NCBI GenBank assembly: GCA_946534715.1
Contig: CAMNCW010000026.1
Location: forward strand, 5,611-69,610
Origin: an uncultured Bacteroidales bacterium
GTDB lineage: Bacteria; Bacteroidota; Bacteroidia; Bacteroidales; Paludibacteraceae
Length of the DNA stretch: 64,000 bases
Reading direction: 5' to 3'
Shown here: one piece after another, positions 1-64,000 of the stretch
How positions within the stretch are numbered: the first letter of the stretch is position 1
Layout of the letters: each line of letters starts with the position of its first letter
Notes under the pieces: generated by a model
The model's database searches: none
The model's input: the letters and a program-made list of their open reading frames with translations, nothing else
Told to the model about the DNA's origin: nothing
Translations under genes and position numbers: made by a program

Positions 1-474
1 GATGCGCATCATCACCACGACCATGATGACGACGATGATGAGGATGAAGATGAGCATGAACATCATCACCACCACGACCACGAACATGGCGAACATGACC
101 ATTTGGCTGAGTTCGGAATCGACACCTATGTATATTACGCGCGCAAGCCGTTTGACTTAGGACTCTTTGACGAGTTCGTGGCGGCTCATTGGCCGAAGAA
201 CGTGATCCGTTGCAAAGGAATGTGCTATTTTGCAGAGGAATACGATATGTGCTATCTGTTTGAGCAAGCCGGCAAACAATTCAATCTCCGCAAAGCCGGC
301 GAATGGTTTGCTACGATGCCCAAAGAGGAGTTGATGCAACTGATGGCAGACGATGCACAACTCCGCAAAGATTGGGATGACCAATACGGCGACAGGATGC
401 AGAAGTTAGTGTTTATCGGTCAACATCTGGACAAAAAGGCTTTGAAAGAGGCTTTGGACAACTGTTTGCAATAA
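1..474 (+). CDS. COG0523/CobW-family metallochaperone GTPase, C-terminal part (5' end outside window)
   Basis: Frame 1 is open from base 1. It encodes a His/Asp/Glu-rich linker (DAHHHHDHDDDDDEDEDEHEHHHHHDHEHGEHDH), then a CobW_C-like domain. The TTG at 103 in the ORF track is not the true start. Confidence 0.7.
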   Translation, partial: DAHHHHDHDDDDDEDEDEHEHHHHHDHEHGEHDHLAEFGIDTYVYYARKPFDLGLFDEFVAAHWPKNVIRCKGMCYFAEEYDMCYLFEQAGKQFNLRKAGEWFATMPKEELMQLMADDAQLRKDWDDQYGDRMQKLVFIGQHLDKKALKEALDNCLQ

Positions 475-515
475 TTATCTATCGGGAAACTTAAATAATT
501 ATAAACAATACTCTT

Positions 516-1010
516 ATGAAACCAATTAACGAACTGACTATAGCAGTGGCAAGTGACCACTCGGGTTTTGGATTGAAATCCATGATTCAATTGTTTTTGG
601 AGCGTGAAGGCGCTAAGGTAGTTGATTTCGGCTGTGATTCTATGGAGAACTGCGACTTTCCGGATTTTGCACATCCGATGGCAACCGCAGTGGAGAAAGG
701 CGAATGCGATTTAGGTATTGGTTTTTGCTTTACAGGCAACGGAATGAGCATGTGCGCGAACACGCATCCTCATGTGCGCGCCACTATTTGCTGGGAGACA
801 CGCATGGCGGAGAATGCCCGTCGCTTCTTCAATGCCAACGTACTCTGTCTGCCGGCAGGAAGTGTAGCTCCGGACAAGGCATTGGATATCATTCATGCAT
901 TTGTAACCACCGCTTATGCCGGAGGCGAACGATATGAACGCCGCAATCATCATTTGGCTAATCCCAATAAATACCGGATTGAGAATGGTGAATGGATTTT
1001 AGAGAGTTGA
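516..1010 (+). CDS. rpiB: RpiB/LacA/LacB-family sugar-phosphate isomerase (ribose-5-phosphate isomerase B)
   Basis: 164 aa. N-terminus IAVASDHSGFGLK...VVDFG is typical of RpiB. Confidence 0.85.
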   Translation: MKPINELTIAVASDHSGFGLKSMIQLFLEREGAKVVDFGCDSMENCDFPDFAHPMATAVEKGECDLGIGFCFTGNGMSMCANTHPHVRATICWETRMAENARRFFNANVLCLPAGSVAPDKALDIIHAFVTTAYAGGERYERRNHHLANPNKYRIENGEWILES

Positions 1011-1034
1011 TAATTGACAATTGATAATTGATGA
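1007..1034. repeat. Heptamer array TTGAYAA x3.6 (TTGATAATTGACAATTGATAATTGATGA)
   Basis: Period-7 tandem array spanning the rpiB stop (TGA 1008-1010) and the next gene's ATG (1031). The same 28-mer recurs at 44383-44410. Confidence 0.9.
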
Positions 1035-2443
1035 AAAAATTTGACGTAAAAAAGTATATTTTAGCACCGCTGACAGTTGCAGTTGTGCTATTCATGTGGT
1101 TCGTGCCTGCCTCTTTTTTCGGCATTGAAGGTCTGACAGTAGTTCAGCAGCGAACCATAGCTATTTTCTGTTATGCCGCCCTGATGTGGATGTTTGAAAT
1201 CATCCCGGCATGGGCGACGTCTGTGTCCGCGATAGTGTTCTTGCTGATCGCCGTTTCCAACAAAGGTCTGACAAACCCGGAGATGGGTTCATTAGTCAAT
1301 TTCCGCGAACTGATGGCCGCTTTTGCAGACCCGATCATCATGCTTTTCTTAGGCGGATTCGTGTTAGCCATTACTGCCAGCAAAGTGGGCTTGGACGTGG
1401 TGTTGGCACGTGTTCTGCTCAAACCTTTCGGAACCAATCCGAAATGGGTGTTGTTGGGTTTTCTGACACTGATCAGCGTGATGTCCATGTTCATGAGCAA
1501 TACGGCTACTGCGGCTATGATGTTAGCTTTCTTAGCGCCTGTGTTGCGTACGCTGCCGGCAGATGGCGGTGGTCGTGTGAGTTTGGCAATGGCTATTCCT
1601 ATCGCCGCCAATGTGGGCGGTTTGGGAACGCCAATCGGTACTCCTCCGAACGCTATCGCAATCGGACAATTGTCGGCTATGGATATCAACATTGGTTTTG
1701 CCGCATGGATGGTTCGTTTTGTGCCGGTAGTGATCATAATGATTCTCTTTGCGTGGTGGCTGCTGCAGTTCCTTTTCCCTTTCAAGGCAAAGGATGTAAA
1801 GATCGTCATCAATCCCGATGAGCATCACGAGATGGATTGGAAATTCTGGGTTGTAACCATTACATTTATTGCTACCATCCTGCTGTGGATGACAGGTGAG
1901 TTGACTCACCTGAATTCCAATGTGGTAGCGATGATTCCTTTTGCAGTCTTCGCATTGACCGGCGTGTTTACTCGTGACGATTTCTCAAAGATCGATTGGC
2001 ATGTGCTGTGGATGGTGGCCGGTGGTTTCGCCATCGGAACGGCTCTTAACAAGACCGGTCTGGCAGCTGCGTTGGTGGAGTCCATTCCGTTCGGCAGTTG
2101 GTCAGTCATCGCCGTTTTGGTTATTTCCGGTCTGTTAGGCTGGTTACTCTCCAACTTTATCTCTCACTCGTCTGCGGCGAACTTGCTTATTCCGATCTTG
2201 GCGGTTGTCGGAACGGCTATGAACGAGCAGTTAGGCGCTTTTGGCGGTGTGACCACTTTGCTGGTCTGCGTTGCTGCTTCCACCTCGTTTGCTATGCTTC
2301 TGCCGATCTCCACTCCGCCGAATGCCATCGCTTGTTCAACGGGTTTGATCAAGACCAACGACATGGCAAAAGTGGGACTTATCATCGGTTTAGTGGGTGT
2401 AGCATTGTCGTACGCGGTGTTACTGATCTTCCCGTTTAAGTAA
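1031..2443 (+). CDS. DASS/SLC13-family sodium-coupled anion (di/tricarboxylate or sulfate) symporter
   Basis: About 470 aa polytopic membrane protein with duplicated SNTATAAMM and TPPNAIA hairpin-loop motifs. ATG at 1031; the ORF track uses TTG at 1028. Confidence 0.8.
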   Translation: MKKFDVKKYILAPLTVAVVLFMWFVPASFFGIEGLTVVQQRTIAIFCYAALMWMFEIIPAWATSVSAIVFLLIAVSNKGLTNPEMGSLVNFRELMAAFADPIIMLFLGGFVLAITASKVGLDVVLARVLLKPFGTNPKWVLLGFLTLISVMSMFMSNTATAAMMLAFLAPVLRTLPADGGGRVSLAMAIPIAANVGGLGTPIGTPPNAIAIGQLSAMDINIGFAAWMVRFVPVVIIMILFAWWLLQFLFPFKAKDVKIVINPDEHHEMDWKFWVVTITFIATILLWMTGELTHLNSNVVAMIPFAVFALTGVFTRDDFSKIDWHVLWMVAGGFAIGTALNKTGLAAALVESIPFGSWSVIAVLVISGLLGWLLSNFISHSSAANLLIPILAVVGTAMNEQLGAFGGVTTLLVCVAASTSFAMLLPISTPPNAIACSTGLIKTNDMAKVGLIIGLVGVALSYAVLLIFPFK

Positions 2444-2460
2444 TTGATAATTGAAAATTA
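2442..2460. repeat. Heptamer array AATTGAN x2.7
   Basis: aattgat aattgaa aatta, immediately after the stop codon at 2441-2443. Confidence 0.6.
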
Positions 2461-2514
2461 TATCTCGTTTAAGGCTCAAATTATTGTCTGAAGCCGTACG
2501 GGAAGTTGACAAAT

Positions 2515-3954
2515 ATGAAAAATCGAATTATAATCGTCGTTCTTTGCACCATGACAGCCTTGTCCGTCATGGCGCAAGAGAACGTCAAGACGGAAAAGAA
2601 GGAGACGGTCAAGTCACATCTTGTTCAGCATTTCAAGTTGTACGGTTTTGTCCGCAACTATTTTGCTTATGACAGCCGTGAATCTCTCTCCGGAACGGGT
2701 GATTTGTATAACTACCAGCCGCGGGATGTGAACTGGAATCAGACGCCCGAACAAGCAGCTGCTTCCGGTGTAGAGCGCCAGGACTTGAATGCTCAATCCA
2801 CATTCCGTTTCCTATCTCTGACCACCCGTCTGGGGCTGAATATCGTGGGCTATAAATGGCGCAACACGGAGTTCGGCGGAAAGATAGAAGCGGATTTTTA
2901 TGCCGGTTTGAGCACAAAAGGTTCGGGTGTTCACTCCGTATCGGGAACGGCTCAGTTTCGTCTGCGTCAGGCCTATATGACGATGGCGTGGGATAGTCTG
3001 CGTATGGGCGATAAGGCCTATGCGCGTGTAGATTTATTATTAGGTCAAGCATGGCATCCGATGGCAGCTGATCTGAGCGATGTGATTGCTCTCAACTCCG
3101 GTGCTCCTTTCGGTCCTTTCAGCCGTACGCCTCAGGTGAAGATGGATGCGCGTCTGGGCAACTATTTCACCCTTACCGGTGCGCTGATCTGGCAGATGCA
3201 GTATTGTTCCATCGGTCCGGACGGTCAGTCGGCGGAGTATATCGGTTACAGCAAAACACCGGAGGCATACCTGGGAGTGAATGTGCATGCCAACGGATTC
3301 TTGGCAAGAGCAGGAGCGGATGTGCTCAGTATATGCCCTCGTCATACGGGAACGGTGTTGGCGGCAGACGGCAAGACACAGGTTGCCGTTCGTGTGAACG
3401 ACCGTCTCACTACCGCATCGCCATTTATCTATCTGCAATACAAGAAAGGCGAGTTCTCCATCAAAGCCAAATCGGTCTTTATGGAAGCCGGTGAACACAT
3501 GAACATGAACGGCGGTTACGGCGTGAAGAAAGTGAATGCCGACGGGTCATGGGAATATACGCCGACGCGTACTTCTTCCTCATGGCTCAGTATTGTATAT
3601 GGCGGCAAAGTAGGCGCGCAGGAGGATAAACATCCCCAGAAACTGCAAGGCATCCTCTTCGGCGGTTACGTCCGTAATTTCGGTACTAAAGATCCATTGG
3701 CAACCAAACAAGACGGTTCTTTGGTGGGATTCTATTATCCGCGTGCAAGCAATATGAACCAAATGTACCGCTTATCGCCGACGCTGCTTTATACGGTGGG
3801 TAAATTCCAATTAGGTTGCGAGTACGAGATCACTTCGGTGCAATATGGCGACATCGCCCAAGGGGGCATCAACCCCGCTAATGGTCTGTGCGACAAAGGA
3901 CTTCACTGGGTGACAAACCATCGTGTACAACTGATGACAAAATATAATTTCTAA
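2515..3954 (+). CDS. Outer-membrane beta-barrel (porin-like) protein
   Basis: Signal peptide MKNRIIIVVLCTMTALSVMAQE, alternating amphipathic pattern and a C-terminal ...KYNF beta-signal. ATG at 2515; the track uses TTG at 2506. Confidence 0.5.
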   Translation: MKNRIIIVVLCTMTALSVMAQENVKTEKKETVKSHLVQHFKLYGFVRNYFAYDSRESLSGTGDLYNYQPRDVNWNQTPEQAAASGVERQDLNAQSTFRFLSLTTRLGLNIVGYKWRNTEFGGKIEADFYAGLSTKGSGVHSVSGTAQFRLRQAYMTMAWDSLRMGDKAYARVDLLLGQAWHPMAADLSDVIALNSGAPFGPFSRTPQVKMDARLGNYFTLTGALIWQMQYCSIGPDGQSAEYIGYSKTPEAYLGVNVHANGFLARAGADVLSICPRHTGTVLAADGKTQVAVRVNDRLTTASPFIYLQYKKGEFSIKAKSVFMEAGEHMNMNGGYGVKKVNADGSWEYTPTRTSSSWLSIVYGGKVGAQEDKHPQKLQGILFGGYVRNFGTKDPLATKQDGSLVGFYYPRASNMNQMYRLSPTLLYTVGKFQLGCEYEITSVQYGDIAQGGINPANGLCDKGLHWVTNHRVQLMTKYNF

Positions 3955-4457
3955 TGAAACGAATAATCAATCCTTGGACCCGGATGCCGGGGTATAACTG
4001 TTTCGGTTGTAGCCCGGATAACCCCATCGGCACGCAGATGCGCTTTTTTGAAGACGGGGATGAGATCATCTCCATCTGGCGTCCGACACAAAATCACCAA
4101 TCGTGGATCAATACCTTGCACGGAGGTGTGCAGGCCGTGCTGTTGGATGAAGTGTGCGGATGGGTCGTATTCCATCTGCTCAAAACCGCCGGCGTTACGG
4201 CAAAAATGGAGATGCGCTATCACAAGCCGGTTTCGACTTTGCAGGAGTATATCAAACTGCGCGGTTATCTCAAAGAGATGCGGCGTAATATAGCAATCGT
4301 GCAAGGCGAGATCTATAGTGCCGAGGGCGAGTTGCTTTGCGAGTGTACCTGCACATATTTTACTTTCCCGCAGGAGAAAGCCAAGGCGGAAATGGGCTAC
4401 CTTCCGTCCACAGTTGAAGAACAAAACTATACCTTTGAAGAATGCTTGAATATGTAA
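3954..4457 (+). CDS. PaaI-family (hotdog fold) thioesterase
   Basis: 167 aa with an N-terminal CxxC-like GYNCFGCSPDNP and a hotdog core LHGGVQAVLLDEVCGW. Start overlaps the upstream stop (TAATG). Confidence 0.65.
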   Translation: MKRIINPWTRMPGYNCFGCSPDNPIGTQMRFFEDGDEIISIWRPTQNHQSWINTLHGGVQAVLLDEVCGWVVFHLLKTAGVTAKMEMRYHKPVSTLQEYIKLRGYLKEMRRNIAIVQGEIYSAEGELLCECTCTYFTFPQEKAKAEMGYLPSTVEEQNYTFEECLNM

Positions 4458-5596
4458 ATCGAAGGGGGTCTGATTGTTTCAAATGGGACTCCGAATGCGC
4501 CGAAGGCTGTTTGCCTTTATGGATTGCAGACATGGATTTCAAGGCGGCTCAGCCGATACGTGAGGCTATGCAACGTCGCTTGGATCATGGTGTTTTTGGT
4601 TATTCTATCGTGCCGCAGGCCAACTATGACGCAGTAGCATCATGGTTTAGCCGCCGACATGGATGGAACGGTATTAATCGTGAGAATCTGCTTTATACGA
4701 CAGCCGTTGTGCCGGCGATTTCGGCTATTTTCGCGGCCTTGCAGGCTCGCAAAGGCAAATGTTCGCCGCTCCGTGTACTCACTTTCACGCCTGCATACAA
4801 CTGTTTCTTCAGTTGTATCGAGAATATGGGTTGCGAGTTAGTGGCGGCTCCCTTGGTCTTGCGCGAAAACCGCTTTGAGATCAATTGGGAAGATTTGGAG
4901 GAGAAAGCAAAGCATGCGGATGTGTTCCTGCTTTGCAATCCTCATAACCCCACAGGTCGCGTTTGGTCCAAAGAGGAGTTGGAGCATATCGCAGAGATTA
5001 TGCGCCGCGAACACCTGTTCGTGCTGAGCGATGAAATCCACTGCGAGTTCGCTTACCCCGGACACCAATATACGCCCTTTGCATCGATTGTCATCAACGA
5101 CACCGATTTCTGCGTCTGCACATCCGCCAGCAAGGCCTTTAATATCGCAGGTTTGCTATGCGCCAATATCTTTGTACCCAACAAAGAACTGTTCACTCAG
5201 ATCAATCATGCCCTCGAGGTGCATGAGGTGAATGGTCTGAACCCCTTCGGTTTGGTGGCACAAGTAGCGGCTTATAATGAGAGCGAGGATTGGTTAGACG
5301 AACTGAATGAATACGTCTATGGGAACTTCTGTTTCCTGCGTGATTTTATCCATGCCGAGTTACCGATGTTGCAGATCCATGAGACTGAGGGTACATACCT
5401 CGGATGGGTTAATGTATCCGCTTTAGGCATGAGCGCAGAGGAGTTCTGCTGCAATCTGGCGAAAAAAGGTCATGTGCTCTTCAACCCCTCGGAGATGTAC
5501 GGCGGCGAGAAATATGTCCGCATCAATTTAGCTACATCGCGCGAGGTGTTGGAACAAGCCATGAAGCAATGCAAGGAGTATATCCTCAGCCTGTAA
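4442..5596 (+). CDS. MalY/PatB-type PLP-dependent C-S lyase (class I/II aminotransferase fold)
   Basis: 384 aa. RRGSDCFKWD N-terminus and the PLP-lysine motif SASKAFNIAG. Confidence 0.8.
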   Translation: MLEYVNRRGSDCFKWDSECAEGCLPLWIADMDFKAAQPIREAMQRRLDHGVFGYSIVPQANYDAVASWFSRRHGWNGINRENLLYTTAVVPAISAIFAALQARKGKCSPLRVLTFTPAYNCFFSCIENMGCELVAAPLVLRENRFEINWEDLEEKAKHADVFLLCNPHNPTGRVWSKEELEHIAEIMRREHLFVLSDEIHCEFAYPGHQYTPFASIVINDTDFCVCTSASKAFNIAGLLCANIFVPNKELFTQINHALEVHEVNGLNPFGLVAQVAAYNESEDWLDELNEYVYGNFCFLRDFIHAELPMLQIHETEGTYLGWVNVSALGMSAEEFCCNLAKKGHVLFNPSEMYGGEKYVRINLATSREVLEQAMKQCKEYILSL

Positions 5597-6238
5597 TTAC
5601 CGCACTTTGCGGATGATGGTAAGTCCGTCACGAAGAGGAAGGATGACCTGCTCAAAGCGGTCGTCCTTTTTCAATTGGTCATTGAAAGCCCGCAGACCGA
5701 GGGTCTGTTTGTCGCGGTCATATGCGGGGTCGATGATGTGTCCGTCCCAGAGGGTGTTGTCCGCCAAAATGAACCCGCCAACGGGCACTAAAGGATAAAC
5801 CGCCTCTAAATATGCGCAGTATTCGCGCTTGTCCGCATCGATAAAGACGAGGTCAAATTGATAATTGAGAATTGACAATTGAGAATTGATAATTGAGCAC
5901 GCATCGCCGATGATGAGTTCAATTTTCTCTCCCAACGGCGAACGGGAGAGGTTTCTGCGTATGGTGTCTTCCAACTCGTCGTTGTGCTCGATGGTCACTA
6001 AACGTCCGCCTTTTGCCAAACCTTCTGCAAGACACAAAGCACTATAACCGGTGAACGTACCAAGCTCCAAAATCCGTTTCGGCTTGATCATATGGCTGAA
6101 CATACTCAGCGCGCGACCCTGTACGTGTCCGCTCAACATGTGCGGGTTTAAAATATGTACGTACGTATCGCGCGTAATCGCCTCTAAAGCTCCGTTTTCG
6201 GGAGTGGAATGGTAAGAAATATACTCTTCAAGTGTCAT
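5597..6238 (-). CDS. Class I SAM-dependent O-methyltransferase (family 3, caffeoyl-CoA OMT-like)
   Basis: LELGTFTGYSALCLAEG SAM motif and FDLVFIDADKREY. Start taken at the internal Met (MTLEEYI), just downstream of a minus-strand -7 box. Confidence 0.8.
   Translation of the reverse strand: MTLEEYISYHSTPENGALEAITRDTYVHILNPHMLSGHVQGRALSMFSHMIKPKRILELGTFTGYSALCLAEGLAKGGRLVTIEHNDELEDTIRRNLSRSPLGEKIELIIGDACSIINSQLSILNYQFDLVFIDADKREYCAYLEAVYPLVPVGGFILADNTLWDGHIIDPAYDRDKQTLGLRAFNDQLKKDDRFEQVILPLRDGLTIIRKVR
5856..5897. repeat. Heptamer array AATTGAN x6 (42 nt) inside the O-methyltransferase CDS
   Basis: aattgat aattgag aattgac aattgag aattgat aattgag. Translated on the minus strand as SIINSQLSILNYQF. 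Confidence 0.9.
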
Positions 6239-6257
6239 ATTGTTACAAAATTCGCTG

Positions 6258-6305
6258 CAAAAGTACAAAAAAATTTGCACATATGCAAAAAAAATAGTAT
6301 CTTTG
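6258..6305. promoter_or_regulatory. 48-bp divergent promoter cassette: -7 box (minus) / palindromic double -33 / -7 box (plus)
   Basis: caaaagta (reverse complement TActTTTG) at 6258-6265, palindrome TTTGCACATATGCAAA at 6274-6289, TAtcTTTG at 6298-6305. Spacings are 20-21 nt on both strands. Confidence 0.7.
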
Positions 6306-6325
6306 CACTCAAATTCGTAACAACA

Positions 6326-8188
6326 ATGAAAAAAACGACCTGTTTATATTGTTTTTTGACCCTTTTAGTGGCCTTTCTTCCTGCCTCTGTACATGCAGCA
6401 TTGCAAATAACGGATGCCGGCGGATGGTATGAAAGCGCGTTTGTGGAATGGACCCCCCAAGACGGAGTGTCAGAATATAGCGTTCGAGTTCAGCCTATCG
6501 GGGAAATTCTCTATGCAGTGCCGTTTGAAATAGACGAACCTCTGATCCGTAAATACGACGGTTATTACCGCGCAGACGTATTGGGATTAGCTCCGGGCGA
6601 TTACACTTTGTCTGTTTTTTCTGCCGGCGGAAATGCTGAACCTTTGGCTACGACGGATGTATTGCTTGTCAAAGCGCATGACAGAGATGGTTTTGCGCAT
6701 TTCAATTATCCCGATGGAGTAGGAGCCTATAAGAATGACGGTACGCTCAAAGAGGGAGCCAAGGTGCTCTATGTTCACGCACAGAATATAGCTACGGTGG
6801 AAATGGATGTGGCGATCGACAAAAAAGGTACTACGCGTCATTGCGTCGGCCTGCAACATATTATCACGGCTTACGAGAAGGGTTTCGCGGATCAGCCTTT
6901 GGATATTCGTATTATCGGAACCGTTGAGGCAAGTCAATTGGATTCAATGGGCAGCAAAGAGGAAGGTTTGCAGATCAAAGGCAAGGTGGGCGTACCGATG
7001 CATATTACGGTGGAAGGTGTCGGAAAGGATGCTGTTATCCGCGGTTTCGGTATCTTGGCGCGTCAGGCTGAGAGTCTGGAGTTACGCAACTTTGCCGTTA
7101 TGACAGCTTTGGATGATTGTATATCGCTGGATACCAAAAACAGCCATGTGTGGGTGCATCATATTGACGGTTTCTATAGCCGCCCCGGTTCGGCAAGCGA
7201 CCAGAAAAAAGGCGACGGAACGATTGATGTGAAGGGAAACTCCCAATATGTGACCGTTGCCTATAACCATTTCTGGGACACCGGCAAATCCACTATGTGC
7301 GGCATGAAACAAGATACGTTGCCGAACTATGTGACCTATCATCACAACTGGTTTGATCATTCCGACTCGCGTCACCCGCGCATACGTCGCATGAGCGTGC
7401 ATATATACAATAATTATTATGACGGTATTGCCAAATACGGTGTTGGTATGACGAACGGCGGTAGTGCTTTTGTGGAGAATAACTATTTCCGTGCTTGTGC
7501 ACATCCGATGCTCATCTCAATGCAGGGAACGGACACCAAGAACGGAACAGATACCAAGGATTCGCCTACTTTCTCCAACGAGAACGGAGGTATTATAAAG
7601 GCATTCAATAATGTTTTTACAGGCTCCAAGACCCTTGTTTATTATGATGCGGAGAAAGCACCGGTGCATTTCGATGCGTACTTGGCAACTACTCGCGACG
7701 AGAAAGTTCCGGCAAAGGTTAAGGCACTCCAAGGTGGTACGACGTATGATAATTTTGATACCGATCCTTCTCTTATGCCGTCTATCGTGCCTGATGCAGC
7801 GGAAGATGTGCCTGATATCGTAATCGGTGATGGCGGAGCAGGGCGTATGCAGCATGGCGATTTCACTTTCTCTTCTTCTGATGACAGTTCGTCTGAACTT
7901 AATACTGCTTTATCAAGTCTCATTACGAATTATCAGTCTTCATTGGTCGCAATTCAAGGAGTAGAGCAGGATGACCATCAGGCTATTTATGAGGTTTTGG
8001 CAAAAGATAACGACCTTGTTTTTGACGGAATGACCCTCTATAACCCAATGGGAAAACGCATTCGTATCTATGCTGTCTCCGGCGCATGTATCGGTTCTAC
8101 GGAAGACACTTCTGTGGCTACGGACTATTTGCCTAACGGCGCATATGTGGTGGTTAGCAAAGACGGATGTCTGAAAATTACGAAATAA
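6326..8188 (+). CDS. Pectate lyase (PL1-like) with a T9SS-type C-terminal sorting domain
   Basis: Signal peptide MKKTTCLYCF..VHA. PL1 motifs WVHHIDGF and DSRHPRIRRMSVHIYNNYYDG. The last ~70 aa resemble a Por secretion tail (..NGAYVVVSKDGCLKITK). Confidence 0.75.
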   Translation: MKKTTCLYCFLTLLVAFLPASVHAALQITDAGGWYESAFVEWTPQDGVSEYSVRVQPIGEILYAVPFEIDEPLIRKYDGYYRADVLGLAPGDYTLSVFSAGGNAEPLATTDVLLVKAHDRDGFAHFNYPDGVGAYKNDGTLKEGAKVLYVHAQNIATVEMDVAIDKKGTTRHCVGLQHIITAYEKGFADQPLDIRIIGTVEASQLDSMGSKEEGLQIKGKVGVPMHITVEGVGKDAVIRGFGILARQAESLELRNFAVMTALDDCISLDTKNSHVWVHHIDGFYSRPGSASDQKKGDGTIDVKGNSQYVTVAYNHFWDTGKSTMCGMKQDTLPNYVTYHHNWFDHSDSRHPRIRRMSVHIYNNYYDGIAKYGVGMTNGGSAFVENNYFRACAHPMLISMQGTDTKNGTDTKDSPTFSNENGGIIKAFNNVFTGSKTLVYYDAEKAPVHFDAYLATTRDEKVPAKVKALQGGTTYDNFDTDPSLMPSIVPDAAEDVPDIVIGDGGAGRMQHGDFTFSSSDDSSSELNTALSSLITNYQSSLVAIQGVEQDDHQAIYEVLAKDNDLVFDGMTLYNPMGKRIRIYAVSGACIGSTEDTSVATDYLPNGAYVVVSKDGCLKITK

Positions 8189-8208
8189 TAAAATAATACA
8201 ATATTGGT

Positions 8209-8667
8209 ATGGAAAAGATAGATGAATTAGATCGTAAAATCTTAAAAATTATTACTCAAAGCGCCCGAACGCCTTTCAAAGATGTGGCGGAGCAATGCGG
8301 TGTCAGCCGGGCAGCCGTGCATCAACGCGTGCAGAAGATGTTTGACAACGGCGTGATCACCGGCTCCAGTTATCATGTACACCCCAAATCGTTAGGCTAT
8401 CAGCTCTGTGTTTATATAGGTATCACCATGGAGAAAGCCTCTATGTATAATAAGGTTATTGCAGCGTTGCAGGAGATTCCTGAGGTAGTTGAAGCGCAAT
8501 ACACACTCGGCGCATTCGGTTTGCTGATTAAGGTCTTTGCCCGCGATAATGAACACCTGCTCAGCATCCTCAATACCAAGATACAGGAGATCCCCGGCGT
8601 AGCGAATACTACGACTCTTACCGCGCTTGCACAACCTATCTATCGCCAAATACCAATTGAAATTTAA
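8209..8667 (+). CDS. Lrp/AsnC-family transcriptional regulator
   Basis: 152 aa. LDRKILKIITQSARTPFKDVAEQCGVSRAAVHQRV HTH followed by a RAM domain. Confidence 0.85.
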   Translation: MEKIDELDRKILKIITQSARTPFKDVAEQCGVSRAAVHQRVQKMFDNGVITGSSYHVHPKSLGYQLCVYIGITMEKASMYNKVIAALQEIPEVVEAQYTLGAFGLLIKVFARDNEHLLSILNTKIQEIPGVANTTTLTALAQPIYRQIPIEI

Positions 8668-8689
8668 CCATTTAACAATATAAAGTTTC

Positions 8690-9679
8690 ATGGAACGCGT
8701 CATTAGCGGCATACGCCCTACGGGCAATTTGCACCTCGGTAACTATTTCGGGGCGGTTAAGTCTTTCGTCAAGATGCAGGATGAATATGACTGCATGTTC
8801 TTTATTGCCGATTGGCATTCTTTAACCACGCACCCGACACCGGAGAATATACGTTCATCCGTCAAAACCATTCTCAGCGAGTACCTCGCTTGTGGTATTG
8901 ACCCGGAGAAAGCACCGATTTACGTCCAATCGGATGTCAAACAGGTGCTCGAGCTCTATCTCTACCTGAATATGAATGCTTATTTGGGTGAACTGGAACG
9001 CGTCACTTCCTTCAAGGAGAAAGTGCGCAAACAGCCGGATAATGTCAATGCCGGTTTGCTGACATATCCATGTCTCATGGCGGCGGATATACTGATGCAC
9101 AAGGCAGACAAAGTGCCCGTCGGCAAAGATCAGGAGCAGAATATGGAGATGGCGCGCCTTTTTGCGCGTCGATTCAACCGCATCTATAATGTGGAGTACT
9201 TCAAAGAGCCGGCTTCCTTCTATTTCGCGGACAAAGCGGTCAAAGTGCCGGGACTTGACGGAACCGGTAAGATGGGAAAATCCGAAGGTAACTGCCTCTA
9301 TCTCTGTGATGACGAGAAGACCGTTACCAAGAAGATCATGCGGGCAGTGACTGACCAGGGGCCGACTCAACTCAACCAAGAGAAACCCGAAGTCATTCAG
9401 AACCTTTTCACCCTCTGTGAACTCCTCTCCGGCAAAGAGGCGGCAGACTATTACAACGACCTCTATAACCGCATGGAGATCCGTTATGGAGATATGAAAA
9501 AGCAGATGGCGGCTGATGCGAATACACTTCTTGCGCCTATTCGCGAACGTATTCTCATGTATTCGTCCGACGATGCGCTGCTTGAAAAGATCATGCGTCA
9601 GGGAGCGGAAGCTGCTTCTGAAAGAGCAGAGAAAACCATCGAAGAAGTAAGGGAAATCATTGGGTTTAGAAAAATCTAA
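8690..9679 (+). CDS. trpS: Tryptophan--tRNA ligase
   Basis: SGIRPTGNLHLGNYFG (HIGH-type) and GKMGKSEGN (KMSKS-type) motifs; 329 aa. Confidence 0.95.
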   Translation: MERVISGIRPTGNLHLGNYFGAVKSFVKMQDEYDCMFFIADWHSLTTHPTPENIRSSVKTILSEYLACGIDPEKAPIYVQSDVKQVLELYLYLNMNAYLGELERVTSFKEKVRKQPDNVNAGLLTYPCLMAADILMHKADKVPVGKDQEQNMEMARLFARRFNRIYNVEYFKEPASFYFADKAVKVPGLDGTGKMGKSEGNCLYLCDDEKTVTKKIMRAVTDQGPTQLNQEKPEVIQNLFTLCELLSGKEAADYYNDLYNRMEIRYGDMKKQMAADANTLLAPIRERILMYSSDDALLEKIMRQGAEAASERAEKTIEEVREIIGFRKI

Positions 9680-9687
9680 ATGCGTAA

Positions 9688-9921
9688 ATGGGTAAGTATC
9701 GCGTCATAGTATTCCTTTTTGCCCTCGGGCTCATCAGTTGCGCTTCTAATCAAGTGCCGCTTGATGATGCGTATTATTGGCCGGACAAATCCGCTGTCTC
9801 AACCAATACGCAAACAACGACTACAACGCAAACAACGACAACAACGGCAACTACGCAAAAGCCCCTTGTCGAGTTTCTTACTGTCAAAGACACTACCGTA
9901 ACAGTCAAAATTAAGCGATGA
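9688..9921 (+). CDS. Small Thr/Gln-rich lipoprotein
   Basis: Lipobox LGLISC, followed by TQTTTTTQTTTTTATTQ encoded by an 18-nt repeat. Confidence 0.5.
   Translation: MGKYRVIVFLFALGLISCASNQVPLDDAYYWPDKSAVSTNTQTTTTTQTTTTTATTQKPLVEFLTVKDTTVTVKIKR
9808..9861 (+). repeat. 18-nt tandem repeat x3 (acgcaaacaacgacwaca)
   Basis: Encodes TQTTTT units. The core caaacaacg resembles the decamer array at 21474-21511. Confidence 0.7.
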
Positions 9922-11249
9922 AAAACCTCCGATACATATTGTCCTTTGTCCTTTGTACATTGTCCCTTTGTACTTTTGCACAGGATTATGCCCGTATCTC
10001 CGAGCGCTCTATCATGGGAACAGCGCGCTATGTGGGTATGGGAGGTGCGATGTCTGCTATCGGTGGCGACCCGTCTTCTATTCATGACAACCCTGCCGGA
10101 TTAGGACTTTACCGGCGTACGGAGATGATGATCACGTTTGACGGCATGTTCGATAAGACTACTCAACCGGGTTATCAGGATGTCGGCGAAAGGCGACTCT
10201 TCATGGCGCCACAAGCATCGCTGATCTTCTCCATGCCTTCTTATAGCGCGGACGATGAGGGAGTTCAGTTCAATAATCTCTCTTTGTCTTACCGCCGCCT
10301 CAATACATTCAATCGTCTGTGGCTCGGTTCGGGCGAGAAGGACTTGTCCCTCGGAGCGTTGTTAACCACAGCGGATGTCAAATGGGATATACCCTTCTGC
10401 TCCGAGAAGATAAATGCAACCAATCTTCTCGACTTAGCGGAGAGCGGTCACACCAGTGAGTTCGCGATTGATTGGGCAATTAACATCTCTAATAGATGGT
10501 TTGTGGGTTTCGGAGTGCATATTCAGTCTTATTTCTTGGCTTCGGACGGAGATTTTCAGGAGACTTTTTCTTCCAAGAATGCGTTCGGAAGGAATATGTA
10601 TAACCTCAACCAAACGAAACTGACCCTTTCGGGAACAGGATGTAACCTCACAGCAGGGCTCATCTATCGTCCGGCTTCTTGGATCCGTATGGGATTTGGT
10701 ATTCAGACGCCTACATTGGGATCGCTCAATACTTATACCTCCGGCACACTCGTTGCCTTGACGGATTCGGTTCGGTATTCCTATGCACCTAATGCGTATA
10801 GCCGTGATTCGAAGTTCCATATGCCTCTGCATTTGTCTTCTTCGGTAGCCTTTCAAGTGGGCGCGTATGGCATGCTTGCATTCCAATATGATTATTTCAA
10901 GCAACTGCAAAACGATGCCGTTCATTCCTTGCGAACCGGTCTTGAGGTCATTCCTGTCATGGGATTGTATGTGAATGCCGGATATGCGTTTGAGAGCACT
11001 TTCAAGAAGAATACGAACCCTGTTCCGATGGATCCGACTTTTGAGCGTCAAGATACCTATTTCGTGACCCCGCAGTGGTCGCAATATGTCTCTGCCGCAA
11101 TCGGCTATCGAGGAACAATTATGATGGTTCAAGCAGCATACCAATATCGCTGGCAAAGAACTAATCTATATGCCCACGAGAATGCCTCGCCATATGATAT
11201 GAATGCCACTACCCACCGCATCATTTTTACCATAGGCTGGCATAGATAA
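9918..11249 (+). CDS. Outer-membrane beta-barrel protein (FadL/PorV-like N-terminal motif)
   Basis: Signal peptide plus RYVGMGGAMSAIGGDPSSIHDNPAGLG, a motif seen in FadL/PorV-type barrels. 443 aa. Confidence 0.5.
   Translation: MKNLRYILSFVLCTLSLCTFAQDYARISERSIMGTARYVGMGGAMSAIGGDPSSIHDNPAGLGLYRRTEMMITFDGMFDKTTQPGYQDVGERRLFMAPQASLIFSMPSYSADDEGVQFNNLSLSYRRLNTFNRLWLGSGEKDLSLGALLTTADVKWDIPFCSEKINATNLLDLAESGHTSEFAIDWAINISNRWFVGFGVHIQSYFLASDGDFQETFSSKNAFGRNMYNLNQTKLTLSGTGCNLTAGLIYRPASWIRMGFGIQTPTLGSLNTYTSGTLVALTDSVRYSYAPNAYSRDSKFHMPLHLSSSVAFQVGAYGMLAFQYDYFKQLQNDAVHSLRTGLEVIPVMGLYVNAGYAFESTFKKNTNPVPMDPTFERQDTYFVTPQWSQYVSAAIGYRGTIMMVQAAYQYRWQRTNLYAHENASPYDMNATTHRIIFTIGWHR
9939..9980. repeat. Heptamer array TTGTNCN x6 (42 nt) encoding the signal-peptide h-region
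   Basis: ttgtcct ttgtcct ttgtaca ttgtccc tttgtac ttttgca gives SFVLCTLSLCTFA. This is the reverse complement of the GTACAAR arrays that encode the C-terminal tails at 32321, 34104 and 37401. Confidence 0.8.
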
Positions 11250-11268
11250 TGGATAATTGATAATTGAG
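11245..11268. repeat. Heptamer array GATAATK x3.4
   Basis: gataatg gataatt gataatt gag, overlapping the stop codon at 11247-11249. Confidence 0.7.
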
Positions 11269-11327
11269 ATCCCGAAAGACCCACGAAAAACCCGCGAAAT
11301 ACCCGCGAAAGAGGGGCGAAAAAATGA
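11268..11327 (+). repeat. 11-nt period array (CGAAANACCCR x5) with GATCC leader
   Basis: gatcc cgaaagaccca cgaaaaacccg cgaaatacccg cgaaagagggg cgaaaaaatga. An inverted copy lies at 43371-43422. Confidence 0.85.
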
Positions 11328-11352
11328 TAAATCGTAAATAGTCAATAAACAT

Positions 11353-11589
11353 AGCGTCTGTATAACACAATAGGAACCGGAAAACTCAACAAAAATTAAC
11401 TAACCGAGTGCAAATGCTTCACTAATGGCGTGCCGGTACTCTACGCCGAGACCCGTGAACGTTTATTCTTTACATTCGTATAAACACACGGTAGCGATGA
11501 GGTGGCCGGATTACAGAGGAAAAAGCAGGCCTCAAATCCTATTCTCAGGAAGTTTTCTCGAGTAAAAAAGTTATACAGACGCTTTTTTT
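11353..11589 (+). other. About 237-nt element closed by a perfect 14-bp inverted repeat plus T7 (candidate structured sRNA or MITE)
   Basis: AGCGTCTGTATAAC at 11353-11366 pairs with GTTATACAGACGCT at 11570-11583, followed by TTTTTTT. A further AATAGGA/TCCTATT pairing lies inside. No credible ORF. Confidence 0.35.
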
Positions 11590-11635
11590 GTGCCTATATT
11601 TGCATTTTTTTCTTGCATATATGCCAAAAAAGCAG

Positions 11636-11643
11636 TATCTTTG
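11636..11643 (+). promoter_or_regulatory. Bacteroidota -7 promoter box TAtcTTTG
   Basis: Preceded by the palindrome-like cTTGCATATATGCCAAA in the -33 region. ATG at 11687. Confidence 0.6.
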
Positions 11644-11686
11644 CATCACTTTTCAATGAAATGCACAAATCTATCTGTTCAAAAGA

Positions 11687-12472
11687 ATGAAAATTGCCAT
11701 TATCGGAGCGGGGAGTGTGGGGACAAACCTGCATCACGCGTTTGAGTTAAAAGGAATAAAAACGGAACTGGTACACGCGCGACCGCTGACCGGCGAAGAA
11801 AGCGAAAAAGCCATCGCGGCATTACCGCACGCGGATGCGTATATTTATACGGTGGCTGATCATGCACTGCGGGAGGTAGTGGCAGTTGTGAATGCGCCGA
11901 AAGCCCTGCATATGCACACTTCCGGATCTATGCCCATTGAGGTCTTCGGACCCGATAAGCCGCATAGCGGTATATTGTATTTTCTCCAATCGTTCAGCCG
12001 GACGAAACTGATTGATGATTGGAGCAGTATTCCTTGTTTTGTAGAGGGGAAAAGCATAGATGATCTGGCAGCTATTTATTCTTTGGCACAGATGGTGACG
12101 AGCCGCATCTATGAGGCAAACCAACATGACCGCGAGCGCTTGCATATAGCGGCTATTTTTGCCAATAACTATTCCAATCTGATGTACCGCATTGCCGCTC
12201 AAGTGCTCAAAGAGACGCAGATACCCTTTGAGGCTTTATTGCCGCTGATTGATAATACGGCGGCAAAGATCCATCTAATGGCACCTAAAGACTCGCAGAC
12301 AGGCCCTGCACAACGCGGAGACGAAGCTGTCATGGCGCATCAGGCTGAGATCCTTAAACAAGTAAAAATGAATACAGAGCCGTTTAACGGGGAAGAATTG
12401 AGCGCATTGTATCAAGAGCTCGCAGCGTTAATCGGGAGAGGGCGTAATCATCCAAATCGTCCCAACGAATAA
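11687..12472 (+). CDS. Rossmann-fold NAD(P)-binding protein with DUF2520-like C-terminal domain
   Basis: MKIAIIGAGSVGTNL dinucleotide-binding motif; 261 aa. Confidence 0.55.
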   Translation: MKIAIIGAGSVGTNLHHAFELKGIKTELVHARPLTGEESEKAIAALPHADAYIYTVADHALREVVAVVNAPKALHMHTSGSMPIEVFGPDKPHSGILYFLQSFSRTKLIDDWSSIPCFVEGKSIDDLAAIYSLAQMVTSRIYEANQHDRERLHIAAIFANNYSNLMYRIAAQVLKETQIPFEALLPLIDNTAAKIHLMAPKDSQTGPAQRGDEAVMAHQAEILKQVKMNTEPFNGEELSALYQELAALIGRGRNHPNRPNE

Positions 12473-13457
12473 GCATAGTGCCGGGGATCTCCGGCATTTT
12501 TTGTACCCGATGAACAATAAATCGCGCATGGATCTTCTGATGCGATAAGACGTGTACGATATGGGTCATGGGGTATTGTGCGTTGGTCATCTCCGTTGTT
12601 GGCTCATCGGCATGTTCTTCGTACGGAAATTCGTACAGATGATACCAGATGTCTTTGGGATTTTCACGTCTCTGTATCAATGTATATGCCTCGTTCTCCT
12701 TTTTTACTTGTACGTATATATGGTATGTAAACCAACGGTCTCGCACCTTTGGGCGAGGTTTGCGCACAGGTAGCAAATCGGCGGTATTATGGAGATGCCC
12801 CAAACAGATTTCGTTGAGCGGACAGGTCTCGCACGCATCGCCTAAAACCGGAGTGCAATAGAGCGCCCCGAACTCCATGATTGCGGAATTGAACAGCCGT
12901 GGGTTATCGCGATCCAGAAGGAGTTCTATCTCCTTGTGAAAACGTTTCTTACCGGCGGTCGTATCAAAGGGCTCATCTATATCCAACAGACGTGCTACTA
13001 CGCGATATACGTTTCCGTCCATAGCCGGGTAGGGCAGGTTGTATGCAAACGATGCTATCGCGCCGGCTGTATAATCGCCTATGCCGGGCAAAGCACGGAT
13101 CTCCTCAAAGGTCTTCGGAAAGCTATAAGCGCTCTGTTCGCCGCGCTCTACTTGGGACTTTTGGCTTGCAACAATCATCTGCGACGCCTTATGTAAATTG
13201 CGCGCGCGTGAGTAATATCCCAAACCCTGCCATTCACGTAGCACTTCCGCTTCATCGGCGGCTGCCAAATCTTCCACTTTCGGCCACCGGGCTATAAAAC
13301 GCAGGTAATATTCCATTCCCTGAGCCACGCGGGTTTGTTGCAAAATAATTTCACTCAACCAAATAAAATAGGGGTCCTCAGTCTCGCGCCAAGGAAGAAT
13401 TCGGTGGTTGATTTCGTACCATGTATATAATCGGTTATAAATTAGTGAGTTGAGCAT
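12384..13457 (-). CDS. mutY: A/G-specific adenine DNA glycosylase
   Basis: LPWRETEDPYFIWLSEIILQQTRV HhH-GPD core, a 4Fe-4S Cys cluster (C..C..C..C) and a NUDIX-like C-terminal domain. Confidence 0.9.
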   Translation of the reverse strand: MLNSLIYNRLYTWYEINHRILPWRETEDPYFIWLSEIILQQTRVAQGMEYYLRFIARWPKVEDLAAADEAEVLREWQGLGYYSRARNLHKASQMIVASQKSQVERGEQSAYSFPKTFEEIRALPGIGDYTAGAIASFAYNLPYPAMDGNVYRVVARLLDIDEPFDTTAGKKRFHKEIELLLDRDNPRLFNSAIMEFGALYCTPVLGDACETCPLNEICLGHLHNTADLLPVRKPRPKVRDRWFTYHIYVQVKKENEAYTLIQRRENPKDIWYHLYEFPYEEHADEPTTEMTNAQYPMTHIVHVLSHQKIHARFIVHRVQKMPEIPGTMLIRWDDLDDYALSRLTLRALDTMRSILPR

Positions 13458-13498
13458 AAAAAATCGTTTTTTTACCGCTTAAAAGTCCAATTTGCGTG

Positions 13499-13506
13499 CA
13501 AAATTA
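13499..13506 (-). promoter_or_regulatory. -7 box (reverse complement TAatTTTG) for mutY
   Basis: caaaatta, 42 nt upstream of the mutY ATG (13457). Confidence 0.5.
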
Positions 13507-13569
13507 CAAAAAAATAATGATTTTTGCAATTTTTTTCGCGAAAAACTTTTGTATTTCAATAATTTATAT

Positions 13570-13577
13570 TAACTTTG
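13570..13577 (+). promoter_or_regulatory. -7 box TAacTTTG for the HU gene
   Basis: Matches TAnnTTTG; ATG at 13620. Confidence 0.5.
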
Positions 13578-13619
13578 CAGAGTTTTTCGGATTTTAATAA
13601 TAAAAAATAACAAAATAAC

Positions 13620-13904
13620 ATGACAAAAGCTGAACTTATTACAGAAATCGCTCTCAAGACCGGATTCGACAAAAAGTCGATCAATGTCATTATTGACGGA
13701 TTCACAGAGGGCGTAAAAAGCAACCTGTCCAAGGGTGAAAATGTATATATCCGTGGTTTCGGTAGTTTCGTAACCAAAACGCGTGCAGCTAAAGTGGCAC
13801 GTAATATCACTCGCGAGATTTCTATCGCAGTGCCGGAGCATAAAATACCGTCATTCAGACCCGCTGCTGAGTTTAAAGAGGCAGTTCGTAAATTGAAGAA
13901 ATAA
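13620..13904 (+). CDS. hup: HU-family DNA-binding protein
   Basis: 94 aa. MTKAELI...VYIRGFGSF..K.RAA..ARN is the canonical HU/IHF pattern. Confidence 0.9.
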   Translation: MTKAELITEIALKTGFDKKSINVIIDGFTEGVKSNLSKGENVYIRGFGSFVTKTRAAKVARNITREISIAVPEHKIPSFRPAAEFKEAVRKLKK

Positions 13905-13940
13905 TTAACATTAAGTAACAATTTAATAATTAACACAATT

Positions 13941-14030
13941 ATGCCAAACGGAAAGAAGCATAAGAGACACAAGATGTCCACGCACAAACGTAAAAAACGT
14001 CTGCGTAAGAATCGTCATAAGCATAAGTAA
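13941..14030 (+). CDS. 29-aa highly basic micro-protein (possible bS22-like small ribosomal protein)
   Basis: MPNGKKHKRHKMSTHKRKKRLRKNRHKHK. Below the ORF-track length cutoff. Followed by a strong terminator. Confidence 0.45.
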   Translation: MPNGKKHKRHKMSTHKRKKRLRKNRHKHK

Positions 14031-14045
14031 TTGACGATGCTGTTC

Positions 14046-14102
14046 AGCTTTGTGGCGCTAAGCCTGTTCAAGTGTGGACAGGTTTGCCACAAGGCTTTTT
14101 TA
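14046..14102 (+). terminator. Rho-independent terminator
   Basis: agctttgtggc...gccacaaggct stem with an inner cctgt/acagg stem, followed by TTTTTT. Confidence 0.7.
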
Positions 14103-14127
14103 TTTCATTTTTAATCCCTAATCAAGT

Positions 14128-16182
14128 ATGAAAAGCGAATTGATTGTTGACGTACAGCCTGCTGAAATCGCTATCGCCCTGACTGAGGATGACCGTTTAC
14201 AAGAGGTCTCGCGTGAGAAAAGAGATCAGGATAATTTCTCTGTGGGAAATATCTATTACGGTCGTGTGAAGAAGGTCATGCCGGCGTTAAATGCGGCTTT
14301 CGTGGATGTAGGTCATGAGAAAGAAGCTTTTCTGCATTATTTGGATTTAGGTTCTCAGTATCGAACGCTGCAATCGTACGTTACCAAAGCCGTTTCTGAC
14401 CGACGCCGTGTGCCTGTCATCACGAAGACACAACGGCTTCCGGAAGTAGGCAAAGAGGGACAGATAGCTGATGTGCTGAAAGTGGGGGATCCTATTCTCG
14501 TGCAGGTCTCGAAAGAGCCGATTAACACTAAAGGACCGCGACTGACGGCTGAAATCTCTATCGCAGGAAGAAATATCGTCCTTATTCCTTTTGCAGACGG
14601 CGTTATGGTAAGCCAGAAAATTAAACGCGAGGCAGAACGCCAGCGTCTTAAACAACTGATGTTGTCTATCAAACCTGCGGGTTTCGGCATCATTGTTCGC
14701 ACTGTAGCAGAAGATAAACGTGTGGCTGAGTTGGACAACGAGCTGCGATTGTTGATTGAACGATGGGAAGAGACAATCAAGTCCCTTCAACAAAAAGAGC
14801 CGGTTAGTCTGGTCTCCGAGGAGATGGGACGAACTCTCGGTATCATCCGGGATGTCTTAAGTCCGGACTTTACTTCTATTCAGGTCAATGACAAGGACAT
14901 CTATAATGATGTGCGTCATTATCTGGAACTCATCGCTCCGGAAAGCGCCAAGATCGTCAAACTCTACCAGGATGCGCAACCTATTTTTGACCATTTCGAC
15001 ATCACCCGACAGATGAAAACGGGTCTCGGCAGAACGGTCGGTTTTAAACATGGAGGTTATCTCATTATTGATAAAACCGAAGCACTGTTCTCCATTGATG
15101 TCAATTCCGGCAGCAAAAAGATTTATGAGGACCAGGAGCAAAATGCGTTCCAGTTTAATATGCTGGCAGCTGACGAGTTAGTTCACCAACTTCGATTGCG
15201 TGATATTGGAGGCATTATCATCGTCGATTTTATTGACATGGATGATAAAGGCCACCAGCAGCAACTCTACGAGTATGTCCGCAAACTCATGGAACGGGAT
15301 CGTGCGAAACATAATGTGTTGCCACTTAGCAAATTCGGCTTGATGCAAATCACGCGTCAACGTGTAAGGCCTGCGGTAGAGGTAGATGTAACCGAGACTT
15401 GTCCTACCTGTATGGGAAAGGGGAAAATTCAGTCTTCTATTCTCTTTACAGACCAAATTGCCGATGAATGCGAGCACATGGTGGAGCATTATGGAAGGGG
15501 ACTGACATTGCATTTGCATCCGTATATTTACGCGTATGTAAACAAAGGATGGCTCTTCTCTCTCAAAGCCCAATGGAGGCGCAAGTTCGGTGTTCGTTTG
15601 ATTGAAAATCAATCGCTCGGTATGTTGGAAATGCGATTCTTTGATGAGAGCGGAAAACCGATTTCGCATCACCATGAGGAGCCGAAACAGGCACCGAAGA
15701 AAGAGGTTAAAGAGGTGAAAGAAGCTAAGGTGGAGCAACCAAAACAGGTGGAACAACCGAAGCAGGTAGAGCAACCCAAGCCGGTGGAAAAACCGAAGCA
15801 GGTAGAGCAACCCAAGCCGGTTGAGAAACCAAAACAGGTGGAACAACCGAAGCAGGTAGAGCAACCAAAGCCGGTGGAAAAACCGAAGCAGGTGGAGCAA
15901 CCAAAGCCGGTGGAAAAACCGAAGGAGGAAAAGCCCAAACAACCTGAGCAACCGAAGCCTGCAAAGAAAAAAGCGGCTAAGAAGAAAGAAGCCCCGAAGG
16001 ATGAGGCTCCGAAGAAAGAAACCCCGAAACAGGAAAAAACAAAAAAGGAGACTCCGAAAATTGATGCTCCTAAAAATCAGGAGCAGAACACACAAAGCGC
16101 AGAGACTCCTAAGAAAAAGCCAGCACGCAAAAAGAAAAAAACAGCAGAGAAACCTGCTGAGAATAATGCAGAAAAGAACTAA
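14128..16182 (+). CDS. rng: Ribonuclease E/G family (RNase G-like) with a 165-aa K/P/E/Q-rich C-terminal extension
   Basis: S1 domain (GNIYYGRVKKVMPALNAAFVDVG), the catalytic core DVNSG and a CPxC zinc link (CPTCMGKG). The tail is (VEQPKQ)n plus a Lys-rich end. Confidence 0.9.
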   Translation: MKSELIVDVQPAEIAIALTEDDRLQEVSREKRDQDNFSVGNIYYGRVKKVMPALNAAFVDVGHEKEAFLHYLDLGSQYRTLQSYVTKAVSDRRRVPVITKTQRLPEVGKEGQIADVLKVGDPILVQVSKEPINTKGPRLTAEISIAGRNIVLIPFADGVMVSQKIKREAERQRLKQLMLSIKPAGFGIIVRTVAEDKRVAELDNELRLLIERWEETIKSLQQKEPVSLVSEEMGRTLGIIRDVLSPDFTSIQVNDKDIYNDVRHYLELIAPESAKIVKLYQDAQPIFDHFDITRQMKTGLGRTVGFKHGGYLIIDKTEALFSIDVNSGSKKIYEDQEQNAFQFNMLAADELVHQLRLRDIGGIIIVDFIDMDDKGHQQQLYEYVRKLMERDRAKHNVLPLSKFGLMQITRQRVRPAVEVDVTETCPTCMGKGKIQSSILFTDQIADECEHMVEHYGRGLTLHLHPYIYAYVNKGWLFSLKAQWRRKFGVRLIENQSLGMLEMRFFDESGKPISHHHEEPKQAPKKEVKEVKEAKVEQPKQVEQPKQVEQPKPVEKPKQVEQPKPVEKPKQVEQPKQVEQPKPVEKPKQVEQPKPVEKPKEEKPKQPEQPKPAKKKAAKKKEAPKDEAPKKETPKQEKTKKETPKIDAPKNQEQNTQSAETPKKKPARKKKKTAEKPAENNAEKN
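15730..15927 (+). repeat. 18-nt tandem repeat x11 (GTGGARCAACCNAARCMG)
   Basis: In-frame units encoding V-E-[QK]-P-K-[QPE] in the RNase G tail. Confidence 0.95.
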
Positions 16183-16184
16183 TG

Positions 16185-16216
16185 ACAAAGCCCGCAAACG
16201 CGGGCTTTGTTGTTTA
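16185..16216. terminator. Bidirectional hairpin terminator between convergent genes
   Basis: acaaagcccg-caaa-cgggctttgt followed by tgttt. The complementary strand has a matching A-rich/T-rich context. Confidence 0.65.
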
Positions 16217-16223
16217 CGTGGTG

Positions 16224-16718
16224 TTATGATTGTTCTTCCAAATCTTCTATCACTGCTCCGGGGATGTACCTTTTTAGTGCGCGGGCTACACCGGTTGTCC
16301 AGTTGTTGATCGATTCATTATCCATTTCCAAACTGCTGATCATCTTCACCACTTGGTCTATCGGCATGCCGTAACGAAGCACACCCGAGATGAGTTTGGC
16401 GTAGTTCCAGAACTCTTTGTCGAACTTATAACTCAAACCCTCCACGGTGATTTTGAAGCCGCGGGTGTTGGTAAACTGGAAATCGTATCGTTTCTGGCCG
16501 TCAGGATCAGTCGTTTTGATGATTTTTCCTTTGGTAACGGATTTGGGCAAGGCTATTCCCATCTCGTCATCAGCCAAACCGGTGAAGATCTCATAGGGCT
16601 TGCCGTCACGCAAACCCACAAAAGCGATCCATTTATCTTTCTGTACTTGGAAACGCACTACGTCGCATTCCAGTTCAGCCGGTCTTTTGAGCATGGTATT
16701 ATTTTCTTGTGTTTCCAT
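16224..16718 (-). CDS. Stand-alone protein resembling the C-terminal segment of class II (B12-dependent) ribonucleotide reductase (NrdJb-like)
   Basis: KRPAELECDVVRF..KWIAFVGLRDGKPYEIFTG and FWNYAKLISGVLRYGMPIDQVVKMISSL parallel the RP..L..kT / PfEiF / AltRliS..lR.G pattern of NrdJ C-termini. No C-terminal redox cysteines. Confidence 0.45.
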   Translation of the reverse strand: METQENNTMLKRPAELECDVVRFQVQKDKWIAFVGLRDGKPYEIFTGLADDEMGIALPKSVTKGKIIKTTDPDGQKRYDFQFTNTRGFKITVEGLSYKFDKEFWNYAKLISGVLRYGMPIDQVVKMISSLEMDNESINNWTTGVARALKRYIPGAVIEDLEEQS

Positions 16719-16738
16719 AAATCATTAAATTTTTAGTG

Positions 16739-17476
16739 TTAACCGATTGTTATTTTAGCGGAGCAGGAAGTCTCTCCGGATTCGTTCTTTTGTTGGTATT
16801 GTACGCCATCTGCCGTAATGAGGTACATCGTCTGGAGTGTTTCTCCGAGCATTGCCTCTTTGGAATAGTTGATGTCCAGACGAACCGGCTTTCCGTAGTA
16901 GTCGGGTAGGAAGGCATCGGTCATGGCTTGCAGGTAGCGGCAGGAATTGCAATGACTGTTATAATCTATATCCGAATAGACCACCTTGTGCGACGAACAA
17001 CCCGTCGGCTCGGGAATAGTAGTCATTCGCACACGGTTCATCTCCAATACTTCACCATCTACACAGCCCTCAAAGATCGGATCATCGAAGATATTGACGA
17101 TCTCGCGTTTCTCCAAATCGAGTACTGCCCAAACACTTTTGCATTGACCGATTAAGATCCATTCTTTCGCTTCTGAAGCACCGTCATTTTGCTTGTAGAT
17201 ACGGAAATTACGCGTGCTGAGCATATGGGCATTGGATTCGATCCATGTCTCAAAACGTACTTTCTGGCAGTGGGTCGGCAGTTCGTACATCTCTACCGAG
17301 AGGCGGGTCAAGATCCATGTCAGACCACGCGGATGAAGAGCTGCGATTCCGAATCCCAAATCATCAGCCACTGTTCCTGCTACTTCCAACAGGTAATTCT
17401 CCAAATTGAAGAGACGCAATTTCTTCGCTGCATCTACTTCCTGGTATTTGATATCAAATAAATAATTGTATTTCAT
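16739..17476 (-). CDS. Acyl-ACP thioesterase
   Basis: 245 aa from MKYNYLFDIKYQEVD. Double hotdog pattern (..TWILTRLSVEMY.. / ..VVYSDIDYNSHCNS..). The longer 418-aa track ORF overlaps the upstream peptidase in another frame. Confidence 0.8.
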   Translation of the reverse strand: MKYNYLFDIKYQEVDAAKKLRLFNLENYLLEVAGTVADDLGFGIAALHPRGLTWILTRLSVEMYELPTHCQKVRFETWIESNAHMLSTRNFRIYKQNDGASEAKEWILIGQCKSVWAVLDLEKREIVNIFDDPIFEGCVDGEVLEMNRVRMTTIPEPTGCSSHKVVYSDIDYNSHCNSCRYLQAMTDAFLPDYYGKPVRLDINYSKEAMLGETLQTMYLITADGVQYQQKNESGETSCSAKITIG

Positions 17477-17477
17477 T

Positions 17478-17510
17478 AATTGTAAATTGTAAATTGTGCA
17501 TTGTAAATTA
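17478..17510. repeat. Heptamer array AATTGTA x4.7
   Basis: aattgta aattgta aattgtg cattgta aatta fills the whole gap between the peptidase stop (17508-17510) and the thioesterase start (17476). Confidence 0.9.
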
Positions 17511-19661
17511 TTTGAGCCATCTGTCAAGCCATCCTCTGAACTCGCGTTGCCAAAGAATGCCGTTTTGTGGTTTGAGCACCCAGTGGTTCTCGTCGGGGAA
17601 GATGAGCAGTTCAGCCGGTACGCCGCGCATCTTGGCGGCATCGAAGGCTGCCATGGCTTGGTTAGCAAGGATGCGGTAGTCTTTCTCTCCGTGGATGCAG
17701 AGAATAGGGGTGTCCCATTTGTCCACGAACCGATGCGGACTGTTGGCAAAGGTACGCTGTGCGATCTTGTTATCTTTCTCCCAATAAGCACCGCCCATAT
17801 CCCAGTTGGCGAACCATTTCTCCTCGGTTTCGAGGTATTGCATCTCCATGTTGAAGATACCATCGTGTGCGATGAACGCTTTGAAGCGTCCGTCGTGGTG
17901 ACCTGCGATCCAATAGACACTGAAGCCACCAAAAGATGCACCCACACAGCCCAGATGGTCTTTGTCCACATAAGGCTCTTTGCAGAACTCGTCAATAGCC
18001 GTGAAATAATCCTTCATGCACTGACCTCCGTAGTCGCCCGAGATTTCTTCGTTCCATGCCTTGCCGAATCCCGGCAGACCGCGTCTGTTAGGTGCTACGA
18101 TAATATAATCGCCCGCGGACATCATCATGAAGTTCCACCGGAACGACCAGAACTGGCTGACAGGAGATTGCGGACCGCCTTCACAATAAAGGATTGTCGG
18201 GTATTTCTTAGTCGGGTCAAAATGCGGCGGATAGATGATCCATGTCAGCATCTGCTGGCCGTCTGTTGTTTTCTGCCAGCGCGGTACTACGGTCGAACGC
18301 TCGATCTGCGAGTAAATATTGTCGTTCTCGCTCGTCAACTTATCCAACAACTGATTATAGGTGTCAAACGGTTGGTCGTACCATACCTCCGTGTGAGCCA
18401 TTTTCTCGCTATCCTTGTGCAACCATTCCGCTACATCAAGACGGTAAATCTCGTTCGCCTGACGCATGGAGTGACCCAAGACAAAAGCATAATGGTCGCT
18501 CACATCGCCTAAACCAAGGTCAAATTGACCGTCCGTCAGTTTGTTGACCTGTCCGTCTAAAGTCACACGGTAGAGTTGCACGGTGGCATGCCAACAGGCG
18601 GTGAAGAGGATGGAGGAGTCGTTGTACCACGCGTATTCATCTACGTTGGTGTCCATCGTGCGGCTGAGGAAGCGTTTCTCGCCGGTCGTCAGGTTCATCA
18701 CCATCAACCGATTTTCGTCGCTCTCATACCCGTCTCGTTCCATCGACTGCCATGCGATCCACTTGCCGTCCGGTGAATACGACGGATTGGTGTCATAACC
18801 GCCGTTGGGAGCGGTAATGTTGCGTTCCTCGCGCGTACGCGTATTAAAGAGGTATATGTCACTATTGGTGGAGACGGCATAATCCAGACCGGTTTTCTTG
18901 CGGCATGTGTAAGCTATCTCCTCGTTGTTGGGATTCCACGCCAACTGCTCCACGCCGCCAAATGGCTTCATCGGGCACTCATAAACGGTGCCTTCGAGGA
19001 TGTTTACTCCTTCGCCGATCTTGGCGGAACGGATGCGTTCACCCTCGCCGTAATACGATATTTCCAACGGACATACGAAAGGTTGCGGAGCCGTCTCGGT
19101 CCATTCGTCCCAATGTTTGTACATCAGATCCTCATGCATATGACCGGTGGCTAACGGCAGGTCGGGATATTTGTCCGCGGTCGTCGGAACGGTCTTGACT
19201 TGTTTGATAAGGATGATTCGGTCGCGCATCGGGGAGAGTAGGAAACCTTCTACATCTTCGGTTCCTTCTACATACACTTCCTCTTTGTCGCGACGAAGAT
19301 AGAGTTTGCCGTCTTTGAGGTAAGCCAGACAGCCGCTGTTTCCGAACCATGCCGGCTCATAACCCACAAACTCATCCACTACAGGCATTCCTTCCCCAAA
19401 CGGATTGCATACCCGGATCCATGAGGTAGAGCGGTTTTCCTCTACCGAATAGTAACTGACGGTATAAGCTATCAGTCCGGTCTCGATGTCGCTCTTGACC
19501 GAACCGATGCGTCCCATTGCCCACAGGCCTTCCGGCGTCAAACGACCGCCTTCAATCGTGATTTGAGGCTTACTAATCGGAGCCTTGCCTGCTGTCTCTT
19601 TTTGGCAACTTGCGCCAACTAACGCCATGCATGCCATGATAATTAATGTGTATTTCTTCAT
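17508..19661 (-). CDS. S9-family serine peptidase (beta-propeller plus alpha/beta hydrolase)
   Basis: 717 aa. Signal/lipoprotein N-terminus, nucleophile motif GASFGGFS, and the downstream D and H of the triad (GEKDYRI, ENHW). Confidence 0.85.
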   Translation of the reverse strand: MKKYTLIIMACMALVGASCQKETAGKAPISKPQITIEGGRLTPEGLWAMGRIGSVKSDIETGLIAYTVSYYSVEENRSTSWIRVCNPFGEGMPVVDEFVGYEPAWFGNSGCLAYLKDGKLYLRRDKEEVYVEGTEDVEGFLLSPMRDRIILIKQVKTVPTTADKYPDLPLATGHMHEDLMYKHWDEWTETAPQPFVCPLEISYYGEGERIRSAKIGEGVNILEGTVYECPMKPFGGVEQLAWNPNNEEIAYTCRKKTGLDYAVSTNSDIYLFNTRTREERNITAPNGGYDTNPSYSPDGKWIAWQSMERDGYESDENRLMVMNLTTGEKRFLSRTMDTNVDEYAWYNDSSILFTACWHATVQLYRVTLDGQVNKLTDGQFDLGLGDVSDHYAFVLGHSMRQANEIYRLDVAEWLHKDSEKMAHTEVWYDQPFDTYNQLLDKLTSENDNIYSQIERSTVVPRWQKTTDGQQMLTWIIYPPHFDPTKKYPTILYCEGGPQSPVSQFWSFRWNFMMMSAGDYIIVAPNRRGLPGFGKAWNEEISGDYGGQCMKDYFTAIDEFCKEPYVDKDHLGCVGASFGGFSVYWIAGHHDGRFKAFIAHDGIFNMEMQYLETEEKWFANWDMGGAYWEKDNKIAQRTFANSPHRFVDKWDTPILCIHGEKDYRILANQAMAAFDAAKMRGVPAELLIFPDENHWVLKPQNGILWQREFRGWLDRWLK

Positions 19662-19680
19662 TGTTCCTAAAAAAATCGTG

Positions 19681-19728
19681 CAAAGTTACAAAAAAATTTG
19701 CATATATGCAAAAAAAGTAGTAATTTTG
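19681..19728. promoter_or_regulatory. 48-bp divergent promoter cassette (second copy)
   Basis: caaagtta (reverse complement TAacTTTG), palindrome TTTGCATATATGCAAA at 19697-19712, TAatTTTG at 19721-19728. 42/48 identical to 6258-6305. Confidence 0.7.
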
Positions 19729-19749
19729 TGCCATAAAATCGTTTAAACC

Positions 19750-21213
19750 ATGAAAATTCAGTTTCTCGGAGCTACCGGTGAAGTGACGGGTAGCAAACAT
19801 CTTATCACTACCGATTCGGGGCACACTATTTTGTTGGACTGTGGCATGTACCAGGGTAAAGGCATGGAAACCGATGCTGCGAACAGGGATTTGGGCTTTG
19901 ATCCGAAGACCTTGGACTGTGTGGTGCTTTCGCACGCGCACATTGATCATTCCGGGCTGATTCCTTATATTGTCAAGTTGGGTTTCAAGGGTGATATCTA
20001 TTGTACGCCGGCTACGAGGGATCTTTGCTCGCTCATGTTGACCGACACGGCTTTTATTCAGGAGCAGGATGTCAGAACCTACAACAAGAAGATCGACCGC
20101 CAGCATCCGCATAAGGAGAAAGGCAGGAAATACAAGGTCGAACCGCTCTATGACCAGAAGGATGTGCAAAAGGCGATGAAGCATTTTGTAACCTATAGTT
20201 ACGACCGTCGCTTCCGGCTTTTTGATGATGTGTTGCTGACTTTCACCAACTCCGGTCACATGCTCGGCGGTGCAATCTGCTCGCTGGAAGTGTATGAAAA
20301 ATCTACTCCCTCCCTTGTGGGGAGGGCTGGGGAGGGGTTCCGCTGGAAGCGCCTCACTTACACCGGCGATGTCGGACGTTTGCATTGCCATATCCTGCCT
20401 CCGCCCCAACTCTTCCCGCAATGCGATTATCTGATCTGCGAATCGACCTATGGCGATAAACTGCACGAAGAGCAGTTAGTGACCGAAGAGCAGCTCCTCG
20501 GCGTGGTGGAAGATACATGCGTCTATCGAAAAGGCCAGTTGCTCATTCCTTCTTTCTCCGTCGGCAGAACCCAGGAAATCGTTTATGTCCTCAACCAACT
20601 CTATAATGACGGACGGCTCCCGCATATTCCGGTCTATGTCGATTCGCCGATGAGTACCAACGCAACACAGATCTTCAGAATGTACCCGGAAGAGTTGTCA
20701 GACGAAGTGAGAGACACCATGCAGTTTGACCCCGATCCCTTTGGATTTAACACGCTGCGTTACATCACAGACATAAACGAATCGAAGATGCTGAACCATA
20801 AAGACGAACCCTGTATCATCATTTCCGCGAGCGGCATGTTGGAGGCGGGGAGAATAAAACACCATGTGGCGAACCATATTTCCGACCCGAGGTGTACGAT
20901 TTTGATTGTCGGTTACTGCGAACCTTCCACACTCGGCGCACGGATTCAGCAACCGGGATTGCAATGGATCTCTATTTTCGGACTTGACAGACGTATCAAA
21001 GCGCAGATCACCAAGATCGAAGGTTTCTCGGGGCATGGTGATTATAAAGAGATGATTGATTATTTCACTCGCTCTTTAGATGTATCACAAGTGCAGCGCA
21101 CGTTTGTGGTGCATGGAGAGCCGCAAGCGGCAGAGGCGTATAAGGGACATTTGACCGACGCGGGCTTCAAAAATATATGCATTCCCGCCAAAGGAGAGCT
21201 CGTAGAACTATAA
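19750..21213 (+). CDS. MBL-fold metallo-hydrolase of the beta-CASP RNA-metabolising type
   Basis: HAHIDHSG motif, beta-CASP and RNA-specificity C-terminal region; 487 aa. Confidence 0.85.
   Translation: MKIQFLGATGEVTGSKHLITTDSGHTILLDCGMYQGKGMETDAANRDLGFDPKTLDCVVLSHAHIDHSGLIPYIVKLGFKGDIYCTPATRDLCSLMLTDTAFIQEQDVRTYNKKIDRQHPHKEKGRKYKVEPLYDQKDVQKAMKHFVTYSYDRRFRLFDDVLLTFTNSGHMLGGAICSLEVYEKSTPSLVGRAGEGFRWKRLTYTGDVGRLHCHILPPPQLFPQCDYLICESTYGDKLHEEQLVTEEQLLGVVEDTCVYRKGQLLIPSFSVGRTQEIVYVLNQLYNDGRLPHIPVYVDSPMSTNATQIFRMYPEELSDEVRDTMQFDPDPFGFNTLRYITDINESKMLNHKDEPCIIISASGMLEAGRIKHHVANHISDPRCTILIVGYCEPSTLGARIQQPGLQWISIFGLDRRIKAQITKIEGFSGHGDYKEMIDYFTRSLDVSQVQRTFVVHGEPQAAEAYKGHLTDAGFKNICIPAKGELVEL
20306..20339 (+). 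repeat. G/C-rich hairpin mini-element, in frame (translated PSLVGRAGEGF)
   Basis: ctccctccc-ttgt-ggggaggg ctggggaggggtt within the MBL CDS. Confidence 0.85.
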
Positions 21214-21271
21214 AAATGCACTAAAATGCAAAAAAACTGCAAAATTATTTGCGTATGTCAAAAAAAAGCAG

Positions 21272-21279
21272 TACCTTTG
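21272..21279 (+). promoter_or_regulatory. -7 box TAccTTTG upstream of tRNA-Pro
   Basis: aaaaaaaagcagTAccTTTGcaccc, about 74 nt upstream of the mature tRNA 5' end. Confidence 0.6.
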
Positions 21280-21352
21280 CACCCGATTTTGTCGCGTAGT
21301 AGTTCTTATCTCGTTTCGCTCGAACGATTTACTACCCGCGGCAAAAATGTCG

Positions 21353-21427
21353 CGGGTAGTAGTTCAGCCCGGTTAGAATGCCTGCTTTGGGAGCAGGAGG
21401 TCGTGAGTTCGAATCTCGCCTACCCGA
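21353..21427 (+). tRNA. tRNA-Pro (anticodon TGG)
   Basis: Manual cloverleaf: acceptor CGGGTAG/CTACCCG, D stem GTTC/GAAT, anticodon stem CCTGC/GCAGG with loop TTTGGGA, T arm GTGAG-TTCGAAT-CTCGC, discriminator A. No encoded CCA. Confidence 0.9.
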
Positions 21428-21439
21428 CAGAAAATAAAT

Positions 21440-21465
21440 AAGGAGCCTGCAAGGCTTCTTATTTT
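21440..21465 (+). terminator. Hairpin terminator after tRNA-Pro
   Basis: aaggagcc-tgcaa-ggcttctt followed by attttg. Confidence 0.55.
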
Positions 21466-21473
21466 GTAAACTA

Positions 21474-21511
21474 TCAAACAACGTCAAACAACGTCAAACA
21501 ACGTCAAACAA
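21474..21511 (+). repeat. Perfect decamer array TCAAACAACG x3.8
   Basis: Exact copies, 12 nt upstream of the HAD hydrolase ATG. Confidence 0.95.
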
Positions 21512-21523
21512 TTCCACCTAACC

Positions 21524-22234
21524 ATGCTCTGTAAAGCTGTTTTCATAGATATTGACGATACGCTCCTTGACTACATTCCTTGTTGTCGGGAAGCCTTTGA
21601 TGCGGCTATGCAGGAGATACGAGCCATGCACCATACTGACCTTACCGAAGACGAGCTGTTTGCTATTTTCTTCTCGATTAGCGGAAGGCTCTTTTCGGAG
21701 GCGAAACACGGACTGCACACGGTGGCGGAAGTGATGGAACTTTATCCGCAGGAGTTTGTCGATACTATTGGCTATCCGGATACGTCGGTGGAGCCTTTCA
21801 AACAGGCGTTTCGTGCCAATTGGGGCAAAACGCACACTTTGGTTCCCGGAGCAAAAGAGACACTACAGGCTTTGAAACAAAAAGGTTACCGGCTCTTTGC
21901 TGCCAGCAATAGTTTCGGACATTTACAGCGCTCGCGTTTGCAATATGCCGGTTTGTTGCCCTATTTTGAAGACACTTATATCTCTATGGATATTGGTTAT
22001 GACAAACCCGATATCCGTTTCTACCAAGAGGCGCTTCGGCGCTGTCAATTATCGCCGGATGAGGTGGTTATGGTCGGAGACTCTATGACTACGGACATCT
22101 TAGGCGCAATCAATGCAGGATTGAAAGCCATTTATTTCAATCGCCGTCCCCAGGACACACCTTCCACCGCTGACTCCAACACCACGGAATACCAAGAGAT
22201 ACAATCTTTGGATCTTTTAGTAAAAATACTTTAG
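21524..22234 (+). CDS. HAD-superfamily hydrolase (YjjG-like nucleotidase/phosphatase)
   Basis: VFIDIDDTLLDY (motif I DxDxT), ..AASNS.. (motif II) and VGDSMTTDI (motif IV). Confidence 0.8.
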   Translation: MLCKAVFIDIDDTLLDYIPCCREAFDAAMQEIRAMHHTDLTEDELFAIFFSISGRLFSEAKHGLHTVAEVMELYPQEFVDTIGYPDTSVEPFKQAFRANWGKTHTLVPGAKETLQALKQKGYRLFAASNSFGHLQRSRLQYAGLLPYFEDTYISMDIGYDKPDIRFYQEALRRCQLSPDEVVMVGDSMTTDILGAINAGLKAIYFNRRPQDTPSTADSNTTEYQEIQSLDLLVKIL

Positions 22235-22297
22235 TTTCCCAATTGTTGATTTTAGTAAATCGAAAATGCGGCGGTTGGGGTGACAGGGTGACAGGGC

Positions 22298-22361
22298 GGA
22301 CACCCTTTTCGTAAAATACATACACCCACACGCGTGTGTGAGTTTATAAAAAAGGGTGTCC
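22298..22361. repeat. 64-nt nested palindrome
   Basis: Outer stem GGACACCCTTTT/AAAAGGGTGTCC (12 bp), inner palindrome CACACGCGTGTG. Alternative outer pairing GGCGGAC (22296) with GTCCGCC (22373). Confidence 0.8.
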
Positions 22362-22399
22362 ACCTGTCTGCCGTCCGCCTGAATGACTTTTTCCATTGC

Positions 22400-22458
22400 G
22401 TCCGGATTGTATCCGGACATCCCAAAAGCGTCGTCCATTAGGTCGGATGCCATCCGAC
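22400..22458. repeat. Two related short palindromes (GTCCGGAT-tgt-ATCCGGAC and GTCGGATG-c-CATCCGAC)
   Basis: At 22400-22418 and 22442-22458. Each is followed by ATCC..., giving a ~40-nt direct repeat of ATCCG(G)ACATCC. Confidence 0.7.
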
Positions 22459-22490
22459 ATCCATCCCGACAGCCTCTCTTTACCTGTTGA

Positions 22491-22530
22491 ACCCGCGATA
22501 TCCCCGCGACCTCACCGCGACCTCACTGTA
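22491..22530. repeat. Short-period (9-11 nt) array CCCGCGA-type
   Basis: acccgcgat atccccgcg acctcaccgcg acctcactgta. Compositionally related to the 11-nt array at 11268. Confidence 0.5.
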
Positions 22531-22632
22531 GGGTCTTTGTCCAGTTCATCTCGCCGTCCTGATAAAACGCGATAAATCGCTTTTTTTTTCAAAAAAAATG
22601 CCCGAACGCTTGCATATGTGCAAAATTTGTCG

Positions 22633-22640
22633 TATCTTTG
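22633..22640 (+). promoter_or_regulatory. -7 box TAtcTTTG for the AraC regulator
   Basis: Preceded by cTTGCATATGTGCAAA (-33 palindrome). ATG at 22676. Confidence 0.6.
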
Positions 22641-22675
22641 CAGCCGATATAGAAAATGAATGACACTTTTTTGAC

Positions 22676-23566
22676 ATGAAAAAGCAGGAAGAAAACAGTA
22701 TTTTACAGGAAATCACTCCGTTGGAAGAGCATGATTTCATGTACGTGGCAGACCGACACAAGGCGGGGTATGATTATCCTTTGCACCGGCATGAGTTGTT
22801 CGAACTCAATTTTGTGGAGCATGGCGCCGGCTGTGAACGGATAGTGGGGGATAACATAGAGACCTTGGGCGAGTACGACTTGGTGCTGATCACCTCGCCG
22901 AACCTCGAACATATGTGGGGGCAGGGTACTTGCACCAACACTGATATCCATGAGATCACCATTCAGTTCCAATGTGATTATCAGCAGGACATTTTTCTGA
23001 CCAATCCATTCCGCTCGATGCAGCAGATGATGATCCGTGCGCAGCGGGGATTAGCTTTTCCTCTGCCGGCGATCATGGCGGTATATGAGCGGTTAAGACA
23101 TTTATCGGAGATCAAAGAGGGCTTCTATGCCGTAGCCGAACTATTCCGTATCTTATATGAATTATCGAAGTTCCCCGATGCGCGCGAGCTGTCGAGTTCG
23201 TCCTTTGCCAAAGCGCAGGGCGAGACGGAAAGCAAGCGCGTGAAGGCGGTGAAGGAGTATATCGTTTCCCATTATGAGGAGGAGATCCGTTTGGAGCAGA
23301 TGAGCCGTTTGGCGAATATGTCTCCGACCGCTTTTTCCCGTTTCTTCAAGTTACGTACCGGCAAGACTTTAGCAGAATATATCGTGGATATCCGTTTAGG
23401 ACACGCCACACGCAAATTGGTCGATACGAACGAACCCGTTTCGCAGATCTGCTACACCTGCGGATTTAACACTCTGACCAATTTTAACCGTCTTTTCCGC
23501 AAGCGCAAGGGGTGTTCGCCTACTGAATTTCGCGAAAAATATGCCAAGACGCGCGTAATAGTGTAG
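22676..23566 (+). CDS. AraC-family transcriptional regulator (cupin sensor plus HTH)
   Basis: N-terminal cupin (HRHELFELNFVEHG) and C-terminal AraC double HTH (..ICYTCGFNTLTNFNRLFRKRKGCSPTEFR). Confidence 0.9.
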   Translation: MKKQEENSILQEITPLEEHDFMYVADRHKAGYDYPLHRHELFELNFVEHGAGCERIVGDNIETLGEYDLVLITSPNLEHMWGQGTCTNTDIHEITIQFQCDYQQDIFLTNPFRSMQQMMIRAQRGLAFPLPAIMAVYERLRHLSEIKEGFYAVAELFRILYELSKFPDARELSSSSFAKAQGETESKRVKAVKEYIVSHYEEEIRLEQMSRLANMSPTAFSRFFKLRTGKTLAEYIVDIRLGHATRKLVDTNEPVSQICYTCGFNTLTNFNRLFRKRKGCSPTEFREKYAKTRVIV

Positions 23567-23607
23567 TATCTGCTAAAAAAGTGCCATTGAATATCAGAAA
23601 ATAGCAG

Positions 23608-23615
23608 TAATTTTG
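23608..23615 (+). promoter_or_regulatory. -7 box TAatTTTG for the first GH26 gene
   Basis: 25 nt upstream of ATG 23640. The track ORF start at 23613 (TTG) lies inside the promoter. Confidence 0.55.
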
Positions 23616-23639
23616 CAGCGTATTTCGCAAAGTACTGCT

Positions 23640-24746
23640 ATGAGACACAAATTTATCATCTTATTTTCATTCTTTTTCTGCGTTGGCTGCGGGGCAACGG
23701 AAGTGCCTGAACCGCAACCCAAACCCGTTGCGTCTTATTCGTTATGCAACGCCAATGCTACTGCCGAAACGCAGCAGTTATGGTCGTTGTTGTGCAGCCA
23801 ATACGGTAAGAACGCCCTTTCCGGCGTGGTGGCTAATATAGATTGGAACGCGCGCGAGGCGGAGAACGTCTATCAATGGACGGGTCATTACCCGGCGATC
23901 AATGTGTTTGACTTTATCAATATCCATGCGTCCAAAGACGTGAATAAAAACGGCTGGCTCGATTACAGCGACATGACGCCGGTGGAGGAATGGCACCAAG
24001 CTGGCGGCATAGTAGGTTGCATGTGGCATTGGCAGGTGAAGGCGAACAACGGGACGAACTATACCTGTTCGCCGGGCGTCGAACCCGGGCAGACGTCTTT
24101 CGATCCCGCAAAGGTCAATGACCCCTCTTCGGCGGAATACAAACAAATGATCCACGATATTGACCAGGTAGCAGGGTATTTGAAGAAAATGCAGAAACGC
24201 GGAATAGCGGTTCTATGGCGTCCGTTGCACGAAGCATCGGGCAATACGTCGGAGTTTGCCGGCGGCGGTGCTTGGTTCTGGTGGGGTGCCAAAGGCGCAG
24301 AAGCATACAAAGCGCTATGGCGGTTCATGTACGACCGAATGGTTAATTATCACAAACTCAACAACCTCATCTGGATATGGAACTCACAGATGAACGACTA
24401 TGATTGGTACCCCGGCGACGACGTAGTGGATATCGTGGGACGCGATAACTACTATGCGCTCCAATACCCCTTGGCGAAAGAGTTCAAAGCCTTACAGGAG
24501 CAGTTCCCCAACAAACTGATCACGCTGGCGGAATGCGGCAACGGCGACGAAGTGGAGATGTCGCTATGGAGCGATATATGGTCGGAAGGCAGCCGCTGGA
24601 GCTGGTTCATGACGTGGTACGATTATAACTACAACGCCGGCACTTCCGACGAACATCAGTTTGCCGGCGAAGCATGGTGGAAAGATGCGTTCAACAGCGG
24701 CGTGGTGCTCGATCGGGATGAGGTGAAAGGACTGATGAGGAGGTGA
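23640..24746 (+). CDS. GH26 endo-beta-1,4-mannanase, lipoprotein
   Basis: Lipobox FFFCVGC. GH26 signature VLWRPLHEASG...GGAWFWWG. Confidence 0.85.
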   Translation: MRHKFIILFSFFFCVGCGATEVPEPQPKPVASYSLCNANATAETQQLWSLLCSQYGKNALSGVVANIDWNAREAENVYQWTGHYPAINVFDFINIHASKDVNKNGWLDYSDMTPVEEWHQAGGIVGCMWHWQVKANNGTNYTCSPGVEPGQTSFDPAKVNDPSSAEYKQMIHDIDQVAGYLKKMQKRGIAVLWRPLHEASGNTSEFAGGGAWFWWGAKGAEAYKALWRFMYDRMVNYHKLNNLIWIWNSQMNDYDWYPGDDVVDIVGRDNYYALQYPLAKEFKALQEQFPNKLITLAECGNGDEVEMSLWSDIWSEGSRWSWFMTWYDYNYNAGTSDEHQFAGEAWWKDAFNSGVVLDRDEVKGLMRR

Positions 24747-24747
24747 T

Positions 24748-24866
24748 AACCCCTCCTGACCTCCCCCACAAGGGGAGGAGAAAGGATAGTCATGAAGAGA
24801 AACAAATATATACTATTTTTACTTGCATTCTTAGCCCTCCCTTGTGGGGAGGGTTGTGGTGGGGTT
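24748..24866. mobile_element. 119-bp inverted-repeat cassette (two G/C hairpin elements in opposite orientation) straddling a start codon
   Basis: Left arm aacccctcctgacctcccccacaaggggaggag (24748-24780), right arm ccctcccttgtggggagggttgtggtggggtt (24835-24866). ATG 24792 lies between them. The right arm is translated as LPCGEGCGGV. Confidence 0.7.
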
Positions 24867-25964
24867 CTTCTCGCCACAGAGCGGACGATCCTGCTCGGTC
24901 CGAAGACGATTGGCAAAGCATGGAAAGATAACATTGTGCTGGAGGCTCGTCATTTCAAGGATGTGCAGCCGGGCGATGTGCTGACGGTGTATAACGACCG
25001 CGCCAAAGGTACGGCGCAAGGGGCTTTTCAGAACCCTCAGACATGGCAAGGCGTAGCCCCCGAATACGGTTATTTCGGTATCAACGGTCCTTTCCGAATG
25101 ACGATGACGGAAGATATATTAAGGATCGCGCGCACGCACGGAATAGCGATCGGCGGACACGACTACCGCATTCTGCGGGTGACTGTTTCCGACAGTGCGG
25201 ACTACCGCGAGACGATCGTATGGAACGGTCCGGCGGTGGTGATGAAAAGCGATTGGAGCGCGAGCGCCGAGATAGAGGGACGCTGTTTCGCGACCTTGCA
25301 GGAGGGCGATGGCCTGCGGTTGCATGTCTCCAAAGTGCAGGAAGGCGCTGCTGCCAAACTGATGGACTTCACATGGAATGCCTTGGATCCCTCGGTCGAT
25401 GGCATGCCGGTGGGGGAGAATGGTATCACATGGTATATCCATGACCGTGCACCGCTACTGAAACTACAATTGGCAGGCACAGGTTCGAACACTGCCATGC
25501 GGGTAGGAGGCAAAGGCTATCGGTTAGATCAGATCGGCATCGTGCAGTTTGTAGGCGAAGTGAGCGAAGACCTCTCCTCCGCGCAGCGGGCACCGAAGGA
25601 ATATACCTTGCAGCCTGGAGAACTCTTTCATGGCGAGAAATATTTCCCTGCCGATTGGAGCGGAAACCTAACCATCAATGCCGCGCCTTTCCAGAAATGT
25701 ACAGAGAATGATGTGCTGCTGATTTCTTATCGCTTGGATCCTGCTGCCAAAGCTGCCGGCGTGACACCGCAACTGTCGCTCCGCAACACCCGCACGTGGG
25801 GAGAACTGACCGGCGCTGCAGAGCCTGTTTGGTATCCTTTGGACGGCAATGACGTGGTCTATCTGTTTGATGCGGTCGCCTTGGATGCGGTCAAAACGCG
25901 CGGGTTCATCCTCACCGGAGTAGGATTTACGCTCACTAAAATAGAACTAATATCTGCACAATAA
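24792..25964 (+). CDS. Hypothetical secreted or lipoprotein with three ~110-130-aa modules (putative glycan-binding)
   Basis: Each module ends in a G.GY.L..I..V-like strand (GGHDYRILRVTV, GGKGYRLDQIGIV, TGVGFTLTKIELI), as in the modules of ORFs 31019 and 36582. Confidence 0.6.
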   Translation: MKRNKYILFLLAFLALPCGEGCGGVLLATERTILLGPKTIGKAWKDNIVLEARHFKDVQPGDVLTVYNDRAKGTAQGAFQNPQTWQGVAPEYGYFGINGPFRMTMTEDILRIARTHGIAIGGHDYRILRVTVSDSADYRETIVWNGPAVVMKSDWSASAEIEGRCFATLQEGDGLRLHVSKVQEGAAAKLMDFTWNALDPSVDGMPVGENGITWYIHDRAPLLKLQLAGTGSNTAMRVGGKGYRLDQIGIVQFVGEVSEDLSSAQRAPKEYTLQPGELFHGEKYFPADWSGNLTINAAPFQKCTENDVLLISYRLDPAAKAAGVTPQLSLRNTRTWGELTGAAEPVWYPLDGNDVVYLFDAVALDAVKTRGFILTGVGFTLTKIELISAQ

Positions 25965-25965
25965 T

Positions 25966-28900
25966 ATGAAAAACAAATTCTTTGTACATCGTACATTGTT
26001 CCATCGTACATTTATTGTACTTTGTACTTTGTCCCTTTGTTCCTTCCTGTCGGCGCAGACGACGGTCACAGGAAAGGTCATCGACGGTGCGAATAACGAA
26101 TCCGCGATAGGGGCAACTGTGATCGTAGCCGGCACGCAGGTCGGCACGGTGACTGATTTCGACGGGCATTTCTCCATTGAAGTGCCGGACGGTAAGTTTA
26201 TCCTGCAATTCTCCATGGTGGGGTACAAGACGCAGGTGGTGAATATCCGCGGCAAGAGCCATGTGGAGGTCACTATGCAGGAAGATACGCAGGTGATGGA
26301 GGAAGTGGTGGTCGTTGGCTACGGAGTGATGAAAAAACGCGACCTGTCGGGCTCTGTCAGCCAGATCAAGAGCGAAGATATCATGTCGGGCGGCACGCTG
26401 AATACGGCGCAGAGCCTGGAGGGCAAGATCGCGGGTGTTGATGTCAAATCGTCCGACGGAGCCCCGGGTAGCGGCGTGAGCATCACCGTCCGCGGTGCTA
26501 ACTCGTTCACCACCAGTTCGCAACCGCTCTATATAGTCGATGGTGTACCGTTCGGCACAGACCCCAACGGCGTTCCTTCCTCCGGTGCAAACGACGGACA
26601 GAACACGTCGCAGAACCCCTTGTCGATGATCAACCCCAATGATATCGAGAAGATAGAGGTGCTCAAGGATGCTTCGGCAACGGCTATCTACGGTTCGCGC
26701 GGTGCGAATGGCGTGGTGATCATCACGACACGCAAAGGGCAGGAAGGCAGACCCCGTGTGGAGCTGAATGTCAAAGGCGGCATGCAGCAGATCGCCAACC
26801 GCGTGCAGATGCTGGATGCGTACCACTATGCGCTCTATCAGAACGAAGCGGCGGCGAACAGCCGTACATACGAAGGTGGCACGCAGCGTGACCCTTATCG
26901 GGGCGAATGGGATTATCCTTACGTCGGCTCGGGGTATGTGTATAACCAAGGTAAGTATAACCCTTCTCCCGAAGATTTCCTGAACCCCGGTCTGCGCACG
27001 GACAAGTACGGCAACGTGGACGAAGTGGCAGGCACCGATTGGCAACGCGAGATATACCAATTGGGTTATTCGCAGGAGTATAACGCGTCAGTCTCCGGCG
27101 GCACGGAGAAGGGCTATTACGCTTTCTCCGGCTCCTATGCCGACCAGCGGGGTATCATCAAGAACACGGGATACAAGCGTTATGGTCTTTCCATTAACAC
27201 GGCTTGGCATATCACCAAATGGCTCGAGATCGGTACGAGCCAGCATTTCACAAACGCTACGACAGATTTTCAGCGGACGAATTCCGAGAACACGGGTATC
27301 ATCCGTTCGGCGCTCATTTTCCCGCCTACCTACGGTCCGCACCAGCAGACGGAGCAGTTGGACGAACTGAACTGGCTGGCTGCTAATCCGCTCAATTATG
27401 TCAACGGCGCGAAAGACGAACTGAAACAAATCTCGTGGTTCTCGTCCTCGTTTGTGGAGTTTACGATTCAGCCCTGGCTCAAGTTACGCCAGAATCTCGG
27501 TTTAGGCTATAACGACGGTCATCGTGCAACGTATTACGACCGTCATACGCAGGAAGGCAAATCGCCTTTTAACGGCAAAGCGGGTAGGGCATCGAATATA
27601 TGGAAGAGCCTCACCGCCGAGACGCTGCTGACCTTTGACCATAAGTTCAATGCGAATCATAGCATCAATGCCGTGCTCGGTGTGACCTTTGAACGTGGTA
27701 TAGGCGAGTCCGAATCAATGACCGCTACTAATTTTCCGAACGACCTGACGAAGGATGCGAACATGGCGTTAGCACTCGACAAGGGAGTGTTACGCAGTTC
27801 GCAGACTCAACAGTCATTAGAGTCTTATTTAGCGCGTATGAACTACACGCTCATGGGACGCTATATCTTCACCGCCAGCGCGCGTGTCGATGGCTCGTCC
27901 TCGTTTGCCCCCAAACATAAATGGGCGCCGTTCTTCTCCGGTGCGTTTGCATGGCGCATGATCGACGAGAATTGGATGCAGGACCAGCAGGTGCTCTCCA
28001 ACTGGAAATGGCGTGTCTCATTCGGCGAGACGGGAAACCAAGCGATCGGCGCCTACCGTACGCTCACGGTGCTCGATGCGGCGAACTACCCCTATGCCGG
28101 CACGTTAGAATCCGGCGCGGCGATGATCGATTGGAGAGGACCGACGAATCCCGACCTTCGATGGGAGACTACCGATCAGGCGGATGCGGGGCTGGACATC
28201 GGTTTTGCCAATAACCGCGTCAACATCACGTTGGATTATTATTGGAAGAAAACACGTGACTTGCTCCAGAACGTGACGATCCCTTCCTCAACGGGTTTCA
28301 GCCAGATGATGATCAACTCCGGTTTTGTCATTAACCAGGGTTTCGAACTGACCCTCAATGCCGTAGCAATCGACATGGCGGATTGGAAATGGCAGCTGGA
28401 TGCCAATTTCTCTTTAAACCGCAACCGCATCGGCGGACTCAAAGGCGATCAGTACGCCACCGCCCTATGGTCGAAAGCGGATCAGGTCTTCCTGCAACGC
28501 AACGGATGTCCTATCGGTACGCTCTACGGCTATCGGGAAGAGGGCATTGATCCCGCTACCGGCGAGATCGTCTATTCCGACCTCAACGGCGACGGTTCTG
28601 TCACCGAAGCCGACCGCACGATCATCGGCAATACGAACCCCGATTTCACGTATTCGCTCACCTCGCGCCTGTCATGGAAAGGGCTTTCGCTCAACTTTAT
28701 GCTCCAAGGCTCGCACGGCAACGATATATTCAATTATAACCTCACGGATATCACGATGTCCAATATCGGTAATATTACACAACAAGCATACGACCACCGT
28801 TGGACGGCGGCTAACCCCGACGGCGCACTATGGCCGAAACCCACAGCGGGATATAACAGGACATGGCTCGTTTCGAACCGATATGTGGAAGATGGTTCGT

Positions 28901-29130
28901 TCCTCAAAATCAAATATATCACCCTCAGTTACGATTGGAATAACCCTGCCAAATGGCTGCAGAAGATCAATTTCAATTTCACCGTCAATAACGTCTATAC
29001 TTTCACGCGTTATTCATGGTTTGACCCCGATGTGAATGCCGCCGGCACGAATCCTTCCTGCCCGGGCGTGGATAGTTATTCCTATCCCGCTGCACGGACG
29101 TATAACTTAGGTATCAACTTTGTATTCTAA
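25966..29130 (+). CDS. susC: SusC/RagA-family TonB-dependent outer-membrane transporter
   Basis: 1054 aa. CarboxypepD_reg-like TVTGKVIDGANNESAIGATVIV, plug domain and C-terminal ...YNLGINFVF. Confidence 0.95.
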   Translation: MKNKFFVHRTLFHRTFIVLCTLSLCSFLSAQTTVTGKVIDGANNESAIGATVIVAGTQVGTVTDFDGHFSIEVPDGKFILQFSMVGYKTQVVNIRGKSHVEVTMQEDTQVMEEVVVVGYGVMKKRDLSGSVSQIKSEDIMSGGTLNTAQSLEGKIAGVDVKSSDGAPGSGVSITVRGANSFTTSSQPLYIVDGVPFGTDPNGVPSSGANDGQNTSQNPLSMINPNDIEKIEVLKDASATAIYGSRGANGVVIITTRKGQEGRPRVELNVKGGMQQIANRVQMLDAYHYALYQNEAAANSRTYEGGTQRDPYRGEWDYPYVGSGYVYNQGKYNPSPEDFLNPGLRTDKYGNVDEVAGTDWQREIYQLGYSQEYNASVSGGTEKGYYAFSGSYADQRGIIKNTGYKRYGLSINTAWHITKWLEIGTSQHFTNATTDFQRTNSENTGIIRSALIFPPTYGPHQQTEQLDELNWLAANPLNYVNGAKDELKQISWFSSSFVEFTIQPWLKLRQNLGLGYNDGHRATYYDRHTQEGKSPFNGKAGRASNIWKSLTAETLLTFDHKFNANHSINAVLGVTFERGIGESESMTATNFPNDLTKDANMALALDKGVLRSSQTQQSLESYLARMNYTLMGRYIFTASARVDGSSSFAPKHKWAPFFSGAFAWRMIDENWMQDQQVLSNWKWRVSFGETGNQAIGAYRTLTVLDAANYPYAGTLESGAAMIDWRGPTNPDLRWETTDQADAGLDIGFANNRVNITLDYYWKKTRDLLQNVTIPSSTGFSQMMINSGFVINQGFELTLNAVAIDMADWKWQLDANFSLNRNRIGGLKGDQYATALWSKADQVFLQRNGCPIGTLYGYREEGIDPATGEIVYSDLNGDGSVTEADRTIIGNTNPDFTYSLTSRLSWKGLSLNFMLQGSHGNDIFNYNLTDITMSNIGNITQQAYDHRWTAANPDGALWPKPTAGYNRTWLVSNRYVEDGSFLKIKYITLSYDWNNPAKWLQKINFNFTVNNVYTFTRYSWFDPDVNAAGTNPSCPGVDSYSYPAARTYNLGINFVF
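25981..26047. repeat. Imperfect heptamer array (TTGTAC/TTGTCC type, ~9 units) encoding the SusC signal peptide
   Basis: tttgtac atcgtac attgttc ... ttgtact ttgtact ttgtccc tttgttc gives FVHRTLFHRTFIVLCTLSLCSF. Shares LCTLSLC with ORF 9918. Confidence 0.75.
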
Positions 29131-29131
29131 T

Positions 29132-29247
29132 AACCCCACCTGACCTCCCCACAAGGGAGGGAATAAAAACACTACAGTTATGAAAGTAAAAAAATATATC
29201 ACCCGACTATTAATCATCCTCCCCTTGTGGGGAGGCTTGGTGGGGTT
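29132..29247. mobile_element. 116-bp inverted-repeat cassette (second copy) straddling the susD start codon
   Basis: Left arm aaccccacctgacctccccacaagggaggg (29132-29161), right arm cctccccttgtggggaggcttggtggggtt (29218-29247). ATG 29180 lies between them. The right arm is translated as LPLWGGLVGL. Confidence 0.7.
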
Positions 29248-30979
29248 ATTTCCCTCCTGTTCCTGGATCCAGGAGAACCCGGACAGTCTTATCACGCCCG
29301 AGAAACTCGGAGACAGCAAGGAGGCTTGTGACCAACTTGTCACCGGCGTCTATTCCAAGTGGATATACGACATGTTCTGCTGGGGCTATTTCCCGCGGAT
29401 GTTAGAGTTTGACGCGGACTATATCTCCGGTCCCGATTGGTTATTCGGTACGTTTGGCGCCGGCAATTTCCAAGGCGAGCCGGACTTGGTGGATGCGTTA
29501 TGGAAAGGATGTTACGGGCTCATCGGACGCGCCAACACTGCCGAGCAGTATATCTCCGCGATGAAGAATATCACCGACAGGGAGAAGAACAATGCCCTTG
29601 GCGAACTGCGTTTCCAGAAGGCTTTTGCGTACTTCCTCCTTGTCCGCGCCTACGGAGAGGTACCTATCCAAGTACCAATCACCAATAACCAATCCCCTGT
29701 CTCCCCCTCTGAGAGGGGGGCGGGGGGGGGCTCTCCCCGCAAACCCGTCACGGAGGTCTATTCCCATATCATCTCCCTGCTCGAAGGCTGCACCACGATG
29801 CTCTATAAAAACACGGATGATGCCTATCGTCCCGGGCATGTGTCTGCGGGCTCTGCGGCTGGTTTGTTAGCCAAAGTCTATGCTACCGAAGCGTCTTACG
29901 CTATGCCTGCCGGCACCTCCCTCACGATCCGTTCCGGAGCGGCTTATACCACCGATGGATCCGGCAACAAACGCTATGCACCTTTGCAGGCATTCCATTT
30001 GACCAAACAGACCGTCCCCGGCTACGAGTCCCTCGATCCGATGCAGCTCTACCAGCAGGCTGCCGATTGGTGCTCGGAACTGTTAGCCGGTACGTACGGT
30101 GACTATCAGCTCTCGGAATACGACCAACTTTGGCTCAAAGCCAACGCCAATGCCTCGGAGTTCCTGTTCTCCGTCAATACCGTCTCCGGCGATGCTACCT
30201 ATAAGACCTCGGTGCATACCCAGTATGAGGGCTACATGACCGCTACGGGTTCGGACTTCATTCAGTCCGGTGGCTGGACCGGCTGCACGCGTCATTGGTA
30301 TGACCTCTTCGACCATGACGACTACCGCATCACCAAAGGTGTACGTCACCGCTGGCGCAACTACACGCAGCGTGAGTCTAACTCCGGCTTCTATTATCCC
30401 TATGACGATGAATATACGATCATGGCGACCGGCAGAAACCTCGCCGGTGATTGGATCAAAGACCCTTCCGGCATCTATGCCGACGGCGTCAATTATTACT
30501 ATTCCGCCGATGCGCAATGTCTCGCTTTTACTACCAAATACGAGGACGTGACCGATAATGCCATTGATAATGCTGATGCCAACTGGCCTTTCCTCCGTTT
30601 GGCGGATGTAATACTGATCTACGCCGAGGCGCTCAATGAACTGGATCATCCCTCCGATGCGCTTGCGCAACTGAATAAGGTACGTCTGCGCGCCAATGCA
30701 GACCGTGCTTCCATGGGCGGCAAGAGAGCGTTGGCTACCAAAGAGGCACGGCGGTCTGCCATCATCGAAGAACGCGCCAAAGAGTTAGCATGCGAAGCAG
30801 ACCGCCGATGGGATCTGATCCGCTGGGGCGTTTATCTCGACGCGATGAATGCCTTGGGAGGAACGGACGACTCCGGCGTCAATAAATCCCGCACCGAACG
30901 CAATCTCCTTTTCCCGCTGCCCGCACAGGAGATCAACACCAACCCCGAGATCAACTCCAATAACCCCGGGTGGAATTAA
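29180..30979 (+). CDS. susD: SusD/RagB-family nutrient-binding outer-membrane lipoprotein
   Basis: Lipobox ..LFPSCSWIQENPDS, and TPR-like SusD core (FLLVRAYGEVP, LRLADVILIYAEALNE). Confidence 0.9.
   Translation: MKVKKYITRLLIILPLWGGLVGLFPSCSWIQENPDSLITPEKLGDSKEACDQLVTGVYSKWIYDMFCWGYFPRMLEFDADYISGPDWLFGTFGAGNFQGEPDLVDALWKGCYGLIGRANTAEQYISAMKNITDREKNNALGELRFQKAFAYFLLVRAYGEVPIQVPITNNQSPVSPSERGAGGGSPRKPVTEVYSHIISLLEGCTTMLYKNTDDAYRPGHVSAGSAAGLLAKVYATEASYAMPAGTSLTIRSGAAYTTDGSGNKRYAPLQAFHLTKQTVPGYESLDPMQLYQQAADWCSELLAGTYGDYQLSEYDQLWLKANANASEFLFSVNTVSGDATYKTSVHTQYEGYMTATGSDFIQSGGWTGCTRHWYDLFDHDDYRITKGVRHRWRNYTQRESNSGFYYPYDDEYTIMATGRNLAGDWIKDPSGIYADGVNYYYSADAQCLAFTTKYEDVTDNAIDNADANWPFLRLADVILIYAEALNELDHPSDALAQLNKVRLRANADRASMGGKRALATKEARRSAIIEERAKELACEADRRWDLIRWGVYLDAMNALGGTDDSGVNKSRTERNLLFPLPAQEINTNPEINSNNPGWN
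29675..29738 (+). repeat. CCAATNN heptamers x3 fused to a G/C hairpin element containing a G6-C-G9 tract, in frame in susD
   Basis: ccaatca ccaataa ccaatcc then cctgtctccccctctgagaggggggcgggggggggctctcccc. Translated ITNNQSPVSPSERGAGGGSPR. Confidence 0.85.
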
Positions 30980-31018
30980 ACATGCAAAAACGACAATAAC
31001 ATATAAAACATAACCAAC

Positions 31019-32371
31019 ATGAAAAAACTTATCTCCATCTTTTATCTCGTCGGCATAACTGTCAGTACGATGACTGCCGCTGAGAAAGTGGTCTGGACAG
31101 GTAACGAACCTATCTCTTGGAACACGGAGGTCTATGCCGGTACGCAGTTTGAAACACCTTCCGGCATCTTTGCAGGGCTGCAAAAAGACCATATTATCCG
31201 TGTTACCGTAGTGCCCGGCATGGATAAACCGCAGTATGTCATGACCTACAAAGCCGGTGATTCCTGGTCGTGGACGGATCTCGCTATCACGATCAAAGAC
31301 AGTATCCTGTCTTATACAGTAGAGGCTGATGCTATCGCCACGGAGATAGCCGACCGCGGTCTCATCTTCCGCGGACAGGGCTATAACATCACCCAAATAA
31401 CGGTTGATGATCTGCTGCCTGACTCGGTGCCGTCTGTTGATCCGCAGCCCGGAGACACCACCATCGTCCCCGTAGATCCTTCACTCCCCGGCACGTATGA
31501 GAAGATCCTGTGGCAGGGCGACTCGGCTATCTCGTGGAACGCGGAGGCGTATGCCGGAGGTGAGTTCGAGACCGCAGCAGACCTCTTCGCCGGCCTTCAA
31601 CTCAACGATACGATCCGCGTCTATACCGCCGAAGCAATTGAGGGCGCGCAATATAACCTCACCTATAAAGCCGGTGCTTCATGGGAGTGGGCGGCGCTGA
31701 ATACCACAGTAGAGAACGGCGTGATCCGTTATGTGGTGGAGTCGTCCGCTATTGCGCAAGAGATTGCCGAACGAGGCATCATCGTCCGCGGACAGGGCTA
31801 TCACATGACCTGTATCACCGTGACCGCGCATCCGCAGGACACGATCACGCCTGTTGACCCGCAACCTACCGACAGCATCGATCTCACCGGACTCGTGGAG
31901 ACCGTCCTTTGGACAGGCAATGCCGCCATCTCCTGGAATAGCGAAGAATATGCCGGAGACAAACTCGACACCCGTTCGATCAGCGAGACCCTATTTGCCG
32001 GGCTCCAAGAGAACGACATCATCTGCGTCACTTATGCCGAAGCGGCAGCAGACGCGCAGTTCGGTCTTCAGTACAAAGCCGGAGATAACTGGTCGTGGAC
32101 CAATCTCAACTATCAACTCTCAACTATCAACTCTCAACTTCTCTACCGTGTCGCTTCCGACGAGATGGCAATGCTCATCGCCGACCGCGGATTAGTGATC
32201 ACCGGTATCAAATACCACGCTACCAAAATCAGCCTCTTCACTCCCGAAACAGAAGGGGTAGAGCATCTACAAAAGGACAATGCACCGGCTACCAAGTTCA
32301 TTGAAGACGGTCAACTCTATATCAAGTACAAAGGAACAAAATACAATGTACAAGGAGCAAAGCTCCGTTAA
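31019..32371 (+). CDS. Secreted surface protein with three ~110-aa tandem modules and a conserved C-terminal tail
   Basis: Modules at about aa 21-128, 160-268 and 295-410 (W.G....ISWN.E.YAG..FET....FAGLQ..D.I.V...RGQGY..T.ITV). Tail FIEDGQLYIKYKGTKYNVQGAKLR. Confidence 0.7.
   Translation: MKKLISIFYLVGITVSTMTAAEKVVWTGNEPISWNTEVYAGTQFETPSGIFAGLQKDHIIRVTVVPGMDKPQYVMTYKAGDSWSWTDLAITIKDSILSYTVEADAIATEIADRGLIFRGQGYNITQITVDDLLPDSVPSVDPQPGDTTIVPVDPSLPGTYEKILWQGDSAISWNAEAYAGGEFETAADLFAGLQLNDTIRVYTAEAIEGAQYNLTYKAGASWEWAALNTTVENGVIRYVVESSAIAQEIAERGIIVRGQGYHMTCITVTAHPQDTITPVDPQPTDSIDLTGLVETVLWTGNAAISWNSEEYAGDKLDTRSISETLFAGLQENDIICVTYAEAAADAQFGLQYKAGDNWSWTNLNYQLSTINSQLLYRVASDEMAMLIADRGLVITGIKYHATKISLFTPETEGVEHLQKDNAPATKFIEDGQLYIKYKGTKYNVQGAKLR
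32104..32138 (+). repeat. Heptamer array TMTCAAC x5 (perfect 14-nt period) inside module 3
   Basis: tctcaac tatcaac tctcaac tatcaac tctcaac, translated NYQLSTINSQL. It replaces the segment seen in modules 1 and 2. Confidence 0.9.
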
Positions 32372-32397
32372 ACTGTTAAATTGTTAAATTTATAATA
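32321..32397 (+). repeat. NNCAARG heptamers x6 (C-terminal tail) followed by TGTTAAAT octamers
   Basis: atcaagt acaaagg aacaaaa tacaatg tacaagg agcaaag (IKYKGTKYNVQGAK), then gttaaac tgttaaat tgttaaat. The same layout repeats at 34104-34180. Confidence 0.85.
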
Positions 32398-32399
32398 TT

Positions 32400-34154
32400 A
32401 TGAAAAAAATCTTTCTATTTTTAAGTGTAGTGCTGGTATCCCTGGCAATGCAGGCAACTGTGCAAAAAGCAGATTGGAACTTTAGCGGAATGACCGAGTG
32501 GGACTCAGGAACAGCGTCTTTTAATACAGAAACAGGAGTCGTTACGGCAAATCAATTTCGTGGCGTAGGTAACTGGGGATGGTTGGAAAAAGGAGACTAC
32601 GACACACTCGTGGTTGAAGTAGCAGATCATGATTATCCTGTATTAGTGAAGGTAAAAACCATCAATGATGGTGAAGCCGATCAAACAGAGAATTATGTAG
32701 ATTTTCAGAAGGAAATATCTGCCAAGCAAAATTGCCTTGTTCTTGATTTGACTTCATCAAAAGATATTATAAAGTATATTGAGTTGGATAACTGGTCAAA
32801 GCATGATGGTGCAACTTTTACGATTAAGAGTATCTATGCGTTAAAGACTTCCGGAATTAAAATCACACGTCCTCTTTGGAACGGGGAAAATGCCTTTGGT
32901 AATTGGGAACATAGCATTTCTGTTGATCCGTTTGCTCGCGTCTATGAATATGATGAGATGGTGATAAAATATACGAAAGGAAGTGATCCGCAGTGCCAGA
33001 TTAAAATCAGAGGAACCAACGCGTTTTTGGATTTTGTAGGCGACTATGTGGATGTAAGCGGAGAGACGCAAGCTTCCTTCCTTTTAAGTGCGGCGGATGT
33101 TGCTGCAATTAAAAGTAACGGTTTCTACTTAAATGGTAAAAACATGACCATCACAGATGTTCTAATAGTAAGCCACAGAACTTTGGCAAGTGAGGAAAAG
33201 GTAGTTGGAGGATGGAATAATCACTGTGAGATTGATGCAGCAGGCATGTTGGCTGATTTGCAGATAGGCAATAATATCTGCGTGTGCGTTACGAACATTG
33301 CTTCGGGGGAATATCAGCGTGTCAGCCTTTACAGCGGTTGGAGTAATTCGGATCTTTTGGTTGGTTGTGAGCATTTCTTTGGAGCAGAGACGGCATCAGG
33401 AGATAGTCCACTTATCGTACGTTTCCCCGTTACTGGCAGTATGAAACAACAGTTAGGATCTCACAATTTGCTTGTTCGTGGCTGTTATTTCACTATGACA
33501 GATGTGTACGTCGAAGAAGGTACTCCTGTAGCCGAAACAGGTGTAAATGGATATCTTACAGTCTCTACTGCCGGCATGGCTACATTTATGCTACCTTTTA
33601 ATGTGCCCTCTTTGCCGTCCGGTGTTCAGGCTTACGAACTGACCAATGACGGTTCTGAGGAGATTGTGGCTACTGAAGTTAAGACGCTCGAAGCAGACAA
33701 ACCCGTGCTTATCGTCGCTGCCAAAGGCGAATATAAGTTCATTAGCGAAGAAGGTGCATCGGCTGATATCTCTGGGAAAACAGGTACATATACCAACGGC
33801 GCGCTCGTTGGAACTTACCATACGATCAACCCATTAGCGCAGACCACTGATGACAAATACAACTATCTGCTCCAAAACGGAAAGGACGGCGTGGCTTTCT
33901 ATCAAGTGTTGGACGATGAATGCTCTTTGGGCGCTTACCGCGCATACCTCAGTTGTGGCTATAATGCCAGCACGTCAAAACCAGGCATGCCTCCGCGGAA
34001 GTCCATGCGTATTGTTTTCCGCACCGATGAAACAACAGGCCTTGTGGACGTACAAGGGTACAATGTACAAGGTACCAAGTTCATCAAGGACGGACAACTC
34101 TATATCAAGTACAAAGGGACAAAGTACAATGTACAAGGGCAGAAAGTGCGTTAA
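32400..34154 (+). CDS. Secreted multi-module surface protein with the same C-terminal tail
   Basis: 584 aa. Type I signal peptide. Modules end in ..TIKSIYAL / ..MTITDVLIV / ..FTMTDVYV. Tail FIKDGQLYIKYKGTKYNVQGQKVR. Confidence 0.7.
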   Translation: MKKIFLFLSVVLVSLAMQATVQKADWNFSGMTEWDSGTASFNTETGVVTANQFRGVGNWGWLEKGDYDTLVVEVADHDYPVLVKVKTINDGEADQTENYVDFQKEISAKQNCLVLDLTSSKDIIKYIELDNWSKHDGATFTIKSIYALKTSGIKITRPLWNGENAFGNWEHSISVDPFARVYEYDEMVIKYTKGSDPQCQIKIRGTNAFLDFVGDYVDVSGETQASFLLSAADVAAIKSNGFYLNGKNMTITDVLIVSHRTLASEEKVVGGWNNHCEIDAAGMLADLQIGNNICVCVTNIASGEYQRVSLYSGWSNSDLLVGCEHFFGAETASGDSPLIVRFPVTGSMKQQLGSHNLLVRGCYFTMTDVYVEEGTPVAETGVNGYLTVSTAGMATFMLPFNVPSLPSGVQAYELTNDGSEEIVATEVKTLEADKPVLIVAAKGEYKFISEEGASADISGKTGTYTNGALVGTYHTINPLAQTTDDKYNYLLQNGKDGVAFYQVLDDECSLGAYRAYLSCGYNASTSKPGMPPRKSMRIVFRTDETTGLVDVQGYNVQGTKFIKDGQLYIKYKGTKYNVQGQKVR

Positions 34155-34180
34155 AGTGTTAAATTGTTAAATCGTTAATA
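34050..34180 (+). repeat. GTACAAN heptamer arrays (two blocks) plus TGTTAAAT octamers
   Basis: gtacaag ggtacaa tgtacaa ggtacca (34050-34077). atcaagt acaaagg gacaaag tacaatg tacaagg (34104-34145). gttaaag tgttaaat tgttaaat cgttaata (34150-34180). Confidence 0.85.
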
Positions 34181-34182
34181 TT

Positions 34183-34308
34183 ATGAAAAAGAACTATATT
34201 GAGCCTAAGACGGAAATAATCTCCGTAGAAATGACGAACACATTGTGTGCATCGGGAAAGCCCGTTACTTTCGGTAGCGGAAAAGCCAACGGAGGAGGAG
34301 GACTATAA
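34183..34308 (+). CDS. Candidate 41-aa small ORF (MKKNYIEPKTEIISVEMTNTLCASGKPVTFGSGKANGGGGL)
   Basis: ATG sits in the same context (octamer array then tattATGaaaaa) as the start of ORF 32400. Gly-rich end. Not in the ORF track. No homology can be claimed. Confidence 0.25.
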   Translation: MKKNYIEPKTEIISVEMTNTLCASGKPVTFGSGKANGGGGL

Positions 34309-34338
34309 TTTACAATTTACAATTCACAATTTACAATG
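34307..34338. repeat. Heptamer array AATTYAC x4 ending in the GH36 ATG
   Basis: aatttac aatttac aattcac aatttac aATG. Confidence 0.9.
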
Positions 34339-36507
34339 AAACGACTATTCAAAATAAGCCTTGCCCTGTGTGTCTGCCTGATAGTGGGCACACCGATGCG
34401 GGCAGTAGAGATGCTGCCTACTTTCGGCGACATCGATCATATTCATCTGCCGGCGCTCATTGTGCAACATGCCGACGGTGATCTGAGTCTGCAACTGCGA
34501 GCACAGGACACCACCTATATCGACAACGCGCAATACAAAGAGACGGTGATTAAGACCAAAGATCTGGTGCAGCCGTTCTATGTGACGATCCATGTGCGGC
34601 AATGGAAATCGGTAGCGATTACCGAGACATGGTATGAGATCCTGCACACCGAGAAAAAGCCCGTGCGGTTAGAGCGTTATGACAGCGGGTATCTGCCTAT
34701 CGAGGGCGATGCGCCGTACCTGTTGCACCTACACGGTAACTGGGCGGCGGAGGGAGTGCCGACTATCGAACCTCTGACGCGCGGTGTGAAGACGATCCGT
34801 AACTCCGACGGCGCACGCAATGCGCATCTGGATGCACCCCAAGTGATGATCTCGCTGGACGGTGTGCCGCAAGAGAACTACGGCCGTGTGTTAGGCGCTG
34901 CGCTTTGCTGGAGCGGAAATTTCGAGATACGCGTGGCGGCTACCGACGAGAAAGGTTTTCATTTCTATGCCGGCATTGATCCCATGGCATCCGAGTACGT
35001 ATTAGCGCCCAAACAAGTGTTCACCACGCCGCATTTGGCTTATACGTATTCGAACGAGGGTATGGGCGGTGTGTCGCGTGCGTTCCATCAATGGGCGCGC
35101 ACCTGCGGCATGATCCATAACGGCAATGCTACGCGGGCTATTCTGCTTAACTCGTGGGAAGGCATCTATTTCGACATCACGGAGGAGAAGATCCTTGCCA
35201 TGATGAACGATATAGCGGCTTTCGGAGGTGAGCTCTTCGTGATGGACGACGGCTGGTTTGGCGGTAAGTACCAACGCAACAGCGATGATGCGGCGTTAGG
35301 CGATTGGACGGTCGATACACGCAAGCTGCCGAACGGACTCGAAGCTCTCACCAAAGCAGCCAAAGAGCGGCATATTCAGTTCGGTATATGGATCGAGCCC
35401 GAATCGACCAACACCCTTTCGGAACTCTATGAGAAGCATCCTAATTGGGTGCTCCAAGAGCGCGGAAGGGAACTCAAACTCGGTCGCGGAGGTACACAAG
35501 TAGTGCTCGATATGACGAACCCGGAGGTGCAGGATTTCGTGTTCTCCATCGTGGATAACCTCCTTACCAAGCACCCCGAAATAGCCTATATCAAATGGGA
35601 TGCGAACGCCTCGATTCAGAACTACGGTTCGCCGTACTTGCAGGCTCTTTCCGAGAACAAGTCTCTCCCCTTCAGGGGAGTAGGAGGGGTCCGCTCGAAC
35701 CTCTACGTGGACTACCATCTGGGGCTGGTCAAGACGCTCGAACGCATCCGCGCCAAGTACCCGGACGTGGTGATACAGAACTGCGCCTCGGGCGGCGGCC
35801 GTGCCAACTACGGGCTTATGCCGTATTTCGACGAGTTCTGGGTGTCCGATAACAACGATGCGCTGCAACGCGTCTATATCCAGTGGGGCACGTCGTATTT
35901 CTTCCCCTCAAACGCCATGGCGCAGCATATAGGCGGAAGTCCGTACCTCATGACCGGCCGCACAACGCCGATCAAGTTCCGCTGCGATGTAGCTATGTCG
36001 GGACGGCTCGGTATGGAACTGCAACCGGCGCACATGACTGACGAGGAACGCGCACAGTGTACCGTCGCTTTTCGCGACTACAAAGCCCTGCGCTCCCTCA
36101 TCCAACTCGGTAACCTCTACCGCTTGGTATCGCCGTACAATGACAAATATCAAATGTCAAATGTCAAATTGCCCGAAACGCAAAGCGTTGCGGCATTGAT
36201 GTACGTCAATGATACCAAAGACCAAGCCGTGCTCTTTGCGTACGGACTCTCCTCTTTCATGAAGCAGGCGAGCCGCCGTATCCGTCTTGCAGGGCTTGAT
36301 CCGAACCGTACCTATACGCTCCATGAGAAGAATATCTCCGTTAAGTACCACCATGACCGCGGTTCATGGGGCGAAGGCGAACCCTGCGAACTCGACGGCA
36401 AGTCTTTTACCGGCGAATACCTCATGTCCGTTGGTCTGGATATCCCTCTCTCTACCGAATACAACAGGGATTATCCCTCACGTATATTTTATTTAATTGG
36501 TAATTGA
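34336..36507 (+). CDS. GH36 alpha-galactosidase
   Basis: 723 aa. FVMDDGWFG, IKWDANA and NCASGGGRANYG motifs typical of GH36. Confidence 0.9.
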   Translation: MKRLFKISLALCVCLIVGTPMRAVEMLPTFGDIDHIHLPALIVQHADGDLSLQLRAQDTTYIDNAQYKETVIKTKDLVQPFYVTIHVRQWKSVAITETWYEILHTEKKPVRLERYDSGYLPIEGDAPYLLHLHGNWAAEGVPTIEPLTRGVKTIRNSDGARNAHLDAPQVMISLDGVPQENYGRVLGAALCWSGNFEIRVAATDEKGFHFYAGIDPMASEYVLAPKQVFTTPHLAYTYSNEGMGGVSRAFHQWARTCGMIHNGNATRAILLNSWEGIYFDITEEKILAMMNDIAAFGGELFVMDDGWFGGKYQRNSDDAALGDWTVDTRKLPNGLEALTKAAKERHIQFGIWIEPESTNTLSELYEKHPNWVLQERGRELKLGRGGTQVVLDMTNPEVQDFVFSIVDNLLTKHPEIAYIKWDANASIQNYGSPYLQALSENKSLPFRGVGGVRSNLYVDYHLGLVKTLERIRAKYPDVVIQNCASGGGRANYGLMPYFDEFWVSDNNDALQRVYIQWGTSYFFPSNAMAQHIGGSPYLMTGRTTPIKFRCDVAMSGRLGMELQPAHMTDEERAQCTVAFRDYKALRSLIQLGNLYRLVSPYNDKYQMSNVKLPETQSVAALMYVNDTKDQAVLFAYGLSSFMKQASRRIRLAGLDPNRTYTLHEKNISVKYHHDRGSWGEGEPCELDGKSFTGEYLMSVGLDIPLSTEYNRDYPSRIFYLIGN
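35663..35691 (+). repeat. G/C hairpin mini-element in frame in GH36 (translated SLPFRGVGGV)
   Basis: ctctcccc-ttca-ggggag taggaggggtc. Confidence 0.8.
36138..36171 (+). repeat. Heptamer array CAAATNT x5 in frame in GH36 (NDKYQMSNVK)
   Basis: caatga caaatat caaatgt caaatgt caaattg. The 20-mer aatgacaaatatcaaatgtc recurs (reverse strand) in aroQ at 62178-62219. Confidence 0.9.
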
Positions 36508-36573
36508 TAATTGTGATCTCGTGATCTCGTGATCTCGAAATTTTTAATTTATAATTTATAATTTTTAATTTAA
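36494..36573. repeat. Composite spacer: TAATTGN x3, GTGATCTC x3 (perfect), AATTTWT x5
   Basis: Fills almost the whole GH36 to next-gene spacer and includes the GH36 stop (36505-36507). The octamer recurs at 46419-46458. Confidence 0.9.
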
Positions 36574-36581
36574 ACAACATT

Positions 36582-37451
36582 ATGAAAAAGTTTTATTCAT
36601 TATTCATGGCTTTATGCCTTTCCGCATTGATGCTCAATGCCAAGACTGTAGAAACAACCCTTTGGGAAGGGGAGTACACCAATGGCGTAGAAATCAACTC
36701 TGCCACAATCGCTACCTTCAAAGCCGGAGACATCCTCCGTGTCTATGTAACAGTGCCGGAAAATGGCGCTAACTTCAAGATCGTCTATAAAGGCGCACCA
36801 GATTGGTCTGAGACCACGATCCCTTCCATTAACGACCAGTGGCCGTGGGTGAATGGCGGCGAGACCTACAAGGAGTTTGCTCTTACGGAGGAAGACCTCA
36901 CCGCTTTTGCCGGCAAGAACATCTACGTCTATAAAGGCGAGTACTCCACTATCAGCAAAGTGTCGCTTATCTCCGAAGAGAAAGACATGAAGGAGACTAC
37001 CCTTTGGGAAGGGGAATCTACCGGCGACATCGAACTCAATGCGGCTACCGTAGCTACCTTCAAAGCCAATGATATCCTCCGCGTCTATGTAGCGGCATCG
37101 GCTGAGGGCGGAAACTTCAAACTGGTCTATAAAGGTGAGCCCGATTGGAAAGAGAAAGCTATTCCTTCTGTCAACAGCAGTTGGCCGTGGATCAATGGCG
37201 GTGAAGACCGCTTTGAGGTCACTTTCACAGCTGCGGATATAGCGGCATTGGCATCCATGAACATCTATCTCGCTAACGGTGGCCGTTCGATCGTCAAAGT
37301 GTCGCTCCTTACCGAGGACCAAGGCGGTTCTACAGGCATTGACAATACATCCGCCAATTTTGGCGGATCGCAGAAGATCCTTCGTGACGGTCAACTCTAT
37401 ATCCTGTACAACGGCACCAAGTACAATGTACACGGTCAGGTAATTAAATGA
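36582..37451 (+). CDS. Secreted surface protein with two ~108-aa tandem modules and the conserved tail
   Basis: TTLWEGE....E(I/L)N.AT(I/V)ATFKA.DILRVYV....G.NFK(I/L)VYKG.PDW appears twice. Tail ILRDGQLYILYNGTKYNVHGQVIK. Confidence 0.7.
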   Translation: MKKFYSLFMALCLSALMLNAKTVETTLWEGEYTNGVEINSATIATFKAGDILRVYVTVPENGANFKIVYKGAPDWSETTIPSINDQWPWVNGGETYKEFALTEEDLTAFAGKNIYVYKGEYSTISKVSLISEEKDMKETTLWEGESTGDIELNAATVATFKANDILRVYVAASAEGGNFKLVYKGEPDWKEKAIPSVNSSWPWINGGEDRFEVTFTAADIAALASMNIYLANGGRSIVKVSLLTEDQGGSTGIDNTSANFGGSQKILRDGQLYILYNGTKYNVHGQVIK

Positions 37452-37460
37452 GAAAATAAG

Positions 37461-37495
37461 TAAATCTCAAATGTCAAATCTCAAATCTCAAATAT
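37461..37495 (+). repeat. Heptamer array CAAATNT x5 containing the GH26 start codon
   Basis: taaatct caaATGt caaatct caaatct caaatat gives MSNLKSQIL. Confidence 0.9.
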
Positions 37496-38541
37496 TGCTC
37501 TTGTTGGCATGTGCGTTCTGCGCGTGCCAACAGAGCAATCCTGTTCTCTTCGGTCATCAGGACGATGTGGTCTATGGCTCTCAATGGCAGCGTCTGGCGG
37601 ATAGTACCTATGCGGACACGCGTTCCTGCGTCTATGACGTCACCGGTCAATGGCCCGACCTCATCGGTTTTGACATCGGCGGTATTGAACTGTGCCACAC
37701 CCGTAACCTCGACTCCGTACCTTTCTCACGCATGTTGGAGGAGTGTCAGCGGCAGTTCGCCCGAGGCGGAAAAGTAACCCTCTCATGGCACGCCCGCAAT
37801 CCTCTTACCGGCGGTAACTCATGGGACACGACACCCTGCCTCGCTGAGATCATTGACCCCGACACCGATGTCCATGACACCATGCAGGTGTGGATCGAAC
37901 GCGCTGCAGCTTTCATTGCGCAGGTAGCAGCACTCCAAACGCAGCCGGAACAACTCATCGTCCGCCTTTGGCATGAGCAATCCGGCAACTGGTTTTGGTG
38001 GGGCAGGGATGCCGGTTCGGCGAAGGACTATATTGCCCTATGGCAATGGACGCGCAACTACATGAATATATTGGGTATCAATGCGCTATACGCATATAGC
38101 CCGGACAAGCTCACCCTCTATGAATCCACGCCCGAGGGTGCTTTCCGTGAGACCGCAGAATGGTACCCCGGAGACGAATACGTTGATATCATCGGTACCG
38201 ACTGCTATCATTTCGGCGGGGCAGAAGGTACGGAGGACTATCTCCGTCGTGCGCACAGGCAACTCAACGCCGCGGCGCAATTGGCGAAGGAGCATCATAA
38301 ACGCCTCGCCTTCACTGAGACCGGCTGTGAGTCTATCCGTTGCCCGCATTGGTACACAGAGGTCTTATTGCCCCTCCTGCGCGAGTACCCGGCAATCGAA
38401 TACGTCCTCGTCTGGCGAAACGCGTGGGATATACCGCATCATTACTATACCCCCGCACCGAATCATCCCGAGGCAGAAGATTTCAAATCTTTCATCCAAC
38501 AAATCTCAAATCTCAAATGTCAAATTTCAAATCTAAAATAG
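37471..38541 (+). CDS. GH26 beta-mannanase (second copy), lipoprotein
   Basis: Lipobox LLLLACAFCAC. GH26 signature VRLWHEQSGNWFWWG. The C-terminus QQISNLKCQISNLK is encoded by a heptamer array. Confidence 0.85.
   Translation: MSNLKSQILLLLACAFCACQQSNPVLFGHQDDVVYGSQWQRLADSTYADTRSCVYDVTGQWPDLIGFDIGGIELCHTRNLDSVPFSRMLEECQRQFARGGKVTLSWHARNPLTGGNSWDTTPCLAEIIDPDTDVHDTMQVWIERAAAFIAQVAALQTQPEQLIVRLWHEQSGNWFWWGRDAGSAKDYIALWQWTRNYMNILGINALYAYSPDKLTLYESTPEGAFRETAEWYPGDEYVDIIGTDCYHFGGAEGTEDYLRRAHRQLNAAAQLAKEHHKRLAFTETGCESIRCPHWYTEVLLPLLREYPAIEYVLVWRNAWDIPHHYYTPAPNHPEAEDFKSFIQQISNLKCQISNLK
38500..38541 (+). repeat. Heptamer array CAAATNT x6 (42 nt) containing the GH26 stop and the GH130 start
   Basis: caaatct caaatct caaATGt caaattt caaatct aaaaTAG. 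Confidence 0.9.
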
Positions 38542-39731
38542 CTACTCTCCGTGCCGCGCACGAAGCGCTTCTCTCCCGTCCTAACGAACCCGTTGAAGGC
38601 GGCAACGGTATCTATACCAAATACCGTTATCCTATCCTCACGGCGGAGCACACGCCGCTGGAATGGCGGTATGACTTCAACGAGCAGGACAACCCCTACT
38701 TGATGCAGCGCATCATGATGAACGCGGTGCTCAATGCTGGAGCGATCCTCTTTGAGGGCAAATATACCGTCGTGGCGCGCGTCGAAGGGGCTGACCGCAA
38801 GTCTTTCTTTGCGGTCGCACAGTCCGATAACGGCATCGACAACTGGCGTTTCTGGCCTGAGCCTATCACCATGCCCGATGGCAATAACGCACCGGCGACG
38901 AACGTCTATGATATGCGTCTGACGCAGCATGAGGACGGCTATATATATGGTATCTTCTGTGTGGAACGTCATGACGAGACGAAGCCGTTTGACACCTCTG
39001 CCGCTACCGCTGCTGCCGGCATTGCCCGCACTAAAGACCTCGTTCATTGGGAACGGCTCGACGATCTCAAATCGCTCTGCCAGCAGCGCAACGTCGTCCT
39101 TCACCCGGAGTTCGTGGAAGGGCAGTATGCGCTCTATACACGCCCGCAGGACGGATTCATCGAGACCGGCAAAGGCGGTGGAATAGGGTGGACTCTCACG
39201 CCCGACATCACGCATGCCGAAGTACGTAACGAGCGTATCATCTTCGGGCGGCAGTACCACACCGTCTATGAGGTCAAGAACGGAGAAGGACCCGCTCCTA
39301 TCAAGACCGCCAAAGGGTGGTTGCACCTTGCCCACGGCGTGCGTGCTACCGCGTCCGGACTCCGTTATGTGCTCTATATGTACATGACCGCCCTCGACGA
39401 CCCTACACGTGTCATTGCCCGTCCCGGAGGATGGTTCTTAGTGCCGGAAGGCTACGAGTATATCGGCGATGTGATGAACGTCGCCTTCTCCAACGGCTGG
39501 ATCGTGGAGGAGAATAAATCGTACATCGTAAATCGTCCAATCGTAAATGATAAAGACACCCGCCGTGTCTTTATCTATTACGCTTCGGCGGACACCCGTC
39601 TGCACGTAGCTACCACCACCGTGGATCAGCTCCTCGATTACTGTCTTAACACGCCCGTAGATGGTCTTAATACCTCCGCCTCTGTGGACAAAATCAAAGC
39701 CCTCGTCGCAAAAAATCGTCAAATCCGATAA
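38517..39731 (+). CDS. GH130 beta-1,4-mannosylglucose/mannooligosaccharide phosphorylase
   Basis: From MSNFKSKIATLRAAHEALLSRPNEPVEGGNGIYTKYRYPILTAEH..VARVEGADRKSFFAVAQSDNGIDNWRFW, the pattern of Bacteroides 4-O-beta-D-mannosyl-D-glucose phosphorylases. Overlaps the GH26 gene by 25 nt. Confidence 0.85.
   Translation: MSNFKSKIATLRAAHEALLSRPNEPVEGGNGIYTKYRYPILTAEHTPLEWRYDFNEQDNPYLMQRIMMNAVLNAGAILFEGKYTVVARVEGADRKSFFAVAQSDNGIDNWRFWPEPITMPDGNNAPATNVYDMRLTQHEDGYIYGIFCVERHDETKPFDTSAATAAAGIARTKDLVHWERLDDLKSLCQQRNVVLHPEFVEGQYALYTRPQDGFIETGKGGGIGWTLTPDITHAEVRNERIIFGRQYHTVYEVKNGEGPAPIKTAKGWLHLAHGVRATASGLRYVLYMYMTALDDPTRVIARPGGWFLVPEGYEYIGDVMNVAFSNGWIVEENKSYIVNRPIVNDKDTRRVFIYYASADTRLHVATTTVDQLLDYCLNTPVDGLNTSASVDKIKALVAKNRQIR
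39516..39551 (+). repeat. Heptamer array AAATCGT x5 in frame in GH130 (KSYIVNRPIVND)
   Basis: aaatcgt acatcgt aaatcgt ccaatcgt aaatgat. Confidence 0.85.
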
Positions 39732-39736
39732 ATAAT

Positions 39737-39772
39737 CAATCGTAAATGGTAAATCGTAAAATCGTCAATTAT
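39737..39772 (+). repeat. Heptamer array AAATCGT type x5 containing the transporter start codon
   Basis: caatcgt aaATGgt aaatcgt aaaatcgt caattat gives MVNRKIVNY. Confidence 0.85.
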
Positions 39773-41137
39773 ATTGGTTACGGTCTGGGCGATATGTCCT
39801 CGTCGATGTTCTGGAAGGTGTTTTCGTATTACCTGCCGTTCTTTTACAGCAATATCTTCGGGCTCTCGCTCACCGATGCGGGTATTATCTTGCTCGTCAC
39901 GCGTATATGGGATGCGGTCTCGGACCCGATGATGGGGATATTAGCGGACCGCACGCACACGCGCTGGGGTAAGTACAGGCCTTATCTGCTCTTTGTCGCG
40001 CCTCTGTTCAGCATCGCCGGCATCTTGCTTTTCACCACGCCCGATTGGTCCTATTCCGCCAAACTCATCTGGGCGTATGCGACCTATATTTGCATGATGA
40101 CGGTCTATACCGGTATCAATGTGCCGTATGGCGCGATGCTTGGTGTGATGACCGAGAACTCGGATGAGAAGACGGTGTATTCCTCTTTTCGCATGTTCTT
40201 CGCCTATGGCGGTTCGTTCCTCGCGCTCTTTCTATGGGAACCGCTCTGCAATGCACTCGGAGGGTACAACTCCACGCAAGGGTGGTTCTGGGCGATGGTG
40301 GTCATTGCGGCTGCCTGCTTCGTCCTTTTTATCTGCTGTTTCCTGCTGACGAAAGAGGAATTGAAGACCGTCTCCACCGTCTCCATCGGGTCGGATTTCA
40401 AAGCCCTGCTTTCGAATAAACCCTGGTGGATCCTCATCGGGGCTGCCCTGTGTTTCAATCTCTTCTGCACCGTCCGAGGTGCTACGGTAGCGTACTATTT
40501 CGCCGACATCATCCCCGAGGGAGCTACTCTCTCTCTTGGTGCATGGTCGTTCCTCTTCTACGCCGGTCTCTTTCTCGCGGTGGGCGAAGTAAGCAACATG
40601 ATCGGTGTCGCGCTCTGTGTGCCCTTAGCGGCGCGGTTCGGTAAGAAATCCACGTTCATTGCGGTCAATATAGCCCTCTGTATCCTGTCCGTGCTGTTCT
40701 TTTTCATCCCTGTCACGCAGACGGGTTTCTGGCTCATGCTTATTGCCCAGATGCTTATCTCGATGCTCACCGGCGTGATGTCACCCCTCGTATGGTCAAT
40801 GTATGCAGATGTATCGGATTATGCCGAGCAGCGGTACAAAACTGCCTCCACGGGGCTGATCTTCTCTTCGTCCTCCATGGCGCAGAAGTTCGGCGGTGCT
40901 ATCGGCGGTTCGGCTGCCCTTTGGCTCCTTGCCGCCTGCGGGTATATCTCAAACCCTCAAACAGGCGAAGCCTTCACCCAGCCCGATTCAGCGCTCTTCT
41001 GTCTCCGCTGTCTCATGTCCTTTATCCCTGCGGCTGTCAGCCTCATCGCTGTCCTCGTCGTCTCCTTCTATCCCCTCACCACCGCCCGCATGAAAGAGAT
41101 TGATGCCGCCCTTCAAAAACAACGTAATGAACAATGA
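39746..41137 (+). CDS. GPH-family (MFS-like) glycoside:cation symporter
   Basis: 463 aa, 12 TM segments. GYGLGDM...LPFFYSNIFGLS..AG.ILLVTRIWDAVSDPMMG is typical of MelB/GPH transporters. Confidence 0.85.
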   Translation: MVNRKIVNYIGYGLGDMSSSMFWKVFSYYLPFFYSNIFGLSLTDAGIILLVTRIWDAVSDPMMGILADRTHTRWGKYRPYLLFVAPLFSIAGILLFTTPDWSYSAKLIWAYATYICMMTVYTGINVPYGAMLGVMTENSDEKTVYSSFRMFFAYGGSFLALFLWEPLCNALGGYNSTQGWFWAMVVIAAACFVLFICCFLLTKEELKTVSTVSIGSDFKALLSNKPWWILIGAALCFNLFCTVRGATVAYYFADIIPEGATLSLGAWSFLFYAGLFLAVGEVSNMIGVALCVPLAARFGKKSTFIAVNIALCILSVLFFFIPVTQTGFWLMLIAQMLISMLTGVMSPLVWSMYADVSDYAEQRYKTASTGLIFSSSSMAQKFGGAIGGSAALWLLAACGYISNPQTGEAFTQPDSALFCLRCLMSFIPAAVSLIAVLVVSFYPLTTARMKEIDAALQKQRNEQ

Positions 41138-42264
41138 CGTATGATCCATTGAAAGTATCTGCGCAACAGATACTTGAAACCAATATCTTAGCCTATTGGC
41201 TCAAACTCCGCGACCACGAAAGAGGAGGTTTCTACGGACGCGTGGACGGAGACGAACAGTGTCACCCTGATGCTCCTCGTGGAGCGGTACTCAACGCCCG
41301 CATCCTCTGGGCGTTCTCCGCGGCATACCGCGTCCTCGGTAAAAAGGAATACCTTGATGCCGCTAAAGAGGCGAAACGCTACATAGAGGCCTGTTTTATA
41401 GACCCCGATTATGGCGGCGTCTATTGGTCCGTTACGGCGGAAGGCAAACCTTTAGATACCCATAAACAGTTCTACGCGCAGGCATTTATGCTCTATGCTT
41501 TCTCCGAATATATACGTGCTACAGGAGATACGCAGGCGATGCCTGTTGCGGATGCTTTGTTCCGGCTGATAGAGGAGTACGGCAGGGATCGCGAGTATTT
41601 AGGGTATATCGAAGCCGCTTCGCGTAACTGGCAACCGCTGTCTGACATGCGCCTCTCCGATAAGGATGAGAACACCATCAAATCGCAGAACACTAACCTG
41701 CATATTCTCGAGGCATATACCAATTATTTCCGCATCCGTCCTTTGTCCGAACTGAGGGGCGCACTGAGCCTGCTCATTGACACCTTTCAGCACTATATCA
41801 TGCTCCCCTCCGGACATCTCGGACTCTTTTTCGATGAACAATGGCGTCCTACCAATGACCATTTCTCCGCCGGACATGATATCGAGTGCTCGTGGCTGCT
41901 GAACGAAGCGGCGGATGTTCTCGGAATCAATTGTACCGCTACTGTCCTGCGTCTCGCCGAAGCTGCCAAACAAGGCATACACCCCGATGGCTCTATTGGT
42001 GAACAGACCTGGTGGGAACAAGCCGAAGCCGTTGTCGGATTCTTCAACCTCGGGCAAATAACCAATGACCAATCACCAATGGAATTGGCGCTCAGGACAT
42101 ATTCCTATATCCAAGATGTTCTCATTGACCGCACCCACGGCGAGTGGTTTTGGTCGGTCATGCCGGACGGCACGCCTGACCGCACGCAAGACAAAGCCGG
42201 GTTCTGGAAATGTCCCTACCATAACTCCCGCATGTGCCTCGAGATTATGGAACGCCTGAAATAA
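41134..42264 (+). CDS. AGE-superfamily 2-epimerase (cellobiose/mannobiose 2-epimerase)
   Basis: 376 aa (alpha/alpha)6 pattern (..KQFYAQAFMLYAFSEY.., ..NLHILEAYTNY.., ..GHDIECSWLL..). Genomic context matches the GH130 mannan pathway. Confidence 0.8.
   Translation: MTYDPLKVSAQQILETNILAYWLKLRDHERGGFYGRVDGDEQCHPDAPRGAVLNARILWAFSAAYRVLGKKEYLDAAKEAKRYIEACFIDPDYGGVYWSVTAEGKPLDTHKQFYAQAFMLYAFSEYIRATGDTQAMPVADALFRLIEEYGRDREYLGYIEAASRNWQPLSDMRLSDKDENTIKSQNTNLHILEAYTNYFRIRPLSELRGALSLLIDTFQHYIMLPSGHLGLFFDEQWRPTNDHFSAGHDIECSWLLNEAADVLGINCTATVLRLAEAAKQGIHPDGSIGEQTWWEQAEAVVGFFNLGQITNDQSPMELALRTYSYIQDVLIDRTHGEWFWSVMPDGTPDRTQDKAGFWKCPYHNSRMCLEIMERLK
42055..42082 (+). repeat. Heptamer array CCAATNN x4 in frame in the epimerase (QITNDQSPM)
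   Basis: caaataa ccaatga ccaatca ccaatgg. Same unit and near-identical peptide as susD 29675-29695 (ITNNQSP). Confidence 0.8.
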
Positions 42265-42290
42265 TTTTAAATTTATAATTTTTAATTTCT
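42261..42290. repeat. A/T heptamer array (WWTAATT type) filling the epimerase-manA spacer
   Basis: ataatttt aaattta taatttt taatttc t ATG. Confidence 0.7.
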
Positions 42291-43301
42291 ATGAAGCCCT
42301 ACAAATTTGCCCCATACTTAAAAACCACCATTTGGGGAGGTTATCAGATAGCCCCTTTCAAGGGTATTTATACCGCGCAGCCTAATATCGGCGAGTCGTG
42401 GGAGATCAGTGCCGTGCCCGGACATGAGTCTGTGGCGGTGGAAAGAGGTATCATCGGAGATGTCGATCTCGGACTGAATCTCGCACAACTCATTGATAAG
42501 TACAAAGGACTGCTCGTCGGTGAACGCGTCTATAAGAAATACGGCAATACCTTTCCCCTTCTTGTCAAGTTCATTGATTCGCGCCAGGATCTCTCTGTGC
42601 AAGTGCACCCTGACGATAAACTGGCGCAGAAACGCCACGGCTGTCCCGGCAAGACGGAGATGTGGTATGTCGTCAAAGCCGACGTGGGATCGAAGATTTA
42701 CTCCGGTCTCAAAAAATCCATCACTCCCGAAGACTACGAACGTTTAGTAACTACTGACACCACTACCCCCATCTCCCCCTCTGAGAGGGGGCAGGTGGGT
42801 GTCCCCTCTAACCCCTTCCTGGACATTATCGCAACCCACGAAGCGCATCAGGGAGACCTCTTTTTCCTCCCTGCCGGACGGCTCCATGCTATCGGTGCCG
42901 GTAATTTCCTCGTGGAGATACAGCAGACCTCCGACATCACCTACCGCGTCTATGATTTCGGCAGAAAGGACGCCCACGGTAACCCGCGTGAACTGCATAT
43001 CGAGCAAGCAAAAGAGGCAATCGATTATCAGGTCTGGCCCGAGTACCGAACTTCCTATGACTCGACCAAACCCAACTCCGAACTCATCCATTGCCCGTAT
43101 TTCACGGTCAATAGGGTAGTAGTGCAGGTGGCGGCGGAGATAGACCTGCATACGGATGCGTTTGTCGTCGTGGTCTGCCTTTGGGGCGAAGCACATATCA
43201 ACGGCATTCATGTCAAACAGGGCGAAACACTACTCGTTCCCGCCTCCGAAAACGTCCTCTACATCTTCGGTAACGCCACTTTCCTCACCGCCACAATGTA
43301 A
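42291..43301 (+). CDS. manA: Type I mannose-6-phosphate isomerase
   Basis: WGG..I...KG....IGESWE, LSVQVHPDD, EMWYV and AIGAG..L.EIQQTSD.TYRVYD motifs. Confidence 0.85.
   Translation: MKPYKFAPYLKTTIWGGYQIAPFKGIYTAQPNIGESWEISAVPGHESVAVERGIIGDVDLGLNLAQLIDKYKGLLVGERVYKKYGNTFPLLVKFIDSRQDLSVQVHPDDKLAQKRHGCPGKTEMWYVVKADVGSKIYSGLKKSITPEDYERLVTTDTTTPISPSERGQVGVPSNPFLDIIATHEAHQGDLFFLPAGRLHAIGAGNFLVEIQQTSDITYRVYDFGRKDAHGNPRELHIEQAKEAIDYQVWPEYRTSYDSTKPNSELIHCPYFTVNRVVVQVAAEIDLHTDAFVVVVCLWGEAHINGIHVKQGETLLVPASENVLYIFGNATFLTATM
42767..42815 (+). repeat. G/C hairpin mini-element in frame in manA (PISPSERGQVGVPSNP)
   Basis: ccccatctccccctc-tga-gagggggcaggtgggtgtcccctctaacccc. Same core and frame as the susD copy at 29694. 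Confidence 0.85.
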
Positions 43302-43370
43302 CCCGTTGCTGTTCTCCAATGTCACAAGTCCATTGTCCGGGAATTATATGCCTGTCTCATCCTTATTTTT

Positions 43371-43422
43371 TCGTGGGTATTTCGTGGGTATTTCGCGGGT
43401 TTTTCGCGGGTCTTTCGGGATC
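43371..43422 (-). repeat. Inverted copy of the 11-nt period array
   Basis: tcgtgggtatt tcgtgggtatt tcgcgggtttt tcgcgggtctt tcgggatc is the reverse complement of GATCCCGAAAGACCCGCGAAAAACCCGCGAAATACCCACGA... Confidence 0.85.
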
Positions 43423-43448
43423 TGAAATGATTTGTTCTTGAAAATGAG

Positions 43449-43478
43449 AATCCCACTCCTGGTTGAAGGGGTGGGATT
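43449..43478 (-). terminator. 11-bp hairpin, possible terminator of a minus-strand non-coding transcript
   Basis: aatcccactcc-tggttgaa-ggggtgggatt. On the minus strand it is followed by CTCATTTTC. Confidence 0.35.
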
Positions 43479-43619
43479 GTTATTGTAAGTAGAGAGAACT
43501 TGTGTGTTAATCTGATGGTAAATAGTGTTTCTCTTTTGAAAGCGAAAACAGCCGTCATCGCGACGTCTGTTTTTCTAAGGTATTAGTCTGTTTATTTAAG
43601 GTACAAAAAAGATTGGTCT

Positions 43620-43684
43620 TCATCATTTACCATTTGGTCATGTTCCATTTAGTAAAATTGGTATGTTCCATTTGGTAATTTTGT
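43620..43684. repeat. About 23-nt tandem repeat x2.6 (ATGTTCCATTTRGTAAWWTTG)
   Basis: Copies at 43640-43660 and 43663-43683, plus a partial copy tttaccatttggtc upstream. Confidence 0.75.
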
Positions 43685-43716
43685 AAAGTGGAGTTGTCAT
43701 TTTTTCAAATCCGATG

Positions 43717-43724
43717 CAAAGGTA
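43717..43724 (-). promoter_or_regulatory. Orphan -7 box (reverse complement TAccTTTG) pointing into a gene-free region
   Basis: Context aaaaaaaagcagTAccTTTGcatc is nearly identical to the tRNA-Pro promoter context at 21262-21282. No credible ORF downstream on the minus strand. Confidence 0.45.
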
Positions 43725-43828
43725 CTGCTTTTTTTTGACATGACCAAATCTTTTTATATGTTTTATAGCATATTTCAGCTAAAAATATCTAATTGTGCGA
43801 AAAAAGCGCATTCCGGAGCACTTAAATG

Positions 43829-44377
43829 TCAAATTCTGTCTAATTCTATCACTTCTAAGTTGTCAATTTTTGCTCCATCGATGGTGAAACGCAACAAGGT
43901 CTGGCAAGGTTGCCATCCTTGTTTTCCTGCCGCTCCGGGATTCATCGTGAGGAATTTGTATAGCGGATCGTATTGTACTTTGAGAATATGGCTATGACCG
44001 CAGACGAATAGATCAATGATGTCGTTGGTCGATGGACGTTCATCGTTAGTCGCTTGTGCATTTTTAGCTTCAAGACTTTTTCTAAACCAAGGAATGAGCC
44101 AAGGGTTATAATGTCCGGGATAGCCGCCGATATGGGTCATGAGAACATTGACATCTTCCACACGGAAACGATAAAACTCAGAGAGCGAATAACGCACATC
44201 GCCGGAGTCCATGTTACCATAGACAGCCCGTGTCGGTTTGAACTCACGGAGACGATGCAGAACCATGTCTGAGCCAATGTCTCCGGCATGCCAAATCTCA
44301 TCTACATCTTTGAAATGCTCAAAGATGCGCTTGTCTAACAGACCGTGAGTATCGGATAAAATGCCAATTCTTGTCAT
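43829..44377 (-). CDS. YfcE/MJ0936-type metallophosphoesterase
   Basis: MTRIGILSDTHG, ..HAGDIG.., ..GNMD.., ..VCGHSH.. motifs. Confidence 0.85.
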   Translation of the reverse strand: MTRIGILSDTHGLLDKRIFEHFKDVDEIWHAGDIGSDMVLHRLREFKPTRAVYGNMDSGDVRYSLSEFYRFRVEDVNVLMTHIGGYPGHYNPWLIPWFRKSLEAKNAQATNDERPSTNDIIDLFVCGHSHILKVQYDPLYKFLTMNPGAAGKQGWQPCQTLLRFTIDGAKIDNLEVIELDRI

Positions 44378-44382
44378 GGTTA

Positions 44383-44410
44383 TTGATAATTGACAATTGA
44401 TAATTGATGA
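44383..44410. repeat. Heptamer array TTGAYAA x4 (identical 28-mer to 1007-1034)
   Basis: ttgataa ttgacaa ttgataa ttgatga fills the 33-nt spacer between two minus-strand genes. Confidence 0.9.
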
Positions 44411-45076
44411 TTATTTCTTAGTGAGGTGATCTATCGTAAGGATAGAAGCGAAGATCGCGAGGGTAGAGATCGTGATAAAGAAGGTCACATCGCGAAGATC
44501 TAACACGCCGCGGGAAAGGGAAGAGTAGTGGTCTTGAAATAGAACCCAATAGAGGACGAAGCATGTTAGTGCACCGGAGATGAAACAGACGATCTGACTT
44601 TTGCTGAATGTTGCACAGAACAGACCGATGGCTAAGAACGTGCCGCTCAATAGAATGAGTCCGATAAACGAACCTAAGAACGCTCCGCTATCCAAGTTGC
44701 CCATCGGTTCTGCCATATATGCCACTACAAAATAGTGTACGAAACACGGAAGCAAGCCGATGAGAACTAAAATCCAAGCGGCAAAATACTTACCTAAGAC
44801 GATGCGTGTGAGGGAAACGGGTTTCGTTCGAATAAGATCCCAGATGCCTGATTGTCGTTCCTCTGAAAAAAGACGCATAGTGAGTGCCGGACAAAGCAGC
44901 ATAAACAACCACGGACTGAGTTGGAAGAGCCCGTCCACTTGGGCATACCCGGAGTCAATGATATTCCATTGACCGGGTATCACCCAAAGGAAGAGACTGA
45001 TTGCCAATTGGTACAAGCCTATGACGATGTACGCAATCGGCGTAGAGAAATAATATGATAATTCCTTACGGAACAT
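44411..45076 (-). CDS. ABC-2-type transporter permease (GldF-like)
   Basis: 221 aa, 6 TM segments. MFRKELSYYFSTPIAYIVIGLY N-terminus as in GldF-type permeases. No adjacent GldG or GldA. Confidence 0.6.
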   Translation of the reverse strand: MFRKELSYYFSTPIAYIVIGLYQLAISLFLWVIPGQWNIIDSGYAQVDGLFQLSPWLFMLLCPALTMRLFSEERQSGIWDLIRTKPVSLTRIVLGKYFAAWILVLIGLLPCFVHYFVVAYMAEPMGNLDSGAFLGSFIGLILLSGTFLAIGLFCATFSKSQIVCFISGALTCFVLYWVLFQDHYSSLSRGVLDLRDVTFFITISTLAIFASILTIDHLTKK

Positions 45077-45101
45077 TTGTAATTTGTAATTTGAGATTTA
45101 A
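45074..45101. repeat. Heptamer array NATTTGW x4
   Basis: catttgt aatttgt aatttga gatttaa. Spans the start of one gene and the stop of the next. Confidence 0.8.
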
Positions 45102-46396
45102 TGTTTCACCTCAAGGTCTTTGTTTACCGGTGTTTTTGGGAAGAAGAGCCAGAAAGCCACAGCTACCACGAGGGCAAAGCCGGCAAAGATGTACCATGCT
45201 TGTTTCCAACCGTCCCAAACAGCGAGCGGTCCTTGCGAGGTGACTTCCTCTGCCATGACGAGTTTATTAACAATCGCTTGTGCAGAGAGCGTACCGATAG
45301 TAGCTCCTAAACCGTTGGTCATCATCATAAAGAGACCTTGTGCAGACGAACGTTGTGCTTCTTCGGTCTCCTGATCTACGTAAAGCGCACCGGATATATT
45401 GAAGAAATCAAAGGCAAAACCATAAACGATGCAACTCAGGATGAAGAGTATCACACCAGGGAATCCCGGATTGCCGGCTCCAAAGAAACCAAAGCGGAAT
45501 ACCCAAGCAAACATTGCCATCAGCATCACGTTCTTGATACCGAAGCGCTTGAGGAAGAACGGAATAGCAAGGATACAGAGTGCCTCGCAGATCTGCGAGA
45601 TAGAGATGAGGATGTTAGCGTGCTGAACACCGAACGTATTTGCGAACTCTTCGATAGCGCCAAACGAGGTAATGAAGGGGTTGGCATAGCTGTTGGTCAC
45701 TTGCAGACACATACCGAGCATCATCGAGAAGATGAAGAAGAGTGCCATCTTCTTTTGTTTGAAGAGCGCAAAAGCTTTGAGACCCAGTGCTTCTACGAGA
45801 TCCACAGATCCTTCTGACTTATTGATCTCACAAGCCGGAAGAGTGAGCGAATAAGCCGCCAAGAGAATACTCAGACCACCGGAAACGACAAACTGCCACG
45901 GAGTAGCTTGAAAACCGAGCAGGTCAATACACCACATGGTCACAATGAAACCCACTGTTCCGAAGACGCGAATAGGCGGGAAGTCCTTGACTGTGTCCAT
46001 CTTGGCTTTCACCAAAGCATTGAAAGCCACGGAGTTCGTCAACGCAATCGTCGGCATGAAGAACGCCACGGAGATGGTGTAGAGCGAGAAGAGGGTAGCA
46101 AACTGCACATCTGCCGCCGTATAAGCATAGAGGCCAGCCGCGCACATGAAGATACCTGCTAAGGCATGGCAAAGACTGAGGGTCTTTTGCGCCTGAATCC
46201 AACGATCCGCCACAATACCCATCAAAGCAGGCATGAAAAGGCTGACGATACCTTGGATCGAGTAGAACCATCCGATGTGTTGACCCATACCTTGTTTGAA
46301 AAGGTACGTTCCCATTGAGGTTAAGTACGCGCCCCACACAGCGAACTCCAAGAAGTTCATGACGATGAGGCGGATTTGAAGTGATCTGTTTTTCAT
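45098..46396 (-). CDS. MFS nucleoside:H+ symporter (NupG/XapB-like)
   Basis: 432 aa. IRLIVMNFLEFAVWGAYLTSMGTYL N-terminus typical of the NHS family. Confidence 0.8.
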   Translation of the reverse strand: MKNRSLQIRLIVMNFLEFAVWGAYLTSMGTYLFKQGMGQHIGWFYSIQGIVSLFMPALMGIVADRWIQAQKTLSLCHALAGIFMCAAGLYAYTAADVQFATLFSLYTISVAFFMPTIALTNSVAFNALVKAKMDTVKDFPPIRVFGTVGFIVTMWCIDLLGFQATPWQFVVSGGLSILLAAYSLTLPACEINKSEGSVDLVEALGLKAFALFKQKKMALFFIFSMMLGMCLQVTNSYANPFITSFGAIEEFANTFGVQHANILISISQICEALCILAIPFFLKRFGIKNVMLMAMFAWVFRFGFFGAGNPGFPGVILFILSCIVYGFAFDFFNISGALYVDQETEEAQRSSAQGLFMMMTNGLGATIGTLSAQAIVNKLVMAEEVTSQGPLAVWDGWKQAWYIFAGFALVVAVAFWLFFPKTPVNKDLEVKH

Positions 46397-46418
46397 ATTG
46401 TTGTTGTTTTGTTATTTT

Positions 46419-46458
46419 CGTGATCTCGTGATCTCGTGATCTCGTCATTTCGTGATTA
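46419..46458. repeat. Octamer array CGTGATCT x5 (three perfect units)
   Basis: cgtgatct cgtgatct cgtgatct cgtcattt cgtgatta. Same unit as 36513-36536. Overlaps the prfC stop. Confidence 0.9.
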
Positions 46459-47952
46459 GAATTCCGAGGTAAAATGGAACGTAATGTGTTTGTAGTCTTG
46501 TTGCGCCATGGAGAGGACATAAGCGGAGTCCGCCATGAAGACATCGCGGCCTTCTTTGTCCGTCGCCATGTATTGCGCTTTGCGTTTCTTGAACATGTCC
46601 AGCTCGGCATCGTCGTTGGACTCGATCCAGCAGGCTTTGTACATCTGGAGCGGTTGCCATTTGCATTTGGCTTGGTACTCGTGCTCCAAACGGTATTGGA
46701 TAACCTCAAACTGCAGTTGTCCCACTGTTCCGATGATCTTACGACCGTTGAGTTGGCTCACAAAGAGCTGTGCTACACCTTCGTCCATGAGTTGGTTGAT
46801 ACCCTTATCGAGCTGTTTCTGCTTCATCGGATCGGCGTTGTCAATGTATTTGAACATCTCCGGCGAGAAAGACGGCAAGCCTTTGAAATGCAAGTGTTCG
46901 CCTGCGGTGAGCGTGTCTCCGATCTTGAAATTACCGGTGTCGGGCAGACCCACTACATCTCCTGCAAACGCTTCATCGACGGTCTCTTTCTTTTGCGCCA
47001 TGAAGCAGGTCGGAGCCGCAAAACGCATCTGCTGGTCCTTACGCACGTGATAATAATAGGTGTTGCGCAGGAACTTACCGGAACAGATTTTGAAGAACGC
47101 AATACACGAGCGATGGTTCGGATCCATGTTCGCGTGGATCTTAAAGCAGAACGCGGTGAACTTATCTTCCATCGGTTCTACAGTACGCTCTTCGGCTGTT
47201 ACAGGAAGAGGTGAGGGTGCATTCTCTACCAAGAAATCCAGCAACTCTTGCACGCCGATGGTCTTGTATGCCGAGCCGAAGAAGACAGGTGCGAGATCAC
47301 CACGCAGGTATGCTTCTTTGTAAAACTCCGGATAAACACCATCAATCATTTCAAGGTCTTCTTGCAGTTTCGGACTAAGTTCTGACGGACGATTGTTAAG
47401 TGCGAATACGGACTCGAATTTCAGTCCTTGTCCGTTCGCCCAAGTCACGGGCGTACAATGAATACCGAGTTCTTTCTCCGCTTCGTCCATGAGATCGAAC
47501 GGATCTTTACCTTCGCGGTCCATCTTGTTCATAAAGACCATGACCGGCGTCTTACGCATTCGGCACACTTCCATGAGTCGGCGAGTCTGCGCTTCGACAC
47601 CTTTAGCTGAGTCGATGACGACGATGGCTGAATCCACGGCAGTAAGCGTACGGAACGTATCTTCCGCAAAGTCTTGGTGACCCGGAGTGTCGAGGATGTT
47701 TATATGATGGTCGGCGTAGTCAAAGCCCATGACGGAAGTAGCGACAGAGATACCACGTTGTTTCTCAATCTCCATCCAGTCTGAGGTAGCAGTCTTGCGG
47801 ATCTTATTGGACTTGACCGCTCCGGCGACGTGAATAGCGCCTCCATAGAGCAGGAGTTTCTCAGTCAAAGTCGTCTTACCGGCATCAGGGTGCGAGATAA
47901 TCGCAAAAGTGCGACGTTTTAATATTTCGTTTTGATCAGCGGAGGGTAGCAT
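46456..47952 (-). CDS. prfC: Peptide chain release factor 3
   Basis: RRTFAIISHPDAGKTTLTEKLLLYGGAI, DTPGHQDF and NKMD G-domain motifs. Confidence 0.95.
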   Translation of the reverse strand: MLPSADQNEILKRRTFAIISHPDAGKTTLTEKLLLYGGAIHVAGAVKSNKIRKTATSDWMEIEKQRGISVATSVMGFDYADHHINILDTPGHQDFAEDTFRTLTAVDSAIVVIDSAKGVEAQTRRLMEVCRMRKTPVMVFMNKMDREGKDPFDLMDEAEKELGIHCTPVTWANGQGLKFESVFALNNRPSELSPKLQEDLEMIDGVYPEFYKEAYLRGDLAPVFFGSAYKTIGVQELLDFLVENAPSPLPVTAEERTVEPMEDKFTAFCFKIHANMDPNHRSCIAFFKICSGKFLRNTYYYHVRKDQQMRFAAPTCFMAQKKETVDEAFAGDVVGLPDTGNFKIGDTLTAGEHLHFKGLPSFSPEMFKYIDNADPMKQKQLDKGINQLMDEGVAQLFVSQLNGRKIIGTVGQLQFEVIQYRLEHEYQAKCKWQPLQMYKACWIESNDDAELDMFKKRKAQYMATDKEGRDVFMADSAYVLSMAQQDYKHITFHFTSEF

Positions 47953-50419
47953 TGAATTTCTCTTCGAATGTTGCCTTTAGGCGGTTCATAATATTCTCAA
48001 TCTGTGTATCTTTGAGGGTGTTCTCTGCATCTTGGAGGATGAAGGAGAGGGCATAGGATTTCTTGCCTTCTTCGAGGTTCTTGCCCTCATAGACATCAAA
48101 CAGATAGACGTTCTTGAGCAGTTTCTTCTCCGTGGAGAAGGCAGCGCGTGCGAGGTCTGCGAACTCAACAGATTTATCCACAAGGAGCGCAAAGTCACGC
48201 TTAACTTCCGGATATTTGGGCAGATCATTGATAACTGCTTTGTATTGTTTGTTCTGTTTGAGCAGTTGGTTCCAATCAAGGTCTGCATAATAGACTTCCT
48301 GGTCGATGTCGAAGATCTTGAGCTGCTTGCGAGCCACGATGCCAATAAAGCCGAGTGCTTTGCCGTTAGCGGCTTTGATGACGAGACCATCAGAGAAGAG
48401 TTCGTTCTCCAGACGCTCTACGGTCGTCTTGGAGAGATCAACACCGAGACGCACAAGGATGTTGTTCACATATGCGTGGAGCTGATAGAACGTGGTTTTC
48501 TCTTCCTTGCGAACCCAAGTCTGTGCGGCTTTGTTACCGGTGAGCCAAAGACCGATATGCGGCTCCTCGGAATATGCCTTGAGTGGATCGTTTTGAATTA
48601 ATTCGTAATTTTTAATTTTTAATTCTCCATTGTAGTGGTAGCAGTTACCGAACTCGTAGAACTTGAGGTCGCTGTTCTTGCGGTTGGCGTTGCGTGCGAT
48701 AGACTCGAGTCCGCCAAAGAGCAGGGTCTGACGCATCACACCGAGGTCTTGGCTCAAGGGGTTCATGATCTTGACGCACGTGTCCAATGTCAGTTGGGTC
48801 AAAGGCTCGTAGTACGATACTTTGGTAAGCGAGTTATTGAGGATCTCATTGAAGCCCTGTGCGGTGAGTTGCTCTGCAATCTTACGACGCAGTTTCTCAG
48901 GATCCGGCTTGAGACCATATGCAAGGCTGGTGTTCAGTTTCTCAGGGAACTCGACATTGTCATAGCCGTAGATACGGAGGATGTCTTCCACTACATCGCA
49001 CTCACGCTGTACGTCCACGCGGTAGCGCGGAACTTCCAACTGCCAGGAGTCGCCATGTTTGGTAACTATATTGATCTCCAATGCGTGGAGGATCGTTTCG
49101 ATCGTGTCCTCGCCGATAGCTTTACCGATGAGGCTGTTGACACGGTTGATGTCAATAGTTACTGACCATGGAGACAGTAGCGAATCAGTGGCGGTAAAGT
49201 CTAGGATCATTCCTATTTGATCAGCATTCGAGAGCGTTTTGATAAGGAGGGCGGCACGTTTGAGGACGTAAAGTGTGTTGCAAGGGTCACAGCCACGCTC
49301 GTAACGGAAAGAAGCGTCCGTCTGGAGCTGGTGACGACGACTCGTCTTGCGGATGGTTACGGGATCGAAATAGGCTGACTCCAAGAAGATGTTTTTGGTG
49401 TTTTCTGTTACACCGCTTTCAAGTCCGCCGAAGACTCCGGCTATACACATCGCCTCTTCTTTGTTGGCTATCATGAGATCGCGTGCATCCATTTCGCGTT
49501 CAACGCCGTCGAGAGTAACGAATTTCTCGCCTTGTTTAGCATAGCGGACGTGAATCTCGTTGCCCTTTATCTTGTCTGCATCGAAGGCGTGGAGCGCTTG
49601 TCCGCACTCGTGGAGCACGAAGTTAGTGACATCGACGATGTTGTTAATAGGGCGAAGACCGATGGCCAAGAGGCTGTTTTTGAGCCATTCCGGCGATTCT
49701 TTTACTTCTACACCTTTGATATAAACGCCGGAATAACGCGGGGCTGCGTCCGGCGCTTCAACAATGACAGAGATGGGTGATTCGTTGATATCCGATTTGA
49801 ACTCCTCTACTGAAGGTTTGGAGAGCGCGATATCCTGTCCGTGCGCTTTGTAGTATGCGTAAAGGTCACGGGCTACACCATAGTGAGATGCTGCGTCGGA
49901 ACGGTTTGGCGTGATATCTACTTCGATGATGGTGTCATTCTCAATGTGGTAGTAATCAGCGGCTTTCATGCCCACCGGCGTGTCCGCCGGGAGGACGATG
50001 ATGCCTGCATGGTCTGTTCCCACACCGATTTCGTCTTCCGCGCAGATCATACCGAATGAGTCCTCGCCGCGGAGTTTGCCTTTTTTGATGGTGAAGGACT
50101 GATCGCCGTCATAGAGAACGGTTCCGATAGTAGCGACGATAACTTTCTGTCCGGCCGCGACATTCGGCGCTCCGCAGACAATAGGCAGCGGTTCTGCTTC
50201 TCCAACGTTCACTTTGGTGATATGCAAGTGGTCGGAATTAGGGTGAGGTTCACAAGTTAACACTTCGCCCACAACAAGGCCTTTGAGTCCGCCACGGATC
50301 GATTCTTTCTCTTCCACTGTTCCCACTTCCAAACCGATAGAAGTAAGAATTTTTGCTACTGTTTCCGCGTCATCTTTCAACGCAATGTAGCGTTTTAACC
50401 AATTATACGATATATTCAT
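47936..50419 (-). CDS. pheT: Phenylalanine--tRNA ligase beta subunit
   Basis: 827 aa. MNISYNWLKRYI, tRNA-binding, B3/4, B5 and FDX-ACB domain order. Confidence 0.95.
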   Translation of the reverse strand: MNISYNWLKRYIALKDDAETVAKILTSIGLEVGTVEEKESIRGGLKGLVVGEVLTCEPHPNSDHLHITKVNVGEAEPLPIVCGAPNVAAGQKVIVATIGTVLYDGDQSFTIKKGKLRGEDSFGMICAEDEIGVGTDHAGIIVLPADTPVGMKAADYYHIENDTIIEVDITPNRSDAASHYGVARDLYAYYKAHGQDIALSKPSVEEFKSDINESPISVIVEAPDAAPRYSGVYIKGVEVKESPEWLKNSLLAIGLRPINNIVDVTNFVLHECGQALHAFDADKIKGNEIHVRYAKQGEKFVTLDGVEREMDARDLMIANKEEAMCIAGVFGGLESGVTENTKNIFLESAYFDPVTIRKTSRRHQLQTDASFRYERGCDPCNTLYVLKRAALLIKTLSNADQIGMILDFTATDSLLSPWSVTIDINRVNSLIGKAIGEDTIETILHALEINIVTKHGDSWQLEVPRYRVDVQRECDVVEDILRIYGYDNVEFPEKLNTSLAYGLKPDPEKLRRKIAEQLTAQGFNEILNNSLTKVSYYEPLTQLTLDTCVKIMNPLSQDLGVMRQTLLFGGLESIARNANRKNSDLKFYEFGNCYHYNGELKIKNYELIQNDPLKAYSEEPHIGLWLTGNKAAQTWVRKEEKTTFYQLHAYVNNILVRLGVDLSKTTVERLENELFSDGLVIKAANGKALGFIGIVARKQLKIFDIDQEVYYADLDWNQLLKQNKQYKAVINDLPKYPEVKRDFALLVDKSVEFADLARAAFSTEKKLLKNVYLFDVYEGKNLEEGKKSYALSFILQDAENTLKDTQIENIMNRLKATFEEKFNATLR
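48595..48633. repeat. Heptamer array AATTNNT x5 in frame in pheT (GELKIKNYELIQ on the minus strand)
   Basis: ttgaatt aattcgt aattttt aattttt aattctc cattgta. Confidence 0.8.
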
Positions 50420-50455
50420 TTTTAATGTAATTTATGCAAAATATCAAAATTGCTG

Positions 50456-50463
50456 CAAAGGTA
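50456..50463 (-). promoter_or_regulatory. -7 box (reverse complement TAccTTTG) for pheT
   Basis: caaaggta, 37 nt upstream of the pheT ATG (50419). Confidence 0.55.
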
Positions 50464-50546
50464 CAAAAAAAATCTCACATATGCAAGCGCGCGCGTATTT
50501 TTCCTTATTTTTTATGAATATATTTGCATATATCAAAAATTCTTTG

Positions 50547-50554
50547 TATCTTTG
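50547..50554 (+). promoter_or_regulatory. -7 box TAtcTTTG
   Basis: Preceded by TTTGCATATATCAAA. ATG at 50573. Confidence 0.55.
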
Positions 50555-50572
50555 CAGCAAATTTGGTGTATT

Positions 50573-50782
50573 ATGCGCTCAGTAGTATATGCGATAGTGA
50601 TTTTAGGAGCGGCTATGTTGCTGCTATGCGTCGGAATAATCCTGCGCAAGGATCATTCGTTCCGGTCTCAGCATATTGGTGAGAATGCGCGCATGCGGGA
50701 AGACAAGATTCATTGCGCCACCAGCCAAGACCGGGAGGCTCAGCGCGAACAAAGAAAGAAAATAGATATTAAAAAATTATAA
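50573..50782 (+). CDS. Small single-pass membrane protein
   Basis: MRSVVYAIVILGAAMLLLCVGIIL TM segment followed by a charged tail. Start chosen downstream of the promoter box. Confidence 0.4.
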   Translation: MRSVVYAIVILGAAMLLLCVGIILRKDHSFRSQHIGENARMREDKIHCATSQDREAQREQRKKIDIKKL

Positions 50783-50784
50783 TT

Positions 50785-51411
50785 ATGAACAAAATTTCAA
50801 TTATTGTAGATTCAGTTTTGTGTGCCGCAGTAGTGGCCTTGTTTGTGATGTTTTTTGTAGCCATGCCGAAGAGCAAGAAGCCTGTTAATCAGGATGTTGA
50901 GGCTTCAGGCGAGTTACTGCCTATTGCTGTAGTGAATACAGATTCGATTTTGAAACATTACACTTTAGCCGTTGAGGCATCGGATAAATTGATGGCTCAA
51001 TATGAGGAGTCCACGGTTAAACTGGATACCAAAGCAAAAGCCCTTCAGAAAGAGTACGAGACTTTCCAACGCGACGTTGTGGATTTTCAGCGCAAAGTGG
51101 AGGCCAATGCTTTCCTGAGCCGCGAACGTGCCGAGTCTGAGCAATCTCGTTTGCAGAAAAAAGAGCAACAGTTGATGAGCAAACAGCAGGATTTGGAAAA
51201 TCTGCGTCAGAAATTGAGCTCGGATTTTATGAACGAGCAGGCTGCTTTGACCCAACAGTTGCAGGATTCAGTACAACAATATCTGCGTGAATATAACGCT
51301 GACGGTCATCTGCATCTGATTCTAAATGAAGCTGTTCTGATGAACAAAGTGGCAGGCTATGACATTACCGATGAGGTGATTGAAGGTCTGAATGCACGGT
51401 ATAAGAAGTAA
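50785..51411 (+). CDS. OmpH/Skp-family periplasmic chaperone
   Basis: 208 aa. N-terminal anchor, then long Q/E/K-rich coiled coil typical of OmpH. Confidence 0.75.
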   Translation: MNKISIIVDSVLCAAVVALFVMFFVAMPKSKKPVNQDVEASGELLPIAVVNTDSILKHYTLAVEASDKLMAQYEESTVKLDTKAKALQKEYETFQRDVVDFQRKVEANAFLSRERAESEQSRLQKKEQQLMSKQQDLENLRQKLSSDFMNEQAALTQQLQDSVQQYLREYNADGHLHLILNEAVLMNKVAGYDITDEVIEGLNARYKK

Positions 51412-51413
51412 AT

Positions 51414-51447
51414 AACCCCCTCCCGACCTCCCCCACAAGGGGAGGAG
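51414..51447 (-). repeat. Solo G/C hairpin element (reverse orientation) directly after a stop codon
   Basis: TAA-at-aaccccctcccgacctcccccacaaggggaggag. Same left-arm sequence as 24748 and 29132. Confidence 0.85.
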
Positions 51448-51471
51448 AACGGGAAAGATAGAAATAGAAAG

Positions 51472-53316
51472 ATGAGTAAGGAAAGGATGACATATAAGAA
51501 GATATGGACAGGACTGATTGTCCTTTCCTTATTTTTGCTTTCTATTGCGCCTTTGTCTGCACAACGTATTCCTGAGGCGATTGAGTACACAGAAGTGTAT
51601 GATTTTATAGAAGAACTGACGAGTGACGGCGTTATTCAAAGTAACGCGGCGATAAAGCCGTACACGCGGGATGCCATCGCCCGGATGTTGCTGGACGCAC
51701 AAAGCAAGGATTCGCTGCTGAATCAACGGCAGAAGGATGATTTGCAGTTCTATTTGCAGGATTATGCGTTAGAAGCGGACACTCTGCCGGTTTATTACAG
51801 TTACGGACATCGGCATGTGACGCAATGGATTACGCCGGTTTCTAATCTGTCTTTGGCAGATCCGAGTTTGCATATTCTGACGCAAAACAAAGTGTTCAAG
51901 ATGCGTGTTCGTCCGATTTTGGGCATGGATCTGAGTTATAACAAACGCGGCATGCTGATGCATCGTTGGTATGGCGCAGAGATTCAAATGGACATTGCGC
52001 ATCATTTGTCTATTTGGGGTTCGATCCGTGATAACAGTTGGAGCGGACAAGGCATAGATGGTTCGAAAATTACCAAACCGCTGTATCTGAATGATTTAGC
52101 CGGAGTGCAATATAAGGAATCGAACTATGGCGGCGATTTTTCGGATTCGCGTGGTGGTATTTCGCTCTATACGTGGTGGGGTAGTATAGGCGTTCAGCGC
52201 GAACGCATTCAATGGGGCGATGCACAGCATTGCTCCAATATCCTGTCGGCGCATAATCCCGCAGTTCCAATGGTAACGTTGCAGTTGACGCCGTGCAAGT
52301 GGTTTCAATTTGATTATTTCCACGCATGGCTTCCGAGCAACGTAATGGACTCAACGTATTATTACTCAGAGCGTTACAAAGAAGGCGAGACGAAATTGAA
52401 CTACCGTCCGGCGAATAAGTTTATGGCGGCGAACATGTTTACGTTCATGCCGATCAAATACATTCAGTTTTCGTTCGGAAACTCAATTGTTTATGCCGAA
52501 CGCACTGTGCAAGCGGCTTATTTTATTCCGATTGCGTTTTATAAATCGCTGGATCACTTGTTGACGAAAGGTCTTGGATCTGAAAATCAGAACTCGCAGG
52601 TTTTTGCAAGTATTTCTGTGCGTCCGACCGATCATTTGAGGCTGTATGGTTCTTTCTTCTTAGACGAATTCAAGTTAGCACGTCTAAATCCATCGAACAA
52701 AGAGAAGAATCCTATTTCTTATTTGGTGGGATTCAACTGGAGCGGCTGGCCTGTTAAAGGTTTGTCGTTACGAGGTGAGTTTATGCGCTCATATATCGCT
52801 TGCTACACGCATTCTATTAAGGTAACTGATTATAGTTCAAACAGTTACAATATGGGACATTATATGGGTGACAATGCACAGAGTATTTTTGTGCAGTTGG
52901 CTTATCGTCCCGTTCGCGGACTTCGTTTGACGCTTGATTACACGAATGACACCAAATACCGCGCGTATGATTATGTGCGTGCCTATATAGCGGGACAGCG
53001 CAATACAACGACGCCAATTATTGCCCAGAAGCCGTTTGACGAGAAGATCTGGCGCAACGATATTCTTCGTTTCCGCGCAGTGTATGAGGTGTTTAACAAC
53101 TGTTATGCACATGTGGATGTGAGTTACAACAACGCGCGAGCGTACGCTCCTCAATCCGCGCGCATATTAGGCGAGGACAGAGGATGGAATGCCGATGGTA
53201 CTTCACAAGAGTTAGCCGGAGACGAGTTGGTTAACTATTATCTGAATAAGTACACGCCGGTTTATTTACAAGGCAAAAACGTCACCGTGACTTGCGGTTT
53301 GAGTTTTGGATTCTAA
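51472..53316 (+). CDS. Outer-membrane beta-barrel protein (Wzi-like capsule-assembly family, tentative)
   Basis: Signal peptide. N-terminal YDFIEELTSDGVI...IKPYTRDAIARML helix motif. C-terminal ...CGLSFGF beta-signal. Confidence 0.5.
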   Translation: MSKERMTYKKIWTGLIVLSLFLLSIAPLSAQRIPEAIEYTEVYDFIEELTSDGVIQSNAAIKPYTRDAIARMLLDAQSKDSLLNQRQKDDLQFYLQDYALEADTLPVYYSYGHRHVTQWITPVSNLSLADPSLHILTQNKVFKMRVRPILGMDLSYNKRGMLMHRWYGAEIQMDIAHHLSIWGSIRDNSWSGQGIDGSKITKPLYLNDLAGVQYKESNYGGDFSDSRGGISLYTWWGSIGVQRERIQWGDAQHCSNILSAHNPAVPMVTLQLTPCKWFQFDYFHAWLPSNVMDSTYYYSERYKEGETKLNYRPANKFMAANMFTFMPIKYIQFSFGNSIVYAERTVQAAYFIPIAFYKSLDHLLTKGLGSENQNSQVFASISVRPTDHLRLYGSFFLDEFKLARLNPSNKEKNPISYLVGFNWSGWPVKGLSLRGEFMRSYIACYTHSIKVTDYSSNSYNMGHYMGDNAQSIFVQLAYRPVRGLRLTLDYTNDTKYRAYDYVRAYIAGQRNTTTPIIAQKPFDEKIWRNDILRFRAVYEVFNNCYAHVDVSYNNARAYAPQSARILGEDRGWNADGTSQELAGDELVNYYLNKYTPVYLQGKNVTVTCGLSFGF

Positions 53317-54206
53317 TAGGCTTTGCGCATTTTCCGATAATCCCTGCGCGCCTGGAAGACGGCTTTGAAACTGCCCGGCCGGCCTTGCAAGAGATAGAAG
53401 AATGCCGCTGCATAATCTAAAAAGAACCTAATAAACAGCACTCCCCAAGGGTGTTGTTTGTTTTTATAAATCATGAGGAGGTTGTTTCGATGATTGAGGT
53501 AGTTTTTGCGGGGATTATCATAGCTGAGCGATCCGCCTCCGAGGTGATAAACGGTGCTTTGTGGAATGCACGCCAGTTTCCAACCGGCATTGCGCATTCT
53601 CCAACAAAGGTCTATTTCTTCCATATGGGCAAAGAAAGCAGCGTCTAATCCTCCAAACTCCTTATATATTTTCGTGCGCACGCACATGCACGCGCCCGAA
53701 GTCCAATCGATATTGATGATCGTGTCATATTGACCTTTATCTTCCTCCACTTTCCAAAGCACCCGTCCTCGGCAATAGGGATAGCCGAGCGCGTTGAGAA
53801 ATCCTCCAGCCGCTCCGGCATGCTCAAAGAACGCGCGGTTTTTCCAGCTATGGATCTTAGGCTGTACTGCCGCCACTTCCACATGCGAGTTCATATACTC
53901 AAGAAGGGGTTCAAGCCATCCTTGGGGCGTCTCCACATCGGAGTTGAGGAGCACGACATATTCGGAATCCACCTGCTCGATGGCGCGGTTATAGCCTTCC
54001 GCAAAGCCGTAGTTCTTATCCAAGACGATGGTCTTGACAGACGGGAACTCCTTGGCAACGACGTCAAGGCTATTATCCGTACTACCATTGTCCGCCACAA
54101 TGAGATCGACGGAAGCGAGGTTCTTCAGGCTGTTTACAACAGAGGGTAAATAGCGGCGCAACATCTCTGCGCCGTTCCAGTTTAATATGATAACACTACA
54201 TTTCAT
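53313..54206 (-). CDS. Family 2 glycosyltransferase
   Basis: CSVIILNWNG...VADNGSTDNS...NSD GT-A motifs. Confidence 0.85.
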   Translation of the reverse strand: MKCSVIILNWNGAEMLRRYLPSVVNSLKNLASVDLIVADNGSTDNSLDVVAKEFPSVKTIVLDKNYGFAEGYNRAIEQVDSEYVVLLNSDVETPQGWLEPLLEYMNSHVEVAAVQPKIHSWKNRAFFEHAGAAGGFLNALGYPYCRGRVLWKVEEDKGQYDTIINIDWTSGACMCVRTKIYKEFGGLDAAFFAHMEEIDLCWRMRNAGWKLACIPQSTVYHLGGGSLSYDNPRKNYLNHRNNLLMIYKNKQHPWGVLFIRFFLDYAAAFFYLLQGRPGSFKAVFQARRDYRKMRKAY

Positions 54207-55072
54207 GATCGTTTGAATTTCCAGCGGTTATGTGTCCAAAGCCAGAGATGCGGTTGTTCCTGAATATTGCGCTCCAGGATGCGTGCATAGGCGGTTGTTA
54301 TCTCCCCTTCGGCCGTGTTTTTCGGTTCAGCCGCGAGCGTTTTCATCTCGACATGGTAATAACCGCGTTTTTTGCGCGTGATATAGAGATAGAAAACGGG
54401 GTAGCCGAATTTCTTGCCCAACACTTCCCCTCCGTCAAGCCACCAAGTTTCTTGGTTCAGGAAAGTGAGTCCTGTTCGTGCCACTTCGGGTCGGGGTTTC
54501 TGGTCGCTGAGCAATCCGATCGTGATAGGTTGATGCTCCGAGCGATATCTTACCATCTCCCGCAGGATCCGCTGTTTCTCGACGCATTCGCCTCCTCTTT
54601 TCGCACGGAGCGCCAACATCAGACGATCTATGGAGGCATTTTTGAGTTTACGATAGACGTTGAGTTCTTTCACCCCCGGGGATAACCATTGCTGGATAGA
54701 GGCCATCCATTCCCAGTTGCCGAAGTGCGCGAGCATGAAAATACCGCCTCCTGCCGCATCAACCAAGCGGTTCACTTCATCCATATTTTCGAAGACAACA
54801 CGTTGCCGCATCTCTTCGTCGGAGCAACGGTAGCCATAGACGGACTCGACGATCGTGTCACAGAACTGGTGATAAAATGCCCGCGCTATTTGTTTCCGCT
54901 CCGCTTCGGTCTTCTCGGGAAATGAATTGCGGAGATTCATATCCACCAATTTCCTCCGGTAACGCACCAGATAGTACATTATCGGGAATACCAGTGCATC
55001 GGCGAAAGCATAATGGATTCGCAGGGGAAGACGACTTAAAGCAGCGGCGCAGCGAAGTAACATATCCAACAA
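54203..55072 (-). CDS. LpxL/HtrB-type lysophospholipid (lipid A biosynthesis) acyltransferase
   Basis: 289 aa. ...MLAHFGNWEW HX4-type active-site region. Confidence 0.75.
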   Translation of the reverse strand: MLDMLLRCAAALSRLPLRIHYAFADALVFPIMYYLVRYRRKLVDMNLRNSFPEKTEAERKQIARAFYHQFCDTIVESVYGYRCSDEEMRQRVVFENMDEVNRLVDAAGGGIFMLAHFGNWEWMASIQQWLSPGVKELNVYRKLKNASIDRLMLALRAKRGGECVEKQRILREMVRYRSEHQPITIGLLSDQKPRPEVARTGLTFLNQETWWLDGGEVLGKKFGYPVFYLYITRKKRGYYHVEMKTLAAEPKNTAEGEITTAYARILERNIQEQPHLWLWTHNRWKFKRS

Positions 55073-55905
55073 AAAGCAGTAATAACCGGTGAAGCTAAAA
55101 GAATACTATCAAAACGATCCAAGACCCCGCCATGTCCCGGCAAGAAGACCCCGGAGTCTTTCACTCCGAGTGAGCGTTTGAAAAGGCTCTCCATGAGATC
55201 TCCCATTGTACCAAAAGCGCTGACAAGGAAAGCAAAGATCAGAGCAACGAGCACCCCTGTTTTTCCGACCACGATAGCATCAAACCACCCGCAGGCATTG
55301 AGCACAAGTGCGCCCACGAAAGTGAAAACAATACCTCCACAGAGACCTTCCCAACTTTTCTTGGGACTAATATGCGGGCTCATTTTATGATTTCCATTAG
55401 GACGCTTTGCGGTAAGGCTACCGACTACATATGCGCCGGTGTCATTTACCCAAATGAGGACAAAAAGCGCCAAGAGGAGCCACTTATCCAAGAAATAGAG
55501 GAATGAGAGTGTGGATAAAGGAGCGGCGACCATAATCTGAGAGATCAGAAAATTCCCCCAATTCCGGAGCGGCTGGTCGGAATGATTCCAAATCTCATCC
55601 AAGAGGGTAGTGATCACAATCGGCAAATATGCCAGCATGAGCCCTAAGCCCAGGGTCTTATATTCCACTCCGTCCGGGGTCTTCCAAGCCAAGCACATGA
55701 CCATCGTCCAAAGGACCATAGTAGCCAAACAAGAGAAGATACGGAGGGTGGAAGATGACTTCACCAACCGATGAAACTCATCCACCGCCAACAAGCAAAC
55801 GATGAAAAGGATTCCGTTGATCGAATATGGGCTATACAGTATTCCACCCACGATACAGGCGACATATAATGCGCCAAAAATGGTTCGTTTTGATAATTCT
55901 GACAT
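55036..55905 (-). CDS. cdsA: Phosphatidate cytidylyltransferase
   Basis: SxxKRxxGVKDSGxxLPGHGGVLDRFDS signature. Confidence 0.9.
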   Translation of the reverse strand: MSELSKRTIFGALYVACIVGGILYSPYSINGILFIVCLLAVDEFHRLVKSSSTLRIFSCLATMVLWTMVMCLAWKTPDGVEYKTLGLGLMLAYLPIVITTLLDEIWNHSDQPLRNWGNFLISQIMVAAPLSTLSFLYFLDKWLLLALFVLIWVNDTGAYVVGSLTAKRPNGNHKMSPHISPKKSWEGLCGGIVFTFVGALVLNACGWFDAIVVGKTGVLVALIFAFLVSAFGTMGDLMESLFKRSLGVKDSGVFLPGHGGVLDRFDSILLASPVITAFCWICYFAAPLL

Positions 55906-55924
55906 TTTTTTTCAAAATTTTTTG

Positions 55925-55952
55925 CAAAATTACAAAAAAAATACTATCTTTG
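55925..55952. promoter_or_regulatory. Overlapping divergent -7 boxes
   Basis: caaaatta (reverse complement TAatTTTG, for cdsA) and TAtcTTTG (55945-55952, for ORF 55972) are only 12 nt apart. TTTG elements sit about 20 nt beyond each box. Confidence 0.55.
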
Positions 55953-55971
55953 CAAATAATTTTTAATTTTT

Positions 55972-56325
55972 ATGGAAAATAATAGCATTGAAATGGCTTT
56001 AATGGAGCCGGAAGAGCAGGAATTGGTGAAATTTATCTATAATTTCATTCCCGCAGAAGACCGAGGCAGTTTGAGTGCCGATGACATTTTATTGGTGTTG
56101 GATTTGATGGATGATTACTTAGAGGAACAATCCTTAGTCCGCGAAAATCCCGAAACAGGCGAGATGGAATACTTGGACGGCGAGGTAGATGAAACCGAGC
56201 AGTTGAACTATGTATTAGCGGCGGTAAAGGAAGAGGGACGTTCTATTACGGGTACTCAAATTCAGTTAATTCAAGATGCAGAACTTCAGTTCGGCATCGA
56301 GCATGGTTATTATACGGAGGAATAA
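55972..56325 (+). CDS. Acidic hypothetical protein (117 aa)
   Basis: Clean ORF after a promoter box, abutting ribF. No recognisable motif. Confidence 0.5.
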   Translation: MENNSIEMALMEPEEQELVKFIYNFIPAEDRGSLSADDILLVLDLMDDYLEEQSLVRENPETGEMEYLDGEVDETEQLNYVLAAVKEEGRSITGTQIQLIQDAELQFGIEHGYYTEE

Positions 56326-57204
56326 ATGCAAGGACGAATAGCAACAATAGGATTCTTTGATGGTGTTCATAAGGGGCATTGCTATTTGTTTGAGCATTTG
56401 CAGGAAGAGGCCGCCAAGCGTGATTTGGCTCCCTTGATTGTCACTTTTTATGAACATCCCCGTGCAGCTTTGCAAAGCGATTATATTCCGCAGTTATTAA
56501 GTACAATTGATGAACGGAAAGCGTTGCTAAGTGCTTATGGTGAGGTTTTGATGTTACCCTTCGCAGACATCAAGGAGCTTACAGCTGCGGAGTTCATCCG
56601 GTATTTGAAGGATCGCTATCAGGTGGAAGCAATCGTTATGGGTTACGACCATCGGTTTGGTTCTGACCGTCTCAAACACCCGCAGGAATACCGTTCTGCA
56701 GGTATGCCGTACGGGGTTGAGGTAATCACTATGGGTGAGTTCATCGACGGGGAATGGCATGTGTCTTCGACGGAAATACGTGCGGCATTGGAAAACGGCA
56801 ATATTGCTGTAGCCAATGAATTGTTGGGCCGGCCTTATTCGATAAGCGGCAAAGTAGTTAAGGGCAATGCGATCGGTCGCAATATAGGTTTCCCGACCGC
56901 CAATATAGCTCCGGATGATCCGCATAAGATTATTCCCAAGTGCGGCGTATATGCAGCGCGTGTAGATACTCCGACAATGGATAGTGCACCGGCGTTTGTG
57001 AATATCGGGAATAATCCCACTATCGGGAATAAGGAAGTGACGATAGAAGTACATATCCCTTCCTTCAAAGGAAATTTATACGACCAGCATCTCGAAATCC
57101 ATTTCGAGCGGTATATACGTGAAGAGCGTCAGTTTGACAGTTTGGATGAACTGCGGGAACAGATTAAGGCTGATATTGATAGCAGCCTGCGTCGGGACGC
57201 TTGA
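56326..57204 (+). CDS. ribF: Bifunctional riboflavin kinase / FMN adenylyltransferase
   Basis: IGFFDGVHKGH, ..GYDHRFG.. and ..GFPTANI.. motifs. Confidence 0.9.
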   Translation: MQGRIATIGFFDGVHKGHCYLFEHLQEEAAKRDLAPLIVTFYEHPRAALQSDYIPQLLSTIDERKALLSAYGEVLMLPFADIKELTAAEFIRYLKDRYQVEAIVMGYDHRFGSDRLKHPQEYRSAGMPYGVEVITMGEFIDGEWHVSSTEIRAALENGNIAVANELLGRPYSISGKVVKGNAIGRNIGFPTANIAPDDPHKIIPKCGVYAARVDTPTMDSAPAFVNIGNNPTIGNKEVTIEVHIPSFKGNLYDQHLEIHFERYIREERQFDSLDELREQIKADIDSSLRRDA

Positions 57205-58606
57205 GTGCGCGAGAAACGCCATCTCTATCCAACGGGAAGGGTAGTGCGGTTGCACTATCCGCAATGCCGATAGCGGGACTTACACTATCCAAGTGGAAGT
57301 CATAATAGACGTATTCCTTATATTTGTAGAAGTCATTCTTGAAGACTTTGGTTGTATCGGATTCCTGCCAATAGACATTTTGAGCGGCATGGGGAACCGG
57401 CAATGTGTCCGTCTTGAGGTAATTGCCGATAAAAGCACCCGGATAATAGCGGTCAAAGGGTGTAGCGACAACCAACTGGTTAGGCAAAAAGCCGGTAATG
57501 ATGCTATTATAGAAGGATGTGACAGTTTGTTCCGTTTTGCTGAGATTGTCAATAAAGACCGCAGCGGCATCGTCTTTCGCTACCGATTGAATACGGATAT
57601 TGGTGTAGTTGAAATAGGAAGCGATGGTGGAATGTATAAAATCCTGTTTTCCCCCTGCGCAATAGACGCAATACGAAGCACAGTTGCTGATCTCGGTATT
57701 GGAAACCACTGCGTTTGTGTTGAGCAGAACCAAGCCATATAAGGCATGGTTATGAATGCGACAGGCGTTCATTTGGAGCGTGGAAGTCGCATTTTTTTGT
57801 GTATTATAGCAATAAAGTCCTATGTTTCCGGAGAGGATATCGGTATAACTGAATTGGTAAAGTTGCGGTTTATCGGCTTGCAGGTAAATACCATTCCAAC
57901 TACCGCCGGCATAGGCATATGGAACCGAATCGAAGAGATTGTCCAAACGGTCACCCCGGATGACGATCGGAGCTTCCAAAGTTCCGTTTGCATTCACCTG
58001 ATCCAGGGCGTAGATACAAGCGCCATTATGCATGTAGAGCGTAGCACCGGCATCAATAGTAAGCGGTCCTCCAAAGATCAAGGTGTCGAAAATGAGGTAA
58101 GGTTTATCGGCTGTGAACGTAAAGACGGAGTTGTATTGGGTTCTACCTTTTCCTTTTTTACCAAGGCGGGTTACATCCTGTCCGTATGCCTCCAAACGCA
58201 CTTGCTGGTTTGTACCGGAAGCCAAGTGGAAATGGAGCATATCTTCTATGAGAACGGGTTTGTTGGATTGATTTTCTTTTGTTTGCGAGAGCCGGATGAA
58301 GACGTAAATACTATCTCCTCCGTTGATTTGGAGGTTCGAGAGACGCGACAAGTCGGCTTCGCCATCTATGTTGACGCTAAAGGCATCGTTTTTCTCTAAC
58401 CATATTTTCTCGATCATTAAGGCCGAGGCATTGCGGTTATATACCATCAGTTGGAGTGTGGCGCTACCTTGCTGCGTGAAGAGTGTATCGAAAGAGACGG
58501 TGTCTTTCGAGAAAGAGAGACGCAGGGCGGGATTATTATCCACTTGGTATTCCCTGCAACTCACAAGCGCGCACGCGCATATTATAATAAAGAGGAGTTT
58601 ACGCAC
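57164..58606 (-). CDS. Lipoprotein with right-handed parallel beta-helix repeats
   Basis: Lipobox ACALVSC. Repeated ..N..I.N / ..YGLVLLNTNAVVSNTEISNC.. turns. Confidence 0.55.
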   Translation of the reverse strand: MRKLLFIIICACALVSCREYQVDNNPALRLSFSKDTVSFDTLFTQQGSATLQLMVYNRNASALMIEKIWLEKNDAFSVNIDGEADLSRLSNLQINGGDSIYVFIRLSQTKENQSNKPVLIEDMLHFHLASGTNQQVRLEAYGQDVTRLGKKGKGRTQYNSVFTFTADKPYLIFDTLIFGGPLTIDAGATLYMHNGACIYALDQVNANGTLEAPIVIRGDRLDNLFDSVPYAYAGGSWNGIYLQADKPQLYQFSYTDILSGNIGLYCYNTQKNATSTLQMNACRIHNHALYGLVLLNTNAVVSNTEISNCASYCVYCAGGKQDFIHSTIASYFNYTNIRIQSVAKDDAAAVFIDNLSKTEQTVTSFYNSIITGFLPNQLVVATPFDRYYPGAFIGNYLKTDTLPVPHAAQNVYWQESDTTKVFKNDFYKYKEYVYYDFHLDSVSPAIGIADSATALPFPLDRDGVSRALKRPDAGCYQYQP

Positions 58607-58608
58607 GC

Positions 58609-59358
58609 TTATTCGAAATTAAAGGTCAGACAAATAGTGTGATTCGTCAAGCGCGAAATGGCGTTGGTGTAGAAATAATCCATTTCCGAGAGGTGATCAC
58701 GGCGCTTTTCAATCGGACATAACTGGTTTGCAAAGCCCATCCTGTATGTAATTTCGGGGCAGAACTTAAACCAGCGCGCATACAAGTCCACACCGAAGCC
58801 CACTTCTATGAAATAATCCATGAGGTTGAGGAGAATCGGCTTTTCGTTGTCGCGGCTTGCGTTGATAGAGACACCACCGCCGGCGATGACATATGGACGA
58901 TAATTGGCTTCGCGTTCGGCGCTCCATTTGAGATAGAGGGGTAGCGTAACAGGCATTGCGAGGACGTCTATCTTATCATAGTATTTCAGCGGCGTACCTT
59001 TTACCGGCGCACCTGATTCCGTTTTGTAGGTGAGTGTGCGGTTAATGAACTGCATACCGGGACAGAAACGCAGGTTGAGGTAACGGCAAAGGCGCAAGTC
59101 GGTAACAAATCCGATATGGAAACCCGGGAAGAGCCCTCCGACGCGTGCGTGGTAGATTTCCAGATTGCCGGTATTGGGGTCCACCAATTCCAATTGGCTA
59201 TCAGTCACACCGAAACTTGCGAGATTTACGCCCAATTGGAAACCGAAGTGGAAGATTTTATCGTCCACATACGGGTTGTTCTGTCCGACTTGTGCGCGTA
59301 AAGGCGCAAGCGAACAAATAGAAAGGGCTACTATTAGTATGAATTTATGTTTATTCAC
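58609..59358 (-). CDS. Small outer-membrane beta-barrel protein (PorT/OmpA-barrel-like)
   Basis: Signal peptide ..SLAPLRAQ. 249 aa of alternating pattern. C-terminal ..ICLTFNFE. Confidence 0.55.
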   Translation of the reverse strand: MNKHKFILIVALSICSLAPLRAQVGQNNPYVDDKIFHFGFQLGVNLASFGVTDSQLELVDPNTGNLEIYHARVGGLFPGFHIGFVTDLRLCRYLNLRFCPGMQFINRTLTYKTESGAPVKGTPLKYYDKIDVLAMPVTLPLYLKWSAEREANYRPYVIAGGGVSINASRDNEKPILLNLMDYFIEVGFGVDLYARWFKFCPEITYRMGFANQLCPIEKRRDHLSEMDYFYTNAISRLTNHTICLTFNFE

Positions 59359-59373
59359 AATGCCTGTTGTTTA

Positions 59374-61956
59374 TTAGTAATCTCCGGAAGTGCTATTTCC
59401 ACTATCATCCATGTCTTCTCCGCCGCCTTCGTAGTCACCATCTTTTCCATGTCGTTTTCCTTGCTGATTACCAAAGTTATAGGTCACGGTAAGGCTGATC
59501 GAGCGGCTATGCCAGCGGTTCTCGCTGAATTGCCAGAATCCATCTCCCCAGGTCGTGTTACGACGTGCGCGGCTGTCCAACAAGTCACGGACGTTGAGTG
59601 CGAGTGCCAACTTCTTGTTGAGGAAGGTGTGACGCAGACCCAAGTCGATAGAGTAACTATGACTGCTTGTACCTTGCGCCACCACGCGCGGCGAACGATA
59701 GCGCGCCGAGATCTGTCCGCTGAAGTTCTTGGTAAAGAGGAACTGCGCGTTTACTCGTACTGAGCCTGCAAAGATATTCTGTTGTGGCAGATTAACGGGT
59801 ATTTCTACGCCTTGGTACATGATTGTTTTATCCACCGCAGAGATGTTATTCCAATAGAAGTTAGCGGACGTAGTGAGTTGGAGCAATTCTCCGAAGAGAC
59901 GGTTCTTTGCCACAAACTCAACACCCAATTCCTGACGCGCACCTATATTGAAATAGGTGTTTTTCATCACTTTCGGATCCGCCGGGTCCATGTATTTGAA
60001 GTTCTGTACGGCACCCTCACGGTATTTCCAGAACATTCCTGCCGAAATGGTATGACGCTCCCATGTTTTGAGGTAGTTCAGTTCCAAGTTGTTGGAGTAT
60101 GCCGGAAGCAGATCCACGTTGCCGAAGCTGATGTTTGTGCTATCCGAGAAGTCCATTCGCGGGTTGATCTGGTGTCCCCAAGGACGGTTTACACGGCGTG
60201 TGTAATTGAGTTGCAACTCGTTTCCGTTACCGAAATCATAACTGATATAGGCACTCGGGAAGAGTTGGAAATAGGAGGTGTCCTTCTTATTGGGGAATGC
60301 CGCATATGAGTCCTGAACAGTTCCGAGACCATCTTTGTATTTGGATTCCAGATGACGCATATAATACTCACCACGGAGACCGACTTGAATCGACAGTTTG
60401 TTGAAGAAGCGGTTTCCATATGTGACATAGAGTGCGTGGTTCTGGGTACGTCCGTTGAAATCTGCATAATAGGGGTACAACTCTGTTTCTACGCCTTTCG
60501 CGATGTTGTGCGCATCGGCGGAAGATTTATTCCAATTGCGGGTGTAATCATAACCGGCTTCGAAACGACTTTGCTGCGTCGGTTTCCATTCGTAGTCCGC
60601 TTTGATCTCTATACCCTGGTCGTTGGAAAGGGAGGTCTGCTTCTGGTAAGTGGAGTCGCCCTTTTCAATTTGGGTGTAATCGGTCAACATGTTAAAACCG
60701 AAGTTATTGTACGTGCCGCTGACGATCAACTGGTGGTCATCCATTTTGAAAGTGTAGTCCAATGTGGCATTTCCTCCGGGGTGTGAACCTGTTCCGGCTT
60801 GATCACGCGTGTAGTCACGCATCACAGAGCCATCCGGAGCCGTAAGAAGGAAGGTACGATGATTAGTGTTGTACATCTTGAACACTTTGGGGTCGCTGAC
60901 CATGCCAAAACCGGATACTCCGATCGTGGAGTATTCCGAGACATGGAAGTTCAAACCTCCTCGCGCGAACATACCACCGCCACGGTGTGATTGTACTCCT
61001 TCCTGCACTAAACGGCTCTCAATCAACGAACTATCGAGTACTTGCGAGCCGGTGTTATTGCCTAAGTTATAGCGATCGGTTTTGCTACCACCATTGCTGA
61101 CATGATAGCGGTAACCGAGGTTGAAATAACCGTCAACGATACCGGAGTTGAAGTTGATGTTAAAGCCGACATTTGCTCCGGGAGGCACATTCCATGGAGC
61201 CGCAAGGGAGTAATCAATACCGGCTTGCACTGAACCGTAGTAACCCGCTGTGCGGTCTTTTTTCATAACGAGGTTGATGATACCGGATGTTCCTTCGGGC
61301 GAGTATTTGGCAGAAGGGTTGGTAATGATTTCAATCTTCTCGATGGTTCCTGCCGGCATTTGCTGGAGGACTTGTCCTCTGTTTTCGCTGTTCAGACCAG
61401 CGGGTTTGCCGTTGATCCAGATCTCCACGTCTTCGGAGTTACGGAGCGAGATCGTTCCTTCCTGATCGACATCCACCGAAGGGATGTTTTCCAGGACATC
61501 GGTCACGCTGGCTCCTGCGGAGGCGATGTTCTGATCCACGGTAAAGACTTTCTTATCCAATTCAAAGCGCATCGATGATCCTTGTCCGACCACTTCGACG
61601 TCTTGCAGGACTTGCGTATCTTCTTTGAGGGCAATCTTGCCGAGATTGACATCTTTGCCGGCCACGGTGAGTTCGCGTCTTTGCTCTGTGTAACCCATAA
61701 AGGAAACAACGAGAACGTAGTTGCCATTCGCCATTTCGAGGACGAAGTTTCCTTTCTCGTCCGTGATTGTGCCGGAGAGTGGGGCAGGGTCTTGTCCTTT
61801 GAGCACACTGACGTTTGCAAAGTCAATCGGTTGCTTAGAACCGAAATCAATGACTTTACCGGTAATCTTTGCCGCAAAGGCCAGTTGTGTACAACAAAGA
61901 GAAAGGATTAGTGCTAATCCCAGGAGCTTAACATATGTATAGTTTTCAGTTTTCAT
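59374..61956 (-). CDS. TonB-dependent-receptor-like outer-membrane beta-barrel protein
   Basis: From MKTENYTYVKLL. CarboxypepD_reg-like KITGKVIDFGSKQPIDFANVSV, plug-like region and a large barrel. Confidence 0.8.
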   Translation of the reverse strand: MKTENYTYVKLLGLALILSLCCTQLAFAAKITGKVIDFGSKQPIDFANVSVLKGQDPAPLSGTITDEKGNFVLEMANGNYVLVVSFMGYTEQRRELTVAGKDVNLGKIALKEDTQVLQDVEVVGQGSSMRFELDKKVFTVDQNIASAGASVTDVLENIPSVDVDQEGTISLRNSEDVEIWINGKPAGLNSENRGQVLQQMPAGTIEKIEIITNPSAKYSPEGTSGIINLVMKKDRTAGYYGSVQAGIDYSLAAPWNVPPGANVGFNINFNSGIVDGYFNLGYRYHVSNGGSKTDRYNLGNNTGSQVLDSSLIESRLVQEGVQSHRGGGMFARGGLNFHVSEYSTIGVSGFGMVSDPKVFKMYNTNHRTFLLTAPDGSVMRDYTRDQAGTGSHPGGNATLDYTFKMDDHQLIVSGTYNNFGFNMLTDYTQIEKGDSTYQKQTSLSNDQGIEIKADYEWKPTQQSRFEAGYDYTRNWNKSSADAHNIAKGVETELYPYYADFNGRTQNHALYVTYGNRFFNKLSIQVGLRGEYYMRHLESKYKDGLGTVQDSYAAFPNKKDTSYFQLFPSAYISYDFGNGNELQLNYTRRVNRPWGHQINPRMDFSDSTNISFGNVDLLPAYSNNLELNYLKTWERHTISAGMFWKYREGAVQNFKYMDPADPKVMKNTYFNIGARQELGVEFVAKNRLFGELLQLTTSANFYWNNISAVDKTIMYQGVEIPVNLPQQNIFAGSVRVNAQFLFTKNFSGQISARYRSPRVVAQGTSSHSYSIDLGLRHTFLNKKLALALNVRDLLDSRARRNTTWGDGFWQFSENRWHSRSISLTVTYNFGNQQGKRHGKDGDYEGGGEDMDDSGNSTSGDY

Positions 61957-62392
61957 TTTCAAGCAACCATTGCACGGCTTCTTTGTATCCATCCGTTCCA
62001 TGCCCAATTATCGTGTGGGCGCACACGTCTGTGAGTAAACTAATATTTCTAAAAGGTTCGCGCGCGTGTATATCCGAGATGTGTACTTCCACAACGGGTA
62101 GCCGGCAATCCTCGACGGCGTCTCTCAAAGAAACGGATGTGTGGGTGTAACCGGCGGCATTTAGCACAATACCGAGGCACTTGTCATTGGACATTTGATA
62201 TTTGTCATTTGACATTTGGATCCAGTCTATGAGATCGCCTTCGTGGTTGGATTGATGATATACAAAATGCACATCGGGCCAATTTCGTTGGATGTCCAAC
62301 AAAATCTGTGCCATTGTTTTGGAACCGTATATTTCCGGCTTTCTTAACCCAAGACGATTGAGGTTTGGTCCGTTTATAATGACGATGGTCAT
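61946..62392 (-). CDS. aroQ: Type II 3-dehydroquinate dehydratase
   Basis: IVIINGPNLNRLGLRKPEIYG, QSNHEGDLID and AAGYTHTSVSLRDA motifs. Confidence 0.9.
   Translation of the reverse strand: MTIVIINGPNLNRLGLRKPEIYGSKTMAQILLDIQRNWPDVHFVYHQSNHEGDLIDWIQMSNDKYQMSNDKCLGIVLNAAGYTHTSVSLRDAVEDCRLPVVEVHISDIHAREPFRNISLLTDVCAHTIIGHGTDGYKEAVQWLLENEN
62178..62219. repeat. Heptamer array CAAATGN x6 (42 nt) in frame in aroQ (QMSNDKYQMSNDKC)
   Basis: Minus strand reads ccaaatg tcaaatg acaaata tcaaatg tccaatg acaagtg, a 21-nt super-period duplicated. Confidence 0.9.
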
Positions 62393-62393
62393 T

Positions 62394-62428
62394 ATGTGTG
62401 ATGTGTTATGTTTGATGTGTTCTATTTT
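62394..62428. repeat. Heptamer array ATGTKTK x5 filling the rho-aroQ spacer
   Basis: atgtgtg atgtgtt atgtttg atgtgtt ctatttt. Confidence 0.85.
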
Positions 62429-62430
62429 AA

Positions 62431-64000
62431 TTAACGTGCGCCGTTGACCGCGAGGAGGAATTCGTCGTTGTTCTCCGTGCGCTCCATGTACGTTTTGAGT
62501 TTCTCCATAGCTTCTTGTCCGCTCATGTCGGAAAGTTGTTTACGGATCTGCCACATGCGCGAGAGTACATCCGGCGGCAAGAGGAGATCGTCGCGACGCG
62601 TGCTGGAAGCAGGGATGTCCACAGCCGGGAAGATGCGGCGGTTAGCCAGCTTGCGGTCTAACTGCAACTCCATGTTACCGGTTCCTTTGAATTCCTCAAA
62701 GATGAGGTCATCCATCTTGCTACCTGTTTCGGTAAGCGCCGTAGCGATGATGGTAAGACTACCGCCGTTTTCAATGTTACGCGCTGCTCCGAAGAAGCGT
62801 TTGGGTTTATGCAAAGCCTGTGCTTCGACACCGCCGGAAAGGACTTTACCGGAAGAAGGCGCTACGGTATTGTATGCACGTGCGAGACGTGTGATGGAGT
62901 CGAGCAGGATTACTACGTCATGTCCGCTCTCGACAAGACGTTTGGCTTTTTCGTGCACGATATTTGCTACCTTGACGTGGTTCTCCGCCGGTTCGTCGAA
63001 AGTAGAAGCGATAACTTCTGCATCGACGCTACGCGCCATGTCCGTAACCTCTTCCGGACGCTCGTCAATGAGGAGAACAATCATATAAACCTCGGGGTTA
63101 TTTTTGAGGATGGCGTTCGCTAACTCTTTGAGTAATACGGTTTTACCGGTTTTAGGTTGAGCAACAATCAAGCCGCGCTGACCTTTACCAATAGGCGCAA
63201 AGAGATCAATCATGCGGACGCTGAGAGAATCGTTGTAACCCGTGCAGAGTTTAAATTTCTGATCCGGGAAGAGCGGAATGAGGTTCTCAAAAGCGATACG
63301 CTGTTTCGCCATTTCAGGTGCCAAGCCGTTGATGCGGATCACTTTGTCCATAGGGAAGAACTTGTCCGGCTGCGGGTTGACGCGGATAGAGCACTCGACG
63401 GTGTCACCGGGTTTGAGTCCGTATTGACGCACCTGATCTTTGCTGACATAGATGTCATCGGGGCTCGGGAGGTAGTTGTAGTCCGCCGAGCGGAGGAATC
63501 CATAGCCATCCGGGGCACATTCGAGTGTGCCCATGGCAATCACTTTTTCTCCTAATTCGGGAATGACAATCTCCGGCTCTTCGGGCTGCTGCGGTTCTTC
63601 CTCTTTCGGCATTTCCTGTTCCGGAGCAGCTACTTGTGGTTCGGGAGCGGGTTCTTCGAAGAGTTGCGGCTGCTCAGCAGGCTCTGCGTTTTTCTTAGGT
63701 CTGCCGCGTTTTTTAGGAGCAGGCTTCGGCGCCTCTTCCTGTTGTTTAGGCTCTTCGGCTTTGGGTGCTTCGGGCTGTTTGACAGGCTCTTCCGTCCCGA
63801 CCGGTTGCGGCGCATCACCTAAGATACCACCGACTTGCTGCACGGTTTTGTTCGGTTTATGGTTATTAGCCGCAATGCTTTCCTGCATTTGAGAAAGTTG
63901 CTCTTTCTCCGTTCCGACCGTTGCCACAATGTTCTTTTCCGCCACTTTGATCTTCTCGGCCGCTCTTTTGACGCCACGTGTGCGTTCGCGTTTAGCAGGT
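62431..64000 (-). CDS. rho: Transcription termination factor Rho with a long P/E/K/Q-rich N-terminal insertion (5' end outside window)
   Basis: Walker [16 protein letters not shown]-binding and ATPase core. The frame stays open past the GTG at 63945 to the window edge (..[23 protein letters not shown]..). Confidence 0.95.

Follow-up and report, generated by a model that had tools for sequence, protein, structure and literature searches.

Heptanucleotide tandem arrays at gene junctions and in coding insertions of an uncultured Bacteroidales bacterium

The window analysed here, a 64-kb stretch of DNA from an uncultured Bacteroidales bacterium of gut or rumen, is covered almost entirely by open reading frames (ORFs), and Tandem Repeats Finder (TRF) resolves 30 period-7 arrays in it, each built of head-to-tail units in 2.1-7.6 copies (rather than the 3-6 initially estimated) with 69-100% matches. 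Global dinucleotide shuffles yield a mean of 0.89 such arrays (maximum 4) and 60-nt local dinucleotide shuffles a mean of 1.61 (maximum 5), so that the arrays do not occur at the frequency expected from A/T composition; by an independent measure, three identical 4-mers are found 115 times at a spacing of 7 versus 1-27 times at spacings of 5, 6 and 8-11. Period-8 arrays are likewise in excess (10 observed versus 1.7 in shuffles), and the reported occurrence of longer units holds for individually clear cases, namely a 10-mer array at 21474 and 11-mer arrays at 11273 and 43369, but not for the 10-mer and 11-mer classes, whose counts (6 versus ~2 and 3 versus ~1.3) do not clearly exceed chance. 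Every unit named in the initial annotation was recovered, including TTGATAA, AATTGTA, AATTTAC, CAAATCT, AAATCGT, CCAATNA, TCTCAAC, ATGTGTG and GTACAAG as well as the longer CGTGATCT, GTTAAATT and TCAAACAACG. Five arrays have 14-nt higher-order units and an AAWT core recurs among the units of the window, while a total of 330 arrays comprises 173 different canonical units. The units are A/T-rich, as is the intergenic DNA of the host genome, which might suggest a chance outcome of composition or else an assembly artefact; this reading, to which we give essentially no credence, is refuted by the shuffles, by the lack of enrichment at spacings other than 7, and by the identical arrays in assemblies that come independently from separate studies and samples, and cultured Bacteroides and Prevotella loci of like composition contain none.

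Fourteen of the 30 period-7 arrays touch a gene boundary or intergenic DNA, and all 13 junction positions first singled out (1007, 2442, 17478, 34307, 36494, 37461, 38500, 39737, 42261, 44383, 45074, 46419 and 62394) coincide with TRF arrays. As had been proposed, one array can hold both the stop codon of a gene and the ATG of the next: TTGATAA ×3.7 (1007-1032) contains the TGA that ends ORF 516-1010 and the ATG that opens ORF 1031-2443, a member of the Na/sulfate symporter family whose own stop is overlapped by TAATTGA ×2.7 (2441-2459), and AAATCGT ×7.6 (39713-39769) spans the GH130 stop and extends across the ATG into the opening codons of ORF 39746-41137, an MFS transporter. GATAATT ×3.3 (11245-11267) overlaps the stop of ORF 9918-11249 and is followed by the 11-mer CGAAAAACCCG ×3.5 (11273-11310), a reverse-complement copy of the 11-mer array TTTCGCGGGTA ×4.5 (43369-43417). 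The octamer GTTAAATT is found ×3 at junction 32371/32400 with the stop codon inside (32367-32390) and ×3.6 over the stop of ORF 32400-34154 (34150-34178), followed by a small ORF at 34183. On the start side, AATTTAC ×4.4 (34307-34337) runs into the ATG of the GH36 ORF 34336-36507, AAATCTC ×4.6 (37462-37493) covers the beginning of the GH26 ORF 37471-38541, with its ATG and initial codons (MSNLKSQI), and TAATTTT ×2.3 (55957-55972), which lies in a divergent gap, abuts the ATG of ORF 55972-56325. Three abutting arrays (TAATTGA ×2.9, GTGATCTC ×3.1 and AATTTAT ×4.9; 36494-36572) fill the 74-nt gap 36507/36582, and the octamers TATTTTGT ×2.8 and TCGTGATC ×4.9 (46396-46456) fill junction 46396/46456; the octamer AAATAATA ×2.6 (8183-8203) lies at junction 8188/8209 and ATAATTT ×4 (42261-42288) at junction 42264/42291. 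Minus-strand ORFs are separated by AATTGTA ×4.6 (17478-17509; ORFs 16739-17482, an acyl-ACP thioesterase, and 17508-19661), whose unit in gene orientation reads AATTTAC as at 34307, by ATTGATA ×4.4 (44382-44412; ORFs 43829-44377 and 44411-45076), by ATTTGTA ×2.7 (45075-45093; ORFs 44411-45076 and 45098-46396) and by ATGTGTG ×3.9 with a 14-nt higher-order unit (62392-62421; junction 62392/62431). Finally, the perfect decamer TCAAACAACG ×3.8 (21474-21511) has a tRNA-Pro 46 nt upstream, the only feature in the window to reach an Rfam gathering score; the arrays have no Rfam match.

Arrays inside genes measure 25-42 nt, as opposed to the 35-42 nt of the initial annotation, and sit in lineage-specific insertions. 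CAAATGT/CAAATGA ×5.4 (62181-62218, minus strand) encodes QMSNDKYQMSNDK in the type II dehydroquinase AroQ, where comparison with PDB 1GQO shows an insertion of exactly 7 aa (21 nt); AATTAAA/AATTACG ×3.9 (48598-48624, minus strand) lies in an insertion of 6 aa in PheT relative to Bacteroidales PheT structures; and AAATCGT/ACATCGT ×3.9 (39515-39548, plus strand) lies in a 16-aa loop insertion of GH130. In GH36, AATGTCA ×4.4 (36139-36169, plus strand) encodes NDKYQMSNVK in a loop insertion that is missing or shorter in ~40 homologues, and in a SusD-like ORF ACCAATC ×3 (29668-29694, plus strand) sits within a lineage-specific insertion, with an inserted GC-rich hairpin directly after it. In-frame insertions derived from arrays are found in housekeeping enzymes (AroQ, PheT) as well as in glycoside hydrolases. 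AATTGAG/AATTGAT ×6, with a 14-nt higher-order unit (5856-5897, minus strand), encodes CSIINSQLSILNYQF inside the O-methyltransferase ORF 5597-6238 with no net length change relative to PDB homologues; this replacement of sequence was counted against the slippage and copying explanation considered below. Inside ORF 31019-32371, TCAACTA ×4.9 with a perfect 14-nt higher-order unit (32104-32139, plus strand) encodes NLNYQLSTINSQL, and AATGACC ×3.6 (42057-42081, plus strand) lies inside the epimerase ORF 41134-42264.

Protein termini are a further location. TTGTCCT/TTGTACA ×5.3 (9939-9976, plus strand) encodes the signal-peptide core LSFVLCTLSLCTF of ORF 9918-11249, and a 21-mer of it is also present in signal peptides of locus L001; GTACATC/TTGTACT/TTGTCCC heptamers (25984-26045, plus strand) encode the signal region at the N-terminus of the SusC-like ORF 25966-29130 and differ by indels from the orthologous arrays of L001 and L002. 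The C-terminal codons of ORF 32400-34154 comprise two GTACAAG/AAGTACA arrays (34050-34136, plus strand), which correspond in reverse complement to the TTGTACA family of the signal peptides, and CAAATCT ×5.7 (38500-38539, plus strand) encodes the last 13 residues (QISNLKCQISNLK) of GH26 while overlapping the GH130 start region. Closer to N-termini, TTATTCA ×2.1 (36593-36607, plus strand) supplies codons 4-9 of ORF 36582-37451 and AGTTTTC ×3.1 (61941-61961, minus strand) codons 14-21 of ORF 59374-62001. For annotation this is a warning that start codons, N-termini and short loops are repeat-derived and strain-variable in genomes of this kind.

Overall, the arrays are mainly intergenic or at gene edges. 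A 7- or 8-mer array is present in 13 of the 22 co-directional gaps of 10-100 nt in the window, and across 31 array-rich Bacteroidales loci (566 kb) the proposed enrichment at gene boundaries is borne out: short co-directional gaps are enriched 16.6-fold, a per-nucleotide value inflated because the arrays themselves create short gaps, other intergenic classes 2.5-5-fold and the first and last 45 nt of ORFs 2.1-2.6-fold, as against 0.42-fold in ORF interiors. Occurrence is also lineage-restricted, with a density of 4.7 arrays per 10 kb in the window versus a median of 0.46 among the first 80 loci plus the window, and eight of the ten named Bacteroides, Parabacteroides and Prevotellaceae loci checked, most from isolates, are array-free. 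We found no earlier account of such arrays in Bacteroidales in the literature.

The distance from array end to start codon has a median of 12 nt, with a quarter of the arrays within 1.5 nt, and a Shine-Dalgarno (SD)-like core precedes 4 of 51 genes. The sense strand of junction arrays contains 43% A versus 30% T, with a positive skew in 37 of 51 arrays, although this bias toward A and toward stop codons is partly one of ascertainment, as stop-free arrays are counted as ORF. Start regions fold at -2.8 kcal/mol with arrays and -4.7 kcal/mol without, yet the z-score against shuffles is ~0 for array and non-array starts alike, so that the weak folding follows from composition and not from repetition. 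The idea of unstructured, A/U-rich initiation regions for SD-less translation is partly supported, by composition, folding and SD scarcity. The arrays probably act as A-rich, weakly structured linkers that provide stop and start codons, and a leader of this kind would probably suit SD-independent initiation in Bacteroidales.

Alternatively, the arrays could be functional cis-elements recognised, with a register of 7 nt, by a protein that binds RNA or DNA and controls downstream translation, for which a cold-shock-domain or S1-like OB-fold protein would be a candidate, as proposed for Beggiatoa TAACTGA. The proximity to starts, the A-rich sense strand, the occupancy of short junctions and the recurrent AAWT core are consistent with such a role, as are the binding of one heptamer per protein by CspB (cited in PMC4679880) and the influence on regulation that heptamer repeats are reported to have in Nostoc (bioRxiv 10.1101/2022.06.06.494920). 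We nevertheless consider it improbable: arrays occur in both orientations relative to genes (TTGATAA at 1007 versus 44383) and also at 3' ends and within ORFs, and family, copy number and even array presence vary among close relatives whose genes are unchanged. In particular, a sequence-specific role, including the phased binding sites once suggested, is unlikely given the 173 canonical units among 330 arrays and the swapping of whole arrays between strains.

Comparison of related strains (93-97% identity) reveals both whole-unit length differences and exchanges of unit family. Of 40 indels between related strains, 29 sit in arrays, those in L167, L170 and L171 measuring 7, 14, 14, 11 and 7 nt, and the apparent substitution rate is 8-25% in arrays versus 3-6% elsewhere in five of six comparisons. 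Arrays gain and lose whole units: the 11-mer array at 43369 has one extra unit (11 nt) in L167 and L170, the array at 44382 is 14 nt shorter in the same two strains and is an AATTAAA-family array in L174, and the array at 45075 shows unit substitutions (GTA/GAG/GAA/GTG) and the loss of one unit, with further unit substitutions at 34307 in L167, where a 3-nt deletion lies just upstream at 34291. At other sites the whole array is replaced by a different family: AAATGTC/AAATATC is the alternative allele at 39713 in L167 and L170, the 42261 junction carries, in relatives, AATTTTT ×3, AATTTTT ×2 or an AAATCGT-family array, and junction 46396-46456 has four unrelated alleles. Among orthologues of junction 39731/39746 the unit is AAATCGT in the window, AAAATGNG in L001 and AAATGGT in L002, a pattern of concerted turnover, and arrays have been gained or lost at 41137 and 42264. 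Positions are thus conserved while length and sequence vary (L166-L175, L081), and the arrays are not uniformly unstable, as those at 42057 (identical in 5 related strains), 36139, 37462 and 36494-36572 are unchanged across strains diverged by 3-5%, which weighs against the slippage and copying explanation given below. Conspecific or sister strains with differing unit families at one junction constitute a natural allelic series for testing control of translation rate by leader arrays in SD-independent Bacteroidales, and the arrays could serve as markers of VNTR-like resolution for strain tracking in rumen and gut.

The contingency loci of Neisseria and Haemophilus are long, perfect tracts of 1-5 nt units through which genes are turned on or off. 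The present arrays are likewise short tandem repeats that change by slippage, and hypermutable repeats that switch genes through unit gain and loss would account for the copy number variation between strains and for the start codons held in several arrays, whose changes alter N-termini (the MFS protein has 463 or 475 aa). However, the arrays are short and imperfect (72-93% matches and 2-7 copies, 7.6 at most), which suppresses rapid slippage, and every observed coding variant keeps the reading frame, including the 6-nt indels in GH130 and in PheT (a deletion in L166-L168); frame-disrupted alleles are absent among the observed coding variants. Furthermore, contigs 99.5-100% identical to the window have identical arrays at 1007, 2441 and 39713, and the genes involved have housekeeping or sugar-utilisation functions and do not encode surface antigens, making phase variation a very remote prospect.

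Arrays at separate sites have exact strings of 28, 25, 20 and 19 nt in common. A 28-nt exact copy links the arrays at 1007 and 44383, the GH36 array (36139) and the AroQ array (62190) share a 20-nt string, and sites 36513 and 46420 form a further such pair; at these three pairs of unlinked sites the identical strings measure 20-28 nt and include the same variant units. Within 22 kb of L001, TTGTACATTGTCCCTTTGTAC is present six times, in either orientation, both in signal peptides and in a GH130 loop. The alleles swapped into L167 have matching arrays at a distance of a few kb, and the junction array of L166 corresponds to the internal PheT array in reverse complement. TTGATAA, AAATGTC, CGTGATCT, AATTTAC and TTGTACA/TTGTCCC each recur at 2-6 sites in one genome as dispersed families. 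Units are alike within one genome and different between genomes; the same families also recur in distant lineages, although cross-species matches (≤1 mismatch) are in part perfect arrays of the same unit. L081 and L169 carry AAATGTC in the GH130 array at 39515, and in L081 this whole-array swap, with every unit changed from CGT to GTC, is the sole difference from the window at this site, the flanks being ~99.9% identical; such replacement of an entire array between very similar sequences is not easily accounted for by simple slippage.

These shared strings, together with the unrelated alleles at 46396-46456, the two families at 42261 and the L081 swap, would suit small mobile or actively copied heptamer cassettes, inserted or exchanged at junctions and in loops by a dedicated templated mechanism rather than grown in place. 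The mechanism would be an unknown enzyme or replication template switching as a regular process. We regard this as rather unlikely, since the arrays have no conserved ends, target-site duplications or inverted termini, no candidate enzyme gene was seen in the window, and the unit-length copy changes and 14-nt higher-order units argue for growth in place; cross-species matches weigh less for the reason just given. REP/MITE palindromes and terminal inverted repeats were not found in the arrays, which contain trivial A/T self-complementarity within units only. A quite unlikely elaboration is that the arrays are not passive debris of slippage but cassettes, templated in a 7-nt register and actively exchanged between intercistronic junctions and protein loops, so that strain swaps tune the translation of single cistrons where operons are SD-less and bring diversity to surface loops and signal peptides; exchanged cassettes would then amount to a built-in evolvability system for polysaccharide-utilisation operons.

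The explanation that we favour, and hold to be reasonably likely, is that the arrays are long simple-sequence repeats (SSRs) of the STRR type, generated by replication slippage and unequal or ectopic copying, lineage-specific and filtered by selection. The footprints of slippage or recombination invoked in the initial annotation are strongly supported by the whole-unit differences (7, 14 and 11 nt), the concentration of indels in arrays, the five higher-order-unit arrays and the homogeneity of units within but not between genomes; slippage has also been proposed for long SSRs elsewhere (Mrazek 2007, as summarised in PMC4679880 and PMC4692102). New units would be born by slipped-strand mispairing with a preferred 7-nt register, and unit families may move between arrays via template switching or short-patch conversion. 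Selection would spare arrays where harm is small (spacers, signal peptides, termini and loops), such that stop-containing families persist between genes only, and stop-free families persist in frame within the cores of signal peptides, at the ends of proteins and in surface loops. Where co-directional genes meet, arrays form most of the spacer and provide the stop of the upstream gene, often in each of the three frames, and often the ATG of the downstream one. The repeat organisation thus appears to be a by-product of spacer making with no functional requirement, although the extra enrichment in short co-directional gaps and the recurrence of unit families in distant lineages could reflect function. 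At 20-40 nt, the arrays are short for RecA-dependent conversion, and no donor array with matching flanks was found. The slippage and copying explanation gives no reason for a register of 7.

Heptanucleotide repeats have been on record since 1990, as cyanobacterial STRRs. The arrays belong to the heptanucleotide long SSR/STRR class, already described (PMC4679880, PMC4692102) and represented here by many A/T-rich unit families in SD-poor Bacteroidales, so that the view that no standard feature class covers them does not hold. Heptanucleotides are the commonest long-SSR class (Mrazek 2007, summarised in PMC4679880 and PMC4692102), and the present arrays share their head-to-tail 7-nt units, dominant period of 7, lineage specificity and mostly intergenic position; the genomes named there are Burkholderia, cyanobacteria, actinobacteria and Xanthomonas, not Bacteroidales, and the many A/T-rich families and very high intercistronic occupancy are particular to the present case. 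The lineage hence offers an extreme and informative form of these repeats, in which most short intercistronic gaps are array-built.

Placement is similar for the TAACTGA direct repeats that marine Beggiatoaceae have in common with some cyanobacteria and five Bacteroidetes, and for which a translational role was suggested (MacGregor 2015, PMC4679880): like the present arrays, these have 2-6 copies, lie directly upstream of or over starts with few SD sequences, place stops in three frames in the forward orientation, and are tolerated within ORFs in stop-free orientations, mostly at protein termini. Beggiatoaceae use the single unit TAACTGA, however, of which no tandem was found here with 1 mismatch allowed, whereas the present arrays comprise dozens of units with strain-level family swaps and housekeeping-enzyme insertions. 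Cyanobacterial STRRs and contiguous heptamers (Calothrix, Nostoc) are similarly dispersed tandem families near promoters or starts, some over the ATG (PMC4692102; bioRxiv 10.1101/2022.06.06.494920), but their arrays are often longer and the phylum differs; the STRR units named for cyanobacteria are absent as tandems here. Xanthomonas GGGAATC repeats are also ~90% intergenic, mostly between co-oriented ORFs, and vary extensively in length and sequence between close relatives while their positions are conserved (Rehm et al. 2015, PMC4692102), yet they are G-rich, quadruplex-capable and nearer the upstream ORF (PMC4692102), as opposed to the A/T-rich arrays here, which in many cases adjoin the start of the downstream gene. 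A GC-rich hairpin element, distinct from the arrays, is present at other junctions.

The short tandem arrays that the initial annotation had described at gene junctions are real, and all of its array coordinates and units were recovered by Tandem Repeats Finder (TRF; minimum score 30), which yields 30 rows of period 7, 10 of period 8 and a few 10- and 11-mers in the window. Their frequency is not explained by A/T content, as the 30 observed period-7 arrays compare with 0.89 (maximum 4) in dinucleotide-preserving shuffles and 1.61 (maximum 5) when the sequence is shuffled in 60-nt blocks, which retain local A/T content, while the 10 period-8 arrays compare with 1.7 in shuffles. A TRF-independent count gives the same period: an identical 4-mer recurs three times at spacing 7 in 115 occurrences, versus 1, 4, 27, 17, 17 and 20 at spacings 5, 6, 8, 9, 10 and 11, respectively, and the top cores at spacing 7 are AATT, ATTG, AAAT and ATTT. 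Enrichment at gene boundaries, which had likewise been put forward, is also seen: 14 of the 30 period-7 arrays are in contact with intergenic DNA or the edge of a gene (a further 5 lie in the first codons of ORFs, 3 in the last codons and 8 are truly internal), and a 7/8-mer array is present in 13 of the 22 co-directional gaps of 10-100 nt, three of the remainder carrying a GC-rich hairpin element rather than an array. That neighbouring arrays share a unit above chance is only suggestive (p = 0.056 in the window and 0.008 in the related locus L015, not significant in seven other loci).

The arrays are set in a Bacteroidales chromosome segment of GC ~0.49, where a mannan-type polysaccharide utilisation locus (PUL; 22676-43301) encodes an AraC regulator, GH26, a SusC/SusD pair, GH36, GH26, GH130, an MFS transporter, an epimerase and mannose-6-phosphate isomerase, and is flanked by housekeeping genes including PheT, RF3, the type II dehydroquinase AroQ and tRNA-Pro, the sole match in an Rfam search of the window. 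The nearest database genomes are two uncultured Bacteroidales MAGs, L001 and L002 (~85% amino-acid and ~77% nucleotide identity), and same- or sister-species contigs are present in several metagenome assemblies (L081, L082, L163-L175), whose sample labels, our sole guide here, suggest rumen studies as their source; three exact-protein queries had no hit. At orthologous junctions of the window, L001 and L002, each array is homogeneous internally and the units differ between genomes, as at 39731/39746, where the window has AAATCGT, L001 AAAATGNG and L002 AAATGGT; array presence itself differs among the three at 41137 and 42264. This is concerted turnover of the arrays between species. The apparent sharing of variant patterns across species is a weaker observation, since the one mismatch allowed lets perfect arrays of a single unit match.

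Between strains, array presence and length, which the initial annotation had singled out for comparison, vary both by unit-length indels and by swaps of whole unit families. In an alignment of six loci 93-97% identical to the window, indels of 7, 14, 14, 11 and 7 nt occur at arrays, 29 of 40 indel events fall within TRF arrays, which make up ~5% of the aligned sequence, and apparent substitution in five of the six comparisons is 8-25% in arrays versus 3-6% elsewhere. At junction 42261, L167 and L170 have an AAATCGT-type array where some strains have AATTTTT-type arrays; junction 44382 is occupied by either TTGATAA-type or AATTAAA-type arrays, and four alleles unrelated to one another are seen at junction 46396-46456 (CGTGATCT, CCTAG-type, ACTAGTC-type and AATTAAA/AATTACG). 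Inside GH130, the window and L167 share an AAATCGT-type array, in place of which L169 and L081 have an AAATGTC-type one; apart from this swap, L081 matches the window at ~99.9% identity across 2 kb. Several arrays are nonetheless unaltered across 3-5% divergence, and in contigs 99.5-100% identical to the window those at 1007, 2441 and 39713 are identical; the arrays are therefore not hypermutable.

Arrays at unlinked sites have exact strings in common, the same variant units included: 28 nt between the arrays at 1007 and 44383, 25 nt between those at 36513 and 46420, and 20 nt between the GH36 and AroQ arrays, both in sense orientation. The junction allele swapped into L167 matches the GH36 internal array 3.6 kb off, and that of L166 is the reverse complement of the PheT internal array ~2 kb off. 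Two 11-mer arrays, CGAAAAACCCG (11273-11310) and TTTCGCGGGTA (43369-43417), are reverse-complement copies with 21 nt exactly in common; each lies downstream of the last gene in a gene run, and one extra 11-nt unit is found in L167 and L170.

Read in sense, arrays within genes contain no stop codons, and the peptides they encode resemble one another: QMSNDKYQMSNDK in AroQ, NDKYQMSNVK in GH36, QISNLKCQISNLK at the GH26 C-terminus, NLNYQLSTINSQL in the ORF at 31019-32371, NKSYIVNRPIVN in GH130 and ELKIKNYELI in PheT. Comparison with homologues places most of them in lineage-specific insertions: AroQ exceeds PDB 1GQO by exactly 7 residues at the array (21 nt, three units), PheT exceeds two Bacteroidales PheT domain structures by 6, most of ~40 GH36 homologues lack 12 residues of the array loop and those in L001 and L002 lack 6, and the GH130 array loop is 15-16 residues shorter in most homologues, with no length change relative to homologues at the O-methyltransferase array. 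In signal peptides (at 9939 and 25984 in the window and in several L001 and L002 genes), the hydrophobic core is encoded by T-rich TTGTACA/TTGTCCC arrays, and their reverse complement encodes polar segments in a C-terminal array of the window (34050-34136) and in the GH130 loop of L001.

An SD-like core lies upstream of only 4 of 51 genes, in agreement with the known SD-independence of Bacteroidetes. The sense strand of junction arrays is A-rich (A 0.43, T 0.31), with positive AT skew in 37 of 51 (p = 0.002), and the median distance from array end to downstream start is 12 nt. Folding of start regions (-40 to +10) is weaker where they contain arrays (mean MFE -2.8 versus -4.7 kcal/mol; p = 0.001), but selection of repetition to lower RNA structure is rejected as the reason: the MFE z-score of these regions against same-composition shuffles is ~0, as in other genes, and matching for GC leaves a difference of only +0.46 kcal/mol (p = 0.04), so that low structure stems from composition and not from tandem organisation. 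Stops in all three frames, found in 42 of 85 arrays in sense versus 24 of 85 in antisense, are discounted as a sign of selection, as the comparison is biased by the absorption of stop-free arrays into ORF calls. A role as sequence-specific binding sites is argued against by the diversity of units, their occurrence in both orientations and the free swapping of families between strains. For the TGATAAT/TTGACA units, a Fur-box or sigma-70-like reading is probably disfavoured, as the period is 7 rather than 6, the genes downstream have no link to iron and promoters in Bacteroidales are of another kind.

To follow the arrays beyond the window, we surveyed 2.54 Mb of sequence in 162 related loci retrieved for their GH36 and GH130 homologues, in which period 7 is the commonest TRF class (300 rows) and array density differs strongly by lineage. 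Density is 4.7 per 10 kb in the window, with a median of 0.46 when the window is pooled with the first 80 loci, and reaches 3-8 per 10 kb in several uncultured MAGs labelled Prevotellaceae, Muribaculaceae or Bacteroidaceae; ten named Bacteroides, Parabacteroides and Prevotellaceae loci, mostly from isolates, have no arrays in eight cases, one in one and three in one. Units are diverse, 330 arrays representing 173 canonical units, mostly with 1-3 G/C each. Set against the average for 31 array-rich loci (566 kb), density is 16.6x in co-directional gaps of up to 100 nt, a value inflated because arrays themselves form most of such gaps, 4.4x in longer co-directional gaps, 5.1x in convergent and 2.5x in divergent gaps, 2.6x in the first and 2.1x in the last 45 nt of ORFs, and 0.42x in ORF interiors.

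The arrays belong to a described class, the heptanucleotide long simple-sequence repeats (SSRs). According to the summaries in PMC4679880 and PMC4692102, heptanucleotides were the most frequent class of long SSR in the work of Mrazek et al. 2007, who suggested that polymerase slippage gives rise to them. Close analogues are the TAACTGA repeats that immediately precede start codons in Beggiatoaceae (PMC4679880), cyanobacterial heptamer repeats (PMC4692102; bioRxiv 10.1101/2022.06.06.494920) and Xanthomonas GGGAATC repeats (PMC4692102); no earlier account of arrays of this kind from rumen or gut Bacteroidales emerged from full-text literature searches. A cyanobacterial origin, or an identity with classical STRRs (a known heptanucleotide tandem repeat class), is rejected, as the window holds neither a HIP1 site nor a tandem STRR unit and its genes are Bacteroidales PUL genes. 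Unlike these known repeats, the window arrays comprise many A/T-rich unit families, occupy intercistronic junctions to a very high degree, form in-frame insertions within housekeeping proteins and are swapped between unit families at strain level. We consider the most likely mechanism to be one in which slippage would generate arrays, ectopic copying would spread them from one array to another and selection would then filter the products; the arrays have probably been co-opted as A-rich spacers providing stop and start codons.

Other repeats are also present. The GC-rich hairpin mini-element CCTCCCC(C)ACAAGGGGAGG fills three short junctions without heptamer arrays (24758-24782, 29144-29160 and 51425-51449), lies in reverse orientation inside two ORFs (20308-20325 and 24835-24852) and seems to be a second dispersed short-repeat family; the junction around one copy (51411-51472) has a 14-nt insertion and an 11-nt deletion in L166 and L167, and non-array junction elements are therefore indel hotspots too. 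Another hairpin family, TCTCCCCCTCTGAGAGGGGG, is in frame within coding sequence of a SusD-like ORF (29700-29719), where it lies directly 3' of a heptamer array and is inserted by comparison with L001 and L002, and of a PMI-like ORF (42772-42791); the GH130 loop of the related locus L083 has an insertion of a peptide, SPWERAGGEV, that resembles the one it encodes. Downstream of tRNA-Pro (21353-21428) come a terminator-like hairpin and then a perfect decamer array, (TCAAACAACG)x3.8, and an integration site may be marked by this region (21353-21511). A 27-nt exact repeat, ATGTCAAAAAAAAGCAGTACCTTTGCA, occurs at 21255-21281 and 43715-43741 (minus strand), one copy lying upstream of tRNA-Pro, and ends in TAccTTTG, a motif resembling Bacteroidetes promoters. 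The repeats of 18 nt (11 copies) and 90 nt (2.1 copies) at 15728-15928, within the ORF at 14128-16182, are an ordinary in-frame protein repeat with no relation to the heptamer arrays. Finally, a 41-codon ORF (MKKNYIEPKTEIISVEMTNTLCASGKPVTFGSGKANGGGGL; 34183-34308) lies between array-filled gaps within the PUL, with a related small ORF in L001 and a 40-aa gene called at the matching place in L167.

Follow-up and report, generated by a model that had tools for sequence, protein, structure and literature searches.

Nine G/C-rich repeats in one contig

The window, a 64,000-nt stretch of DNA from an uncultured rumen member of the Paludibacteraceae (Bacteroidota), carries genes for an MBL/beta-CASP RNase, a GH26 protein, SusC and SusD, a GH36 alpha-galactosidase, a type I mannose-6-phosphate isomerase (ManA), and OmpH-like and Wzi-like proteins. 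Within and just behind these genes lie nine short hairpin repeats of two subtypes, A and B:

20304..20339, + strand: type A (CCCTCCC-TTGT-GGGGAGGG-CTG-GGGAGGGG-TT), in frame in the MBL/beta-CASP RNase gene (19750-21213); nhmmer 38 bits
24745..24783, - strand: type A, left member of pair 1; its TAACCCC start directly follows the GH26 stop TGA (24744-46)
24834..24868, + strand: type A, right member of pair 1, within the signal peptide of ORF 24792-25964 (ALPCGEGCGGVLL)
29129..29165, - strand: type A, left member of pair 2, abutting the SusC stop TAA (29128-30); AATAA on both sides
29216..29250, + strand: type A, right member of pair 2, accounting for the bulk of the hydrophobic core (LPLWGGLVGLF) in the signal peptide of the SusD lipoprotein
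29700..29730, + strand: type B (TCTCCCCCTC-TGA-GAGGGGG-GCG-GGGGGGG), in frame in SusD, encoding SPSERGAGGG
35662..35691, + strand: type A variant (CTCCCC-TTCA-GGGGAG-TAG-GAGGGG), in frame in the GH36 alpha-galactosidase, encoding SLPFRGVGGV
42772..42803, + strand: type B (TCTCCCCCTC-TGA-GAGGGGG-CAG-GTGGGTG), in frame in ManA, encoding ISPSERGQVGV
51414..51449, - strand: type A singlet without a partner, 1 nt past the stop TAA (51409-11) of the OmpH-like gene and upstream of the Wzi-like gene; 24 bits

A sequence-only reading had listed nine copies, and each was read where it had been placed. Specifically, the exact core CTCCCC-N3-4-GGGGAG occurs twice in the window against 0.01 expected, and a class-agnostic scan for pyrimidine-arm/purine-arm hairpins (stem of at least 6, loop 3-6) recovers precisely these nine sites, with ~0.2 sites expected (20 Markov shuffles, 0-2 strand-hits apiece, mean ~0.2 sites). 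Six of the nine copies are translated in frame, and three begin 0-1 nt past a stop codon. The claims that the six intragenic copies are read through and that three frames are used agree with the translations: STPSLVGRAGEGF in the MBL/beta-CASP protein (the unit at 20304..20339 encoding TPSLVGRAGEGF), ALPCGEGCGGV in ORF24792, and LPLWGGLVGL and SPVSPSERGAGGG in SusD. That the reverse copies lie directly after stop codons is true at 24745 and 29129; the copy at 51414 begins 1 nt after its TAA.

A mirror-repeat architecture

In each element, a pyrimidine arm is followed after a 3-5-nt loop by its complementary purine arm, and a second loop of 3 nt leads into a third arm, of G, T, and A, that mirrors the purine one. 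Type A reads CCTCCCC/CCCTCCC-TTGT-GGGGAGG(G)-N3-GG(G)WGGGG-TT(ATT) and accounts for seven window copies, including the TTCA-loop copy in GH36. Type B reads TCTCCCCCTC-TGA-GAGGGGG-N3-GGGGGWG and accounts for two. The sequence-only reading had noted the G-rich tail but overlooked its mirror-repeat relation to the purine arm. A perfect mirror tail is present in 124 of 204 asymmetric-arm hairpin copies, versus 7.5 expected from permutation of the tail letters, and the second loop is 3 nt long in 116 of those 124. A direct-repeat model of the tail yields no perfect match for GAGGGGG, GGGGAGG, GGGGAG, GGGGGA, or AGGGGG, and a single one for each of GGGAGG and GGGGAGGG. The covariation of arm and tail spans at least six arm variants. 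Facing the A:T pair, T stands in 99 cases and A in 26, a choice confined to these two bases by the test design, which rules out C or G at that position.

With such an arrangement, a single DNA strand could fold back twice into a predicted class II purine-motif triple helix. Because the tail mirrors the purine arm, we place the element in the BoxC/PIT/TM intrastrand-triplex class: judging from sequence, we put at roughly 75% the probability that these are a dispersed family of 30-36-nt DNA repeats of BoxC/PIT/TM_ECO-like class II purine-motif intrastrand triplex design. A canonical G-quadruplex motif also fits part of the copies (long type A, and a Rhizobiaceae form discussed below). Single-unit ViennaRNA energies are no better than those of shuffles (z ~0), as expected for sequences with G/C runs.

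Copies come and go between relatives

The sequence-only reading had proposed that conservation acts on DNA rather than protein, and comparison with orthologues and PDB homologues, which lack the segments or carry unrelated ones there, bears this out. In the MBL/beta-CASP protein, the element site falls in a 13-aa gap of the PDB homologue TTHA0252, orthologues have either an empty site (YEE[SGD] joined to RWKRL) or unrelated inserts, and the 96%-identical relative L119 has a diverged element variant. The GH36 unit corresponds to a 12-aa gap in PDB GH36 homologues and lies in a loop that is hypervariable in 120 orthologues (short form PRDKQ); related locus L001 keeps the unit with a single change, which falls in the hairpin loop. 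At the mannose-6-phosphate isomerase site, the alignment to the PDB homologue breaks, and L001 has a ~27-nt tandem array. L001 SusD likewise has an unrelated insert (VKSSARSDCQWPSVEQIGEG) at the position of the type B unit at 29700. The sites occupied, permissive loops and signal peptides, are hypervariable from one orthologue to the next.

Presence and absence vary among related genomes, with gain, loss, or replacement seen. Both members of pair 1 are kept in L001, the 24834 copy being 35/35 identical within a block that is 76% identical, and both are missing from a second related locus, L068. Pair 2 shows the converse: both members are present in L068, where positions 29121-29180 are 100% identical and the flanks ~78%, and both are missing from L001, whose SusD signal peptide bears a different mini-repeat. 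Pairs are present or absent as units in 3/3 comparisons. Close inverted pairs are nearly all tail-out, with 16 in "-+" order versus 1 in "+-" across the window, L001, and Bacteroidales and metagenome loci, a count that takes in orthologous duplicates. The DNA between paired copies is native, comprising a start codon and an N-terminus homologous to element-free orthologues, and therefore the doublet cannot be a simple inserted unit.

Beyond the window, other genomes and metagenomes hold 85 distinct copies of type A and 72 of type B. The type B copies lie in 62 rumen metagenome contigs, often inside heptamer tandem arrays, and copy number is high in rumen and gut Paludibacteraceae. Copies elsewhere use both orientations and all six frames, and intragenic copies have no orientation bias (19 versus 32; 40 versus 38). 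Long open frames hold 85-89% of copies versus 89-92% of random positions, a measure that overstates coding status (8/9 window copies, versus 6/9 by gene reading). The elements do not avoid coding sequence; their occupancy approximates genomic coding density.

Comparison with known repeats

The closest design is the intrastrand triplex of BoxC/PIT/TM repeats, known from Proteobacteria and Cyanobacteria (PMC4666352). Holder et al. 2015 (PMC4666352), who do not mention Bacteroidetes among hosts of G/C-rich motifs, demonstrated the TM_ECO triplex by CD, NMR, and in vivo footprinting, and cite Hoyne et al. 2000 (ref. 22) and earlier BoxC papers (refs 46-47). Shared features are a C-rich arm, a 3-6-nt loop, a complementary G-rich arm, a 3-nt loop (such as TTA or CCG), and a second G-rich arm obeying the G*G:C and T/A*A:T rules; a length of ~34-37 nt; a T-rich pyrimidine lead-in (TTTTCT); many highly similar copies, inverted pairs among them; locally variable DNA; and no associated transposase in either. 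The E. coli motif, however, is "always located intergenically" (PMC4666352), whereas here six of nine window copies are translated and ~85% of copies elsewhere lie in long open frames. Arms here are 6-8 nt with one A/T pair, not 9 nt with two, and the host phylum differs. The E. coli hrpB-mrcB pair gives weak hits to our type A profile (E = 0.006 and 0.035 in 601 nt) and, read directly, has its tails inward rather than outward.

A relation to Rhizobiaceae repeats is visible in a core ~85% identical, first loop TTGT included (TTAAGCCCCTCCCCCTTGTGGGGAGGGGTTGGGGAGGGGTTTT versus ATTCCCCTCCCTTGTGGGGAGGGTTGGGGTGGGGTTATT), and in tail-out pairs in both. The Rhizobiaceae repeats differ in being nearly always paired, with spacers of ~58 or ~92 nt, in lying intergenically at L081 (the one locus examined in detail), and in having high-G+C hosts and a self-mirror arm (G4AG4), by reason of which triplex, alternative hairpin, and G-quadruplex are indistinguishable for them. 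They probably belong among the RIME/REP-type repeats of rhizobia.

The in-frame behavior matches the suggested resemblance to Rickettsia palindromic elements (RPEs), which are likewise dispersed palindromic DNA repeats, in frame in functional protein genes and translated at permissive positions. RPEs, following Ogata et al. 2000 (refs 13-14 in PMC3733652), are reportedly ~100-150 bp long and encode 30-50 aa; to our knowledge, they occur solely in Rickettsia and lack a triplex-type mirror arm. The elements are probably not homologues of RPEs, which differ, as described, in size, mirror arm, host, and sequence. The small dispersed repeats (SDR) of heterocystous cyanobacteria, reportedly <40 nt and apparently mobile with no known enzyme (Elhai et al. 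2008, Genome Res), are likewise tiny and located inside genes and heptamer tandem arrays, but, as described, their sequences and structural rule are different.

How the elements might spread

We propose that the elements would spread or be exchanged at the DNA level via a trans-acting, structure-specific process, for which recombination between copies and an HUH/Y1-type enzyme acting on single strands are candidates. Selection would then retain only frame-preserving copies where they are tolerated, in surface loops, in signal-peptide cores, or just past stops. The G/C-rich unit leaves most frames without stop codons and gives peptides rich in Gly/Pro/Ser/Leu. The folded structure may also render sites locally unstable, as reported for TM_ECO, and this may be part of the reason that unrelated inserts occupy the same loops in orthologues. 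We take the term mobile solely from presence/absence patterns, because neither a mobilizing enzyme nor a consistent target-site duplication was seen.

Regarding mechanism, the elements are possibly, if doubtfully, REP/REPIN-type non-autonomous transposons, the tail-out doublet being the replicative unit, singlets its decayed halves, and the agent a single-copy RAYT-like Y1 HUH transposase acting on folded ssDNA. Since this idea concerns mechanism, it is compatible with a triplex architecture. Short high-copy structured repeats of 20-40 nt, fixed-polarity inverted doublets, and copies at or overlapping stop codons are features shared with REPs, and intragenic REPs are occasionally reported (PMC3116915, PMC3733652, PMC6006769). 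The 16 versus 1 polarity, the unit-wise presence or absence of pairs, and the near-constant pairing and preferred spacers of the Rhizobiaceae relatives all favor it, as do the existence of Bacteroidetes-specific TnpA_Y1 subclasses with "atypical secondary structures" (PMC6006769) and of a divergent Y1 HUH protein family in this clade. However, the native spacer excludes the doublet as a simple insertion, the Y1-like genes examined lie in defense-type islands with no adjoining element, and tnpA_Y1 genes are few or absent in Rhizobiales (PMC6006769). Membership in the REPs, to which the sequence-only reading had likened the elements, lacks support on three counts: the elements have no GTAG/CGTC tag, they have no extragenic preference, and a search of 0.9 + 0.47 Mb (~1.4 Mb) of element-bearing loci turned up no RAYT homologue, flanking (REPtron) or otherwise. 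Its other comparison, to Correia-type MITEs, does not suit single units that lack terminal inverted repeats and consistent target duplication.

Some elements are better conserved than their flanks, which could reflect a function at the nucleotide level and not selfish spread. A regulatory model would have start-codon-bracketing pairs form a ~30-bp long-range RNA stem controlling how translation of the downstream secreted protein is initiated or its mRNA processed; as the left arm begins 0-1 nt past the upstream stop, ribosomes terminating there could open it. Three independent pairs do lie astride the ribosome-binding region and AUG of genes for exported proteins (ORF24792, SusD, and a GHL10-like gene at L075), the predicted stems have z-scores of -3.8, -6.7, and -8.8, and genomes with flanks ~78% identical share 92-100% identity over the pair 2 segment. 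We nonetheless think this model unlikely: some pairs are entirely intragenic (RecF in L088; a large ORF in L052), and neither the predominance of singlets nor the lack of orientation bias is expected of RNA-level function.

Very improbable is an origin of non-mobile copies by slippage or quasi-palindrome template switching in indel-prone loops, converging on one G/C-rich form. Orthologues are hypervariable at the host sites and hold numerous short direct-repeat-like inserts of ~7-aa period, and the genome is rich in heptamer arrays, but slippage is unable to produce the same 35-mer at many loci: 30-40 nt are nearly exact across unrelated genes and intergenic DNA, within and between genomes, and the mirror-tail rule holds over arm variants. 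Finally, ~30-bp inverted repeats flanking 50-70 bp with a start codon beside SusC/SusD-type genes recall invertase sites in partial intergenic invertons toggling a downstream gene, a notion we give next to no credence, for spacer orientation is identical in every orthologous pair seen (window versus L001 and versus L068), most copies are intragenic singlets, and no recombinase gene was noticed in the window (ORF list read; Pfam on ten of its proteins).

Implications for the Paludibacteraceae

No description of such elements in Bacteroidota was found in the literature searched. Elements of this class are new in Paludibacteraceae, as are their lack of coding avoidance, their siting in hypervariable loops and signal peptides, and their tail-out inverted pairs, present or absent as units. 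The in-frame translation of the majority of copies is a behavior so far undescribed for triplex-type repeats.

Nine Elements, Six of Them Read in Three Frames

The nine short G/C-rich elements of the window form a real and clearly non-random set. The described sequence is present at all nine sites when these are read in the window, and a broad scan for perfect hairpins (C/T arm of 6 nt or more, loop of 3–6 nt, complementary G/A arm) returns the same nine sites only, while 20 composition-matched random sequences give 0–2 strand-hits apiece. The excess over composition was also tested in the window with the exact core, CTCCCC-N3-4-GGGGAG, which occurs twice against 0.01 expected from shuffles. 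Stems are 6–8 bp and loops 3–5 nt in all nine copies, and two subtypes exist: type A (n = 7), which includes the GH36 copy with loop TTCA, and type B (n = 2), of the form TCTCCCCCTC-TGA-GAGGGGG....

Elements of the window, by position and strand
20304, forward: type A
24745, reverse: type A, left member of pair 1
24834, forward: type A, right member of pair 1
29129, reverse: type A, left member of pair 2, SusC/SusD junction
29216, forward: type A, right member of pair 2
29700, forward: type B
35662, forward: type A
42772, forward: type B
51414, reverse: type A

Host ORF translations show that six of the nine copies are translated and that three reading frames are used, with SLVGR in the MBL/beta-CASP protein, PCGEG in ORF 24792, and PLWGG in SusD. 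All three reverse copies start TAACCCC, 0–1 nt past a stop codon. On the nine positions, the read-through in every frame, and the stop-codon starts, the sequence-only reading was thus correct.

Seven of the nine copies lie inside a mannan-type polysaccharide utilisation locus (PUL; window ~22,600–43,400), with a G+C of 0.52–0.54 versus ~0.47 in the flanks. The PUL reads as AraC, GH26, an exported protein, SusC, SusD, GH36, a second GH26, GH130, MFS, 2-epimerase, and ManA. Pfam directly supports 7 of these genes; the second GH26, GH130, and MFS were assigned via the gene table of L001, a syntenic related locus, and AraC comes from an ORF translation read by eye. Among the best protein matches, those with a name are "MAG: Paludibacteraceae bacterium," and related DNA is from rumen and gut Bacteroidales MAGs. 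The PUL is missing in L119, a related locus whose flanks are 93–97% identical, and in its place (L119 12560–18550) stands a different island with a Y1-HUH/DprA-like gene, an Apyc1-like MBL, and an LRR protein.

Other repeats occur in the window. Period-7 tandem arrays lie at 1007–1032, 5856–5897, 9939–9976, 17478–17509, 32106–32139, 34307–34337, 36139–36169, 36539–36572, 37462–37493, 38500–38539, 39713–39769, 44382–44412, 48598–48624, 62181–62218, and 62394–62420. They are frequent at gene borders, some are intragenic (36139 in GH36; 38500 over the GH26 C-terminus, ISNLKCQISNLK), and they resemble cyanobacterial STRR arrays. An 18-nt unit is present in 11 copies at 15728–15928 (alternatively a 90-nt repeat) in ORF 14128–16182, whose L119 counterpart has an RNase E/G domain; the repeat differs from that of L119 by 18 nt. 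A tRNA gene (21353–21427) separates the MBL gene from the HAD gene, and Rfam at the gathering threshold finds no other family in the window. Rfam searches of 8 loci at E <= 1 returned nothing relevant, and a literature search with the literal element sequence returned unrelated primers only.

The Tail Mirrors the Purine Arm

Each element consists of a pyrimidine arm, a loop, a purine arm, a second loop, and a G-rich tail, in a unit of 30–36 nt. When 85 copies of type A and 72 of type B are aligned, a T-rich pyrimidine lead stands at the 5' end, and copies end in TT(ATT) or TGTC. The single T:A pair of the stem shifts jointly in both arms (CCTCCCC/GGGGAGG, CCCTCCC/GGGAGGG, CCCCCTC/GAGGGGG, CTCCCC/GGGGAG), and the lone A of the purine arm varies in place (GGGGAGG, GGGAGGG, GAGGGGG, GGGGAG, GGGAGG, GGGGGA, AGGGGG). 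The tail's one non-G base tracks this A, mirror fashion, past a 3-nt loop. Specifically, among 204 asymmetric-arm hairpins with a G-rich 3' flank, 124 possess a perfect mirror tail versus 7.5 expected when the tail letters are permuted. Of these 124 copies, 116 have a 3-nt second loop, and TCG, CCG, GCG, CTG, TTG, and TTA are the commonest second loops. The tail base facing the A:T pair is T in 99 cases and A in 26. By eye, seven of the nine window copies have a perfect mirror: 20304, 24745, 29129, 29216, 35662, 51414 (GGAGGGG(G)), and 24834, the last with a 4–5-nt second loop. The two type B copies have one mirror mismatch apiece.

As far as sequence can tell, this mirror pattern is the pairing rule of a predicted purine-motif (reverse-Hoogsteen) triple helix, in which one strand would fold back twice and the tail, antiparallel to the purine arm, would give G*G:C and A*A:T or T*A:T triads; triplexes are outside the model of ViennaRNA. 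A tail that acts as a direct repeat, and so as part of an alternative hairpin, is ruled out by the 0–1 perfect matches per arm class that this model yields. The G-quadruplex likewise fails as a general rule, since the short type A and the type B units, as read, lack four G3 tracts; such tracts are present in long type A copies and in the Rhizobiaceae form described below.

A Variant of the BoxC/PIT/TM Class

Judged from its lead-in, loops, and order of parts, the window element is a member of the BoxC/PIT/TM structural class, the intrastrand-triplex repeats, and lacks only the intergenic habit. The E. coli repeat TM_ECO, 5'-CCCTCNCCC-N3-6-GGGNGAGGG-N3-GGGNGAGGG, has been equated with BoxC and with Maher's PIT elements, and its triplex was shown via CD, NMR, and in vivo footprinting (Holder et al. 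2015, PMC4666352). According to the same study, purine-motif triplexes do not form in RNA, TM_ECO second loops are TTA or CCG, and 3610 copies exist in 262 proteobacterial genomes, with many G/C-rich motifs in cyanobacteria. In E. coli, TM_ECO is "always located intergenically," five inverted pairs exist, no transposase is linked to the repeat, and the repeat is tied to locally raised sequence variability (PMC4666352). The E. coli hrpB–mrcB pair, which we read directly, is TTTTCT-CCCTCTCCC-TGT-GGGAGAGGG-CCG-GGGTGAGGG. It is like the window element in its lead-in, loops, and part order, whereas its pair polarity is opposite to that of the pairs here. Complementary arms with a 3–6-nt loop, a mirror third strand, and a 3-nt second loop are all found in the window elements. 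Location is where they part: intergenic in E. coli, translated in six of nine copies here, and, in other Bacteroidales loci, ~85% in open frames of 450 nt or longer versus 89% of random positions. Being intergenic characterises the E. coli family; the structural definition does not require it. Our preferred classification is a new BoxC/PIT/TM variant that is mainly intragenic, in a phylum for which we know of no earlier description of the class.

The likeness to RPE, REP, and Correia-type repeats put forward by the sequence-only reading survives in its first part. In-frame insertion into functional ORFs, with translation, is shared with RPEs; the RPE unit is ~100–150 bp, versus 30–36 nt here, and the likeness is behavioural only. 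MITEs such as Correia and NEMIS are 70–300-bp units with terminal inverted repeats and target-site duplications, whereas single units here have no terminal inverted repeats. No target-site duplication is consistent across copies: AATAA stands on both sides of 29129 only, and flanks otherwise have a T-rich bias. The REP/RAYT class requires a tag and an extragenic location, and both fail here; neither GTAG nor CGTC occurs in the aligned copies (type A, n = 85; type B, n = 72). In REPINs, inverted doublets predominate; here polarity is fixed, yet singlets and tandems predominate and spacers are native. Intragenic REPs were noted earlier in several species (PMC3733652), so a translated small palindromic repeat is not unprecedented.

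Gain, Loss, and Replacement Among Relatives

Orthologues and related genomes bear out the proposal that conservation lies at the DNA and not the protein level: the segments are missing, or replaced by unrelated inserts, in GH36 and MBL orthologues, and copies are present or absent among relatives. Solved GH36 and beta-CASP homologues have 12–13-residue gaps precisely at the elements. In 120 GH36 orthologues, the loop that joins YL to SNLY varies from PRDKQ to numerous unrelated inserts, with SLPFRGVGGV in the two closest proteins only. Of 120 MBL orthologues (85–95% identity), some have nothing at the site YEE[SGD]|RWKRL, and the remainder harbor dozens of differing 5–40-residue inserts.

Element content of related loci relative to the window
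L001, PUL 76–86% identical: pair 1 and GH36 copy kept, SusC/SusD junction without both copies
L001, further sites: SusD and ManA sites filled with other inserts; additional copy in the epimerase, missing in the window
L068 (UBA4331), ~80% identical in SusC: without pair 1, with pair 2
L119, flanks 93–97% identical: clearly divergent variant at the MBL site, ~23/34 positions shared
L119, peptidase S9 gene: additional copy, missing in the window

Conservation of the elements themselves varies. One copy matches at 35/35 positions inside a block of 76% identity, and a second region reaches 100% versus ~78% around it; the MBL-site element is far less conserved than its surroundings. Because elements are now more, now less conserved than their flanks, turnover or exchange between copies fits better than simple purifying selection.

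Other inserts were seen in these proteins. A second translated mini-repeat family has variable short hairpins followed by a constant tail, GGTCTAAC(AG), read as SNSPKDGLT, KRSN, or GLTAKRS. Its sites are L001 ~4870–4990 (SusD start), L075 5185–6420 (RecF in a further locus), and the GH36 orthologues P0105, P0114, P0115, and P0118; like the triplex elements, these repeats sit in a signal peptide and in loops. A third insert, VKSSARSDC(Q/R)WPSVEQIGE, lies at residues ~180–200 of the L001 SusD, the site of a type B unit in the window, and recurs in GH36 orthologues P0064 and P0072 of other genomes, nested inside a type A-like SPSLWGRAGERL insert. Finally, L001 17640–17721 is a tandem array with a ~27-nt C-rich unit (CCTCTAACCCACTAACCCCCTCATCCT) in ManA, again at the position of a type B unit in the window.

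Inverted Pairs

Close inverted pairs are tail-out, that is, with tails facing outward, in 16 cases versus one tail-in case (some are orthologous); in Bacteroidales, singlets and tandem copies outnumber pairs. In three independent pairs, the copies stand on either side of an exported protein's start codon, the left one directly past the upstream stop and the right one as part of the hydrophobic core of the signal peptide. Further pairs are wholly intragenic, for example in RecF in the locus L088 and in a 5.9-kb ORF in L052. Both members are present or both absent in three of three comparisons, and the DNA between paired copies is homologous to the element-free orthologue, that is, native host sequence.

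Both window pairs have 56-nt spacers, as a fixed-length composite element would. This candidate and its relative, a mobile signal-peptide cassette, are ruled out by an L001 spacer that is 14 nt longer and by the homology of spacers to element-free orthologues. A flipped spacer, which an inverton would produce, was not seen in the window/L001 and window/L068 comparisons, in which orientation is the same. A regulatory role would have the pairs act through RNA, in which they are predicted to form a ~30-bp stem that surrounds the initiation region (z-scores, -3.8 to -8.8). We rank this role as a lesser rival, since most copies are singlets and no strand bias is seen among the intragenic ones.

Distribution

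In Bacteroidales loci, element density is 0.14–0.28 per kb, and elements occur in both orientations and all six frames. The share in open frames of 450 nt or more is 0.85–0.89 for elements versus 0.89–0.92 for random positions. Type B is more often intergenic (0.60 vs 0.83). There are 72 type B copies in 62 metagenome contigs, judged to be rumen from record names, and they often lie within heptamer tandem arrays.

A type A pattern scan, with one genome per species, gave among the matches listed at least ~20 Bacteroidales/Paludibacteraceae MAGs, isolated Devosiaceae, Planctomycetes, and cyanobacterial records, and, unexpectedly, very many Rhizobiaceae. The Rhizobiaceae form is TTAAGCCCCTCCCCCTTGTGGGGAGGGGTTGGGGAGGGGTTTT; the loop and tail that it has in common with type A are partly an ascertainment effect, the search having used the type A pattern. 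Rhizobiaceae copies are nearly always tail-out inverted pairs with spacers of ~58 or ~92 nt, and at L081, the Rhizobiaceae locus read closely, the element is intergenic. L081 1763–1940 and most Rhizobiaceae loci among L002–L118 are intergenic ~130–180-bp composites of two tail-out, near-identical cores, in which a second hairpin type, TCTCCCCCCTTGTGGGGGAGATGGCCGGCAGGCCAGA, sometimes serves as the partner. Viral contigs gave four matches only, all of the Rhizobium type, on predicted viral contigs with a G+C of 0.63–0.65.

Search for a Mobilising Enzyme

A RAYT or IS200-type mobiliser, which the sequence-only reading had suggested seeking, did not emerge: tblastn with E. coli RayT found no match in 0.9 Mb plus 0.47 Mb of loci, and a HUH...Y..NP regex search returned only one Y1-like gene, not flanked by elements.

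Y1-like gene of L119
L119 12605–13933: 442-aa protein, N-terminal IS200/RAYT-type Y1 HUH domain, C-terminal DprA/ShosA-like domain

Its best 30 Foldseek hits are all IS200/IS605/RAYT (Y1) transposases. The family, a divergent Y1 HUH group present in the clade, has 508 homologues with Pfam annotation almost absent; 21 of 26 members match Pfam Y1_Tnp weakly, and the HUH motif and the Tyr in YL.DNP are invariant. Family genes lie in defence-type islands, and the L189/L190 gene is inside a type I restriction-modification operon. At seven loci (L119 and L185–L190), no element adjoins the gene; the one hairpin of L119 is ~3 kb upstream. Because the gene resides in defence-type islands and is unflanked by elements, we do not link the protein to them. 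Separately, the L119 gene contains three in-frame copies of the palindrome CTCCGAGCATGAGCTCGGAG.

Proposed Working and Meaning

Fold-compatible design, copy number, gain, loss, and replacement between genomes, and tolerance in coding DNA are demonstrated here. Beyond these, copies may arise or be exchanged at the DNA level through a structure-specific process, with selection presumably purging copies unless they preserve the frame and lie in a permissive loop, a signal peptide, or the end of a gene. The structure itself may promote local indels, which would account for the hypervariability of the same loops in orthologues. A far-reaching proposal, and to our minds an improbable one, is that in rumen Paludibacteraceae the triplex-forming elements are more than passengers. 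They would be instability and recombination hotspots that remodel the surface loops and signal peptides of PUL proteins, tail-out pairs would offer portable homology for the between-genome exchange of the bracketed translation-start cassette, and the fold would be recognised by a conserved structure-specific factor that Rhizobiaceae, too, would have (core ~85% identical there).

BoxC/PIT/TM repeats have been known for ~30 years, and we know of no established function or spreading mechanism for them, nor of their treatment as other than intergenic. A lineage in which this architecture is abundant inside genes provides natural experiments of several kinds: sites that are filled in some genomes and empty in others at 76–96% identity, many arm variants that obey the triplex rule, and pairs whose two members are gained or lost together. 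With this material one can ask whether the fold is the target of recognition or selection, whether it makes the DNA locally unstable, and by what means elements this small move. The repeats also add Gly/Pro/Ser-rich loops, and even signal-peptide cores, to rumen carbohydrate-active enzymes and SusD proteins, and so have consequences, where genomes are assembled from metagenomes, for gene calling, the alignment of orthologues, and structure prediction.

Follow-up and report, generated by a model that had tools for sequence, protein, structure and literature searches.

The inverted pair of hairpins that lies between a GH26 gene and the next open reading frame (ORF) of an uncultured Bacteroidales genome (positions 24748-24866 of the window, by which we mean the whole 64-kb stretch of DNA analysed here) is probably best understood not as one 119-bp cassette, but as a pair of separate units, both from a dispersed repeat of ~35 nt that is rich in G/C, arranged tail-outwards around a translation start that is encoded by the host. 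The two units belong to a BoxC/PIT-like, triplex-type repeat family that is new for Bacteroidales. This family is native to rumen Paludibacteraceae-like Bacteroidales, where the tag end of its units habitually adjoins or provides the stop codon of the upstream gene.

The GH26 ORF (Pfam PF02156; 23613/23640-24746) ends with the stop codon TGA at 24744-24746, after which the sequence continues as TAACCCCTCC-TGA-CCTCCCC-CACAA-GGGGAGG-AG. The reverse (R) copy at 24748-24778(80) reads AACCCCTCC-TGA-CCTCCCC-CACAA-GGGGAGG. The first-pass annotation, made from the sequence of this stretch, had placed this copy one base past the GH26 stop, which is right as far as the coordinates go; by the family consensus, however, with its (A)TAA/TTAT tag, the unit occupies 24745-24781 on the minus strand (the G-rich strand; profile E = 1e-7) and overlaps the stop. 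Read on the plus strand, it consists of the tag (A)TAA (24746-24749), a C-rich tail CCCCTCC (24750-24756), the loop TGA (24757-24759), the stem CCTCCCC (24760-24766), the loop CACAA (24767-24771) and the stem GGGGAGG (24772-24778). Its hairpin has a predicted folding energy of -14.1 kcal/mol (Watson-Crick pairs, as for the other folds below) and its tail is a perfect mirror. Outside the repeat, the host interior (24782-24833, plus strand) holds an A-rich leader, the ATG at 24792-24794 and the n- and h-region codons MKRNKYILFLLAFLA. This ATG opens ORF 24792-25964, whose 390-aa product begins MKRNKYILFLLAFLALPCGEGCGGVLLATERT and gave no Pfam or PDB match. It stands as the true start, as no in-frame start codon occurs downstream of 24866 before the conserved mature part of the protein.

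The forward (F) unit (24834-24869, plus strand; E = 1e-8; -18.1 kcal/mol) lies in frame within the same ORF and encodes (A)LPCGEGCGGV. Its core at 24835-24866 reads CCCTCCC-TTGTG-GGGAGGG-TTGT-GGTGGGG-TT, corresponding to a C stem CCCTCCC (24835-24841), a loop TTGTG (24842-24846), a G stem GGGAGGG (24847-24853), a second loop TTGT (24854-24857) and the mirror stem GGTGGGG (24858-24864), followed by TT to 24866. The inverted hairpin copies described earlier at 24748-24780 and 24835-24866 were confirmed, being complementary at 26/34 positions (76%) with 54 nt between them, and repeat finding delimited a 16-nt core of the pair at 88%.

A sister pair with the same layout occupies the SusC/SusD junction of the window, its arms 85% complementary and 54 nt apart. 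Here, the R unit (29128-29163, minus strand) directly follows the SusC stop TAA (29128-29130) and reads TAA-TAACCCCACC-TGA-CCTCCCC-ACAA-GGGAGGG. The F unit (29216-29250, plus strand), which has the perfect mirror tail GGTGGGG, is in frame in the SusD ORF (29180-30979) and encodes (L)PLWGGLVGLF in the SusD h-region, just ahead of the lipobox FPS/C. Two copies are solo. The first, an F unit at 20305-20339 (plus strand), is in frame within an MBL/beta-CASP gene (19750-21213; TPSLVGRAGEGF) and takes up a loop that reads YEEGRWKR in insert-free orthologues. The second, an R unit at 51411-51448 (minus strand), directly follows the stop TAA (51409-51411) of an OmpH/Skp-like gene and lies upstream of a Wzi-like gene with a signal peptide. 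In addition, there are two units of a second subfamily. One (29703-29730, plus strand), CCCCCTC-TGA-GAGGGGG-GCG-GGGGGGG, is in frame in mature SusD (SPSERGAGGG) where it takes the place of the usual PETETFDRNQ loop, and the other (42763-42801), CCCCCTC-TGA-GAGGGGG plus a tail, is in frame in ORF 42291-43301 (SPSERGQVG). Five of the eight window units, counting the six copies and the second subfamily together, are thereby read in frame within ORFs, and each of the three reading frames is represented among the three F copies inside ORFs. Because all frames of the repeat are free of stop codons on the G-rich strand (whereas TAA and TGA occur on the C-rich one), units can survive in frame where extra residues are tolerated, i.e. 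in the h- and c-regions of signal peptides and in surface loops.

Repeat finding combined with a profile search recovered exactly six copies of the ~35-nt repeat in the window, with E values from 1e-7 to 1e-9. Their 19-mer core had three window matches at up to three mismatches, compared to none in 100 shuffled sequences. A structural finder, requiring a perfect 7-bp pyrimidine/purine hairpin and a mirror tail with at most one mismatch, returned eight window sites compared to none in each of 30 Markov simulations. These corresponded to five of the six copies, the two second-subfamily units and an A/T homopolymer site with T7/A7 stems (22571-22598), which was set aside as lying outside the repeat family.

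In the alignment, each unit opens with a pyrimidine stem, which a TTGT(G) loop joins to a purine stem; after another loop of 2-4 nt comes a second purine stem, usually with TTAT behind it. All six window units have perfect 6-7 bp stems and loops of either TTGT or TTGTG. The second purine stem is the mirror of the first rather than a direct copy, and in the window units it shows 0-1 mismatches in seven triads. Among 185 copies taken from genome-scan loci, 120 had an asymmetric stem; the mirror was the better fit in 70 of these and the direct copy in 8, with 42 ties. Perfect mirrors were found in 89/120, compared to a mean of 59.9 (maximum 70) when tails were shuffled among copies. Stem and tail also covary, as in the combinations GGGGGAGGA / AGGAGGGGGG and GGGGAAGGG / GGGAAGGGGG. 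Judged from this sequence design, the units may fold in single-stranded DNA as a hairpin together with a purine-motif intrastrand triplex. The purine-motif triplex is a DNA structure and is silent on any RNA role. G-quadruplex formation was rejected as a feature of the family, four runs of at least three G occurring in the copy at 20308 only. The units had no Rfam match at gathering scores in a search of the whole window, and in E-value mode (24700-24900 and a Rhizobium copy) Rfam gave generic hairpins only, far below threshold. A search of the literature with the sequence string of the repeat unit retrieved nothing relevant.

The first-pass annotation had interpreted the pair as a MITE whose terminal inverted repeats brought in the start codon and n-region of the downstream gene. 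This interpretation failed on comparison of the AraC-GH26-unknown-SusC-SusD cluster across syntenic loci, where the arms occur apart, and of the two window interiors, which are non-homologous. Between GH26 and the 390-aa gene, both arms were present in the window and in contigs L129 (R decayed, F intact), L130, L131, L001 and L255 (variant arms), F only in L005 (a diverged F, with the GH26 stop overlapping the ATG) and neither arm in L003. Between SusC and SusD, both arms were present in the window, L130 and L254 (~55 nt apart), F only in L005, together with 22 nt of interior common to the window, and neither arm in L001, L003 and L128, the last with a SusD that is 99% identical. The only alignable part of the two window interiors is a generic ATGAA..AAATATAT, and the AGTTATGAAA around the SusD ATG is also present in the element-free L003. 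Minus both arms, the SusC/SusD junction reads stop-17 nt-ATG-14 codons-FPSC, a layout that is normal for a lipoprotein junction. We conclude that the arms can be separated and that both the start codon and the n-region come from the host. Contrary to the cassette proposal, the same N-terminal core stands without the upstream arm at the sister pair, in the SusD of L005, whereas at 24748-24866 every inspected locus with this N-terminus (L001, L129, L130 and L131) has both arms. Of the earlier proposal that the element created or remodelled the N-terminus, the remodelling stands, as the F arm is indeed in frame, encodes LPCGEGCGGV and adds ~10 residues to the signal peptide; the delivery of the start codon and n-region does not.

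The recurrence of pairs nevertheless counts against fully independent units. Both signal-peptide F units in the window have a stop-codon R partner across a 54-nt gap, an arrangement that would be unlikely for two pairs under independent placement (rough P of 0.002-0.02), and further pairs occur in L254 (~55 nt), L001 (67 nt), L255 (variant arms, ~150 nt) and L223. In other phyla, R-N50-80-F doublets are very common, with at least 120 in metagenomes, mostly on contigs of 60-70% GC. Such observations could also be accounted for if the doublet itself were mobile in the manner of a REPIN or MITE and had landed between genes, its interior becoming a new start codon and n-region. Pairs with identical gaps sit at both junctions of this polysaccharide-utilisation locus, some metagenomic doublets share a conserved interior (two copies in L143), and REP doublets are the replicative unit in Pseudomonas (PMC3116915). 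We nonetheless regard a mobile doublet as quite unlikely, because the interiors of both window pairs and of L223 are unrelated, L005 retains F and part of the interior with no R, the context of the start codon is common to the element-free locus, and no remnant of an older start or signal peptide was found outside the arms. Furthermore, the interior of the 24748-24866 pair had no second copy by repeat finding and profile search of the window, its flanks had neither a target-site duplication nor flanking direct repeats, and the scanned window ORFs included no transposase. The units of this clade are also overwhelmingly solo: 20/21 units in unrelated Bacteroidales MAG loci had no inverted partner within 220 nt.

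The same layout of inverted repeats flanking a short, ATG-bearing segment would be expected if recombination between the arms inverted the segment and so acted as a small switch for the start codon. Invertible promoters do occur in Bacteroidales, which makes use of them. However, the interior had a single orientation in all seven pair-carrying contigs (L001, L129, L130, L131 and L254 among them), the segment is just 54 nt long between imperfect arms, the solo and intragenic copies of the repeat would have no sensible role in a switch, and no recombinase gene lies nearby among the window ORFs. We therefore consider such a switch extremely improbable.

Separate units at a host start codon, the reading we prefer, agree with the way the family is distributed relative to stop codons. 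In the window and 14 unrelated Bacteroidales loci, at least seven independent units have their ATAA end 0-4 nt from, or overlapping, the upstream stop, and L223 and L254 provided two further stop-codon cases. In L001 and L130, GH26 terminates at the TAA of the element itself (ATGAGATAACCCCC); in L255, GH26 reads into the variant unit and stops in the loop of that unit. In related MAGs, many other units are found in frame, in either orientation, in genes such as RecF, MurI, a methyltransferase and TonB-dependent receptors.

With respect to host range, homologues of the flanking genes belong to Paludibacteraceae MAGs. A pattern search with one genome per species located units ending GGGGTTAT, among the matches listed, in rumen and ruminant-gut Bacteroidales MAGs (RUG, UBA, sheep and roe deer). 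Very similar units were found, again among the matches listed, in Rhizobiales, Planctomycetota, Chloroflexi, CPR and Coxiellaceae, with the Rhizobiales units placed C-stem first directly after stop codons. A scan of viral contigs with the loop unconstrained showed that the loop is variable, so the near-identity of TTGTG-loop units across phyla stems partly from the search pattern. The three-block design itself is nevertheless one that these groups have in common.

At the protein level, the F unit of the 24748-24866 pair falls between the h-region YILFLLAFLA and the cleavage site LLA/TE, and by hydropathy the h-region is normal whether the residues encoded by the element are included or left out. 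Among orthologues of the 390-aa protein, signal peptides are highly varied and the mature part that follows begins (A)(T/I/V)ERTILLGPKTIGKAW. LPCGEGCGGV is present in only a subset of these orthologues; most have no element stretch at all, and in others the signal peptide contains another variant of the element (SLGEGWGEV, SFGEGCGEV, PSLLGGVGGG). The suggestion that the cysteines of this stretch serve as a lipobox was contradicted on three counts. Their contexts, LALP/C and GEG/C, do not fit [LVI][ASTVI][GAS]C; orthologues P0009 and P0118, whose signal peptides bear other variants of the element at the corresponding position, have element-coded stretches without Cys (SLGEGWGEV and PSLLGGVGGG); and orthologue signal peptides end in AxA before (T/I/V)ERT. 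For both SusD and the 390-aa protein, the type of signal peptide does not track the identity of the mature protein, and the block from the upstream stop codon to the cleavage site is swapped between lineages.

This fine-scale variation was also apparent between close relatives. The window and the same-species contig L130 are 95.8% identical over 9.9 kb with only three variable segments, two of which are at units, one at the edge of the R arm and the other at the MBL loop, whose repeat is a different one in L130. This small sample (9.9 kb vs L130; few sites) agrees with unit loci being more rearranged than control sites. More broadly, repeats are swapped at the MBL loop, the post-OmpH site and the SusC/SusD junction. 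The post-OmpH unit is present in 10/10 contigs listed, with three alleles among contigs that have an identical OmpH protein. At the MBL loop, there are more than 20 insert types among 120 orthologues, plus the empty form YEEGRWKR, and the SusD loop at 29703-29730 behaves likewise. Instability at unit sites fits that reported for triplex-type (TM) loci in E. coli. A clean pair of filled and empty sites was sought and none was found, single-unit insertion was never directly observed, and changes at the MBL loop and both junctions took the form of replacement rather than simple insertion or deletion. Between the window and L001, conservation is highest over the stretch made up of the signal peptide and F (88-92%, compared to a ~75% background); this level is not striking, and a recent transfer of the cassette between lineages was discarded as an explanation.

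Together, the R and F arms of the 24748-24866 pair are predicted to form a ~30-bp long-range stem (-56.8 kcal/mol, z = -3.8), and the sister pair has a comparably strong prediction (-55.4 kcal/mol, z = -6.3). The pair could thus be under selection as an mRNA structure, the R:F stem presenting or masking the start region and thereby tuning translation or processing between the cistrons. In keeping with this, the predicted stem is kept in L001 and L129, L003 has an unrelated repeat family in the same inverted layout around the ATG, and all three post-stop R units in the window precede signal-peptide genes. However, changes in the R arm (L129, L001 and L130) are uncompensated in F, the spacing varies (52, 67 and ~150 nt), and orthologues work with one arm or none. 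PIT elements are also cited, in PMC4666352, as having neither promoter nor terminator activity in E. coli. On balance, we regard selection on the pair as unlikely to explain it; an R:F RNA structure under selection, as modelled by folding, is possible but unproven.

Signals of gene expression were also inspected. The idea that the cassette carries a transcription start received no support from a motif search, which found no Bacteroidetes-type promoter motif there. This motif (TTTG-N17-23-TAnnTTTG) occurs 11 times in the window, compared to 1.2 expected, and is absent between 22700 and 31000. A sigma-70 promoter was dismissed, the one weak match in the cassette (24787-24814) scoring at the level of shuffled sequence. 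A terminator role is unlikely, as the arms have no U-tract and a terminator scan made no call on either arm.

Returning to two separate units of a dispersed repeat, one unit lies, as R, on the GH26 stop, and the other, as F, lengthens the signal peptide of the next gene by ~10 residues. Such units probably arrive and turn over via the instability of non-B DNA (replication stalling, slippage and local recombination) and also by allelic exchange between strains, with no transposition of a whole cassette. Any effect on expression, through the post-stop hairpin or the possible long-range R:F stem, would then be a by-product. A broader and more speculative reading, to which we lend only limited credence, is that non-B-DNA repeats, comprising the triplex units and several heptamer-like families, drive the building and swapping of short coding cassettes throughout the rumen Paludibacteraceae lineage. 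If so, the cassettes would be surface loops and signal peptides (from the upstream stop to the cleavage site), their replacement between strains would take place at fixed hot spots, and the R/F doublet would record either a unit-level event or selection for paired structure. Secreted and outer-membrane proteins would, as a result, diversify rapidly in their N-termini and loops.

With these data, BoxC/PIT-type repeats, whose characterisation has so far been in E. coli and further Proteobacteria, are extended to uncultured Bacteroidales of the rumen. The most interesting trait of the family is its habit, specific to this clade, of sitting on stop codons and being read in frame in signal peptides and protein loops. 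This calls for caution in annotation, since odd G/P/C-rich stretches of signal peptides and repeat-donated stops are repeat-derived in this clade. The data also lend independent support to the reported link between triplex-type motifs and local genome instability, and the many-allele hot spots offer a system in which to study the reshaping of secreted-protein N-termini by short repeats.

Several known classes of short repeat share features with the window units. Rickettsia palindromic elements (RPE) are ~100-150 bp long and insert in frame in protein genes, adding tolerated peptide segments. The window units resemble them in being palindromic, in frame and tolerated as peptide segments, but RPE are unrelated in sequence, occur in another phylum and lack the triplex design. 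RPE are mentioned in PMC1779305. Correia-type bacterial MITEs (reviewed in PMC10969869) resemble the pair in having inverted ends, a length of ~120 bp, an intergenic location and the capacity to alter expression. Unlike these, however, the pair is not repeated as a whole, has no target duplication and encloses host sequence, and its arms are separately present or absent.

Similarity to the REP/BIME/REPIN elements is more extensive. These are likewise short, palindromic, dispersed and mostly located 3' of genes with some copies in ORFs, their termini can provide a stop, and pairs in opposite orientation can fold into larger structures. REP termini supplying stop codons, intragenic REPs and inverted REP dimers have all been documented (Di Nocera 2013, PMC3733652), and REP doublets act as a replicative unit in Pseudomonas (Bertels & Rainey 2011, PMC3116915). 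In contrast to the REP superfamilies, the window repeat lacks a GTAG or CGTC tag, the alignment showing a conserved TTAT instead, and has a mirror purine tail. In contrast to REPINs, doublets are not the rule in the clade, as judged from a census of sampled loci, and the spacers of the window pairs are unrelated. No RAYT (Y1 transposase) gene was found among the scanned ORFs of the window.

The closest counterparts are the potential intrastrand triplex repeats, which were described first as BoxC in E. coli and later as PIT elements and TM_ECO (PMC4666352, citing Hoyne et al. 2000). The TM_ECO consensus is CCCTCNCCC-N3-6-GGGNGAGGG-N3-GGGNGAGGG (Holder et al. 2015, NAR 43:10126, PMC4666352). In the same study, the motif was shown to form a class II purine-motif triplex in vitro, 23 copies were reported in E. 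coli K-12, all intergenic, with five E. coli sites having two units in inverted configuration, and the loci showed significantly more rearrangement among E. coli strains than control sites did; the reported hosts of TM_ECO are Proteobacteria (PMC4666352). BoxC/PIT/TM_ECO elements and the window units share a C-rich stem, a 3-6 nt loop, a G-rich stem, a ~3 nt loop and then another G-rich stem, as well as a common design of triads (G.G-C, A.A-T and T.A-T). Both are ~35 nt long and multi-copy, with some inverted pairs and with loci rearranged between strains. The E. coli type B unit CCCTCTCCCTGTGGGAGAGGGCCGGGGTGAGGGC is nearly the same as the window unit CCCTCCCTTGTGGGGAGGGCTGGGGAGGGGTT, including the TGTG-type loop. 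The window stems, however, are 7 nt (CCCTCCC / CCTCCCC) compared to the 9-nt CCCTCNCCC of TM_ECO, and as the published 9-nt-stem consensus had no match in the window, the window family is related to TM_ECO rather than being TM_ECO itself. It is further set apart by its Bacteroidota host and by the addition of a TTAT tag that meets stop codons, and, in contrast to the always intergenic copies of E. coli K-12, most of the window units are in frame inside genes.

The signal-peptide 'types' were mosaic with respect to the mature proteins, both for SusD (window 29180-29260 and orthologues P0241-P0360) and for the 390-aa protein encoded downstream of the GH26 gene (window 24792-24880 and orthologues P0001-P0120). 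Among the SusD proteins, the KFSIFNFQFSILIVFAMS type was present at 99, 77, 74 and 73% identity to the SusD of the window, and three orthologues of the 390-aa protein (P0003, P0053 and P0064) carried unrelated signal peptides on a mature N-terminus held in common. The repeat that codes for the SusC signal peptide (26015-26040) was 96% reverse-complementary to window positions 34111-34136, which is DNA coding for ...DGQLYIKYKGTKYNVQG, the conserved C-terminal stretch shared by three paralogous genes further downstream (32294-32355, 34077-34138 and 37374-37435).

Several families of heptamer-like short repeats filled the intergenic spacers of the window and also encoded signal-peptide cores. These comprised AATTGAN (977-1031, 2442-2465, 5842-5910 and 44367-44421), GTGATCTC (36505-36564 and 46420-46471), CAAATNT (32101-32133, 36138-36170, 37462-37494 and 38494-38540) and TTGTAC/TTGTCC (9946-9976 and 25982-26045). 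The core VLCTLSLCTFAQ, found in the ORF starting at 9918 and in SusC (from 25966), was encoded by heptamer-like repeat, and in strain contig L128 it was AATTGA-family sequence (match of 90.6% over 32 nt) that coded for the SusD signal peptide KFSIFNFQFSILI. An AATTGA heptamer repeat (5863-5896) was also in frame within an O-methyltransferase-like ORF (5597-6238, minus strand), where it encodes CSIINSQLSILNYQ flanked by IGDA and DLVFIDADK; heptamer repeats therefore enter enzymes as well.

Several sites occupied by triplex units, the G/C-rich repeats of ~35 nt, differed among relatives. A loop of the MBL/beta-CASP protein, between SLE[VI]YE and RWKR (20287-20355, ORF 19750-21213), was a hot spot, with >20 different inserts across 120 orthologues of 85-95% identity, alongside an empty form (YEEGRWKR); two same-species contigs (L130 and L131) had a CAAAC-type repeat there in place of the triplex unit. 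Downstream of an identical OmpH/Skp-like protein, three alleles were identified (window 51409-51475 and contigs L377-L386), namely the unit of the window, a unit of a different subfamily (AAGACCCCTCCAACTCCCCTAAAGGGGAGAG), and a partial duplication (ATAACTTAACCCCA) followed by the window unit. A second triplex-type subfamily, CCCCCTC-TGA-GAGGGGG plus a G tail, had two units in the window, both in frame: one in ORF 42291-43301 (42763-42801) and one in a loop of mature SusD (29690-29740), which in other orthologues read PETETFDRNQ, TPSLEGRVGEGF or NEQMVNEQMVN.

Scans of genomes (L006-L125) and metagenomes (L134-L253) returned, among the matches listed, near-identical triplex-type units with a TTGTG loop in Rhizobiales, Planctomycetota, Chloroflexi, CPR and Coxiellaceae. 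Among these matches, the Rhizobium units lay directly after stop codons (TAAGCCCCTCC...), inverted doublets of ~150 nt were abundant, and loop 2 of one subfamily was a second small palindrome (TGGCCGGCAGGCCA) followed by the mirror tail.

The window was also rich in the Bacteroidetes promoter motif TTTG-N17-23-TAnnTTTG (11 observed, 1.2 expected), several occurrences forming back-to-back divergent pairs and belonging to a repeated promoter block of ~33-50 nt (sites at 6258-6305, 19681-19728, 21248-21279, 43717-43748, 50523-50554 and 55921-55956). It further contained a His/Asp-rich codon run (CAT/CAC/GAC/GAT) at the very start (7-111) and ~14 copies of an 18-nt, GGTGGAGCAACCAAAACA-like tandem repeat (15693-15944), whose product is a low-complexity tract of PKQVEQ type. 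The ORF containing the latter (14128-16182) is predicted to be RNase E/G-like by synteny with L126.

A parallel to the inverted pair of triplex units around ATG 24792 was found in L003, an orthologous locus free of triplex units (L003 5960-6070). Here, GTGACAAAGTGACAAAGTACAACGTACAAA lies across the stop codon of GH26 and recurs as an inverted copy (~73%) within the sequence coding for the signal peptide, so that the ATG is flanked by the two copies. The layout is that of the pair in the window, made from a different repeat family.
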